From assembly GCA_964016885.1 (NCBI GenBank), contig OZ024756.1, positions 11,346,001 to 11,410,000 on the forward strand: 64,000 bases of DNA, in the 5' to 3' direction. Shown piece after piece: positions 1 through 64,000 of this stretch (positions within the stretch are counted from its first letter, which is position 1; each line of letters begins with the position of its first letter). A program made the translations under genes and the position numbers. Source of the stretch: Eledone cirrhosa. Its lineage: Eukaryota. Under the pieces are notes generated by a model that made no database searches, was not told where the DNA came from, and saw nothing but the letters and a program-made list of their open reading frames with translations.

Positions 1-158
1 GACGCCATGCTTTCCAGCATAGTTACGTCCCTTTACGATCTGAGTTCAAATCCCGCCGAGGTTGACTTTGCCTTTCATCCTTACGGGGTCGATAAAATAA
101 AGTACCAGTAATGCACTGGGTAATTGCTGGCCTTGTGCCTAAAGTAGAAACAATTATT
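1..158 (+). mobile_element. tRNA-derived SINE, family A (5' end cut by window edge)
   Basis: B-box-like GAGTTCAAATCC followed by GTTGACTTTGCCTTTCATCCTTACGGGGTCGATAAAATAAAGTACCAG; near-identical copies at 626, 5648, 8214 and 45554. Confidence 0.85.
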
Positions 159-259
159 TGATATATACATATATATATATATACACAAATAAAAGGCAGA
201 GTTAATAACTCATACTGATACCCTGTAATTAACAAGCTCAAAGTATAAATACTGAGCAT

Positions 260-609
260 TCATCATCATCATCATCATCATTTCATTTTTACGTCCACTT
301 TTCCCTGCTTGCAAGGGTGGGACGGGAACTAATTCTGGCTGATTTCTACAGCTGGATGCCCTTCCTAACACCAACCTCATTTACAGTGAGTGCTGGGTGC
401 TTTTTTGCCGTGGCACCTCCACGACTACTTTGCAGTGGAATGATAGGGACCCCAGTCCCTATCATCTCATTTCTACAGCTGAGTAAACTGGAGCAATGTG
501 AAATAAAGTGTCTTGCTCAAGGAAACAACACATCACCCAGTCTGAGAATTGAACTCACAACCTTTCGATTGCAAGGCCAATGCTCTAACCACTTATCCAT
601 GTGCCTCCA
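260..609 (-). mobile_element. tRNA-derived SINE, family B, with (GAT)n tail
   Basis: Minus strand reads a tRNA-like head (TGGAGGCACATGGATAAGTGGTTAGAGC...GAGTTCAATTC), TCCTTGAGCAAGACACTTTATTTCAC, GGTTGGTGTTAGGAAGGGCATCCAGCTGTAGAAA and a (GAT)n tail; homologous copy at 60580-60953. Confidence 0.8.
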
Positions 610-625
610 TTATATAATAATATAT

Positions 626-810
626 GGTGGATTGGCAGTATCGGTAGAGGGTCAGACGCCATGCTTTCCAGCATAGTTACGTCCCTTTACGATCTGAGTT
701 CAAATCCCGCCGAGGTTGACTTTGCCTTTCATCCTTACGGGGTCGATAAAATAAAGTACCAGTAATACACTGGGTAATTGCTGGCCTTGTGCCTAAAGTA
801 GAAACAATTA
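626..810 (+). mobile_element. tRNA-derived SINE, family A
   Basis: GGTGGATTGGCAGTATCGGTAGAG head, B-box, body nearly identical to 1-158. Confidence 0.85.
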
Positions 811-1283
811 TATAATAATATATGTAGTAATAAACACAGTAAATTGTGTGTCTAAAATTACGAGGGTTGAAATACCACATTGGTTTGACAAATTTAACCA
901 GAAGTAAACGGAAAATATATAAAATATACAGACCGTCTCAATAACTATTACATCTCCTGGACAGATTAAAGATGTAATCTGTTTTGCCCTGAGAATTGTG
1001 TTTGTAACAGATAATCCGGGGGCATCATCAGCGAGAGAATTAGATTAAATGTGACAAACACCTAAAACTAAAAGCCACATGAATGAATATTTCACCTCGT
1101 GCGCTATAAGTCAAAAGTGGTGTGAGTGGATAGGCTAGAAACAATAGCCTTAATACACACAACTTATAAGCTAGTTAGGGAGCCAAAATACAAATAAGAG
1201 GCAGAGTTAGTAGCTCCTATTTCAAACCTCGTAATTTTAGACACACGATTTACTGTATTTATTACGACATATATTATTATTAT
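809..1283. mobile_element. Short non-autonomous element with ~65-bp terminal inverted repeats
   Basis: 809-875 (ATATGTAGTAATAAACACAGTAAATTGTGTGTCTAAAATTACGAGGGTTGAAATA) is the imperfect reverse complement of 1218-1283; ends in (TA)n. Confidence 0.65.
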
Positions 1284-1599
1284 TATATATATATATATAT
1301 ATATGTGTGTGTATGTGTGTGTGTGTATGTATATATATATATATATATATATATAGTAATGAGTCTTGTCACAGGATCGTCAGACAAATATCACACACAC
1401 ACACATACTCATCCTCTGATGATTGATTCCCGTCTCCTGTAACTTTAGCACAATCAATAGTTGGTAATCGATGATCAATTGCTTAGTTCAATTTTTGTTA
1501 TGGTTTTCAAGTCATGAAATCGTACCGTAAGGAAAGAACTTTTCCACCTTAAAGTACGTATTTTTACTAAATATTATGTGCTCTATATATGTACTTATT

Positions 1600-1700
1600 G
1601 AAGGTGTGTAGCTGGGTGGCTAGAGAATTGGATTTGCAATCGTTGTCAATGCTTTATGTCCTTGAGCAAGACACTTTATTTTATGTTGCTCCTTCTGGCA
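1600..1700 (+). mobile_element. Diverged 5' fragment of SINE family B
   Basis: TCCTTGAGCAAGACACTTTATTTTATGTTGCTCC preceded by a degenerate tRNA-like head. Confidence 0.55.
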
Positions 1701-1882
1701 TGTATTTGCGACTCATAGATAGTACTAGCAATTAGAAAGACTAACGAAAACATTGTTTCTTCTGTCCAATTTGATGAAAGTCAATCGACAGTCGATATAT
1801 GTACAAAATACTTTGTGTTTCTCAAATGATATATGGCTCTTTCTCTCTCTATATATATATACATATATCTTTTAATTTAAAT

Positions 1883-1915
<33 letters not shown>

Positions 1916-1990
1916 ATATATATATATGTGTATATATATATGTATTATGAAAGTAAAACAAAGAAGCCTTCAATACATCAAAAGTCTTTA

Positions 1991-2036
1991 TTAGCCAACA
2001 ATGTTTTGTCCTATTAAGGACTCATCAGGGCAATTA
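1991..2036 (-). ncRNA. Degenerate minimal type I hammerhead ribozyme motif
   Basis: Minus strand: GCC-CTGATGA-GTCCT-TAAT-AGGAC-AAAAC-ATTGTT-GGC; stems I and II pair, GAAA is mutated to AAAA. Confidence 0.55.
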
Positions 2037-2235
2037 AAACAACAAGAAATATTATCGGCCAATACAAGCCAGAAACTCCGAAGAATATGGGGTGTACATA
2101 CACTAAAGTATTGCAAGATTATGGGTAAAAATATATAATAAAAATATATAATAAAAATCACTAAGGAGGTGTATAACATTTAGAACCATATTACAAATAT
2201 AGTCCAAAGCATATATGTATATATATATATATATA

Positions 2236-3456
2236 CTTGATGTGGTCGCCCTTTATACCTCCGTACCAGCATCCCCAGCTGTCGACCTGTTGACCGAACG
2301 AGTCCGAGCATCTAACTTACACTGCTCCGGACTCACACACACGGACATCCACCAACTCCTCTCCTTCGTTGTGGATAATGCACTCTTCAATTTCCTCGGC
2401 CACACGTACAAACAAATCTCTGGGCTATCTATGGGCTCTAGTCTGTCCGGCATACTTGCAATCTCGTACATGGACCACCTGGAACGCAAGGCACTCAATA
2501 CCTGCCAACCCAACGCCGTCGCCTTCTACTCCAGATACGTTGAGGATATTCTGATACTTACTTCTTCCCGGGAGATGGTGAATGAAATTCACCAAATCTT
2601 CAACGATACTGACCATCACGTCGATTTCACCATCGAACACCCAGGAGAAGACGGGTCACTCGCCCTCCTCGACTTCCGTATCAACATCTCGGAAGAAGGA
2701 GACATAAACACCACCTTCTACTGCAAAGCAGCGTGCAAGGACCTATTTGTGCATTACAACTCAACCCTCCCCAACAACGCTAAGAGAGGCTATGTCCTAA
2801 ATGAACTGACACAGATCACTAACAGATGCAGCGACCCGATGGGTGGTCTCACCCATACCACGCAATTCCGTAATCTACTCAGATCTAATGGTTATCCCAA
2901 GCGACTGATTAACGGAATTAGAGACCCCAGACCCAATAGACAGACACCCACTAGAAACTTAAATAATAGCAGGTGCTTCTTTAAAATCCCCCACCTGAGT
3001 GAATATACCACGAACGCCATCCGCAGGGCCATACGGACGGAGGGACTTGACATACATTTGGCCCACACAGGACCTTCGCTGCGAAGATGCCTCTCCAACA
3101 AACCCGACGAGTCAGATGGGACGTGTTCCCTCAGCAACTGCCCGATACGGGGGGCAGATTGCCTACGCACCTATGTCGTATATAAGATTCAATGCGATAA
3201 ATGTAACAAGTTTTACATAGGTAGCACCATCCGACCCCTACATCTTCGTATCAAGGAACATATCAACACCAACGCATCTTCCTTCCGTAAACACATCCTT
3301 AAATGCGGAAACCCACAGGGTAGACCCTTGGTCACAGTCCTAGCGACTGAACGCAGCATCGGATCCTTAAGGATAAAGGAAGCACTTGTTATTAAGAACC
3401 TTAGACCCCCACTTAACAACCGGGCTGAGAGAAATGAGCTGACATGGCTAACTTAA
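2236..3456 (+). pseudogene. Penelope reverse transcriptase + GIY-YIG endonuclease, 5'-truncated
   Basis: LDVVALYT, GLSMGSSLS, catalytic motif changed to YVED, endonuclease VVYKIQCDKC..FYIGST..RIKEH; the ORF-track start lies in the TA microsatellite. Confidence 0.9.
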
Positions 3457-3529
3457 CCATAGTGACCATTCACAGCCTACGGCCTGCTATCTTCACACAC
3501 ACGCACGTATATGCATACCCATACGCATA

Positions 3530-3965
3530 CACACACACATCTATATTTATACACGCACACATGTTTTTACAACCTACCACCTTTCACACCCTTTGATTTC
3601 CAGCTTCTACAGCCCACTATCTTTCACACACACACGCACTCACACATATACACACACAGTTACACACACATGTATACCCATATGCTTACACACACACATC
3701 TATATTTATACACGCACACATGTTTTTACAACCTACCACCTTTCACACCCTTTGATTTCCAGCTTCTACAGCCCACTATCTTTCACACACGCACTCACAC
3801 ATATACACACACAGTTACACACACATGTATACCCATATGCTTACACACACACATCTATATTTATACATGCACACATGTTTTACAACCTACCACCTTTCAC
3901 ACCCTTTGATTTCCAGCTTCTACAGCCCACTATCTTTCACACACACGCACACTCACACATATACA
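3530..3965 (+). repeat. ~157-bp tandem repeat (about 3 copies) in the Penelope 3' UTR
   Basis: CTATATTTATACA...ACAACCTACCACCTTTCACACCCTTTGATTTCCAGCTTCTACAGCCC recurs at ~3541, 3700 and 3855. Confidence 0.9.
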
Positions 3966-4214
3966 CACTTACACTTATACACACACAGTTACACACACAT
4001 ATATATTTACACACACATATCTTACGGCTTTCACACGCTAGCGCACCCTCTTGATTTAACCCATTTGGTCAGTAGCTTTTGCCACAGCCTATCACGCGCA
4101 CGCGCATTCTTTCCCTCGTTTAAATTTTAAATAATTTTCTCCCCATAACGGCATTCCTGTCTTAACGACATCACAACTTTCTCCGCTTGGCCTGTTCCCC
4201 CCCTTTTGGAACTT

Positions 4215-4250
4215 TCCCCCGTTGATGGGCATGAGCCCGAAATATTGGGA
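4215..4250 (+). ncRNA. Minimal hammerhead-like motif in Penelope tail
   Basis: TCCC-CCGTTGA-T-GGGC-ATGA-GCCC-GAAA-TATT-GGGA; stems I and II pair, stem III is the palindrome AATATT, core is degenerate. Confidence 0.55.
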
Positions 4251-4441
4251 TTAAATCTCCACTACGGTAACCCTTCTACCTTTGTTTTGTTTTCATCTTT
4301 GTCTCTCTCAATTTTCACTTTCACCTGTTTCTCCTATCTATCTTTCACTTCCTACCTCGAGATTTCCCTCTGCATTGTTGTGGCTTTCTTAACTACGTAT
4401 TTTACACATTTCACAATGCTTCAAGCAAACTTTAACACCCT

Positions 4442-4499
<58 letters not shown>

Positions 4500-5647
4500 T
4501 AAGTAGTGAAATAGCTGACACATATTTTGTTGCAGGGTTGTGCGGGGAGAATACAATAGTAATGGCAGCAGGCTACTGCAGATTACTCTTCATTCAGTCA
4601 GCCGAGCCTTAACCCTTTAGCATTCACATTATTTTATATATATACTATTATATTTTCATGGTAAAGGCTTTACCTCACATAATTACCTCACATAATATCG
4701 AATCTATGAAATTTTGAAAGTATTTATTTTGAGAACAATACCTTAACATCAGTTTGAGCGACCAGTTACAGCCAGTTTCAACAGAAAGAGGTAGAGAATT
4801 CTGGCCGGCTTTGGCCGGTTTGAACACTGAAGGTTTAAACAACTAAAATGACTTATGCTGGTGTTTCTTTCAGTCTAGTCTACAAAGTCTTTGAGTAAAA
4901 AACCTTGTAACAAGCAAAGTATCAACTTCGGTTACAGTTCCACGTGTAGTATTGATGCCAGTTACATAGATACTAGCAACTTACTGAGGGCAGCAGAGGA
5001 GTATTGTAGCAAGAACAATAGTATTGATTTGCCTTATCTTATACTCATCCATCATATTTAAGTTCACCTTCCTTTATAATTCTCATGCAATTTATGTGAA
5101 AACTTAAGTAAAACATACATTCACGCTATAAATATGTTTTATTGCTCTGTATCCAATATTCCTTTCTTCTTCACATCAAATATATTTCATAATAACTATC
5201 TAAATACCTTGACAGCTGTTGTAAATTGAAAGATATTTGCTTCTGCTCTCTCCTCCTTCTGTTTTTCTTTTTTATAAACCTTAATCCCTCATTTTAGTTT
5301 GAGCTGTAAATATTTTTGTTTATAGCAACAGCTTGGTCACTGAATTTTCTCGGCTAATTAGATAAATTTTCCTATTTATTTAATGTACAAATACAAATAT
5401 TTCATATGTGAATTGTGTGGCAGTTTTGTCTTTTATGCTACAGGAAGTTTGGACAAAATAAACTACTGGTTTAACAATGTGGCTTGATTTAATTTAGTAA
5501 GATTGATGTCACCCAGGTTTCTAGCAGCAAAAGACAATGGTTGAGAATTCTAAGAATATCTAAACTATAATAAAGTAAGGAGCGCGGGACTGCATATGGT
5601 TTATAATTTTTTATCCCATTAGTAAAATAAGTTGCATTACTTTGAAT

Positions 5648-5838
5648 AAATAATTGTTTCTACTTTAGGCACAAGGCCAGCAGTTACCCAGTGCATTACT
5701 GGTACTTTATTTTATCGACCCCGTAAGGATGAAAGGCAAAGTCAACCTCGGTGGGATTTGAACTCAGATCGTAAAGGGAAGTAACTATGCTGGAAAGCAT
5801 GGTGTCCGACCCTCTACCAATACTGCCAATCCACCTTT
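5648..5838 (-). mobile_element. tRNA-derived SINE, family A
   Basis: Reverse complement of 626-810 with few mismatches. Confidence 0.85.
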
Positions 5839-6845
5839 GAATAAATAATGAATAATGTATCTACTAAATTTCGTGGCTGTTGATTTTGTTTATTTAAAGA
5901 TTAACTTCTATAAAATTTCTGAAATGTCAACACTTCCGGTTGGCTATTGCTTAAATAAACATACTAATTTTCTCCTAATGCAGATTATATATAATATCGT
6001 CGTTTTTAATGTATCATGGATTACGTTACTGATTAAATAAGACAGTGTAACACAGTCTTCGTTCAATTTCTATGTTTTATATATTGTCAATTACGATTTT
6101 ATTTGATGTATATAAGGTTAGCGTATGTTGATGCCCTAAGGACAAACACTGGTCTGTTGGAGATGCAGGACATGGCAGCGATAATGAGGGGCAGAGACTG
6201 CTGGAGAGAACTCGTCCATGGATCTTGGGAATTTTACCCGCCCTGCGTATAATATCAATATACACATGCTAGCAGAAAACCCCCCGAGGGCTGGTTTTTC
6301 TGCTAGTGTTCTTAATCCCGCTTCAGTTGTAGTCATTTTCATACCAAACAGTCCTAGGTTCTCTCATACAAAACTATTTTGTTTTTTTTTATGTTTATAT
6401 TTGTCTAAAAACATTCCATGTTAATTTTATGTAAGAACCTTTGTTAAGTTATGTTCCAAATATTAGCTTAATAATGAGGAATTCTTGATTGTTTTGAAAA
6501 TTACTTAAAAAATCAAGGCAGTGTCTTTCATTAGAAATATGGTAATGTAGGGACTAATTGACTGAACTGGAATTTCTCAGACAACTAGTATTATCTTGAG
6601 ACCAAACACTTTAACCTTTTCGTGATCAGATTTTTAATGAAATACACATTATTTCAATTAATTAATGAAGAATTTGGAGGGATTTACTAAAATTATAAAT
6701 TATACCATTAAGATAATAAGTTAACATGTGGATCTTATATAAAGTTATGTTGGAAGATTTTAATTTAAATAGGAACCCTATAAAATGGGTGGTTTTGTAT
6801 CATAGAACCAGAGACTGTAATGACTGCACTGGTATTAAAAGAATT

Positions 6846-7990
6846 GAAGGTAGACAGAGGTATATACCCACAGCAAGGTAGACAGAGGTATATACCGACA
6901 GCAGGGTAGACAGAGGTATATACCAACAGCAAGGTAGACAGAGGTATATGCCCTCAGCAGGGTAGACAGAGGTATATACCGACAGCAAGGTAGACAAAGG
7001 TATATACCCACAGCAGGTTAGACAAAGGTATATACCGACAGCAAGGTAGACAGAGGTATATACCCACAGCAGGTTAGACAAAGGTATATACCGACAGCAA
7101 GGTAGACAGAGGTATATACCCACAGCAGGTTAGACAAAGGTATATACCGACAGCAAGGTAGACAGAGGTATATACCGACAGCAAGGTAGACAAAGGTATA
7201 TACCGACAGCAGGGTAGACAAAGGTATATACCCACAGCAAGGTAGACAAAGGTATATACCTACAGCAAGGTAAACAGAGGTATATACCCACAACAAGGTA
7301 GACAGAGGTATATACCCACAACAAGGTAGACAAAGGTATATACCGACAGCAGGGTAGACAGAGGTATATACCGACAGCAGGGTAGACAAAGTTATATACC
7401 CACAACAAGGTAGACAGAGGTATATACTGACAGAAAGGTAGACAGAGGTATATACCCACAACAAGGTAGACAGAGGTATATACCCACAACAAGGTAGACA
7501 GAGGTATATTCCCACAACAGGGTAGACAGAGTTATATACCGACAGCAAGGTAGACAGAGGTATATACCTACAACAAGGTAGACAGAGGTATATACCGACA
7601 GCAAGGTAGACAGAGGTATATACCGACAGCAGGGTAGACAAAGGTATATACCCACAGCAAGGTAGATTGAGGTATATACCCACAGCAGGGTAGATAGAGG
7701 TATATACCGACAGCAAGGTAGACAGAGGTATATACCGACAGTAGGGTAGACAGAGGTATATACCGACAGCAGGGTAGACAGAGGTATATACCGACAGCAA
7801 GGTAGACAGAGGTATATACCGACAGCAGGGTAGACAGAGGTATATACCGACAGCAGGGTAGACAGAGGTATATACCCACAGCAAGGTAGACAAAGGTATA
7901 TACCGACAGTAGGGTAGTCAGAGGTATATACCCACAGCAAGGTAGACAAAGTTATATACCCACAGTAAGGTAGACAGAGGTATATACCTA
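6846..7990. repeat. 28-bp minisatellite, about 41 copies
   Basis: Unit GGTAGACAGAGGTATATACCGACAGCAA with single-base variants. Confidence 0.97.
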
Positions 7991-8061
7991 CTTAGCTTGA
8001 TACTAACCCGTTGATAGATATCTGCAATGAGATTATTCTGAGATTAACAAAACAGTTGGCA

Positions 8062-8212
8062 CTGATATTCCTCTCTCACAGTCCTTTACAGTTTCTGGCC
8101 AGGAGAGACTCTTCATGTGGTCACATGACCCTGATATTCCTCTCTCATAGTACTTTACAGTTTCTGGCCAGGAGAGACACTTCATGTGATCACATGACCC
8201 TGATATTCATCT
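8062..8212. repeat. Short tandem duplication (69-bp unit, about 2.2 copies)
   Basis: CTGATATTC recurs at 8062, 8131 and 8200; sequence unrelated to the large satellite. Confidence 0.85.
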
Positions 8213-8213
8213 C

Positions 8214-8356
8214 TGGTACTTTATTTTATCGACCCTGTAAGGATGAAAGGCAAAGTTAACCTTGGCGGGATTTGAACTTAGAATGGCAAGGGCCGTAACT
8301 CTGTGCGTCAAAGCATGGCGTCCGATCCTCTACCGATACTGCCAATCCACCGCCCT
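8214..8356 (-). mobile_element. SINE family A, 3'-truncated
   Basis: TGGTACTTTATTTTATCGACCC...GGATTTGAACT...TACTGCCAATCCACC. Confidence 0.8.
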
Positions 8357-9061
8357 TCTTCCATAAAATAATGGTGGACGGGTTATAGAGAAATAAACAG
8401 CTTTGTATCAGAGAAACAGAAGTGGTTTCAGGCAGTTTGGTAGGAAAACAAGATAAAAATTGAACAAAAAGTTATCATATATATATACCTACACACACAC
8501 ATATATATACTTACATACACTCATGCACATATATATACCTACACACACACATATATATACTTACATACACTCACGCACATATATATACCTACACACACAC
8601 ACATATATATATATAAAGATAAAGTTCCTGTCTGTTTGTTAATTTGTTTGTTCACGAACTTCTCCTATGGTTTTGGAGATAGACCCCCATAACCATATAT
8701 ATTCTGAAACTACATTGCCCAGGGTACTTAGATAAGTATATTTCATTTTAATCAAAGGATTCCCTGGGGGCACAAACCCCTGCTGAAAATCTTTTCCCTT
8801 CGATTTATATGATATTTAAACCATAGATAAATGACAAGAAATGATGGCTATTCACAAAATTGCAGCAAATTTCAATAATATTAAGACACCATAATGGGGG
8901 TTAAACCCCCTATAGTGAACATTTTGGAAGGCCATAACTTGAGTATTGGAACCTCTATTGTCACGGGGGTTTCTATTAATTAAACGTAAATCAACAAAAA
9001 AACCCACCTCTCTTTTATAGTAAAATTTGGCTAATTTAGACATTTTTATCAGACATCCCTT

Positions 9062-9406
9062 ATGCCATGGAAAAGAAAATCCAGTTATGCGAATAATCCA
9101 CATGCAAAAAGGATGAGGCTTCGTTGTCAATCTGAAAGCTGTGATGCAAGGGAAGAACGACTTTCTAGGCATAGACAGAGGCAAACAGAGTCTCGGCAAA
9201 ATGAAAGCTGTGGTGCAAGGGAAGAACGACTTTCTAGGCAAAGACAGAGGCAAACAGACTCTCGGCAAAATGAAAGCTGTGGTGCAAGGGAAGAACGACT
9301 TTCTAGGCAAAGACAGAGGCAAACAGAGTCTCGGCAAAATGAAAGCTGTGGTGCAAGGGAAGAACGACTTTCTAGGCAAAGACAGAGGCAAACAGAGTCT
9401 CGGTAA
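9062..9406 (+). pseudogene. N-terminus of Helitron Rep/helicase-like protein with STPR-like 23-aa repeats
   Basis: MPWKRKSSYANNPHAKRMRLRCQSESCDAREERLSRHRQRQTESRQNES...; ends at the first CAA>TAA unit variant. Confidence 0.6.
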
Positions 9407-12400
9407 AATGAAAGCTGTGATGCAAGGGAAGAACGATTTTCTAGGCAAAGACAGAGGCAAACAGAGTCTCGGCAAAATGAAAGCTGTGGTGCAAGGGAAG
9501 AACGACTTTCTAGGCAAAGACAGAGGCAAACAGAGTCTCGGCAAAATGAAAGCTGTGGTGCAAGGGAAGAACGACTTTCTAGGCAAAGACAGAGGCAAAC
9601 AGAGTCTCGGCAAAATGAAAGCTGTGGTGCAAGGGAAGAACGACTTTCTAGGCAAAGACAGAGGCAAACGGAGTCTCGGTAAAATGAAAGCTGTGGTGCA
9701 AGGGAAGAACGACTTTATAGTCAAAGACAGAGGCAAACAGAGTCTCGGTAAAATGAAAGCTGTGGTGCAAGGGAAGAACGACTTTATAGTCAAAGACAGA
9801 GGCAAACAGAGTCTCAGTAAAATGAAAGCTGTGGTGCAAGGGAAGAACGACTTTATAGTCAAAGACAGAGGCAAACAGAGTCTCGGCAAAATGAAAGCTG
9901 TGATGCAAGGGAAGAACGACTTTTTAGGCAAAGACAGAGGCAAACAGAGTCTCGGTAAAATGAAGGCTGTGGTGCAAGGGAAGAACGACTTTTTAGGCAA
10001 AGACAGAGGCAAACAGAGTCTCGGCAAAATGAAAGCTGTGGTGCAAGGGAAGAACGACTTTCTAGACAAAGACAGAGGCAAACGGAGTCTCGGTAAAATG
10101 AAAGCTGTGGTGCAAGGGAAGAACGACTTTATAGTCAAAGACAGAGGCAAACAGAGTCTCGGTAAAATGAAAGCTGTGGTGCAAGGGAAGAACGACTTTA
10201 TAGTCAAAGACAGAGGCAAACAGAGTCTCAGTAAAATGAAAGCTGTGGTGCAAGGGAAGAACGACTTTATAGTCAAAGACAGAGGCAAACAGAGTCTCGG
10301 CAAAATGAAAGCTGTGATGCAAGGGAAGAACGACTTTTTAGGCAAAGACAGAGGCAAACAGAGTCTCGGTAAAATGAAAGCTGTGGTGCAAGGGAAGAAC
10401 GACTTTTTAGGCAAAGACAGAGGCAAACAGAGTCTCGGTAAAATGAAAGCTGTGGTGCAAGGGAAGAACGACTTTCTAGGCAAAGACAGAGGCAAACAGA
10501 GTCTCGGCAAAATGAAAGCTGTGGTGCAAGGGAAGAACGACTTTCTAGGCAAAGACAGAGGCAAACAGAGTCTCGGTAAAATGAAAGCTGTGGTGCAAGG
10601 GAAGAACGACTTTCTAGGCAAAGACAGAGGCAAACAGAGTCTCGGCAAAATGAAAGCTGTGGTGCAAGGGAAGAACGACTTTCTAGGCAAAGACAGAGGC
10701 AAACAGAGTCTCGGCAAAATGAAAGCTGTGGTGCAAGGGAAGAACGACTTTCTAGGCAAAGACAGAGGCAAACAGAGTCTCGGCAAAATGAAAGCTGTGG
10801 TGCAAGGGAAGAACGACTTTATAGTCAAAGAGAGAGGCAAACAGAGTCTCGGTAAAATGAAAGCTGTGGTGCAAGGGAAGAACGACTTTATAGTCAAAGA
10901 CAGAAGCAAACAGAGTCTCAGTAAAATGAAAGCTGTGGTGCAAGGGAAGAACGACTTTCTAGGCAAAGACAGAGGCAAACAGAGTCTCGGCAAAATGAAA
11001 GCTGTGGTGCAAGGGAAGAACGACTTTCTAGGCAAAGACAGAGGCAAACAGAGTCTCGGTAAAATGAAAGCTGTGATGCAAGGGAAGAACGACTTTTTAG
11101 GCAAAGACAGAGGCAAACAGAGTCTCGGCAAAATGAAAGCTGTGATGCAAGGGAAGAACGACTTTCTAGGCAAAGACAGAGGCAAACAGAGTCTCGGCAA
11201 GATGAAAGCTGTGATGCAAGGGAAGAACGACTTTTTAGGCAAAGACAGAGGCAGACAGAGTATCGGTAAAATGAAAGCTGTGGTGCAAGGGAAGAACGAC
11301 TTTATAGTCAAAGACAGAGGCAAACAGAGTCTCGGTAAAATGAAAGCTGTGATGCAAGGGAAGAACGACTTTCTAGGCAAAGACAGAGTCTCGGCAAAAT
11401 GAAAGCTGTAGTGCAAGGGAAGAACGACTTTCTAGGCAAAGACAGAGGCAAACAGAGTCTCGGTAAAATGAAAGCTGTGGTGCAAGGGAAGAACGACTTT
11501 ATAGTCAAAGACAGAGGCAAACAGAGTCTCGGTAAAATGAAAGCTGTGGTGCAAGGGAAGAACGACTTTATAGTCAAAGACAGAGGCAAACAGAGTCTCA
11601 GTAAAATGAAAGCTGTGGTGCAAGGGAAGAACGACTTTATAGTCAAAGACAGAGGCAAACAGAGTCTCGGTAAAATGAAAGCTGTGGTGCAAGGGAAGAA
11701 CGACTTTTTAGTCAAAGACAGAGGCAAACAGAGTCTCGGTAAAATGAAAGCTGTGGTGCAAGGGAAGAACGACTTTATAGTCAAAGACAGAGGCAAACAG
11801 AGTCTCGGTAAAATGAAAGCTGTGGTGCAAGGGAAGAACGACTTTCTAGGCAAAGACAGAGGCAAACAGAGTCTCGGCAAAATGAAAGCTGTGGTGCAAG
11901 GGAAGAACGACTTTCTAGGCAAAGACAGAGGCAAACAGAGTCCCGGCAAAATGAAAGCTGTGGTGCAAGGGAAGAACGACTTTCTAGGCAAAGACAGAGA
12001 CAAACAGAGTCCGGGCAAAATGAAAGCTGTGGTGCAAGGGAAGGACGACTTTCTAGGCAAAGACAGAGGCAAACAGAGTCTCGGCAAAATGAAAGCTGTG
12101 GTGCAAGGGAAGAACGACTTTCTAGGCAAAGACAGAGGCAAACAGAGTCTCGGCAAAATGAAAGCTGTGGTGCAAGGGAAGAACGACTTTCTAGGCAAAG
12201 ACAGAGGCAAACAGAGTCTCGGCAAAATGAAAGCTGTGGTGCAAGGGAAGAACGACTTTCTAGGCAAAGACAGAGGCAAACAGAGTCCCGGCAAAATGAA
12301 AGCTGTGGTGCAAGGGAAGAACGACTTTCTAGGCAAAGACAGAGACAAACAGAGTCCGGGCAAAATGAAAGCTGTGGTGCAAGGGAAGGACGACTTTCTA

Positions 12401-15400
12401 GGCAAAGACAGAGGCAAACAGAGTCTCGGTAAAATGAAAGCTGTGGTGCAAGGGAAGAACGACTTTCTAGGCAAAGACAGAGGCAAACAGAGTCTCGGCA
12501 AAATGAAAGCTATGGTGCAAGGGAAGAACGACTTTCTAGGCAAAGACAGAGGCAAACAGAGTCTCGGCAAAATGAAAGCTGTGGTGCAAGAGAAGAACGA
12601 CTTTCTAGGCAAAGACAGAGGCAAACAGAGTCTCGGCAAAATGAAAGCTGTGGTGCAAGGGAAGAACGACTTTCTAGGCAAAGAAAGAGGCAAACAGAGT
12701 CTCGGTAAAATGAAAGCTGTGGTGCAAGGGAAGAACGACTTTCTAGGCAAAGACAGAGGCAAACAGAGTCTCGGCAAAATGAAAGCTGTAGTGCAAGGGA
12801 AGAACGACTTTCTAGGCAAAGACAGAGGCAAACAGAGTCTCGGCAAAATGAAAGCTGTGGTGCAAGGGAAGAACGACTTTCTAGGCAAAGACAGAGGCAA
12901 ACAGAGTCTCGGTAACATGAAAGCTGTGGTGCAAGGGAAGAACGACTTTCTAGGCAAAGACAGAGGCAAACAGAGTCTCGGCAAAATGAAAGCTGTGGTG
13001 CAAGGGAAGAACGACTTTCTAGGCAAAGACAGAGGCAAACAGAGTCTCGGCAAAATGAAAGCTGTGGTGCAAGGGAAGAACGACTTTCTAGGCAAAGACA
13101 GAGGCAAACAGAGTCTCGGTAACATGAAAGCTGTGGTGCAAGGGAAGAACGACTTTCTAGGCAAAGACAGAGGCAAACAGAGTCTCGGCAAAATGAAAGC
13201 TGTGGTGCAAGGGAAGAACGACTTTCTAGGCAAAAACAGAGGCAAACAGAGTCTCGGTAAAATGAAAGCTGTGGTGCAAGGGAAGAACGACTTTATAGTC
13301 AAAGACAGAGGCAAACAGAGTCTCGGTAAAATGAAAGCTGTGGTGCATTGAAGAACGACTTTATAGTCAAAGACAGAGGCAAACAGAGTCTCAGTAAAAT
13401 GAAAGCTGTGGTGCAAGGGAAGAACGACTTTTTAGGCAAAGACAGAGGCAAACAGAGTCTCGGTAAAATGAAAGCTGTGCTGCAAGGGAAGAACGACTTT
13501 TTAGGCAAAGACAGAGGCAAACAGAGTCTCGGTAAAATGAAAGCTGTGGTGCAAGGTAAGAACGACTTTCTAGGCAAAGACAGAGGCAAACAGAGTCTCG
13601 GCAAAATGAAAGCTGTGGTGCAAGGGAGGAACGACTTTCTAGGCAAAGACAGAGGCAAACAGAGTCTCGGTAAAATGAAAGCTATGGTGCAAGGGAAGAA
13701 CGACTTTCTAGGCAAAGACAGAGGCAAACAGAGTCTCGGCAAAATGAAAGCTGTGATGCAAGGGAAGAACGACTTTCTAGGCAAAGACAGAGGCAAACAG
13801 AGTCTCGGCAAAATGAAAGCTGTGGTGCAAGGGAAGAACGACTTTCTAGGCTAAGACAGAGGCAAACAGAGTCTCGGTAAAATGAAAGCTGTGGTGCAAG
13901 GGAAGAACGACTTTCTAGGCAAAGACAGAGGCAAACAGAGTCTCGGCAAAATGAAAGCTGTGGTGCAAGAGAAGAACGACTTTCTAGGCAAAGACAGAGG
14001 CAAACAGAGTCTCGGCAAAATGAAAGCTGTGGTGCAAGGGAGGAACGACTTTCTAGGCAAAGACAGAGGCAAACAGAGTCTCGGCAAAATAAAAGCTGTG
14101 GTGCAAGGGAAGAACGACTTTATAGTCAAAGACAGAGCCAAACAGAGTCTCAGGAAAATGAAAGCTGTGGTGCAAGGGAAGAACGACTTTATAGTCAAAG
14201 ACAGAGGCAAACAGAGTCTCGGTAAAATGAAAGCTGTGGTGCAAGGGAAGAACGACTTTATAGTCAAAGACAGAGGCAAACAGAGTCTCGGTAAAATGAA
14301 AGCTGTGGTGCAAGGGAAGAACGACTTTCTAGGCAAAGACAGAGGCAAACAGAGTCTCGGCAAAATGAAAGCTGTGGTGCAAGGGAAGAACGACTTTCTA
14401 GGCAAAGACAGAGGCAAACGGAGTCTCGGTAAAATGAAAGCTGTGGTGCAAGGGAAGAACGACTTTATAGTCAAAGACAGAGGCAAACAGAGTCTCGGTA
14501 AAATGAAAGCTGTGGTGCAAGGGAAGAACGACTTTATAGTCAAAGACAGAGGCAAACAGAGTCTCAGTAAAATGAAAGCTGTGGTGCAAGGGAAGAACGA
14601 CTTTATAGTCAAAGACAGAGGCAAACAGAGTCTCGGCAAAATGAAAGCTGTGATGCAAGGGAAGAACGACTTTTTAGGCAAAGACAGAGGCAAACAGAGT
14701 CTCGGTAAAATGAAGGCTGTGGTGCAAGGGAAGAACGACTTTTTAGGCAAAGACAGAGGCAAACAGAGTCTCGGCAAAATGAAAGCTGTGGTGCAAGGGA
14801 AGAACGACTTTCTAGACAAAGACAGAGGCAAACGGAGTCTCGGTAAAATGAAAGCTGTGGTGCAAGGGAAGAACGACTTTATAGTCAAAGACAGAGGCAA
14901 ACAGAGTCTCGGTAAAATGAAAGCTGTGGTGCAAGGGAAGAACGACTTTATAGTCAAAGACAGAGGCAAACAGAGTCTCAGTAAAATGAAAGCTGTGGTG
15001 CAAGGGAAGAACGACTTTATAGTCAAAGACAGAGGCAAACAGAGTCTCGGCAAAATGAAAGCTGTGATGCAAGGGAAGAACGACTTTTTAGGCAAAGACA
15101 GAGGCAAACAGAGTCTCGGTAAAATGAAAGCTGTGGTGCAAGGGAAGAACGACTTTTTAGGCAAAGACAGAGGCAAACAGAGTCTCGGTAAAATGAAAGC
15201 TGTGGTGCAAGGGAAGAACGACTTTCTAGGCAAAGACAGAGGCAAACAGAGTCTCGGCAAAATGAAAGCTGTGGTGCAAGGGAAGAACGACTTTCTAGGC
15301 AAAGACAGAGGCAAACAGAGTCTCGGTAAAATGAAAGCTGTGGTGCAAGGGAAGAACGACTTTCTAGGCAAAGACAGAGGCAAACAGAGTCTCGGCAAAA

Positions 15401-18400
15401 TGAAAGCTGTGGTGCAAGGGAAGAACGACTTTCTAGGCAAAGACAGAGGCAAACAGAGTCTCGGCAAAATGAAAGCTGTGGTGCAAGGGAAGAACGACTT
15501 TCTAGGCAAAGACAGAGGCAAACAGAGTCTCGGCAAAATGAAAGCTGTGGTGCAAGGGAAGAACGACTTTATAGTCAAAGAGAGAGGCAAACAGAGTCTC
15601 GGTAAAATGAAAGCTGTGGTGCAAGGGAAGAACGACTTTATAGTCAAAGACAGAAGCAAACAGAGTCTCAGTAAAATGAAAGCTGTGGTGCAAGGGAAGA
15701 ACGACTTTCTAGGCAAAGACAGAGGCAAACAGAGTCTCGGCAAAATGAAAGCTGTGGTGCAAGGGAAGAACGACTTTCTAGGCAAAGACAGAGGCAAACA
15801 GAGTCTCGGTAAAATGAAAGCTGTGATGCAAGGGAAGAACGACTTTTTAGGCAAAGACAGAGGCAAACAGAGTCTCGGCAAAATGAAAGCTGTGATGCAA
15901 GGGAAGAACGACTTTCTAGGCAAAGACAGAGGCAAACAGAGTCTCGGCAAGATGAAAGCTGTGATGCAAGGGAAGAACGACTTTTTAGGCAAAGACAGAG
16001 GCAGACAGAGTATCGGTAAAATGAAAGCTGTGGTGCAAGGGAAGAACGACTTTATAGTCAAAGACAGAGGCAAACAGAGTCTCGGTAAAATGAAAGCTGT
16101 GATGCAAGGGAAGAACGACTTTCTAGGCAAAGACAGAGTCTCGGCAAAATGAAAGCTGTAGTGCAAGGGAAGAACGACTTTCTAGGCAAAGACAGAGGCA
16201 AACAGAGTCTCGGTAAAATGAAAGCTGTGGTGCAAGGGAAGAACGACTTTATAGTCAAAGACAGAGGCAAACAGAGTCTCGGTAAAATGAAAGCTGTGGT
16301 GCAAGGGAAGAACGACTTTATAGTCAAAGACAGAGGCAAACAGAGTCTCAGTAAAATGAAAGCTGTGGTGCAAGGGAAGAACGACTTTATAGTCAAAGAC
16401 AGAGGCAAACAGAGTCTCGGTAAAATGAAAGCTGTGGTGCAAGGGAAGAACGACTTTTTAGTCAAAGACAGAGGCAAACAGAGTCTCGGTAAAATGAAAG
16501 CTGTGGTGCAAGGGAAGAACGACTTTATAGTCAAAGACAGAGGCAAACAGAGTCTCGGTAAAATGAAAGCTGTGGTGCAAGGGAAGAACGACTTTCTAGG
16601 CAAAGACAGAGGCAAACAGAGTCTCGGCAAAATGAAAGCTGTGGTGCAAGGGAAGAACGACTTTCTAGGCAAAGACAGAGGCAAACAGAGTCCCGGCAAA
16701 ATGAAAGCTGTGGTGCAAGGGAAGAACGACTTTCTAGGCAAAGACAGAGACAAACAGAGTCCGGGCAAAATGAAAGCTGTGGTGCAAGGGAAGGACGACT
16801 TTCTAGGCAAAGACAGAGGCAAACAGAGTCTCGGCAAAATGAAAGCTGTGGTGCAAGGGAAGAACGACTTTCTAGGCAAAGACAGAGGCAAACAGAGTCT
16901 CGGCAAAATGAAAGCTGTGGTGCAAGGGAAGAACGACTTTCTAGGCAAAGACAGAGGCAAACAGAGTCTCGGCAAAATGAAAGCTGTGGTGCAAGGGAAG
17001 AACGACTTTCTAGGCAAAGACAGAGGCAAACAGAGTCCCGGCAAAATGAAAGCTGTGGTGCAAGGGAAGAACGACTTTCTAGGCAAAGACAGAGACAAAC
17101 AGAGTCCGGGCAAAATGAAAGCTGTGGTGCAAGGGAAGGACGACTTTCTAGGCAAAGACAGAGGCAAACAGAGTCTCGGTAAAATGAAAGCTGTGGTGCA
17201 AGGGAAGAACGACTTTCTAGGCAAAGACAGAGGCAAACAGAGTCTCGGCAAAATGAAAGCTGTGGTGCAAGGGAAGAACGACTTTCTAGGCAAAGACAGA
17301 GGCAAACAGAGTCTCGGCAAAATGAAAGCTGTGGTGCAAGAGAAGAACGACTTTCTAGGCAAAGACAGAGGCAAACAGAGTCTCGGCAAAATGAAAGCTG
17401 TGGTGCAAGGGAAGAACGACTTTCTAGGCAAAGAAAGAGGCAAACAGAGTCTCGGTAAAATGAAAGCTGTGGTGCAAGGGAAGAACGACTTTCTAGGCAA
17501 AGACAGAGGCAAACAGAGTCTCGGCAAAATGAAAGCTGTAGTGCAAGGGAAGAACGACTTTCTAGGCAAAGACAGAGGCAAACAGAGTCTCGGCAAAATG
17601 AAAGCTGTGGTGCAAGGGAAGAACGACTTTCTAGGCAAAGACAGAGGCAAACAGAGTCTCGGTAACATGAAAGCTGTGGTGCAAGGGAAGAACGACTTTC
17701 TAGGCAAAGACAGAGGCAAACAGAGTCTCGGCAAAATGAAAGCTGTGGTGCAAGGGAAGAACGACTTTCTAGGCAAAGACAGAGGCAAACAGAGTCTCGG
17801 CAAAATGAAAGCTGTGGTGCAAGGGAAGAACGACTTTCTAGGCAAAGACAGAGGCAAACAGAGTCTCGGTAACATGAAAGCTGTGGTGCAAGGGAAGAAC
17901 GACTTTCTAGGCAAAGACAGAGGCAAACAGAGTCTCGGCAAAATGAAAGCTGTGGTGCAAGGGAAGAACGACTTTCTAGGCAAAAACAGAGGCAAACAGA
18001 GTCTCGGTAAAATGAAAGCTGTGGTGCAAGGGAAGAACGACTTTATAGTCAAAGACAGAGGCAAACAGAGTCTCGGTAAAATGAAAGCTGTGGTGCATTG
18101 AAGAACGACTTTATAGTCAAAGACAGAGGCAAACAGAGTCTCAGTAAAATGAAAGCTGTGGTGCAAGGGAAGAACGACTTTTTAGGCAAAGACAGAGGCA
18201 AACAGAGTCTCGGTAAAATGAAAGCTGTGCTGCAAGGGAAGAACGACTTTTTAGGCAAAGACAGAGGCAAACAGAGTCTCGGTAAAATGAAAGCTGTGGT
18301 GCAAGGTAAGAACGACTTTCTAGGCAAAGACAGAGGCAAACAGAGTCTCGGCAAAATGAAAGCTGTGGTGCAAGGGAGGAACGACTTTCTAGGCAAAGAC

Positions 18401-21400
18401 AGAGGCAAACAGAGTCTCGGTAAAATGAAAGCTATGGTGCAAGGGAAGAACGACTTTCTAGGCAAAGACAGAGGCAAACAGAGTCTCGGCAAAATGAAAG
18501 CTGTGATGCAAGGGAAGAACGACTTTCTAGGCAAAGACAGAGGCAAACAGAGTCTCGGCAAAATGAAAGCTGTGGTGCAAGGGAAGAACGACTTTCTAGG
18601 CTAAGACAGAGGCAAACAGAGTCTCGGTAAAATGAAAGCTGTGGTGCAAGGGAAGAACGACTTTCTAGGCAAAGACAGAGGCAAACAGAGTCTCGGCAAA
18701 ATGAAAGCTGTGGTGCAAGAGAAGAACGACTTTCTAGGCAAAGACAGAGGCAAACAGAGTCTCGGCAAAATGAAAGCTGTGGTGCAAGGGAGGAACGACT
18801 TTCTAGGCAAAGACAGAGGCAAACAGAGTCTCGGCAAAATAAAAGCTGTGGTGCAAGGGAAGAACGACTTTATAGTCAAAGACAGAGCCAAACAGAGTCT
18901 CAGGAAAATGAAAGCTGTGGTGCAAGGGAAGAACGACTTTATAGTCAAAGACAGAGGCAAACAGAGTCTCGGCAAAATGAAAGCTGTGGTGCAAGGGAAG
19001 AACGACTTTCTAGGCAAAGACAGAGGCAAACAGAGTCTCGGCAAAATGAAAGCTGTGGTGCAAGGGAAGAACGACTTTCTAGGCAAAGACAGAGGCAAAC
19101 AGAGTCTCGGTAAAATGAAAGCTGTGGTGCAAGGGAAGAACGACTTTCTAGGCAAAGACAGAGGCAAACAGAGTCTCGGCAAAATGAAAGCTGTGGTGCA
19201 AGGGAAGAACGACTTTATAGTCAAAGACAGAGCCAAACAGAGTCTCGGTAAAATGAAAGCTGTGGTGCAAGGGAAGAACGACTTTCTAGGCAAAGACAGA
19301 GGCAAACAGAGTCTCGGCAAAATGAAAGCTGTGGTGCAAGGGAAGAACGACTTTCTAGGCAAAGACAGAGGCAAACAGAGTCTCGGCAAAATGAAAGCTG
19401 TGGTGCAAGAGAAGAACGACTTTCTAGGCAAAGACAGAGGCAAACAGAGTCTCGGCAAAATGAAAGCTGTGGTGCAAGGGAAGAACGACTTTCTAGGCAA
19501 AGAAAGAGGCAAACAGAGTCTCGGTAAAATGAAAGCTGTGGTGCAAGGGAAGAACGACTTTCTAGGCAAAGACAGAGGCAAACAGAGTCTCGGCAAAATG
19601 AAAGCTGTAGTGCAAGGGAAGAACGACTTTCTAGGCAAAGACAGAGGCAAACAGAGTCTCGGCAAAATGAAAGCTGTGGTGCAAGGGAAGAACGACTTTC
19701 TAGGCAAAGACAGAGGCAAACAGAGTCTCGGTAACATGAAAGCTGTGGTGCAAGGGAAGAACGACTTTCTAGGCAAAGACAGAGGCAAACAGAGTCTCGG
19801 CAAAATGAAAGCTGTGGTGCAAGGGAAGAACGACTTTCTAGGCAAAGACAGAGGCAAACAGAGTCTCGGCAAAATGAAAGCTGTGGTGCAAGGGAAGAAC
19901 GACTTTCTAGGCAAAGACAGAGGCAAACAGAGTCTCGGTAACATGAAAGCTGTGGTGCAAGGGAAGAACGACTTTCTAGGCAAAGACAGAGGCAAACAGA
20001 GTCTCGGCAAAATGAAAGCTGTGGTGCAAGGGAAGAACGACTTTCTAGGCAAAAACAGAGGCAAACAGAGTCTCGGTAAAATGAAAGCTGTGGTGCAAGG
20101 GAAGAACGACTTTATAGTCAAAGACAGAGGCAAACAGAGTCTCGGTAAAATGAAAGCTGTGGTGCATTGAAGAACGACTTTATAGTCAAAGACAGAGGCA
20201 AACAGAGTCTCAGTAAAATGAAAGCTGTGGTGCAAGGGAAGAACGACTTTTTAGGCAAAGACAGAGGCAAACAGAGTCTCGGTAAAATGAAAGCTGTGCT
20301 GCAAGGGAAGAACGACTTTTTAGGCAAAGACAGAGGCAAACAGAGTCTCGGTAAAATGAAAGCTGTGGTGCAAGGTAAGAACGACTTTCTAGGCAAAGAC
20401 AGAGGCAAACAGAGTCTCGGCAAAATGAAAGCTGTGGTGCAAGGGAGGAACGACTTTCTAGGCAAAGACAGAGGCAAACAGAGTCTCGGTAAAATGAAAG
20501 CTATGGTGCAAGGGAAGAACGACTTTCTAGGCAAAGACAGAGGCAAACAGAGTCTCGGCAAAATGAAAGCTGTGATGCAAGGGAAGAACGACTTTCTAGG
20601 CAAAGACAGAGGCAAACAGAGTCTCGGCAAAATGAAAGCTGTGGTGCAAGGGAAGAACGACTTTCTAGGCTAAGACAGAGGAAAACAGAGTCTCGGTAAA
20701 ATGAAAGCTGTGGTGCAAGGGAAGAACGACTTTCTAGGCAAAGACAGAGGCAAACAGAGTCTCGGCAAAATGAAAGCTGTGGTGCAAGAGAAGAACGACT
20801 TTCTAGGCAAAGACAGAGGCAAACAGAGTCTCGGCAAAATGAAAGCTGTGGTGCAAGGGAGGAACGACTTTCTAGGCAAAGACAGAGGCAAACAGAGTCT
20901 CGGCAAAATAAAAGCTGTGGTGCAAGGGAAGAACGACTTTATAGTCAAAGACAGAGCCAAACAGAGTCTCAGGAAAATGAAAGCTGTGGTGCAAGGGAAG
21001 AACGACTTTATAGTCAAAGACAGAGGCAAACAGAGTCTCGGCAAAATGAAAGCTGTGGTGCAAGGGAAGAACGACTTTCTAGGCAAAGACAGAGGCAAAC
21101 AGAGTCTCGGCAAAATGAAAGCTGTGGTGCAAGGGAAGAACGACTTTCTAGGCAAAGACAGAGGCAAACAGAGTCTCGGTAAAATGAAAGCTGTGGTGCA
21201 AGGGAAGAACGACTTTCTAGGCAAAGACAGAGGCAAACAGAGTCTCGGCAAAATGAAAGCTGTGGTGCAAGGGAAGAACGACTTTATAGTCAAAGACAGA
21301 GCCAAACAGAGTCTCGGTAAAATGAAAGCTGTGGTGCAAGGGAAGAACGACTTTATAGTCAAAGACAGAGGCAAACAGAGTCTCGGTAAAATGAAAGCTG

Positions 21401-24400
21401 TGGTGCAAGGGAAGAACGACTTTCTAGGCAAAGACAGAGGCAAACAGAGTCTCGGCAAAATGAAAGCTGTGGTGCAAGGGAAGAACGACTTTCTAGGCAA
21501 AGACAGAGGCAAACAGAGTCTCGGCAAAATGAAAGCTGTGGTGCAAGGGAAGAACGACTTTCTAGGCAAAGACAGAGGCAAACAGAGTCTCGGTAAAATG
21601 AAAGCTGTGGTGCAAGGGAAGAACGACTTTCTAGGCAAAGACAGAGGCAAACAGAGTCTCGGCAAAATGAAAGCTGTGGTGCAAGGGAAGAACGACTTTA
21701 TAGTCAAAGACAGAGCCAAACAGATTCTCGGTAAAATGAAAGCTGTGGTGCAAGGGAAGAACGACTTTATAGTCAAAGACAGAGGCAAACAGAGTCTCGG
21801 TAAAATGAAAGCTGTGGTGCAAGGGAAGAACGAGTTTCTAGGCAAAGAGAGAGGCAAACAGAGTCACGGCAAAATGAAAGCTGTGGTGCAAGGGAAGAAC
21901 GACTTTCTAGGCAAAGACAGAGGCAAACAGAGTCTCGGTAAAATGAAAGCTGTGGTGCAAGGGAAGAACGACTTTCTAGGCAAAGACAGAGGCAAACAGA
22001 GTCTCGGCAAAATGAAAGCTGTGGTGCAAGGGAAGAACGACTTTCTAGACAAAGACAGAGGCAAACAGAGTCCGGGCAAAATGAAAGCTGTGGTGCAAGG
22101 GAAGAACGACTTTCTAGGCAAAGACAGAGGCAAACAGAGTCTCGGTAAAATGAAAGCTGTGGTGCAAGAGAAGAACGACTTTCTAGGCAAAGACAGAGGC
22201 AAACAGAGTCTCGGTAAAATGAAAGCTGTGGTGCAAGGGAAGAACGACTTTCTAGGCAAAGACAGAGGCAAACAGAGTCTCGGCAAAATGAAAGCTGTGG
22301 TGCAAGGGAAGAACGACTTTCTAGGCAAAGACAGAGGCAAACAGAGTCTCGGTAAAATGAAAGCTGTGATGCAAGGGAAGAACGACTTTCTAGGCAAAGA
22401 CAGAGGCAAACAGAGTCTCGGCAAAATGAAAGCTGTGGTGCAAGGGAAGAACGACTTTCTAGGCAAAGACAGAGGCAAACAGAGTCTCGGCAAAATGAAA
22501 GCTGTGGTGCAAGGGAAGAACGACTTTCTAGGCAAAAACAGAGGCAAACAGAGTCTCGGTAAAATGAAAGCTGTGGTGCAAGGGAAGAACGACTTTCTAG
22601 GCAAAAACAGAGGCAAACAGAGTCTCGGTAAAATGAAAGCTGTGGTGCAAGGGAAGAACGACTTTATAGTCAAAGACAGAGGCAAACAGAGTCTCGGCAA
22701 AATGAAAGCTGTGGTGCAAGGGAAGAACGACTTTCTAGGCAAAGACAGAGGCAAACAGAGTCTCGGTAAAATGAAAGCTGTGATGCAAGGGAAGAACGAC
22801 TTTCTAGGCAAAAACAGAGGCAAACAGAGTCTCGGTAAAATGAAAGCTGTGGTGCAAGGGAAGAACGACTTTATAGTCAAAGACAGAGGCAAACAGAGTC
22901 TCGGCAAAATGAAAGCTGTGGTGCAAGGGAAGAACGACTTTCTAGGCAAAGACAGAGGCAAACAGAGTCTCGGTAAAATGAAAGCTGTGATGCAAGGGAA
23001 GAACGACTTTATAGTCAAAGACAGAGGCAAACAGAGTCTCGGCAAAATGAAAGCTGTGGTGCAAGGGAAGAACGACTTTCTAGGCAAAGACAGAGGCAAA
23101 CAGAGTCTCGGTAAAATGAAAGCTGTGATGCAAGGGAAGAACGACTTTCTAGGCAAAGACAGAGGCAAACAGAGTCTCGGCAAAATGAAAGCTGTGGTGC
23201 AAGGGAAGAACGACTTTCTAGGCAAAGACAGAGGCAAACAGAGTCTCGGTAAAATGAAAGCTGTGATGCAAGGGAAGAACGACTTTATAGTCAAAGACAG
23301 AGGCAAACAGAGTCTCGGCAAAATGAAAGCTGTGGTGCAAGGGAAGAACGACTTTCTAGGCAAAGACAGAGGCAAACAGAGTCTCGGTAAAATGAAAGCT
23401 GTGATGCAAGGGAAGAACGACTTTATAGTCAAAGACAGAGGCAAACAGAGTCTCGGCAAAATGAAAGCTGTGGTGCAAGGGAAGAACGACTTTCTAGGCA
23501 AAAACAGAGGCAAACAGAGTCTCGGTAAAATGAAAGCTGTGGTGCAAGGGAAGAACGACTTTATAGTCAAAGACAGAGGCAAACAGAGTCTCGGCAAAAT
23601 GAAAGCTGTGGTGCAAGGGAAGAACGACTTTCTAGGCAAAGACAGAGGCAAACAGAGTCTCGGTAAAATGAAAGCTGTGATGCAAGGGAAGAACGACTTT
23701 CTAGGCAAAGACAGAGGCAAACAGAGTCTCGGTAAAATGAAAGCTGTGGTGCAAGGGAAGAACGACTTTCTAGGCAAAGACAGAGGCAAACAGAGTCTCG
23801 GCAAAATGAAAGCTGTGGTGCAAGGGAAGAACGACTTTCTAGGCAAAAACAGAGGCAAACAGAGTCTCGGTAAAATGAAAGCTGTGGTGCAAGGGAAGAA
23901 CGACTTTATAGTCAAAGACAGAGGCAAACAGAGTCTCGGTAAAATGAAAGCTGTGGTGCAAGGGAAGAACGACTTTATAGTCAAAGACAGAGGCAAACAG
24001 AGTCTCGGTAAAATGAAAGCTGTGGTGCAAGGGAAGAACGACTTTCTAGGCAAAGACAGAGGCAAACAGAGTCTCGGCAAAATGAAAGCTGTGGTGCAAG
24101 GGAAGAACGATTTTATAGTCAAAGACAGAGGCAAACAGAGTCTCGGCAAAATGAAAGCTGTGGTGCAAGGGAAGAACGACTTTCTAGGCAAAGACAGAGG
24201 CAAACAGAGTCTCGGTAAAATGAAAGCTGTGGTGCAAGGGAAGAACGACTTTCTAGGCAAAGACAGAGGCAAACAGAGTCTCGGCAAAATGAAAAGCTGT
24301 GGTGCAAGGGAAGAACGACTTTCTAGGCAAAAACAGAGGCAAACAGAGTCTCGGTAAAATGAAAGCTGTGGTGCAAGGGAAGAACGACTTTATAGTCAAA

Positions 24401-27400
24401 GACAGAGGCAAACAGAGTCTCGGCAAAATGAAAGCTGTGGTGCAAGGGAAGAACGACTTTCTAGACAAAGACAGAGGCAAACAGAGTCCGGGCAAAATGA
24501 AAGCTGTGGTGCAAGGGAAGAACGACTTTCTAGGCAAAGACAGAGGCAAACAGAGTCTCGGTAAAATGAAAGCTGTGGTGCAAGAGAAGAACGACTTTCT
24601 AGGCAAAGACAGAGGCAAACAGATTCTCGGTAAAATGAAAGGTGTGGTGCAAGGGAAGAACGACTTTCTAGGCAAAGACAGAGGCAAACAGAGTCTCGGT
24701 AAAATGAAAGCTGTGGTGCAAGGGAAGAACGACTTTATAGTCAAAGACAGAGGCAAACAGAGTCTCGGTAAAATGAAAGCTGTGGTGCAAGGGAAGAACG
24801 ACTTTCTAGGCAAAGACAGAGGCAAACAGAGTCTCGGTAAAATGAAAGCTGTGGTGCAAGAGAAGAACGACTTTCTAGGCAAAGACAGAGGCAAACAGAG
24901 TCTCGGTAAAATGAAAGCTGTGGTGCAAAGGAAGAACGACTTTCTAGGCAAAGACAGAGGCAAACAGAGTCTCGGCAAAATGAAAGCTGTGGTGCAAGGG
25001 AAGAAGGACTTTCTAGGCAAAGACAGAGGCAAACAGAGTCTCGGCAAAATGAAAGCTGTGGTGCAAGGGAAGAAGGACTTTCTAGGCAAAGACAGAGGCA
25101 AACAGAGTCTCGGCAAAATGAAAGCTGTGGTGCAAGGGAAGAAGGACTTTCTAGGCAAAGACAGAGGCAAACAGAGTCTCGGCAAAATGAAAGCTGTGAT
25201 GCAAGGGAAGAACGACTTTCTAGGCAAAGACAGAGGCAAACAGAGTCTCGGCAAAATGAAAGCTGTGGTGCAAGGGAAGAACGACTTTCTAGGCAAAGAC
25301 AGAGGCAAACAGAGTCTCGGCAAAATGAAAGCTGTGATGCAAGGGAAGAACGACTTTCTAGGCAAAGACAGAGGCAAACAGAGTCTCGGCAAAATGAAAG
25401 CTGTGGTGCAAGGGAAGAACGACTTTCTAGGCAAAGACAGAGGCAAACAGAGTCTCGGCAAAATGAAAGCTGTGGTGCAAGGGAAGAACGACTTTCTAGG
25501 CAAAGACAGAGGCAAACAGAGTCTCGGCAAAATGAAAGCTGTGATGCAAGGGAAGAACGACTTTCTAGGCAAAGACAGAGGCAAACAGAGTCTCGGCAAA
25601 ATGAAAGCTGTGGTGCAAGGGAAGAACGACTTTCTAGGCAAAGACAGAGGCAAACAGAGTCTCGGCAAAATGAAAGCTGTGATGCAAGGGAAGAATGACT
25701 TTCTAGGCAAAGACAGAGGCAAACAGAGTCTCGGCAAAATGAAAGCTGTGATGCAAGGGAAGAACGACTTTCTAGGCAAAGACAGAGGCAAACAGAGTCT
25801 CGGCAAAATGAAAGCTGTGGTGCAAGGGAAGAACGACTTTCTAGGCAAAGACAGAGGCAAACAGAGTCTCGGCAAAATGAAAGCTGTGGTGCAAGAGAAG
25901 AACGACTTTCTAGGCAAAGACAGAGGCAAACAGAGTCTCGGCAAAATGAAAGCTGTGGTGCAAGGGAAGAACGACTTTCTAGGCAAAGACAGAGGCAAAC
26001 AGAGTCTCGGCAAAATGAAAGCTGTGGTGCAAGGGAAGAACGACTTTATAGTCAAAGACAGAGGCAAACAGAGTCTCGGCAAAATGAAAGCTGTGGTGCA
26101 AGGGAAGAACGACTTTCTAGGCAAAGACAGAGGCAAACAGAGTCTCGGCAAAATGAAAGCTGTGGTGCAAGGGAAGAACGACTTTCTAGGCAAAGACAGA
26201 GGCAAACAGAGTCTCGGTAAAATGAAAGCTGTGGTGCAAGGGAAGAACGACTTTCTAGGCAAAGACAGAGGCAAACAGAGTCTCGGCAAAATGAAAGCTG
26301 TGGTGCAAGGGAAGAACGACTTTATAGTCAAAGACAGAGGCAAACAGAGTCTCGGCAAAATGAAAGCTGTGGTGCAAGGGAAGAACGACTTTATAGTCAA
26401 AGACAGAGCCAAACAGATTCTCGGTAAAATGAAAGCTGTGGTGCAAAGGAAGAACGACTTTATAGTCAAAGACAGAGGCAAACAGAGTCTCGGTAAAATG
26501 AAAGCTGTGGTGCAAGGGAAGAACGACTTTCTAGGCAAAGACAGAGGCAAACAGAGTCTCGGCAAAATGAAAGCTGTGGTGCAAGGGAAGAACGACTTTC
26601 TAGGCAAAGACAGAGGCAAACAGAGTCTCGGTAAAATGAAAGCTGTGGTGCAAGGGAAGAACGACTTTCTAGGCAAAGACAGAGGCAAACAGAGTCTCGG
26701 CAAAATGAAAGCTGTGGTGCAAGGGAAGAACGACTTTCTAGGCAAAGACAGAGGCAAACAGAGTCTCGGCAAAATGAAAGCTGTGGTGCAAGGGAAGAAC
26801 GACTTTCTAGACAAAGACAGAGGCAAACAGAGTCCGGGCAAAATGAAAGCTGTGGTGCAAGGGAAGAACGACTTTCTAGGCAAAGACAGAGGCAAACAGA
26901 GTCTCGGTAAAATGAAAGCTGTGGTGCAAGAGAAGAACGACTTTCTAGGCAAAGACAGAGGCAAACAGAGTCTCGGTAAAATGAAAGCTGTGGTGCAAGG
27001 GAAGAACGACTTTCTAGGCAAAGACAGAGGCAAACAGAGTCTCGGCAAAATGAAAGCTGTGGTGCAAGGGAAGAACGACTTTCTAGGCAAAGACAGAGGC
27101 AAACAGAGTCTCGGTAAAATGAAAGCTGTGATGCAAGGGAAGAACGACTTTCTAGGCAAAGACAGAGGCAAACAGAGTCTCGGCAAAATGAAAGCTGTGG
27201 TGCAAGGGAAGAACGACTTTCTAGGCAAAGACAGAGGCAAACAGAGTCTCGGCAAAATGAAAGCTGTGGTGCAAGGGAAGAACGACTTTCTAGGCAAAAA
27301 CAGAGGCAAACAGAGTCTCGGTAAAATGAAAGCTGTGGTGCAAGGGAAGAACGACTTTATAGTCAAAGACAGAGGCAAACAGAGTCTCGGCAAAATGAAA

Positions 27401-30400
27401 GCTGTGGTGCAAGGGAAGAACGACTTTCTAGGCAAAGACAGAGGCAAACAGAGTCTCGGTAAAATGAAAGCTGTGGTGCAAGGGAAGAACGACTTTATAG
27501 TCAAAGACAGAGGCAAACAGAGTCTCGGTAAAATGAAAGCTGTGGTGCAAGGGAAGAACGACTTTATAGTCAAAGACAGAGGCAAACAGAGTCTCGGTAA
27601 AATGAAAGCTGTGGTGCAAGGGAAGAACGACTTTCTAGGCAAAGACAGAGGCAAACAGAGTCTCGGCAAAATGAAAGCTGTGGTGCAAGGGAAGAACGAC
27701 TTTATAGTCAAAGACAGAGGCAAACAGAGTCTCGGCAAAATGAAAGCTGTGGTGCAAGGGAAGAACGACTTTCTAGGCAAAGACAGAGGCAAACAGAGTC
27801 TCGGCAAAATGAAAGCTGTGGTGCAAGGGAAGAACGACTTTCTAGGCAAAGACAGAGGCAAACAGAGTCTCGGCAAAATGAAAGCTGTGGTGCAAGGGAA
27901 GAACGACTTTCTAGGCAAAGACAGAGGCAAACAGAGTCTCGGCAAAATGAAAGCTGTGGTGCAAGGGAAGAACGACTTTCTAGGCAAAGACAGAGGCAAA
28001 CAGAGTCTCGGCAAAACGAAAGCTGTGATGCAAGGGAAGAACGACTTTCTAGGCAAAGACAGAGGCAAACAGAGTCTCGGCAAAATGAAAGCTGTGGTGC
28101 AAGGGAAGAACGACTTTCTAGGCAAAGACAGAGGCAAACAGAGTCTCGGCAAAATGAAAAGCTGTGGTGCAAGGGAAGAACGACTTTCTAGGCAAAAACA
28201 GAGGCAAACAGAGTCTCGGTAAAATGAAAGCTGTGATGCAAGGGAAGAACGACTTTCTAGGCAAAGACAGAGGCAAACAGAGTCTCGGCAAAATGAAAAG
28301 CTGTGGTGCAAGGGAAGAACGACTTTCTAGGCAAAAACAGAGGCAAACAGAGTCTCGGCAAAACGAAAGCTGTGATGCAAGGGAAGAACGACTTTCTAGG
28401 CAAAATCAGAGGCAAACAGAGTCTCGGCAAAATGAAAGCTGTGGTGCAAGGGAAGAACGACTTTCTAGACAAAGACAGAGGCAAACAGAGTCCGGGCAAA
28501 ATGAAAGCTGTGGTGCAAGGGAAGAACGACTTTCTAGGCAAAGACAGAGGCAAACAGAGTCTCGGTAAAATGAAAGCTGTGGTGCAAGAGAAGAACGACT
28601 TTCTAGGCAAAGACAGAGGCAAACAGATTCTCGGTAAAATGAAAGGTGTGGTGCAAGGGAAGAACGACTTTCTAGGCAAAGACAGAGGCAAACAGAGTCT
28701 CGGTAAAATGAAAGCTGTGGTGCAAGGGAAGAACGACTTTATAGTCAAAGACAGAGGCAAACAGAGTCTCGGTAAAATGAAAGCTGTGGTGCAAGGGAAG
28801 AACGACTTTCTAGGCAAAGACAGAGGCAAACAGAGTCTCGGTAAAATGAAAGCTGTGGTGCAAGAGAAGAACGACTTTCTAGGCAAAGACAGAGGCAAAC
28901 AGAGTCTCGGTAAAATGAAAGCTGTGGTGCAAAGGAAGAACGACTTTCTAGGCAAAGACAGAGGCAAACAGAGTCTCGGCAAAATGAAAGCTGTGGTGCA
29001 AGGGAAGAAGGACTTTCTAGGCAAAGACAGAGGCAAACAGAGTCTCGGCAAAATGAAAGCTGTGGTGCAAGGGAAGAACGACTTTCTAGGCAAAGACAGA
29101 GGCAAACAGAGTCTCGGCAAAATGAAAGCTGTGATGCAAGGGAAGAACGACTTTCTAGGCAAAGACAGAGGCAAACAGAGTCTCGGCAAAATGAAAGCTG
29201 TGGTGCAAGGGAAGAACGACTTTCTAGGCAAAGACAGAGGCAAACAGAGTCTCGGCAAAATGAAAGCTGTGGTGCAAGGGAAGAACGACTTTCTAGGCAA
29301 AGACAGAGGCAAACAGAGTCTCGGCAAAATGAAAGCTGTGGTGCAAGGGAAGAACGACTTTCTAGGCAAAGACAGAGGCAAACAGAGTCTCGGCAAAATG
29401 AAAGCTGTGATGCAAGGGAAGAACGACTTTCTAGGCAAAGACAGAGGCAAACAGAGTCTCGGCAAAATGAAAGCTGTGGTGCAAGGGAAGAACGACTTTC
29501 TAGGCAAAGACAGAGGCAAACAGAGTCTCGGCAAAATGAAAGCTGTGATGCAAGGGAAGAACGACTTTCTAGGCAAAGACAGAGGCAAACAGAGTCTCGG
29601 CAAAATGAAAGCTGTGGTGCAAGGGAAGAACGACTTTCTAGGCAAAGACAGAGGCAAACAGAGTCTCGGCAAAATGAAAGCTGTGATGCAAGGGAAGAAT
29701 GACTTTCTAGGCAAAGACAGAGGCAAACAGAGTCTCGGCAAAATGAAAGCTGTGATGCAAGGGAAGAACGACTTTCTAGGCAAAGACAGAGGCAAACAGA
29801 GTCTCGGCAAAATGAAAGCTGTGGTGCAAGAGAAGAACGACTTTCTAGGCAAAGACAGAGGCAAACAGAGTCTCGGCAAAATGAAAGCTGTGATGCAAGG
29901 GAAGAACGACTTTCTAGGCAAAGACAGAGGCAAACAGAGTCTCGGCAAAATGAAAGCTGTGATGCAAGGGAAGAACGACTTTCTAGGCAAAGACAGAGGC
30001 AAACCGAGTCTCGGCAAAATGAAAGCTGTGGTGCAAGGGAAGAACGACTTTCTAGGCAAAGACAGAGGCAAACAGAGTCTCGGCAAAATGAAAGCTGTGG
30101 TGCAAGGGAAGAACGACTTTCTAGGCAAAGACAGAGGCAAACAGAGTCTCGGCAAAATGAAAGCTGTGGTGCAAGGGAAGAACGACTTTCTAGGCAAAGA
30201 CAGAGGCAAACAGAGTCTCGGCAAAATGAAAGCTGTGGTGCAAGGGAAGAACGACTTTCTAGGCAAAGACAGAGGCAAACAGAGTCTCGGCAAAATGAAA
30301 GCTGTGGTGCAAGGGAAGAACGACTTTCTAGGCAAAGACAGAGGCAAACAGAGTCTCGGCAAAATGAAAGCTGTGATGCAAGGGAAGAACGACTTTCTAG

Positions 30401-33400
30401 GCAAAGACAGAGGCAAACAGAGTCTCGGCAAAATGAAAGCTGTGGTGCAAGGGAAGAACGACTTTCTAGGCAAAGACAGAGGCAAACAGAGTCTCGGCAA
30501 AATGAAAGCTGTGATGCAAGGGAAGAACGACTTTCTAGGCAAAGACAGAGGCAAACAGAGTCTCGGCAAAATGAAAGCTGTGGTGCAAGGGAAGAACGAC
30601 TTTCTAGGCAAAGACAGAGGCAAACAGAGTCTCGGCAAAATGAAAGCTGTGATGCAAGGGAAGAACGACTTTCTAGGCAAAGACAGAGGCAAACAGAGTC
30701 TCGGCAAAATGAAAGCTGTGATGCAAGGGAAGAACGACTTTCTAGGCAAAGACAGAGGCAAACAGAGTCTCGGCAAAATGAAAGCTGTGGTGCAAGAGAA
30801 GAACGACTTTCTAGGCAAAGACAGAGGCAAACAGAGTCTCGGCAAAATGAAAGCTGTGATGCAAGGGAAGAACGACTTTCTAGGCAAAGACAGAGGCAAA
30901 CAGAGTCTCGGCAAAATGAAAGCTGTGGTGCAAGGGAAGAACGACTTTCTAGGCAAAGACAGAGGCAAACAGAGTCTCGGCAAAATGAAAGCTGTGGTGC
31001 AAGGGAAGAACGACTTTCTAGGCAAAGACAGAGGCAAACAGAGTCTCGGTAAAATGAAAGCTGTGGTGCAAGGGAAGAACGACTTTCTAGGCAAAGACAG
31101 AGGCAAACAGAGTCTCGGCAAAATGAAAGCTGTGGTGCAAGGGAAGAACGACTTTCTAGGCAAAGACAGAGGCAAACAGAGTCTCGGCAAAATGAAAGCT
31201 GTGGTGCAAGTGAAGAACGACTTTCTAGGCAAAGACAGAGGCAAACAGAGTCTCGGTAAAATGAAAGCTGTGGTGCAAGGGAAGAACGACTTTCTAGGCA
31301 AAGACAGAGGCAAACAGAGTCTCGGTAAAATGAAAGCGGTGATGCAAGGGAAGAACGACATTCTAGTCAAAGACAGAGGCAAACAGAGTCTCGGCAAAAT
31401 GAAAGCTGTGGTGCAAGGGAAGAACGACTTTCTAGACAAAGACAGAGGCAAACAGAGTCTCGGCAAAATGAAAGCTGTGGTGCAAGGGAAGAACGACCTT
31501 CTAGGCAAAGACAGAGGCAAACAGAGTCTCGGCAAAATGAAAGCTGTGATGCAAGGGAAGAACGACTTTCTAGGCAAAAACAGAGGCAAACAGAGTCTCG
31601 GTAAAATGAAAGCTGTGGTGCAAGGGAAGAACGACCTTCTAGGCAAAGACAGAGGCAAACAGAGTCTCGGCAAAATGAAAGCTGTGGTGCAAGGGAAGAA
31701 CGACTTTTTAGTCAAAGACAGAGGCAAACAGAGTCTCGGCAAAATGAAAGCTGTGGTGCAAGGGAAGAACGACTTTCTAGTCAAAGACAGAGGCAAACAG
31801 AGTCTCGGTAAAATGAAAGCTGTGGTGCAAGGGAAGAAGGACTTTCTAGGCAAAGACAGAGGCAAACAGAGTCTCGGTAAAATGAAAGCTGTGGTGCAAG
31901 GGAAGAACGACTTTCTAGTCAAAGACAGAGGCAAACAGAGTCTCGGCAAAATGAAAGCTGTGGTGCAAGGGAAGAACGACTTTTTAGTCAAAGACAGAGG
32001 CAAACAGAGTCTCGGCAAAATGAAAGCTGTGGTGCAAGGGAAGAAGGACTTTCTAGACAAAGACAGAGGCAAACAGAGTCTCGGCAAAATGAAAGCTGTG
32101 GTGCAAGGGAAGAACGACTTTCTAGGCAAAGACAGAGGCAAACAGAGTCTCGGCAAAATGAAAGCTGTGATGCAAGGGAAGAACGACTTTCTAGTCAAAG
32201 ACAGAGGCAAACAGAGTCTCGGCAAAATGAAAGCTGTGGTGCAAGAGAAGAAGGACTTTCTAGGCAAAGACAGAGGCAAACAGAGTCTCGGCAAAATGAA
32301 AGCTGTGATGCAAGGGAAGAACGACTTTCTAGGCAAAGACAGAGGCAAACAGAGTCTCGGCAAAATGAAAGCTGTGATGCAAGGGAAGAACGACTTTCTA
32401 GGCAAAGACAGAGGCAAACAGAGTCTCGGCAAAATGAAAGCTGTGGTGCAAGAGAAGAACGACTTTCTAGGCAAAGACAGAGGCAAACAGAGTCTCGGCA
32501 AAATGAAAGCTGTGGTGCAAGAGAAGAACGACTTTCTAGGCAAAGACAGAGGCAAACAGAGTCTCGGCAAAATGAAAGCTGTGATGCAAGGGAAGAACGA
32601 CTTTCTAGGCAAAGACAGAGGCAAACAGAGTCTCGGCAAAATGAAAGCTGTGATGCAAGGGAAGAACGACTTTCTAGGCAAAGACAGAGGCAAACAGAGT
32701 CTCGGCAAAATGAAAGCTGTGGTGCAAGAGAAGAAGGACTTTCTAGGCAAAGACAGAGGCAAACAGAGTCTCGGCAAAATGAAAGCTGTGATGCAAGGGA
32801 AGAACGACTTTCTAGGCAAAGACAGAGGCAAACAGAGTCTCGGCAAAATGAAAGCTGTGATGCAAGGGAAGAACGACTTTCTAGGCAAAGACAGAGGCAA
32901 ACAGAGTCTCGGCAAAATGAAAGCTGTGGTGCAAGAGAAGAACGACTTTCTAGGCAAAGACAGAGGCAAACAGAGTCTCGGCAAAATGAAAGCTGTGGTG
33001 CAAGAGAAGAAGGACTTTCTAGGCAAAGACAGAGGCAAACAGAGTCTCGGCAAAATGAAAGCTGTGATGCAAGGGAAGAACGACTTTCTAGGCAAAGACA
33101 GAGGCAAACAGAGTCTCGGCAAAATGAAAGCTGTGATGCAAGGGAAGAACGACTTTCTAGGCAAAGACAGAGGCAAACAGAGTCTCGGCAAAATGAAAGC
33201 TGTGGTGCAAGAGAAGAACGACTTTCTAGGCAAAGACAGAGGCAAACAGAGTCTCGGCAAAATGAAAGCTGTGATGCAAGGGAAGAACGACTTTCTAGGC
33301 AAAGACAGAGGCAAACAGAGTCTCGGCAAAATGAAAGCTGTGATGCAAGGGAAGAACGACTTTCTAGGCAAAGACAGAGGCAAACAGAGTCTCGGCAAAA

Positions 33401-36400
33401 TGAAAGCTGTGATGCAAGGGAAGAACGACTTTCTAGGCAAAGACAGAGGCAAACAGAGTCTCGGCAAAATGAAAGCTGTGGTGCAAGTGAAGAACGACTT
33501 TCTAGGCAAAGACAGAGGCAAACAGAGTCTCGGTAAAATGAAAGCTGTGGTGCAAGGGAAGAACGACTTTCTAGGCAAAGACAGAGGCAAACAGAGTCTC
33601 GGTAAAATGAAAGCGGTGATGCAAGGGAAGAACGACTTTCTAGGCAAAGACAGAGGCAAACAGAGTCTCGGCAAAATGAAAGCTGTGGTGCAAGTGAAGA
33701 ACGACTTTCTAGGCAAAGACAGAGGCAAACAGAGTCTCGGCAAAATGAAAGCTGTGATGCAAGGGAAGAACGACTTTCTAGGCAAAGACAGAGGCAAACA
33801 GAGTCTCGGCAAAATGAAAGCTGTGGTGCAAGTGAAGAACGACTTTCTAGGCAAAGACAGAGGCAAACAGAGTCTCGGTAAAATGAAAGCTGTGGTGCAA
33901 GGGAAGAACGACTTTCTAGGCAAAGACAGAGGCAAACAGAGTCTCGGTAAAATGAAAGCGGTGATGCAAGGGAAGAACGACATTCTAGTCAAAGACAGAG
34001 GCAAACAGAGTCTCGGCAAAATGAAAGCTGTGGTGCAAGGGAAGAACGACTTTCTAGACAAAGACAGAGGCAAACAGAGTCTCGGCAAAATGAAAGCTGT
34101 GGTGCAAGGGAAGAACGACCTTCTAGGCAAAGACAGAGGCAAACAGAGTCTCGGCAAAATGAAAGCTGTGATGCAAGGGAAGAACGACTTTCTAGGCAAA
34201 AACAGAGGCAAACAGAGTCTCGGTAAAATGAAAGCTGTGGTGCAAGGGAAGAACGACCTTCTAGGCAAAGACAGAGGCAAACAGAGTCTCGGCAAAATGA
34301 AAGCTGTGGTGCAAGGGAAGAACGACTTTTTAGTCAAAGACAGAGGCAAACAGAGTCTCGGCAAAATGAAAGCTGTGGTGCAAGGGAAGAACGACTTTCT
34401 AGTCAAAGACAGAGGCAAACAGAGTCTCGGTAAAATGAAAGCTGTGGTGCAAGGGAAGAAGGACTTTCTAGGCAAAGACAGAGGCAAACAGAGTCTCGGT
34501 AAAATGAAAGCTGTGGTGCAAGGGAAGAACGACTTTCTAGTCAAAGACAGAGGCAAACAGAGTCTCGGCAAAATGAAAGCTGTGGTGCAAGGGAAGAACG
34601 ACTTTTTAGTCAAAGACAGAGGCAAACAGAGTCTCGGCAAAATGAAAGCTGTGGTGCAAGGGAAGAAGGACTTTCTAGACAAAGACAGAGGCAAACAGAG
34701 TCTCGGCAAAATGAAAGCTGTGGTGCAAGGGAAGAACGACTTTCTAGGCAAAGACAGAGGCAAACAGAGTCTCGGCAAAATGAAAGCTGTGATGCAAGGG
34801 AAGAACGACTTTCTAGTCAAAGACAGAGGCAAACAGAGTCTCGGCAAAATGAAAGCTGTGGTGCAAGAGAAGAAGGACTTTCTAGGCAAAGACAGAGGCA
34901 AACAGAGTCTCGGCAAAATGAAAGCTGTGATGCAAGGGAAGAACGACTTTCTAGGCAAAGACAGAGGCAAACAGAGTCTCGGCAAAATGAAAGCTGTGAT
35001 GCAAGGGAAGAACGACTTTCTAGGCAAAGACAGAGGCAAACAGAGTCTCGGCAAAATGAAAGCTGTGGTGCAAGAGAAGAACGACTTTCTAGGCAAAGAC
35101 AGAGGCAAACAGAGTCTCGGCAAAATGAAAGCTGTGGTGCAAGAGAAGAACGACTTTCTAGGCAAAGACAGAGGCAAACAGAGTCTCGGCAAAATGAAAG
35201 CTGTGATGCAAGGGAAGAACGACTTTCTAGGCAAAGACAGAGGCAAACAGAGTCTCGGCAAAATGAAAGCTGTGATGCAAGGGAAGAACGACTTTCTAGG
35301 CAAAGACAGAGGCAAACAGAGTCTCGGCAAAATGAAAGCTGTGGTGCAAGAGAAGAAGGACTTTCTAGGCAAAGACAGAGGCAAACAGAGTCTCGGCAAA
35401 ATGAAAGCTGTGATGCAAGGGAAGAACGACTTTTCTAGGCAAAGACAGAGGCAAACAGAGTCTCGGCAAAATGAAAGCTGTGATGCAAGGGAAGAACGAC
35501 TTTCTAGGCAAAGACAGAGGCAAACAGAGTCTCGGCAAAATGAAAGCTGTGGTGCAAGAGAAGAACGACTTTCTAGGCAAAGACAGAGGCAAACAGAGTC
35601 TCGGCAAAATGAAAGCTGTGGTGCAAGAGAAGAAGGACTTTCTAGGCAAAGACAGAGGCAAACAGAGTCTCGGCAAAATGAAAGCTGTGATTGCAAGGGA
35701 AGAACGACTTTCTAGGCAAAGACAGAGGCAAACAGTCTCGGCAAAATGAAAGCTGTGATGCAAGGGAAGAACGACTTTCTAGGCAAAGACAGAGGCAAAC
35801 AGAGTCTCGGCAAAATGAAAGCTGTGGTGCAAGAGAAGAACGACTTTCTAGGCAAAGACAGAGGCAAACAGAGTCTCGGCAAAATGAAAGCTGTGATGCA
35901 AGGGAAGAACGACTTTCTAGGCAAAGACAGAGGCAAACAGAGTCTCGGCAAAATGAAAGCTGTGATGCAAGGGAAGAACGACTTTCTAGGCAAAGACAGA
36001 GGCAAACAGAGTCTCGGCAAAATGAAAGCTGTGATGCAAGGGAAGAACGACTTTCTAGGCAAAGACAGAGGCAAACAGAGTCTCGGCAAAATGAAAGCTG
36101 TGGTGCAAGTGAAGAACGACTTTCTAGGCAAAGACAGAGGCAAACAGAGTCTCGGTAAAATGAAAGCTGTGGTGCAAGGGAAGAACGACTTTCTAGGCAA
36201 AGACAGAGGCAAACAGAGTCTCGGTAAAATGAAAGCGGTGATGCAAGGGAAGAACGACTTTCTAGGCAAAGACAGAGGCAAACAGAGTCTCGGCAAAATG
36301 AAAGCTGTGGTGCAAGTGAAGAACGACTTTCTAGGCAAAGACAGAGGCAAACAGAGTCTCGGCAAAATGAAAGCTGTGATGCAAGGGAAGAACGACTTTC

Positions 36401-39400
36401 TAGGCAAAGACAGAGGCAAACAGAGTCTCGGCAAAATGAAAGCTGTGGTGCAAGTGAAGAACGACTTTCTAGGCAAAGACAGAGGCAAACAGAGTCTCGG
36501 TAAAATGAAAGCTGTGGTGCAAGGGAAGAACGACTTTCTAGGCAAAGACAGAGGCAAACAGAGTCTCGGTAAAATGAAAGCGGTGATGCAAGGGAAGAAC
36601 GACATTCTAGTCAAAGACAGAGGCAAACAGAGTCTCGGCAAAATGAAAGCTGTGGTGCAAGGGAAGAACGACTTTCTAGGCAAAGACAGAGGCAAACAGA
36701 GTCTCGGCAAAATGAAAGCTGTGGTGCAAGGGAAGAACGACCTTCTAGGCAAAGACAGAGGCAAACAGAGTCTCGGCAAAATGAAAGCTGTGATGCAAGG
36801 GAAGAACGACTTTCTAGGCAAAAACAGAGGCAAACAGAGTCTCGGTAAAATGAAAGCTGTGGTGCAAGGGAAGAACGACCTTCTAGGCAAAGACAGAGGC
36901 AAACAGAGTCTCGGCAAAATGAAAGCTGTGGTGCAAGGGAAGAACGACTTTCTAGGCAAAGACAGAGGCAAACAGAGTCTCGGTAAAATGAAAGCTGTGG
37001 TGCAAGGGAAGAACGACTTTCTAGGCAAAGACAGAGGCAAACAGAGTCTCGGCAAAATGAAAGCTGTGGTGCAAGGGAAGAACGACTTTCTAGGCAAAGA
37101 CAGAGGCAAACAGAGTCTCGGCAAAATGAAAGCTGTGGTGCAAGGGAAGAACGACTTTCTAGGCAAAGACAGAGGCAAACAGAGTCTCGGTAAAATGAAA
37201 GCGGTGATGCAAGGGAAGAACGACATTCTAGTCAAAGACAGAGGCAAACAGAGTCTCGGCAAAATGAAAGCTGTGGTGCAAGGGAAGAACGACTTTCTAG
37301 GCAAAGACAGAGGCAAACAGAGTCTCGGCAAAATGAAAGCTGTGGTGCAAGGGAAGAACGACCTTCTAGGCAAAGACAGAGGCAAACAGAGTCTCGGCAA
37401 AATGAAAGCTGTGATGCAAGGGAAGAACGACTTTCTAGGCAAAAACAGAGGCAAACAGAGTCTCGGTAAAATGAAAGCTGTGGTGCAAGGGAAGAACGAC
37501 CTTCTAGGCAAAGACAGAGGCAAACAGAGTCTCGGCAAAATGAAAGCTGTGGTGCAAGGGAAGAACGACTTTCTAGGCAAAGACAGAGGCAAACAGAGTC
37601 TCGGTAAAATGAAAGCTGTGGTGCAAGGGAAGAACGACTTTCTAGGCAAAGACAGAGGCAAACAGAGTCTCGGCAAAATGAAAGCTGTGGTGCAAGGGAA
37701 GAACGACTTTCTAGGCAAAGACAGAGGCAAACAGAGTCTCGGCAAAATGAAAGCTGTGGTGCAAGTGAAGAACGACTTTCTAGGCAAAGACAGAGGCAAA
37801 CAGAGTCTCGGTAAAATGAAAGCTGTGGTGCAAGGGAAGAACGACTTTCTAGGCAAAGACAGAGGCAAACAGAGTCTCGGTAAAATGAAAGCGGTGATGC
37901 AAGGGAAGAACGACATTCTAGTCAAAGACAGAGGCAAACAGAGTCTCGGCAAAATGAAAGCTGTGGTGCAAGGGAAGAACGACTTTCTAGACAAAGACAG
38001 AGGCAAACAGAGTCTCGGCAAAATGAAAGCTGTGGTGCAAGGGAAGAACGACCTTCTAGGCAAAGACAGAGGCAAACAGAGTCTCGGCAAAATGAAAGCT
38101 GTGATGCAAGGGAAGAACGACTTTCTAGGCAAAAACAGAGGCAAACAGAGTCTCGGTAAAATGAAAGCTGTGGTGCAAGGGAAGAACGACCTTCTAGGCA
38201 AAGACAGAGGCAAACAGAGTCTCGGCAAAATGAAAGCTGTGGTGCAAGGGAAGAACGACTTTTTAGTCAAAGACAGAGGCAAACAGAGTCTCGGCAAAAT
38301 GAAAGCTGTGGTGCAAGGGAAGAACGACTTTCTAGTCAAAGACAGAGGCAAACAGAGTCTCGGTAAAATGAAAGCTGTGGTGCAAGGGAAGAAGGACTTT
38401 CTAGGCAAAGACAGAGGCAAACAGAGTCTCGGTAAAATGAAAGCTGTGGTGCAAGGGAAGAACGACTTTCTAGTCAAAGACAGAGGCAAACAGAGTCTCG
38501 GCAAAATGAAAGCTGTGGTGCAAGGGAAGAACGACTTTTTAGTCAAAGACAGAGGCAAACAGAGTCTCGGCAAAATGAAAGCTGTGGTGCAAGGGAAGAA
38601 GGACTTTCTAGACAAAGACAGAGGCAAACAGAGTCTCGGCAAAATGAAAGCTGTGGTGCAAGGGAAGAACGACTTTCTAGGCAAAGACAGAGGCAAACAG
38701 AGTCTCGGCAAAATGAAAGCTGTGATGCAAGGGAAGAACGACTTTCTAGTCAAAGACAGAGGCAAACAGAGTCTCGGCAAAATGAAAGCTGTGGTGCAAG
38801 AGAAGAAGGACTTTCTAGGCAAAGACAGAGGCAAACAGAGTCTCGGCAAAATGAAAGCTGTGATGCAAGGGAAGAACGACTTTCTAGGCAAAGACAGAGG
38901 CAAACAGAGTCTCGGCAAAATGAAAGCTGTGATGCAAGGGAAGAACGACTTTCTAGGCAAAGACAGAGGCAAACAGAGTCTCGGCAAAATGAAAGCTGTG
39001 GTGCAAGAGAAGAACGACTTTCTAGGCAAAGACAGAGGCAAACAGAGTCTCGGCAAAATGAAAGCTGTGGTGCAAGAGAAGAACGACTTTCTAGGCAAAG
39101 ACAGAGGCAAACAGAGTCTCGGCAAAATGAAAGCTGTGATGCAAGGGAAGAACGACTTTCTAGGCAAAGACAGAGGCAAACAGAGTCTCGGCAAAATGAA
39201 AGCTGTGATGCAAGGGAAGAACGACTTTCTAGGCAAAGACAGAGGCAAACAGAGTCTCGGCAAAATGAAAGCTGTGGTGCAAGAGAAGAAGGACTTTCTA
39301 GGCAAAGACAGAGGCAAACAGAGTCTCGGCAAAATGAAAGCTGTGATGCAAGGGAAGAACGACTTTCTAGGCAAAGACAGAGGCAAACAGAGTCTCGGCA

Positions 39401-42400
39401 AAATGAAAGCTGTGATGCAAGGGAAGAACGACTTTCTAGGCAAAGACAGAGGCAAACAGAGTCTCGGCAAAATGAAAGCTGTGGTGCAAGAGAAGAACGA
39501 CTTTCTAGGCAAAGACAGAGGCAAACAGAGTCTCGGCAAAATGAAAGCTGTGGTGCAAGAGAAGAAGGACTTTCTAGGCAAAGACAGAGGCAAACAGAGT
39601 CTCGGCAAAATGAAAGCTGTGATGCAAGGGAAGAACGACTTTCTAGGCAAAGACAGAGGCAAACAGAGTCTCGGCAAAATGAAAGCTGTGATGCAAGGGA
39701 AGAACGACTTTCTAGGCAAAGACAGAGGCAAACAGAGTCTCGGCAAAATGAAAGCTGTGGTGCAAGAGAAGAACGACTTTCTAGGCAAAGACAGAGGCAA
39801 ACAGAGTCTCGGCAAAATGAAAGCTGTGATGCAAGGGAAGAACGACTTTCTAGGCAAAGACAGAGGCAAACAGAGTCTCGGCAAAATGAAAGCTGTGATG
39901 CAAGGGAAGAACGACTTTCTAGGCAAAGACAGAGGCAAACAGAGTCTCGGCAAAATGAAAGCTGTGATGCAAGGGAAGAACGACTTTCTAGGCAAAGACA
40001 GAGGCAAACAGAGTCTCGGCAAAATGAAAGCTGTGGTGCAAGTGAAGAACGACTTTCTAGGCAAAGACAGAGGCAAACAGAGTCTCGGTAAAATGAAAGC
40101 TGTGGTGCAAGGGAAGAACGACTTTCTAGGCAAAGACAGAGGCAAACAGAGTCTCGGTAAAATGAAAGCGGTGATGCAAGGGAAGAACGACTTTCTAGGC
40201 AAAGACAGAGGCAAACAGAGTCTCGGCAAAATGAAAGCTGTGGTGCAAGTGAAGAACGACTTTCTAGGCAAAGACAGAGGCAAACAGAGTCTCGGCAAAA
40301 TGAAAGCTGTGATGCAAGGGAAGAACGACTTTCTAGGCAAAGACAGAGGCAAACAGAGTCTCGGCAAAATGAAAGCTGTGGTGCAAGTGAAGAACGACTT
40401 TCTAGGCAAAGACAGAGGCAAACAGAGTCTCGGTAAAATGAAAGCTGTGGTGCAAGGGAAGAACGACTTTCTAGGCAAAGACAGAGGCAAACAGAGTCTC
40501 GGTAAAATGAAAGCGGTGATGCAAGGGAAGAACGACATTCTAGTCAAAGACAGAGGCAAACAGAGTCTCGGCAAAATGAAAGCTGTGGTGCAAGGGAAGA
40601 ACGACTTTCTAGGCAAAGACAGAGGCAAACAGAGTCTCGGCAAAATGAAAGCTGTGGTGCAAGGGAAGAACGACCTTCTAGGCAAAGACAGAGGCAAACA
40701 GAGTCTCGGCAAAATGAAAGCTGTGATGCAAGGGAAGAACGACTTTCTAGGCAAAAACAGAGGCAAACAGAGTCTCGGTAAAATGAAAGCTGTGGTGCAA
40801 GGGAAGAACGACCTTCTAGGCAAAGACAGAGGCAAACAGAGTCTCGGTAAAATGAAAGCTGTGGTGCAAGGGAAGAACGACTTTTTAGTCAAAGACAGAG
40901 GCAAACAGAGTCTCGGCAAAATGAAAGGTGTGATGCAAGGGAAGAACGACTTTCTAGGCAAAGACAGAGGCAAACAGAGTCTCGGTAAAATGAAAGCTGT
41001 GGTGCAAGGGAAGAACGACCTTCTAGTCAAAGACAGAGGCAAACAGAGTCTCGGCAAAATGAAAGCTGTGGTGCAAGGGAAGAACGACTTTCTAGTCAAA
41101 GACAGAGGCAAACAGAGTCTCGGCAAAATGAAAGGTGTGATGCAAGGGAAGAGCGACTTTCTAGACAAAGACAGAGGCAAACAGAGTCTCGGCAAAATGA
41201 AAGCTGTGGTGCAAGGGAAGAAGGACTTTCTAGGCAAAGACAGAGGCAAACAGAGTCTCGGCAAAATGAAAGCTGTGGTGCAAGGGAAGAAGGACTTTCT
41301 AGACAAAGACAGAGGCAAACAGAGTCTCGGCAAAATGAAAGCTGTGGTGCAAGGGAAGAAGGACTTTCTAGACAAAGACCGAGGCAAACAGAGTCTCGGC
41401 AAAATGAAAGCTGTGGTGCAAGGGAAGAACGACTTTCTAGGCAAAGACAGAGGCAAACAGAGTCTCGGCAAAATGAAAGCTGTGGTGCAAGGGAAGAACG
41501 ACTTTCTAGACAAAGACAGAGGCAAACAGAGTCTCGGCAAAATGAAAGCTGTGGTGCAAGGGAAGAACGACTTTCTAGGCAAAGACAGAGGCAAACAGAG
41601 TCTCGGCAAAATGAAAGGTGTGGTGCAAGGGAAGAACGACTTTCTAGGCAAAGACAGAGGCAAACAGAGTCTCGGCAAAATGAAAGCTGTGGTGCAAGGG
41701 AAGAACGACTTTCTAGGCAAAGACAGAGGCAAACAGAGTCTCGGCAAAATGAAAGCTGTGGTGCAAGGGAAGAACGACTTTCTAGGCAAAGACAGAGGCA
41801 AACAGAGTCTCGGCAAAATGAAAGCTGTGGTGCAAGGGAAGAACGACTTTCTAGGCAAAGACAGAGGCAAACAGAGTCTCGGCAAAATGAAAGCTGTGGT
41901 GCAAGGGAAGAACGACTTTCTAGGCAAAGACAGAGGCAAACAGAGTCTCGGCAAAATGAAAGCTGTGGTGCAAGGGAAGAACGACTTTCTAGGCAAAGAC
42001 AGAGGCAAACAGAGTCTCGGCAAAATGAAAGCTGTGGTGCAAGGGAAGAACGACTTTCTAGGCAAAGACAGAGGCAAACAGAGTCTCGGCAAAATGAAAG
42101 CTGTGGTGCAAGGGAAGAACGACTTTCTAGGCAAAGACAGAGGCAAACAGAGTCTCGGCAAAATGAAAGCTGTGGTGCAAGGGAAGAACGACTTTCTAGG
42201 CAAAGACAGAGGCAAACAGAGTCTCGGCAAAATGAAAGCTGTGGTGCAAGGGAAGAACGACTTTCTAGGCAAAGACAGAGGCAAACAGAGTCTCGGCAAA
42301 ATGAAAGGTGTGGTGCAAGGGAAGAACGACTTTCTAGGCAAAGACAGAGGCAAACAGAGTCTCGGCAAAATGAAAGCTGTGGTGCAAGGGAAGAACGACT

Positions 42401-44238
42401 TTCTAGGCAAAGACAGAGGCAAACAGAGTCTCGGCAAAATGAAAGCTGTGGTGCAAGGGAAGAACGACTTTCTAGGCAAAGACAGAGGCAAACAGAGTCT
42501 CGGCAAAATGAAAGCTGTGGTGCAAGGGAAGAACGACTTTCTAGGCAAAGACAGAGGCAAACAGAGTCTCGGCAAAATGAAAGCTGTGGTGCAAGGGAAG
42601 AACGACTTTCTAGGCAAAGACAGAGGCAAACAGAGTCTCGGCAAAATGAAAGCTGTGGTGCAAGGGAAGAACGACTTTCTAGGCAAAGACAGAGGCAAAC
42701 AGAGTCTCGGCAAAATGAAAGCTGTGGTGCAAGGGAAGAACGACTTTCTAGGCAAAGACAGAGGCAAACAGAGTCTCGGCAAAATGAAAGCTGTGGTGCA
42801 AGGGAAGAACGACTTTCTAGGCAAAGACAGAGGCAAACAGAGTCTCGGTAAAATGAAAGCTGTGGTGCAAGGGAAGAACGACTTTCTAGGCAAAGACAGA
42901 GGCAAACAGAGTCTCGGCAAAATGAAAGCTGTGGTGCAAGGGAAGAACGACTTTCTAGGCAAAGACAGAGGCAAACAGAGTCTCGGTAAAATGAAAGCGG
43001 TGATGCAAGGGAAGAACGACTTTCTAGGCAAAGACAGAGGCAAACAGAGTCTCGGCAAAATGAAAGCTGTGATGCAAGGGAAGAACGACTTTCTAGGCAA
43101 AGACAGAGGCAAACAGAGTCTCGGCAAAATGAAAGCTGTGGTGCAAGGGAAGAACGACCTTCTAGGCAAAGACAGAGGCAAACAGAGTCTCGGCAAAATG
43201 AAAGCTGTGATGCAAGGGAAGAACGACTTTCTAGGCAAAAGCAGAGGCAAACAGAGTCTCGGTAAAATGAAAGCTGTGGTGCAAGGGAAGAACGACCTTC
43301 TAGGCAAAGACAGAGGCAAACAGAGTCTCGGCAAAATGAAAGCTGTGGTGCAAGGGAAGAACGACTTTCTAGGCAAAGACAGAGGCAAACAGAGTCTCGG
43401 CAAAATGAAAGCTGTGGTGCAAGGGAAGAACGACTTTCTAGGCAAAGACAGAGGCAAACAGAGTCTCGGCAAAATGAAAGCTGTGGTGCAAGGGAAGAAC
43501 GACTTTCTAGGCAAAGACAGAGGCAAACAGAGTCTCGGCAAAATGAAAGCTGTGGTGCAAGGGAAGAACGACTTTCTAGGCAAAGACAGAGGCAAACAGA
43601 GTCTTGGTAAAATGAAAGCTGTGGTGCAAGGGAAGAACGACTTTCTAGGCAAAGACAGAGGCAAACAGAGTCTCGGCAAAATGAAAGCTGTGATGCAAGG
43701 GAAGAACGACTTTCTAGGCAAAGACAGAGGCAAACAGAGTCTCGGCAAAATGAAAGCTGTGGTGCAAGGGAAGAACGACTTTCTAGGCAAAGACAGAGGC
43801 AAACAGAGTCTCGGTAAAATGAAAGCTGTGGTGCAAGGGAAGAACGACTTTCTAGGCAAAGACAGAGGCAAACAGAGTCTCGGTAAAACGAAAGCTGTGA
43901 TGCAAGGGAAGAACGACTTTCTAGGCAAAGACAGAGGCAAACAGAGTCTCGGTAAAATGAAAGCTGTGGTGCAAGGGAAGAACGACTTTCTAGGCAAAGA
44001 CAGAGGCAAACAGAGTCTCGGTAAAATGAAAGCTGTGAATCAAAGGAAGAACGACTTTATAGTCAAAGACAGAGGCAAACAGAGTCTCGGTAAAATGAAA
44101 GCTGTGATGCAAAGGAAGAACGACTTTATAGTCAAAGACAGAGGCAAACAGAGTCTCGGTAAAATGAAAGCTGTGATGCAAGGGAAGAACGACTTTATAG
44201 TCAAAGACAGAGGCAAACAGAGTCTCGGTAAAATGAAA
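9134..44238 (+). repeat. 69-bp satellite array, about 509 units, with higher-order structure
   Basis: Consensus GAAAGCTGTGGTGCAAGGGAAGAACGACTTTCTAGGCAAAGACAGAGGCAAACAGAGTCTCGGCAAAAT, head-to-tail with few substitutions. Confidence 0.99.
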
Positions 44239-44348
44239 CCTTTGGTGAGCATCAGGAAAGACAGGAACAAGATAGTTTTCGTCATATAGTTGCAAGAAGA
44301 AATGACTCTGAAGATAAAAGACAACAGCGTTTGATTGCTGATGTGTGA
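44232..44348 (+). pseudogene. Diverged STPR-like repeats continuing after the array
   Basis: Same frame as the ESCGAREERL reading: NETFGEHQERQEQDSFRHIVARR-NDSEDKRQQRLIADV*, keeping the 23-aa spacing. Confidence 0.65.
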
Positions 44349-44394
44349 AACACAGCAAGGCGCGGGTAATTCGGCTAGTATATATATATATATA

Positions 44395-44920
44395 CGGTAG
44401 CCACGGAATAGGCAGACCCAGAAAAACCTGGGACGAGCTGATAAATTCCGACCTCACACACTTACACCTCACCAAGACAATGTCACTGGACCGAGACCTT
44501 TGGCGGTACTCAGTAATAGAGAAGACCCGCCTTACCTAAATACAAAGTAAAACCTACTACAGTCAGTAGGCATCTCTAATAAAATACACCCCCCTCCCAT
44601 CCACACTGCCCCTTTCAATGTAAAGTTATGTTGGTGCCACAACATCCAGGCCGAAACAAATGAGATCGTGTAGGTGTCACGTAAAAAAAACACACAGTTC
44701 ACGCTGTAATGTGGCCGTGTAGGCAACACGGTAAAAACCTCCTAGCCCCACACTGTAAATGTGGTTGGTGTTAGGAAGGGCATCCAGCTGTAGAAAACCC
44801 GCCAGATAGTCCTATGCGAGCAAGATAACCACTCTTGCCTCAAGTGGGAAAACCCTCCGTCCAAACCCATGCAAGCATGGAACACGGACGTTAAACGATG
44901 ATGATGATGATGATGATGAT
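44395..44920 (+). mobile_element. RTE-type LINE 3' end followed by a SINE-B-like tail
   Basis: GRPRKTWDELINSDL...DRDLWR; downstream GGTTGGTGTTAGGAAGGGCATCCAGCTGTAGAAA and (GAT)n tail. Confidence 0.7.
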
Positions 44921-44942
44921 ATACCTACGCACACACACATAG

Positions 44943-44992
<50 letters not shown>

Positions 44993-45553
44993 TACACAAG
45001 TATCAAAGTTATGTTCAAAGCATTTAATCGCTGACAATTGTTTCTTTCAAACTTTAGTTTGGAATCATCACAGCATTAGCAATGTTTGTACATATAATTA
45101 ACCTATTCAACTGAACAATCATATAGATATATATATATTGATGTTGTGAACAACAGTTTAGTATTTACAGGGTGGAATGGATGCGACATATATTATACGA
45201 GAATTGTACAATAATTAAAATTAAAATTAAAATTACAGAGTGGAATACATGCGACAGATAATACAAGAGAATAGTCTAATAATTAAAGAGGCATTGAGAA
45301 AGAAGTACATATTAAAGCATGTAGAGATTGTACATGCGTTATACATATATATATATATATATATATGGGAAGGAAACAAGCATACTTGTGATATTTGTGT
45401 AATTTATATTCCTGCTCTGTAAAACACCTGATGTTCTTACATTGAGCTATTTCTCTTACTGGTAATAAGGTAGTAATAAATTACTGACCTTTCCTGTTTA
45501 TAGTTATTTATAGTATAGTATATACATAACTATAAATAGTATCTTTATATATA

Positions 45554-45741
45554 AAGGGCAGTGGATTGGCAGTATCAGTAGAGGGTCAGACGCCATGCTT
45601 TCTAGCATAGAGTTACGTCCCTTTACGTACTGAGTTCAAATCCCTCTAAGGTTAACTTTGCCTTTCATCCTTACGGGGTCGATAAAATAAAGTACCAGTA
45701 ATGTACTGGGTTATTGCTGGCCTTGTGCCAAAAGTAGAAAC

Positions 45742-45747
<6 letters not shown>
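45554..45747 (+). mobile_element. tRNA-derived SINE, family A
   Basis: Matches 626-810. Confidence 0.85.
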
Positions 45748-45790
<43 letters not shown>

Positions 45791-45939
45791 ATTAAATAAA
45801 TGGAAACTATATTTATAAAACCATATTTATTTCATTATATATATTTCGGGGATATCATATTAAACAATATGCTATGCCTTCCTCAGACAAATTACAATAT
45901 AAACAGTTTTATAGATAAATAGATTCGACATACCGTTAT

Positions 45940-46419
45940 AGGAACTTAAAACCTAGTGATAATAGCATAAATAATATACAAGTTAACAAATGTAACTGTA
46001 GAGATAGATCTAAATGTCCGTTAAATAACAACTGCTTAGTTAAAAATATAGTATACAATTGTAATGTTAATACTGACTCTAATTCTTTTAACTACGTCGG
46101 TTCCACATCGACGGAATTTAAACTTCGCTATAATAACCACAAGAATTCTTTCACAGACCCAAGTAAAAAATCTTCAACGGCACTATCAGGCGTACTCTGG
46201 CAACTTAAGCTAGATAACGTTAGATATTCGACGGCTTGGAATATAGTCTCAAGGGGGATTCCTTTTAATTCATCCTCTGAGACATGTGACCTCTGCGCAG
46301 AGGAGATATTCTTTATACTAAAATCTAAAAATTCCCTTAATCTACGGACAAATTTATTCAGTTGTTGCAAACATAGATTAAACTCAACGTTTAAATATAA
46401 ATTTAAATTTAAAATATAG
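45940..46419 (+). pseudogene. Cys-rich linker + GIY-YIG endonuclease of a Naiad-like PLE (absent from ORF track)
   Basis: Manual translation, stop-free: KCNCRDRSKCPLNNNCLVKNIVYNC...YVGSTSTEFKLRYNNHKNSF...CDLCAEEIFFI...LNLRTNLFSCCKHR. Confidence 0.88.
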
Positions 46420-47571
46420 TATATTTAGTTTGATTTATATTTATATGTGAAACTAGCCGATAAATTTTTGATTCCTAAATTTTTGATTCCTTCTTTTTAT
46501 TCTTTTTCATTGTTTATTTTATTTTATTTTTATTTAAACATTCCTCATGAAAAATTAAGCTACCCTAAAAGCTGATGCTCCAAATATTTTGAATAAACCT
46601 TACACTAGATAAACTTCTATATTAAATATAAGAACACATGTAGACCATATTGGACATCATAAACTTTTTGAAATGATCTTTGCTGGATGTGATTTGATAG
46701 ATAATTTTTGGCTTTGTCTTATAATGAACTTGGCAATATATTGTCAATTAATTTTGAAGGGTTGATCTTTGTGGTTTATTTTTATTTTTTATTTTTTTAT
46801 TATTGTAGTATTTTATAATTTTTTATATTTTTTATTTTTATTTTTAATATCTTTAATATGTAAATTTTTTAATACGTAATATTTTTTAATACGTAATATT
46901 TTTTAGTATGTAATATTTTTAATATTTTTAATATGTAATATTCTTTCGTAATATTTTTAGTTTTCTATTTTATTATTACTTATTATTATTATTGTTATCT
47001 TTTTATTTTTAGTTTTATTTCTGATATATATTTTTATTAGTATATTGAAATCTGCTCTCTATTTCTGCTTGATAGATAATCTTGTAGAGTAAAGACAGGA
47101 ATAATAATACACATATATGTATACTCAAATTTTTATACCACATTGAGAATGTTTTCCGTGAGCTTAGAGTTTGCAGAGTTGATAATGTGGATTCGCATGG
47201 CTGTTTGTAGCTATAACATAAACATATGAATTTTTTTAAAAAACTAAACATAAGATAATTAATTTTCACACACTATGGATACTTGTCTCATTCAGGAATA
47301 CTGATATTTACAATATAGTGGAAGTTTTATGAATTCTAATACATTAAGACATAGGGTTTTTACGCCTCGAATATATCTGGCTATTTTTAAATTTTTTCTC
47401 TCGCTATTTTTTTTCTCTCTCTATATTTTTTTCTCTCTATATATATCTCCCTTACATTAATACTAGAGCTAAATAAATAAATAAATAAATAAATGTATCA
47501 TTGATACATTTACTCAAAATCGACCTCCCACTACCTAATTTTCTATATATATATGTATCTATCTCTATTTC

Positions 47572-47607
<36 letters not shown>

Positions 47608-47842
47608 CTTTCTGTTTCTTTACATGAAGTTCTTCTCTTTATCTATCTTTCCATCTCTATATTTTGTTCCATCTTTTTCTTCCTTTTCTTCGTTTTCTGT
47701 CTTTCTTTCTTTTTTTTTTTTCTATCTTTCTTTCTCTCTGTATAAAATTTTTTCACTGCCAGCTTAACCTCTTCAAATGCAAGTCGGTGTTATAACGGTA
47801 TGTCGAATCTATTTATCTATAAAATTGTTTATATTGTATTTT

Positions 47843-47892
47843 GTCTGAGGAAGGCATAGCATATTGTTTAATATGATATCCCCGAAATATAT
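47843..47892 (+). ncRNA. Hammerhead-like motif in PLE tail
   Basis: GT-CTGAGGA-AGG...CCC-GAAA-TATA; weak stems; mirrored in the left arm. Confidence 0.35.
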
Positions 47893-48033
47893 ATAATGAA
47901 ATAAATATGGTTTTATAAATATAGTTTCCATTTATTTAATATTGTAAATATACTCCAAATATTTGTCGAGTGCTTTTATATCAGTTATAAATATTTACTA
48001 GTTGTAACCCAACAATTTTAAATATAACTTTCC

Positions 48034-48065
<32 letters not shown>

Positions 48066-48125
48066 AGGTATATATATATATATATATGTGTGTGTAGGTA
48101 TATATATATCTATGTGTGTGTGTGT

Positions 48126-48165
<40 letters not shown>

Positions 48166-48265
48166 CTACACACACACACACACACATAGATATATAGATA
48201 TATATTAGAAAGTGAGGTTTTTTTTACAAAATGAAAAAAACCGATGTGTCCTTCATGAGTGAGAG

Positions 48266-48387
48266 TATAAGGAAAAAAGATGAAATCGAAAATGCAACTG
48301 AAGTCTTTTTTATAAAAATATATAATTATTTATATTTTTATAAAAAAGACTCCAGTTGCATTTTCGATTTCATCTTTTTTCCTTATA
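48266..48387. repeat. Near-perfect ~120-bp palindrome
   Basis: TATAAGGAAAAAAGATGAAATCGAAAATGCAACTG...CAGTTGCATTTTCGATTTCATCTTTTTTCCTTATA. Confidence 0.9.
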
Positions 48388-48393
48388 TATATA

Positions 48394-48544
48394 TCATCAT
48401 CATTTCATCATCATTTCATTTTACGTCCGTTTTTTCCCTGCTTGCAAGGGTGGGACAGGAACTGATTTTGGCTTGATTTCTACAGCTGGATGCCCTTCCT
48501 AACACCAACCTCATTTACAGTGAGTGCTAAGCCATGTGCCTCCA
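48394..48544 (-). mobile_element. Internally deleted SINE family B
   Basis: Tail matches 260-395 and joins directly to the head end CCATGTGCCTCCA. Confidence 0.75.
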
Positions 48545-48970
48545 TATATATATATATATATATACATATATATATACATATATACATATATATATATACC
48601 TACACACGCACACATATATACCTACATACACACACACACACATATATATACCTATATATACACACACACATATATACCTACACACACAACACACATATAT
48701 GTGTGCGTGTGTGTGTCTGTGTATGTCATATGTCATGTGTTTGTGTGTCTGTGTATGCCGTATATGTGTGTATGTTTCTGTGTATGTCATATGTATATAT
48801 GTGCATGTGTTTCTGTGTGTTAGATGGGTTTGTCCCATTTGAAGCAAGTTGGTTCGGGTGACCGTGTCTCACTCGTATAGGACTGTTTCTGGCTGGTTTT
48901 CTACAACTGAATGCCCTTCCTAATGTCAACCACATTTATATATATGTGTTTCTGTGTGTGTCATCTGTAT

Positions 48971-50783
48971 GTATAGGTGTCATGACAACAAGCACCCAGC
49001 CCACACTGTAAAGTGGTCATGTAGGTGTCATGACAACAAGCACCCAGTCCACACTGTAAAGTGGTCATGTAGGTGTCATGACAAAAAGCACCCAGTCCAC
49101 TCTGTAAAGTGGTCCTGTAGGTGTCATGACAAAAAGCACCCAGTCCACACTGTAAAGTGGTCATGTAGGTGTCATGACAACAAGCACCCAGTCCACTCTG
49201 TAAAGTGGTCCTGTAGGTGTCATGACAACAAGCACCCAGTCCACACTGTAAAGTGGTCATGTAGGTGTCATGACAACAAGCACCCAGTCCACACTGTAAA
49301 GTGGTCATGTAGGTGTCATGACAACAAGCACCCAGTCCACACTGTAAAGTGGTCATGTAGGTGTCATGACAACAAGCACCCAGTCCACTCTGTAAAGTGG
49401 TCATGTAGGTGTCATGACAACAAGCACCCAGTCCACACTGTAAAGTGGTCATGTAGGTGTCATGACAACAAGCACCCAGTCCACTCTGTAAAGTGGTCCT
49501 GTAGGTGTCATGACAAGCACCCAGTCCACACTGTAAAGTGGTCATGTAGGTGTCATGACAACAAGCACCCAGTCCACACTGTAAAGTGGTCATGTAGGTG
49601 TCATGACAACAAGCACCCAGTCCACTCTGTAAAGTGGTCATGTAGGTGTCATGACAACAAGCACCCAGTCCACACTGTAAAGTGGTCATGTAGGTGTCAT
49701 GACAACAAGCACCCAGTCCACACTGTAAAGTGGTCATGTAGGTGTCATGACAACAAGCACCCAGTCCACTCTGTAAAGTGGTCCTGTAGGTGTCATGACA
49801 ACAAGCACCCAGTCCACACTGTAAAGTGGTCATGTAGGTGTCATGACAACAAGCACCCAGTCCACACTGTAAAGTGGTCATGTAGGTGTCATGACAAAAA
49901 GCACCCAGTCCACACTGTAGAGTGGCCGTGTAGGTGTCATGACACAGAGCACCCAGTCCACTCTGTAAAGTGGTCATGTAGGTGTCATGACAAAAAGCAC
50001 CCAGTCCACACTGTAAAGTGGTTATGTAGGTGACATGACAAAAAGCACCCAGTCCACACTGTAAAGTGGTCATGTAGGTGTCATGACAACAAGCACCCAG
50101 TCCACACTGTAAAGTGGTCATGTAGGTGTCATGACAAAAAGCACCCAGTCCACACTGTAAAGTGGTCATGTAGGTGTCATGACAACAAGCACCCAGTCCA
50201 CTCTGTAAAGTGGTCCTGTAGGTGTCATGACAACAAGCACCCAGTCCACACTGTAAAGTGGTCATGTAGGTGTCATGACAACAAGCACCCAGTCCACACT
50301 GTAAAGTGGTCATGTAGGTGTCATGACAAAAAGCACCCAGTCCACACTGTAGAGTGGCCGTGTAGGTGTCATGACACAGAGCACCCAGTCCACTCTGTAA
50401 AGTGGTCCTGTAGGTGTCATGACAAAAAGCACCCAGTCCACACTGTAAAGTGGTCGTGTAGGTGACATGACAAAAAGCACCCAGTCCACACTGTAAAGTG
50501 GTCATGTAGGTGTCATGACAAAAAGCACCCAGTCCACACTGTAGAGTGGCCGTGTAGGTGTCATGACAAAAAAGCACCCAGTCCACACTGTAAAGTGATC
50601 ATGTAGGTGTCATGACAAAAAGCACCCAGTACACACTGTAAAGTGGTCATGTAGGTGTCATGACAAAAAGCACCTAGTCCACACTGTAAAGTGGTCATGT
50701 AGGTGTCATGACAACAAACACCCAGTCCACACTGTAAAGTGGTCATGTAGGTGTCATGACAAAAAGCACCCAGTCCACTCTGT
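48971..50783 (+). repeat. 48-bp minisatellite, about 38 copies, derived from SINE-B interior
   Basis: Unit GTAGGTGTCATGACAACAAGCACCCAGTCCACACTGTAAAGTGGTCAT; runs directly into a SINE tail. Confidence 0.95.
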
Positions 50784-50956
50784 AAATGTGGTTGGCATAA
50801 GGAAGGACATCCAGTCGTAGAAATCAAGCCAAAATCAATTCTGTATGGGCGAGACACGTTCCTCCGACTTGATCTTCCACAAAGGGACAGCCCACCCTAC
50901 CCATGTTAGCATGGAAAATGGGCTTTAAACAATGATGATGATGATGATGATGATGA
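50784..50956 (+). mobile_element. SINE-B-related 3' tail
   Basis: GTGGTTGGCATAAGGAAGGACATCCAGTCGTAGAAA...(GAT)n. Confidence 0.7.
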
Positions 50957-51129
50957 CACAAGATCAAAATAAATACTCGAGTCGATATGGTCAAATAAAA
51001 ACTCTTTGACAGTATTGATGGACTACTGTCAAATGACTGAAGTGAAAGAGTACATTTTGCTGGATATGTAAGAAGTAAAATTGACCAGATCCCAGGCATC
51101 TTGGTCTCTAAAGAGCATCTTAGACAATG

Positions 51130-51170
51130 TCTCTCTTTATCTCCTTGTCTCTCTCTCTCTTGCACACTCT

Positions 51171-51260
<90 letters not shown>

Positions 51261-51363
51261 CCTTCTCTCTCCCCTCTCCTCCTCTCTCTTTCCCCCTTCT
51301 CTCTCTCCCCTCTCCTCTCTCCCTCTTTCTCCTCTCTTTCTCTCTCTCCTCCTCCCTCTTTCT

Positions 51364-51403
<40 letters not shown>

Positions 51404-51939
51404 CTGAGAAGGACAGCAACAGCTTGCAGCAGAAAATGTCACCTGCTACACATGAAATTAGAATATCATCTGCCAGATAATTATGTCAACAGCAGCAGTA
51501 TTAGAGAGGGAGAGAGGGGGGAGGGTATGAGAGAGGGGGGGGCACAGAGAGAGAGAGAGAGAGAGAGAATATCATCTGCCAGATAATTATGTCAACAGCA
51601 GCAGTATTAGAGAGGGGGGTAGGGGGGGGGCACACAGAGAGAATATCATCTGCCAGATAATTATGTCAACAGAAACAGTGCAGCAGCAATATTGAGGAGA
51701 GAGAGAAGGAGATAGATATATATAGTGAGAGAGAGAGAGATAGAGAGAGGGGGAGACAGAGAGAGAGTGAGTGAGAGAGAAGTGAGAGAGAGAGAGAGAG
51801 GGAGAGACAGAGAGAGTTGGAGAGAGAGATATAGTCAGAGAGAGAGAGAGGTGGAGAGACATATATACATATAGTGAAAGACAGAGACAGAGAGAGAGAA
51901 GGGAGAATGAGAGAGATATGGTGAGAGACAGAGGGGGGG

Positions 51940-51979
<40 letters not shown>

Positions 51980-52430
51980 CATCTGCCAGATAATTATGTC
52001 AACAGAAACAGTGCAGCAGCAGTATTGAGGAGAGAGAGGAGATATATATAGTGAGAGAGAGAGAGAGAGAGAGATAGATGGAGAGAGGGAGAGACAGAGA
52101 GAGAGTGAGTGAGAGAGAAGGGAGAGAGAGAGAGATGGAGAGACATATATACATATAGTGAGAGACAGAGACAGAGAGAGAGAAGGAGATAGATAGATAT
52201 AGTGAGAGAGAGAGAGAAAGATAGATGGAGAGAGGGAGAGACAGAGAGAGAAGGGAGAGAGAGAGAGGGAGAGACAGAGAGAGATGGAGAGAGAGATATA
52301 GTCAGAGAGAGAGAGAGATGGAGAGACATATATACATATAGTGAAAGACAGAGACAGAGAGAGAGATGTTAGAATGAGAGAGATATGGTGAGAGACAGAG
52401 GGGGGGTGAAAGGAATGATAGAGAGAGAGA
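51130..52430. repeat. CT/GA low-complexity region with four copies of a ~35-bp unique block
   Basis: GAATATCATCTGCCAGATAATTATGTCAACAG at ~51461, 51567, 51641 and 51974, embedded in (GA)n. Confidence 0.9.
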
Positions 52431-52560
52431 AAACAAACTAGCAACATTTGGCCATACCTGTCTTCCTCTTGCAACTGGATCTATTGTGTTGACGTCTTTT
52501 TAACTACAGAAACATTTTATAATTAACCAGCTATCCTCATTAAATCTTTAACGATCTGTA

Positions 52561-53069
52561 CCACATGAAACCACATTAGCAAGACATTCTTGAAAAGTAC
52601 CAAACAACACTTTCGTTATGTCACAATAACAGTTAAAAGACTGTACTTTAATGATGTAAATGTTCACAAAGAATCTGTCCACTAGTAAAGATACTATAAA
52701 CATTTGAATTAACAAACCACATGAAACCACATTAGCAAGACATTCTTGAAAAGTACCAAACAACACTTTCGTTATGTCACAATAACAGTTAAAAGACTGT
52801 ACTTTAATGATGTAAATGTTCACAAAGAATCTGTCCACTAGTAAAGATACTATAAACATTTGAATTAACAAACCACATGAAACCACATTAGCAAGACATT
52901 CTTGAAAAGTACCAAACAACACTTTCGTTATGTCACAATAACAGTTAAAAGACTGTACTTTAATGATGTAAATGTTCACAAAGAATCTGTCCACTATTAA
53001 AGATACTATAAACATTTGAATTAACAAACCACATGAAACCACATTAGCAAGACATTCTTGAAAAGTACC
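52561..53069. repeat. 156-bp tandem repeat, about 3.3 copies
   Basis: CCACATGAAACCACATTAGCAAGAC at 52561, 52717, 52873 and 53029. Confidence 0.97.
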
Positions 53070-53318
53070 GAATGGTACCCAGGAATTGAGTTCTCTTTCC
53101 CTTGGTTCATTGTCTAATCTTCGTTTGAACTGTTTAGTTTGCTTCGTCTTTTTGGCTTCGGTGGCTGATAGCTTCATGACAGCTGTTTTCAGTTTGTTTG
53201 GCCTCTATAACCTATGTTTATGGCTCTGGTCTTCCTTTAGTCTATTGAGCAATTGCCACATATCTCGAAAATTGCGTTTCCCCTTGTTTTTGACCACTGC
53301 CGAGATCAAATCTCGCTG

Positions 53319-53369
<51 letters not shown>

Positions 53370-54152
53370 TATTTTCCATAGTGTTGTAATATAAATATTA
53401 CACACAGTAGATGGACAGCTCACGTAGAGTTTGCTCGACGGTTCCAGTTGTAGTTCCAAAAGTAATCCGGAGAAAAATAGAAGGGTTTTAATGGATACAG
53501 TTTAGTTAAAAGGAATTTATTGACACGTGTTTCTATAACAGTTACATAACCTGAAAACAGCTGCTATCTACAAAGTATTAGTTATGCAGACATTCAATAT
53601 TTCAATGTTATTATCAACTGTCATTTCATCGGAATAATTTCACTGAGGACCTGTTTGGTTTTTATAGAGAATATTAGGAGGGAGGGGTGAAGTTGTTAGA
53701 AGAATAGTTGAGGGAGTGGTTTTTTGATAGCAGTGAGAATTTTTGGTGGCACTGAGTAAATAGATTCCCATCTGTTGTTTTGACATTTTTATAGAATATA
53801 TTATTGGTTATTTTTCTAAATCTATAGAAGGATTAGAGATAGTATAGATATGCGTGGTTGGTTTTGTGTTTGCACTTAATTAACATTCAGACTTAAATTT
53901 TTCTTTCAAGTGTACGTATCCTTTCGCCCACGCATTCACACACAAACATATATGCACACCTCTACAAAATGCATATACTCACATACACATACTTACATGC
54001 TCATACTTACATACATATACACATGCATACATATATATACACACATATATACATGTACATACATACGCGTTCATGTGTATACATTTTCTTACTCAACTTA
54101 TCTTTATATACACACGTATAGACACACACACATATACACACAAACTCCAGTC

Positions 54153-54184
<32 letters not shown>

Positions 54185-54462
54185 AACACTTTAATACATG
54201 AATGCACTTACATCTAACTATACACATCAAACATATATATATATTTACTTATTTATATACATTTTCACATATAAATACATACTTATGGTCGCTTTTAGAC
54301 ACATTCATTATAGCATATTTGCACCTATTCTCATCAGCATATCTTTCCATTATTAGTGTGGTAATTTAAGGTTATTAATATACATATATATGTTGAGAAG
54401 AGATTATTTTTATATTTTTCTAACTAGATTGAGGTTTATATAGTTGGGGGGATGTCCCTCTT

Positions 54463-56234
54463 TTATGTAATATTCAGCTTGTAGTGGGAAAAAAGGGTTT
54501 TAGTTCGGTGACGGCAGAATAATGTTCGTTCAATTCTGTTATTCAGCAATTTCCTCTTGTGTGTGATTATGTAATAGATTTCAAGATTACACAATTTGCA
54601 GAAATTTTGGCTCCTGGAAAAGCTTTGGGTTTTAGCTAATTTCTCCCATTTTAGGGTAAACTTTTGATCGCTATCCCTGAGCGTCCAAGCTTTTTCTGCT
54701 AAAGTTGTTACATTTCTTTGGCTCTGGTGTTTTATTGAGTAAGAATGCCTATATAATCGAGATTTAAACGATGTTGCCGTTGATCCCACGTAATACCACT
54801 CGTTGCCTCCGGATTTAATGGTACACTTATAAATAATATTTTTCTCCAGGCAGTTATTGCCGAGGGGGCAGTTGTCAGGATAGGTGCAGTTACAGTTCTG
54901 TACGTTGGGTTTTCTCTGGAGTAGTATTGCGGACGAACTTAGGTGTGGTTTATTTATGTTCTGTAGTGTATTGTCTACTGTTTTTTTTTGTGTTCTTTGT
55001 ACTTAAGTTTTTAGTGTTTTCGTTTAACCTTCTAGTATTGATCTTTTTTATGTGTTGTTCAAGGTTTAACGCTGTAGAGTATGACAGTCTTATAGTGGTA
55101 GGGTTTAGGATTTTGTGGTATTTGTGTGATGTAGGAAAATGTCTCTTAATTATTTTAAAGAAGAGTACTGGTAAATTTGTACTAATGGAACTATTGTATT
55201 CAGGCTTATACCATAAGTACTCTTTGCATCGCTTTCTATTAGTTTTGATTGTTGGTTTACTGGTGTGTATACTATGGTAGTAAGTGTGGTTTGGTGTTGT
55301 GTTATTATATCTACCTATGTGGGATTTATTTTGTGTGTTTTGATTGTTCTCATCTATATACTCTATTTTGTTGAGGTAGCCTGCTTTACTAAGGGCGTTA
55401 TCGTAGTACTCGGCGTGTTCCTTAAATACTTGTATGTTAGAAGATAGACCCGAGATTCTAAGGGAAATATTTTTAGGGATAGATTTAATTATAGAGATGG
55501 GGTGGTTAGACCCAACATTTACGTACTTGAGATTTTCATTCAATTTATGAAACGGTTTAATCAGACCAGAGTTTAAATTGAGTGTGACATCCAGGAAGTT
55601 AACTACTTTAAGGTTGTATTCATATGTTATAGTTAGTCCTATTTCGAGTAGTAGTTTTCTTATATCTTTGCGTAGTTTTTCTAGTTTTTGGTTATTTAGG
55701 TTTTTAACTAGGAGAACATCGTCGCGGTATATTCCGCCGTGGAGATTGCTGAATTTTTCCTGGAGTCTAAAGGCGATAAATAACCCCACAATATCAGTTA
55801 TTTCCGCCGAATCGTTAGAGCCCATTGTTATGTCAAAGTTAGAGGGTCTATCTTTACGTACCCAATAACTGTTCTCAAATTTGACTATAGTTTTCCTAGC
55901 TTCTAATATAATCTTAATTTCATCGTTTGTAAGGTCGGAGTTATCCTTAGCAAACTTAATGGCTCTATTCAAAGTTTCAGGTGATATCGATGAGTAATAT
56001 TCGTCGATATCAAACTGGATAAACTTAGATTTATTCTTATTGCTAATGCTATTAAACCATCTTATTGCTTCTTGGGTCTTCCCCCAGAGTTTAATGTTAA
56101 CCTTAGCCTTAATTTGGGGATGATTCTATCTAAGATATATTTGCTTATTTTACCTATATCTAATTTAGAGGGGCAGATTAATCTAATTTTAGGGTCATTA
56201 TCAAAGTTTACCTTATGGTCCTTAAGATTGAAGA
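54463..56234 (-). pseudogene. Frameshifted RT + GIY-YIG ORF of a Naiad-like PLE
   Basis: LKDHKVNF..PKIRLICP, FIQFDIDEYYSSI, FDITMGSNDSAE, GIYRDD, CNCTYPDNCPLGNNC, YVGST..FKSR, CKLCNLE, CRH; at least two frameshifts. Confidence 0.88.
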
Positions 56235-56638
56235 AGCCAAAATTTCTGCAAATTGTGTAATCTTGAGATCTATTACATAATCACACACAAGAGGAAATTG
56301 CTGAATAACAGAATTGAACGAACATTATTCTGCCGTCACCGAACTAAAACCCTTTTTTCCCACTACAAGCTGAATATTACATAAAAGAGGGACATCCCCC
56401 CAACTATATAAACCTCAATCTAGTTAGAAAAATATAAAAACAATCTCTTCTCAACATATATATGTATATTAATAACCTTAAATTACCACACTAATAATGG
56501 AAAGATATGCTGATGAGAATAGGTGCAAATATGCTATAATGAATGTGTCTAAAAGCGACCATAAGTATGTATATATATGTGAAAATGTATATAAATAAGT
56601 AAATATATATATATGTAAGTGCATTCATGTATTAAAGT

Positions 56639-56679
<41 letters not shown>

Positions 56680-57195
56680 GACTGGAGTTTGTGTGTATAT
56701 GTGTGTGTGTCTATACGTGTGTATATAAAGATAAGTTGAGTAAGAAAATGTATACACATGAACGCGTATGTATGTACATGTATATATGTGTATATATATA
56801 TGTATGCATGTGTATATGTATGTAAGTATGAGCATGTAAGTATGTGTATGTGAGCATATGCATTTTGTAGAGGTGTGCATATATGTTTGTGTGTGAATGC
56901 GTGGGCGAAAGGATACGTACACTTGAAAGAAAAATTTAAGTCTGAATGTTAATTAAGTGCAAACACAAAACCAACCACGCATATCTATACTATCTCTAAT
57001 CCTTCTATAGATTTAGAAAAATAACCAATAATATATTCTATAAAAATGTCAAAACAACAGATGGGAATCTATTTACTCAGTGCCACCAAAAATTCTCACT
57101 GCTATCAAAAAACCACTCCCTCAACTATTCTTCTAACAACTTCACCCCTCCCTCCTAATATTCTCTATAAAAACCAAACAGGTCCTCAGTGAAAT

Positions 57196-57242
57196 TATTC
57201 CGATGAAATGACAGTTGATAATAACATTGAAATATTGAATGT
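57196..57242 (+). ncRNA. Hammerhead-like motif in the Naiad-like arm (mirror at ~53590-53636, minus strand)
   Basis: ATT-CCGATGA-AATG...CATT-GAAA-TATT-GAAT. Confidence 0.45.
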
Positions 57243-58204
57243 CTGCATAACTAATACTTTGTAGATAGCAGCTGTTTTCAGGTTATGTAACTGTTATAGA
57301 AACACGTGTCAATAAATTCCTTTTAACTAAACTGTATCCATTAAAATCCTTCTATATATATATATATATATATATAGGAGGAGGTTATAGTTCACTTGAA
57401 GCATTGTGTAATGAGGTATAAACGTTAGAATATGTGTAATAAGGCCAAGACAATGCAGATATGGACATAGAAAAAGAATGCAATAGTGAGAGATATTGAT
57501 GAGGATTCGTCTTTCACCTTGAATTTATTTAAATGTCCTTAATTTTCGAGATAATATCTCTTCTTCGGAGGGAAGTAAAAGTCTCAGACCAGCGTCTAAA
57601 TTTCCAATGAAGCCATGCTGACCGGAAATAGTATAGAGTTCTAACTTTAATATCAAAGAATTAAAATTAGGTGGGTAAAGAGTAGTCTCCCTTTAAGAGG
57701 GGTTTGTTTATGTTTTTGTTGTGTTTTTTAAATTTTATATGCGTGCCTGTATATGTGTGTGGGAGAAAGCATGAAGGTGTAGGTATGTGTGTGTGTGAGT
57801 GTGGGAAGATAGGTCTAATCGTAAAAGTGGGGGGTAGGTGTTATCTGGTGTTAGAACTGGTTTTGTGTGTGTATGTGTGAGAGAGAATAAGTGGAGGTGT
57901 GTGCGTGCGTGTGTGTGGGGTGTGTAAAGTGGGGCTAGAGGCCCTATCAGGTTATAAATTGGGTGTTGAGCTCTAGTCTATTATTGATTGGTGGATGTGT
58001 TCTATCTATAATGAGTGCTTCCTTGATTCTAAGATTACCGAGGTTTCTTTCTTTAGTTTCTATCCTAACTGTTATGTTTTTATCAGTGTTTTTGCATTTA
58101 ACTAGGTGTTTCTTAAATGAGGAAGCGTTAGTATTGAGGTGTTCTTTTATTCTTATGTGGAGTGGTCTGGTGGTGCTACCTACGTAGAAGTTGTTGCATT
58201 TGTC

Positions 58205-59640
58205 TGCCCACTTTCTACCACCTCATCAAGACCCACAAGAATAGCACTAAGACGCATATAAGACCCATCGTCTCTAGCATAGAAGGACCCCTATACAAAA
58301 TTTCCTGGCTTCTCTCCCAGGTCCTCAAGCCTCTACTCTCCACCTTCCCCGGACATGTCAGTAGCTCCGACGAAGTTATACGTAGATTACACCAACTCCA
58401 GCCAGAACAACTTAAACTTAATAAATACGCTTTTAGCCTCGACGTTGTCTCCCTCTACACTACAGTCCCCGCTCACCCAGCTGTCGATTTATTGACGGAC
58501 TGCGTGGTCGCAGAGAACATCCACTGCTACGGCCTCCACCCGACGGACATACACCAACTTTTGTCCTTCACAGTAGACAATACGTACTTCACCTTCCACC
58601 ACCACACATACAGACAGACAACAGGATTACCCATGGGATCCAGCCTCTCTGGCCTGCTGGCCATCACTTACATGAACCAGCTAGAATGCCGAGCCCTCAA
58701 CACCTGCCATTCCCATGCCTTCTTCACCCGATATGTAGATGACATACTCATCCTTACATCATCCCGTGAAGAGGCAGAGAAAATATACACAACATTCTCC
58801 AGCATGGACGCCAGTATAAAGTTCAGCATAGAACACCCCGATGACCGCGGATCCCTATCCCTGCTGGACTTCCAACTCAGGGTAACAGAGGAAGGCAACA
58901 TCCACACCTGCTTCTATAAAAAATCCGCCAGCAGGGACCTGTTCGTACATTTCAGATCGGCCCTCCCACTCGGTGCCAAGTTCGGATACATAAAGAACGA
59001 ACTGGCACGTATCAAGAACAAATGCACCGACGCCAGAGACCGAGACACACACACCACACATTTCCTGGAAGTACTCAAACTGAACGGATACACGACATCC
59101 ACCACAAACCGTGCCAGAAAGAACAGAGGACACCACACCCGAGGCACTAACACTTGCTTCCTGAAGCTCCCACACTTCAGTGAAGAAACAACAACAGCCA
59201 TCCGCAGAGCCATCAGACGAGAAGGTCTGGATATTCAACTGGCCCATTCGGGTCCTTCTTTGCGTGGACGGCTAGCTAAGAGACACTCCACCAGACATGA
59301 CAACTGCTGCAGACTAGCCAACTGCCCCATCAACGACACAGACCTATGCCACCAGGCTTACGTAGTTTACAGACTAGAGTGTGACAAATGCAACAACTTC
59401 TACGTAGGTAGCACCACCAGACCACTCCACATAAGAATAAAAGAACACCTCAATACTAACGCTTCCTCATTTAAGAAACACCTAGTTAAATGCAAAAACA
59501 CTGATAAAAACATAACAGTTAGGATAGAAACTAAAGAAAGAAACCTCGGTAATCTTAGAATCAAGGAAGCACTCATTATAGATAGAACACATCCACCAAT
59601 CAATAATAGACTAGAGCTCAACACCCAATTTATAACCTGA
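58205..59640 (+). CDS. Penelope RT + GIY-YIG endonuclease, 5'-truncated but uninterrupted
   Basis: FYHLIKTHK..IRPIVS, LDVVSLYT, GLPMGSSLS, RYVDD, VVYRLECDKC..FYVGST..RIKEH; clearly homologous to the 2236-3456 ORF. Confidence 0.92.
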
Positions 59641-60015
59641 TAGGGCCTCTAGCCCCACTTTACACACCCCACACACACGCACGCACACACCTCCACTTAT
59701 TCTCTCTCACACATACACACACAAAACCAGTTCTAACACCAGATAACACCTACCCCCCACTTTTACGATTAGACCTATCTTCCCACACTCACACACACAC
59801 ATACCTACACCTTCATGCTTTCTCCCACACACATATACAGGCACGCATATAAAATTTAAAAAACACAACAAAAACATAAACAAACCCCTCTTAAAGGGAG
59901 ACTACTCTTTACCCACCTAATTTTAATTCTTTGATATTAAAGTTAGAACTCTATACTATTTCCGGTCAGCATGGCTTCATTGGAAATTTAGACGCTGGTC
60001 TGAGACTTTTACTTC

Positions 60016-60050
60016 CCTCCGAAGAAGAGATATTATCTCGAAAATTAAGG
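60016..60050 (+). ncRNA. Minimal hammerhead motif in Penelope tail (mirror at ~57537-57571)
   Basis: CCT-CCGAAGA-A-GAGAT-ATT-ATCTC-GAAA-ATT-A-AGG. Confidence 0.65.
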
Positions 60051-60163
60051 ACATTTAAATAAATTCAAGGTGAAAGACGAATCCTCATCAATATCTCTCA
60101 CTATTGCATTCTTTTTCTATGTCCATATCTGCATTGTCTTGGCCTTATTACACATATTCTAAC

Positions 60164-60215
<52 letters not shown>

Positions 60216-60316
60216 GTATATATATATATATATAGCAAAGAAGATGTGGTAAGATACCAGGTGGACCATAACACACCAGAGTACTCGATACTTAGGGTAG
60301 TAGAGAGGGTAATAGG

Positions 60317-60557
60317 AAAAGAGTCAGGACCCCGACAGCTGAGCTCCGGCCATTTAAACAGCTAGATCCGAACTAAGCCACCAGTATTAGCCAGGAGCAC
60401 TCAACCCATACCACACTCAAATCTCAGCACTACTACCAAGCTCCTGTTTCTTATTAGAATGTTAACCCACCATGCAGGACTTGGTTAATACTGGTGGCTT
60501 AGTTTGGATCTAGCTGTCGAAATGGCTGGAGATCAGCCGTCAGGGTCCTGACTCTTT
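60317..60557. repeat. Fold-back element with ~80-bp imperfect inverted arms
   Basis: AAAAGAGTCAGGACCC...GCCACCAGTATTAGCCA versus TGGTTAATACTGGTGGC...GGGTCCTGACTCTTTT. Confidence 0.8.
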
Positions 60558-60579
60558 TTATATATATATATATATATAA

Positions 60580-60953
60580 AAATTCTCAGACCGGGTGATG
60601 TGTTGTTTCCTTGAGCAAGACACTTTATTTCACATTGCTCCAGTTTACTCAGCTGTAGAAATGAGATGATAGGGACAGGGGTCCCTATCATTCCACTGCA
60701 AAGTGGTCGTGGAGGTGCCATGGCAAAAAAGCACCCAGCCCACACTGTAAAGTGGACGTGGAGGTACCACAGCTATAAGGCACCGAACCCACACTGTAAA
60801 GTGGACGTGTAGGCGCCATGGCAAAAAAAGCACCCAGCACTCACTGTAAATGAGGTTGGTGTTAGGAAGAGCATCCAGCTGTAGGAATCAAGCCAGAATC
60901 AGTTCCCGTCCCACCCTTGCAAGCAGGGAAAAGCGGACGTAAAATGCTGATGA
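60580..60953 (+). mobile_element. SINE family B, 5'-truncated, with 2-3 internal ~48-bp repeats
   Basis: Reverse complement of 260-550, plus duplicated CCCACACTGTAAAGTGGACGTG units. Confidence 0.85.
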
Positions 60954-60970
60954 TATATATATATATATAT

Positions 60971-61733
60971 AAGAAACAGGGGCTGTGTGGTTGGTGGATA
61001 AAGTGTATTTAAAAATAAGAGGAAAGCACGAACGGAGGATAATTTCCCTCCATCAGTTGCCTGCTGGAGAAAAAATATATAACAGACAACTGATGACGGA
61101 AAATTATCCCCCGTTTGTACTTTCCTCTTATAAATACACTTTACCCAGCAACCACACAGCCCCTGTTTCTTCTAAAAAGATGTTTATCAAGTTTTGCTGT
61201 GACCTTTTCTCTCTTTCTCCCTATCTTTTTTGTTGCTATTAACTCTTCCGCTTTCTTTCTTTCTCTCCCTTTCTCTCACTTTTACTCTCCCTCCCTCTGC
61301 TAGCTACCCCGCTGCTTCTGCTGTTTCTCTCGCCTCTTCCTCTCGCCTGTCTCTTTTTCATCTACTCTTGCGGAGGTCAGACCTGGTTTTTTCACCGTCC
61401 ACACAACCTCAGTCTTAAGTCCAGTAGCTGATGTTGACTTTAACTTTTTATCCCTCTTCAGTTGCTCACACACGTGTGCTTTCGTGTTTCCCTCTTCGGT
61501 ATGTTGTTTTCCGTTTTCTTCCATTTTTTTTTCATTTTTTCTTCTTTTTTCCCTTCTGTCATAAATTTTTTTCTCTCTCTCCTCCTTTTCCCCCCCAATA
61601 ACTTCCTTTAGTTATTGAGGCACTGGAGCTAGACTTATTGTCTTTAATGCGTGGAAATGTCCGTGATCACCAGAAGACAACTGATGAAGGGAAATTATCC
61701 CCGTTCGTGCTTTCCTCTTATTTATAAATATAT
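60971..61733. mobile_element. Repeat with inverted and direct copies of a CAACTGATGA-containing block
   Basis: 60971-61059 is inverted relative to 61087-61171; the block recurs directly at 61676-61730. Confidence 0.6.
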
Positions 61734-61741
61734 ATATATCA

Positions 61742-61958
61742 ATGATATTAATAAATGGAAACTATATTTATAAAACCATATTTATTCTATTATATATATT
61801 TCAAGGGTACCAAAGCTTTGGTACGCTCTCCTCAGATAAAATACAAAGTTTGTTATATAAATATTGACATATCCAGGAACGAGATCTTAACGGTTCACGT
61901 TTTTCCTGGATAGGTACCCTTGAAATATATATAATAGAATAAATATGGTTTTATAAAT
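61742..61958. mobile_element. Miniature fold-back related to the termini of the 45785-48033 PLE
   Basis: AATAAATGGAAACTATATTTATAAAACCATATTTATT shared with 45795; inverted partner at ~61914-61957. Confidence 0.75.
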
Positions 61959-62020
61959 TAAATATCCCTTTGCTTATATATATATAGCTCAACTAGCTAT
62001 ATATATATGTATATATATAT

Positions 62021-62273
62021 CATCATCATCATCATCATTTTACGTCTGCTTATCCCTGCCTACAAGGGTGGGATGGGTCCTCTTCAGCACCTCATCTCTC
62101 CACCCGTCACAGTCCTTCGTCATCTCCTCTGTGAGATTCAGTGATCTGAGGTCAGCTCTCACCACCTCTGCCCATGTCTTCCGTGGTCTTCCTCTACTGT
62201 GTCTTCCTTCCACTGGGATTTCTTGGCATTTCTTCACCCAGCGATCATCATCCATGCGCATCACATGTCCATA
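62021..62273 (-). mobile_element. RTE-type LINE 3' end
   Basis: GHVMRMDDDRWVKK...EGRHSRGRPRKTWAEVVRADL...W followed by a (GAT)n tail. Confidence 0.85.
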
Positions 62274-62821
62274 GCTGTACAGTCTTCTCTCTCTCTATAT
62301 ATATATATACTCATATACAACATCACACACACCGATGGACACACAAACACTAAAACATCAACACGCACACAAAAGCTTCCCTCTACAGATAATACACAGA
62401 CATATACATACACATACATATGCACTCTTATACACAGAAACAATTTTTAAAATAACCTATATACACCTATAGACACACACACAAACTCATTCAACACACA
62501 TGTGATAATACACACACACACACACACACATTCACATGTACACGCACAAAAAAAAACTAATATCTCACAGACATACACACATACACATACCAGTGTACAC
62601 ACTATACTTTATAAGGCTCAGTGCTACCCCCATGGCCACACACACGCACATAGACTCAAGCCACGCACATAGACTCAAGCCACGCACATCTACCAATTTC
62701 TTCCATTTGACACACACACCACACCCATGTCACCCCCATAACCTTCACACTACCCAAGGCTGGATCTTCCCTAACCTTCTCACACTACTCATACATCTAT
62801 TTGTTCTCTCCTTATACAAAC

Positions 62822-62857
62822 TTTCCCGAAGAAGGACTTCTGCCTGAAACGTTGAAA
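62822..62857 (+). ncRNA. Minimal hammerhead motif in an orphan PLE-like tail (~62310-62945)
   Basis: TTTC-CCGAAGA-AGG-ACTTCTG-CCT-GAAA-CGT-T-GAAA; palindromic AACGTT stem III. Confidence 0.65.
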
Positions 62858-62979
62858 CCTCCTCCACTTCCTCCAAGCGTGAACCTAATATAACTGTGTT
62901 ATTTGGCCTCCTGTGTTTTGTTTTGTTTCAATTATTAATTATATGTCTATATATATATATATATATACATATATATATA

Positions 62980-64000
62980 CAGGGTGAGGACGATATTTGT
63001 TCGCAATTTTCAACTGCTAATTTTATGCAAATTTTTTTTACTTCCGTTGTCACTCTTGTCTTCATAAAAACAGTGTCTATATTTCCATTATTTATTTTCA
63101 GAATAATTGATTATGAATAATTTTGAACCTCCAAATTTGTGGAAGAGATACAAAGTTCTTCTTGGAATCTGCTCCAGGAAGACAAATAAAGAAATTTCAG
63201 ATTTTCTCAGTGTCAGCAGGAGAATGGTGGAAAAGGTCAGAAATCAATTGGAAGATTCAGGATTCGACTACGAAGCAACATCAGAGAGGAAAACACATGA
63301 TCGACGATCTGACGCCTTCAGAATGCCCGAGTTCGTCGCTGAAGTTCAGGATATTATCAACAATGAACCTAGCAAGTCGATGCATGCCATTGCAAGGGAG
63401 AAAGGCGTGGATGAAAAGCTCATTAGGCTGGTGGTACATGAAGACATTCGCTACGTTTCATACAAGATGAGGAAAGGACAATTTCTGTCAAAGGCGATGC
63501 AAGAAAAGCGACTGAAGCACTCAAAGAAGCTGATCAACAAGTTGAAACACCCACTGGAGCCAGACATGCTGTGGTTTTTATCCGACGAGAAAAACTTCTG
63601 CCAAGACCAGAAGATCAACTCCCAGAACAACAGGTGGCTCGCTGTATCATCCAAAGGCGTGCCCAGAGTCATGCAGACAAAGTTTCCCACAACAACATTG
63701 GTCTTAGGTGTCGTCAGCAGTCAAGGTGACGTCATGCCACCTCACTTCTTCCCTGAGGGCCTCAAGCTGAACACCGATGGCTACATCTGCATTCTGAGTG
63801 AGGTAGTAAAGCCCTGGATCGACCAGGTAGCTGCAGGTAGGCCGTACGTGTGGCAGCAAGACTCAGCGCCCTGCCATACCAGCCGAAAGACCGAAGCCTG
63901 GCTGTCAGATAACTTCGTCGACCACACTTCACCTGACATCTGGCCTCCCAGCTCGCCTGACTACAACCCCCTTGACTTCTTTGTGTGCAGCGCAGTGGAA
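62980..64000 (+). mobile_element. Tc1/mariner superfamily transposon, DD37D (maT) type, cut by window edge
   Basis: Starts TA|CAGGGTG; transposase ORF downstream. Confidence 0.88.
63248..64000 (+). CDS. DD37D transposase (partial; absent from ORF track)
   Basis: Manual translation: SMHAIARE..., WFLSDEKNF, WQQDSAPCHT, WPPSSPDYNPLDF; 37 residues between the second and third Asp; N-terminus appears damaged. Confidence 0.9.
   Translation, partial: MEDSGFDYEATSERKTHDRRSDAFRMPEFVAEVQDIINNEPSKSMHAIAREKGVDEKLIRLVVHEDIRYVSYKMRKGQFLSKAMQEKRLKHSKKLINKLKHPLEPDMLWFLSDEKNFCQDQKINSQNNRWLAVSSKGVPRVMQTKFPTTTLVLGVVSSQGDVMPPHFFPEGLKLNTDGYICILSEVVKPWIDQVAAGRPYVWQQDSAPCHTSRKTEAWLSDNFVDHTSPDIWPPSSPDYNPLDFFVCSAVE

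Follow-up and report, generated by a model that had tools for sequence, protein, structure and literature searches.

Satellites inside Helitrons and satellites derived from transposase genes are both known already. Among the former, the Cg_HINE elements of the oyster Crassostrea gigas are described, in the text available to us, as Helentrons with units of mostly 140 to 180 bp and an average of 2.3 to 5 units per array (PMC7492417), and DINE-TR1 of Drosophila is likewise a non-autonomous rolling-circle element with a tandem array within it (PMC9659126). Among the latter, the available part of PMC9659126 names CficCl-61-40, from the Tnp2 gene of a CACTA element, PROsat, from ORF2 of L1, and a rye satellite with gag, in all of which the monomer comes from the coding DNA of a transposable element. 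The locus described here resembles both groups and departs from both. The arrays of DINE-TR1 and Cg_HINE are presented in those texts as central repeats rather than as transposase codons, whereas the present one consists of a coding 69-bp unit in 509 copies, with an HLE1-like end. None of the satellites treated in the available part of PMC9659126 derives from a Helitron ORF, whereas here the monomer corresponds to exactly one protein repeat, both junctions are in register, and the single-copy state is known. We found no satellite made from a RepHel repeat in the literature searched. We consider it highly probable that the array represents one N-terminal 69-bp repeat of a RepHel gene, present in about 509 tandem copies and still bordered by the codons that flank it in that gene. 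Expansion probably took place on the spot, after this Helitron copy had lost Rep and helicase through an internal deletion.

The array and its flanking codons

All positions refer to the window, i.e., the whole 64-kb stretch of DNA that was analyzed. The TRF program reported a tandem array at 9133 to 44247 (period, 69; 509.2 copies; 96% matches; score, 64,732). Our own division yielded 509 head-to-tail units on the forward strand (9134 to 44234) with 89 distinct sequences; 499 units measure 69 bp, and the other 10 deviate from this length. The copy number and the length of ~35 kb are those of the assembly. Each unit spells one 23-codon STPR-like repeat corresponding to RepHel codons 25 to 47, the first unit being identical at 22 of 23 positions to residues 25 to 47 of a protein of the lobster Homarus americanus (P0001). 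As a sequence-only reading of this DNA had stated, the peptide that starts at the ATG at 9062, MPWKRKSSYANNPHAKRMRLRCQS, runs directly into the units in frame. That reading also had the same frame continuing past the array, of which one part holds: diverged 23-aa repeats do follow in the register of the last unit (ETFGEHQERQEQDSFRHIVARRNDSEDKRQQRLIADV, then a stop), but this is not the frame of the ATG, since the ten odd-length units sum to -20 nt and the initial frame closes within the fourth unit at a TAA (9404 to 9406; codon 22 of that unit), a CAA-to-TAA change equally present in 171 of the 499 full-length units. Similarly, the unit that it quoted is the majority variant across the array, with Gly at position 4, but Asp occupies that position in the first unit and in the lobster parent. 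An exact 23-base unit pattern had 0 matches in the viral_contigs and genome_contigs collections.

All six matches of the peptide encoded by 9062 to 9403 were Homarus americanus proteins (E = 1.6 × 10−19), a value that, together with the TRF score, excludes chance. In nine of the ten lobster proteins compared, exactly one unit stands between the pre-array and post-array peptides, and the three segments lie end to end. Against P0001, 73 of the first 83 residues are identical (88%), with the segments abutting at residues 24/25 and 47/48, in a comparison made at the protein level. The basic N-terminal peptide (codons 1 to 24; 9062 to 9133, forward strand) accounts for 20 of 24 identities with P0001 residues 1 to 24, and codons 48 to 83 (44235 to 44342, forward strand), comprising the second and part of the third diverged 23-aa repeat, account for 31 of 36 with residues 48 to 83, the homology ending at ...RLIAD. 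The lobster Helitron family (KAG7172061.1, KAG7159266.1, KAG7178167.1, and relatives) has these three 23-aa repeats in identical order, but its copies contain the unit once and then continue into RepHel, whereas at the present locus the unit is found 509-fold and the rest is gone. Repeat number also varies among the lobster copies, P0002 having 23 extra residues and P0006 lacking the later repeats.

The lobster proteins lead from this N-terminus into Helitron sequence. P0005 runs on into a Helitron_like_N domain (65.9 bits against a cutoff of 28.9), other lobster copies pass into Cys-rich and Helitron_like_N regions, and among the long relatives of P0005 listed, PF14214 occurs in 120 of 120 and PF21107 in 16 of 120. 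Searches for loci related to P0001 recovered only two short metagenome fragments at 35% identity and one weak viral match, none of them informative about the termini. The proposed Helitron origin of the repeat is borne out by the exclusively lobster matches, the colinearity, and the continuation of P0005: judged from these protein comparisons, the array unit derives from a Helitron RepHel transposase gene whose family has it once among three diverged 23-aa repeats, and the flanking peptides match Helitron proteins of the lobster rather than a host gene. The suggestion that one transposase coding repeat was amplified about 500-fold stands as well, because the lobster parent has exactly one unit between the same flanking peptides. 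The loss of the remaining RepHel, the CTAG end, the neutral decay, the block duplications, and the closeness to lobster had no place in the sequence-only reading.

Presumed element ends and growth of the array

The RepHel copy here lacks everything past codon 83. Its homology breaks off 36 codons past the array and 36 bases before a CTAG|T, and the 36-bp tail (44343 to 44378, forward strand; CTAG at 44375 to 44378, followed by T and (TA)8) is likely the 3′ terminus of the Helitron, which an internal deletion would have brought up to the ORF. The CTAG|T (44375 to 44379) is the first CTRR after the break, with a chance expectation per 40 nt of flank of 0.02 for CTAGT and 0.42 for any CTRR, and we take this CTAG to be the probable true 3′ end. 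The accompanying hairpin is weak (44335 to 44380, -7.7 kcal/mol; z = -2.1; 6 of 200 shuffles), with z values of -1.5 for the 36-bp tail by itself and -1.2 for another segment. On the other side, an (AT)6 tract (8603 to 8614) is the presumed left end, with a loosely placed boundary and no terminal TC at its start (the nearest lie at 8571 and 8626). Between it and the ATG lies a noncoding interspersed repeat (8615 to 9061, forward strand), probably representing the 5′ part of this Helitron family, which recruited 1,923 to 9,426 contigs per run in four of four runs from four organisms. Nearly all of that depth falls on ~8654 to 9056, positions 8595 to 8653 having been skipped as a repeat in the contig mapping. 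No second copy of 8615 to 9061 was found elsewhere within the window, and among the contigs listed, none bridges 9046 to 9062, where the high-copy 5′ region gives way to the ATG; the repeat was presumably tied to the ORF in the parent element. Searches with six RepHel proteins (TBLASTN) detected no remnant of Rep (HUH) or PIF1 helicase in the flanks at an E value of 0.1, and the locus is not an autonomous Helitron. From these features, it is probably a deletion derivative of an HLE1 Helitron; as no 5′ TC was found, we do not claim it to be intact and mobile.

We propose that codon 83 came to abut the element's final 36 bp through an internal deletion and that this preceded amplification. The 23-codon repeats of RepHel genes would be prone to slippage, with coding restraining them to ~1 to 12 near-identical copies, and after the death of this copy, a first duplication could have run away. 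Growth would then have proceeded by unequal exchange or replication slippage, unit by unit at first and later in blocks of 30 to 95 units. Exact duplicates of at least 1 kb cover 19,821 of 35,101 bases (56%), and because over half of the array lies in exact multikilobase duplicates, these duplications of 1 to 3 kb point to unequal exchange or slippage, with assembly error as a less likely source. Higher-order duplications include one of 4,680 bp with a lag of 4,750 bp and a single mismatch (9543 to 18972) and an identical one of 3,111 bp with a lag of 6,555 bp, or 95 units (30947 to 40612), a 1,676-bp part of which is present three times (at 31136, 33758, and 37691). Block lags vary along the array (30, 38, 57, 69, and 95 units), and neighboring units differ by 2.09 bases and distant ones by 2.67. 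In contig run X5, depth was flat over 9057 to 9210 and dropped thereafter, a pattern as from a single-unit relative, with lobster-type residues at 9107, 9125, and 9172. The best sequencing run contained 0.18 of the words in the 5′ stretch, and none reached half; no RNA run was among those listed, which has no bearing on expression.

It is also possible, if rather doubtful, that a short tandem array already lay inside a mobile non-autonomous Helitron and that rolling-circle transposition spread and lengthened it, the locus being one long member of a dispersed central-repeat family. Cg_HINE and DINE-TR1 offer precedents (PMC7492417 and PMC9659126, as far as their available text describes them), a CTAG end lies just past the array, and in run X1, unit depth was 2,267 to 5,231 against 38 to 163 on the codons just upstream, continuing into unit 2, which hints at amplification in another organism; contig depth, however, is not copy number. 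Moreover, a single rolling circle would be expected to give one period rather than lags of 30 to 95 units, and a second copy is absent from 29 kb of flank. This explanation has the coding origin in common with in-place growth, and the sole difference is the mode of the array's growth and spread. A further alternative, which we regard as unlikely, is that a real array of far smaller size was inflated by the assembler, which would have multiplied multikilobase blocks. The large share of exact duplicates and a length taken from the assembly would fit this. Against it, there are 89 distinct units, variant frequencies that depend on position, single-site differences between duplicated blocks, and a private 68-bp variant sitting at block positions, and more than 200 units would be left even without the exact duplicates.

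If expansion in place is correct, the locus catches the birth of a satellite, seldom seen with its source intact, with both junctions in register and a one-copy ancestral state provided by the lobster proteins. The nested duplications record its growth, making it possible to measure at one locus how fast monomers mutate, the array grows, and higher-order repeats form. The host may be a cephalopod, and if it is, a Helitron shared with the lobster would imply horizontal mollusc-crustacean transfer. Tentatively, we extend this to a Helitron that moved horizontally between cephalopod and lobster lineages and whose exon-internal 69-bp DNA-binding-repeat unit acts as a satellite seed that runs away once a copy dies, in more than one species (as run X1 hints); animal 69-bp satellites would then have a general source, so far without a name, in the STPR-like repeats of RepHel, and protein structure would set the length of their monomers. 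By this prediction, 69-bp satellites of other animals are worth translating and checking against RepHel N termini.

The 23-residue repeat and its neutral decay

The unit keeps a strict 23-residue period with Glu1, Thr/Ser2, and Arg9 when its translation is set against the pattern in the available text of PMC4856987. With the STPR domain of silkworm FMBP-1 (PF21107) described there, it shares the period, Glu1, Ser2, Arg6, Arg9, and Leu10, but Gln5, Tyr16, and Arg20 are missing, and the unit is not expressed as a protein by present evidence. At position 1 of the third repeat, this locus has Asp and the lobster Glu. A Pfam search with the 9062-to-9403 peptide gave PF21107 12.3 bits (E = 0.24), below the gathering score of 27 bits, and no PF21107 match for 44232 to 44345, 40989 to 42848, or the lobster proteins. 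STPR domains bind AT-rich DNA in its major groove, and P0002 had no match in PDB at an E value of 10. Because of the subthreshold score, the repeat is best classed as STPR-like and not as a member of the STPR domain: the 23-residue pattern noted in the sequence-only reading holds, the profile score falls short of the cutoff, and the wording of that reading (“STPR-like”) allows for this. The available text on HELIANO counts STPRs with the domains that are almost confined to HLE1 (PMC11417382). A 23-aa periodicity is characteristic of RepHel proteins: in the 24 of 120 that contain at least two motifs, 54 of 69 motif spacings equal 23, and multiples of 23 make up 68 of 69. The motif had no match in 76 of 120 long relatives. 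The best lag in RepHel N termini is 23 in 45 of 107, with up to ~12 near-identical copies, and 53 of 107 have no clear period. A 23-column profile, trained on 105 units chosen by a motif that the unit shares, gave the unit weak support, with a score of 17.7 where the 10th percentile of the training units is 21.9, against -14.0 ± 5.2 for shuffles (0 of 5,000 reaching the unit) and -24 to -43 for the other five frames.

The array shows no sign of coding and its variation is neutral, because 176 of 499 full-length units contain a stop codon (the longest stop-free run spans 26 units), distinct variants divide 13:39:3 into synonymous, nonsynonymous, and stop against 45:151:11 possible, and ten indels break the frame. 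The stop-bearing units and the variant spectrum refute coding by the array. That the repeats instead come from a host gene for an STPR transcription factor of the FMBP-1 or ZNF821 type, or that the array encodes a giant expressed repeat protein, is very hard to credit: two lobster proteins with this N terminus are automatically named “Zinc finger protein 821-like,” the nearest Atlas cluster has an STPR name (0.89; recognition, 1851; a lead only), and long open frames cross the array, but the same N terminus leads elsewhere into Cys-rich and Helitron_like_N regions, stops fall in unit 4 and in 35% of the units, the indels and neutral spectrum stand against expression, and the long open frames run in other reading frames of the unit, where it has no stops. 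No host function is indicated. With its long head-to-tail array of homogenized, neutrally varying monomers, the locus is proposed to act as selfish noncoding satellite DNA and not as a polyprotein gene. Pfam Gag_p6 matches on the repeats (27.4 and 28.3 bits, just over the cutoff of 27) were discarded, being low-complexity similarity that adds up from one repeat to the next. For annotators, such arrays yield multikilobase open frames and false domain matches.

Helitron origin of the repeat unit

Tandem Repeats Finder resolved positions 9133-44247 as a single array of period 69 (509.2 copies, 96% matches), and splitting it at a fixed anchor gave 509 units (9134-44234) with 89 distinct sequences; 499 of these are 69 bp long, and the remaining ten, with lengths of 59, 68 or 70 bp, together amount to a net change of -20 nt. 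From an ATG at 9062, 24 codons lead into in-frame units up to a TAA in the fourth unit (9404-9406), and 3' of the last unit the register stays open for 37 codons, to a TGA at 44346-44348. The sequence-only reading had thus described both junctions correctly, but its single continuous frame does not hold, as the two ends share only the unit register. Stop-free frames of up to 2,857 codons also occur on the minus strand of the array (35712-44289 and other parts) because the unit has no stops in those frames; the array's stop-free frames are likely to mislead gene callers.

Searching proteins 201-2000 residues long with the 9062-9403 peptide, with scores computed for 8,000 candidates, recovered six matches, all from the lobster Homarus americanus, whose 90% clusters hold 10 sequences, lobster throughout. 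In one lobster protein, P0001, residues 1-24 correspond to the pre-array codons (20/24 identical), 25-47 to the first array unit (22/23) and 48-83 to the post-array codons (31/36), the three segments being contiguous without a gap. Read through the genetic code, each of the ten differences is attainable by a single base change. Of ten lobster proteins in the comparison, which left out P0006, nine have exactly one unit between the flanking peptides; the tenth, P0010, lacks the N-terminus. Among the lobster proteins, P0005 and P0006 score above the Pfam cut-off for Helitron_like_N (PF14214) and P0003 carries a fused HTH annotation; no Pfam family is significant in P0001, P0002 or P0004. PF14214 is present in 120/120 long P0005 relatives listed, and all five of those scanned combine it with PIF1. 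Given the lobster colinearity and the Helitron domains of these relatives, we assign the unit to codons 25-47 of a Helitron transposase (RepHel) gene, and regard its coding Helitron origin as nearly certain. The earlier proposal that a transposase coding repeat gave rise to the satellite is borne out by the alignment across both junctions and the single unit in the lobster proteins. Two lobster Helitron fragments, P0002 and P0007, are automatically named 'Zinc finger protein 821-like', likely a misannotation via their STPR-like repeats.

According to PMC4856987, STPRs are strict 23-residue repeats with Glu1, Thr/Ser2 and Arg9, which contact DNA through Arg6, Leu10, Tyr16 and Arg20; the unit shares Glu1, Ser2, Arg6, Arg9 and Leu10 but lacks Gln5, Tyr16 and Arg20. 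The unit-bearing peptide scores 12.3 bits against Pfam STPRs (PF21107), below the cut-off of 27. Hence the STPR likeness (23-residue period, Glu1, Ser2, Arg9) stands and family membership does not: the unit is, judged by sequence, STPR-like and outside PF21107. That family is found in 16/120 listed long P0005 relatives; among relatives, motif spacing is 23 in 54/69 spacings, and the best N-terminal period is 23 in 45/107, with none in 53/107. The HELIANO study describes STPRs as nearly confined to Helitrons of the HLE1 class (PMC11417382).

Ends and 5' region of the element

RepHel homology stops at 44342, where the lobster proteins go on into a Cys-rich region, and no RepHel remnants were found in the array flanks within the window. 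The 36 bases past this point end in CTAG, with T and then (TA)8 beyond it, and the putative hairpin before the CTAG is weak; chance would give 0.02 CTAGT, or 0.42 of any CTRR, in 40 nt of flank. HLE1 elements are described as having a 5' TC and a 3' hairpin plus CTRR, and as inserting between A and T (PMC11417382). An (AT)6 tract lies on the left side (8603-8614), with no TC where it begins. The locus, with these putative termini, is likely an internally deleted Helitron copy inserted in an AT tract.

We compared the 5' end with contigs from 4 of 24 listed sequencing runs (X1, X4, X5 and X6, from four organisms), skipping 8595-8653 as repeat. The region ~8654-9056 is massively covered in all four (1,923-9,426 contigs per run, mostly 85-99% alike) and is therefore an interspersed repeat of high copy number. 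Of the four runs, X1 and X5 also cover the coding part and X6 does so faintly, while X4 does not; at 9046 the abundant family of X5 and X6 departs from the window sequence. In four X1 contigs the sequence returns to 8756 after reaching 8913, which makes a 158-bp tandem within the non-coding 5' region; the element family may therefore be seeding a second, non-coding array in that organism.

Growth of the array and loss of coding

An in-register stop interrupts 176 of the 499 full-length units, 171 of them through one shared CAA-to-TAA change, and the longest run of stop-free units is 26. Synonymous, missense and nonsense changes number 13, 39 and 3 among the distinct variants, versus 45, 151 and 11 possible. 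The array is non-coding. Pairwise difference per 69 bases averages 2.45, with 2.09 between neighbours and 2.67 between units >300 apart. The array is a real, well-supported neutral satellite derived from a transposase protein repeat.

Block duplications stand 69, 95, 57, 38 and 30 units apart and include stretches of 4,680 bp (one mismatch), 3,111 bp (identical), 2,121 bp (one mismatch) and 1,676 bp (three identical copies); exact duplicates of at least 1 kb account for 19,821 of 35,101 array bases. Since the lags are varied and nested, growth probably proceeded by unequal exchange or slippage rather than by one rolling circle. Some of the block duplication may be due to the assembly; the best share of words of the 5' stretch in any run was 0.18. 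As to growth in the genome, intact RepHel genes carry up to about 12 near-identical 23-aa copies, and repeat gain and loss is seen among lobster copies, which argues that the unit is inherently unstable; loss of coding would remove the limit on repeat number. Depth in X5 is flat over the first 47 codons and drops after one unit. The unit in X1 is >ten-fold deeper than the upstream codons and depth runs on into the second unit, a hint only, as contig depth gives no copy number. We consider it very probable that the RepHel repeat expanded in place into the satellite, likely after an internal deletion had removed Rep and helicase from a Helitron copy.

Relation to lobster elements, precedents and neighboring repeats

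The lobster N-terminus is identical to the locus at 73/83 residues, versus at most 34/83 (median 14) in 266 other Helitron-type proteins, and when P0005 is compared with 1.84 billion representatives, the 150 best include just three with more than 68% identity, all from lobster. Horizontal transfer of Helitrons is well documented (PMC2997563). If the host is a cephalopod, as the octopod look of the window's SINE-like repeats and the Octopus match of a Penelope ORF may suggest, the 73/83 identity would imply such transfer; we lean toward the joint reading of a non-decapod host and horizontal transfer.

There is precedent both for satellites that arose from the central repeats of Helitrons and for satellites derived from the ORFs of transposons (PMC9659126, PMC7492417 and bioRxiv 10.64898/2026.08.08.743475). 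In the literature searched, outside Repbase, supplements and most subscription journals and including PMC5714489, PMC13130569, PMC7754599, PMC13404089 and PMC8967140, we found neither an octopus-lobster Helitron transfer nor a satellite from RepHel codons; the unit may already be in supplementary repeat libraries. The HELIANO journal text, which treats Helitrons with STPRs, contains neither 'satellite' nor 'tandem repeat'.

Besides the satellite, another array of transposon origin (48974-50792, 48 bp x 38) has a unit ~80% like an interspersed SINE-like repeat at 287-550, 44664-44920 and 60694-60850. At least five copies of a SINE-like repeat, 88-98% alike, lie at 1-167, 626-826, 5647-5835, 8213-8351 and 45561-45764. 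Further tandem arrays occupy 3511-3985 (159 bp x 3), 6847-7988 (28 bp x 41), 52560-53069 (156 bp x 3.3) and, close upstream of the element and unrelated to the satellite unit, 8062-8214 (69 bp x 2.2). Penelope-like ORFs with Pfam matches to RT / GIY-YIG are present at 2203-3456 and 58138-59640 (+ strand) and 57953-58216 (- strand), that at 58138-59640 having an inverted partial copy of its own 3' part directly upstream; ORFs at 54466-56125 (-) and 45919-46419 (+) resemble such pieces by eye, with no Pfam match. For one Penelope ORF in the window, Octopus bimaculoides (63%) is the only named animal among 103 matches.
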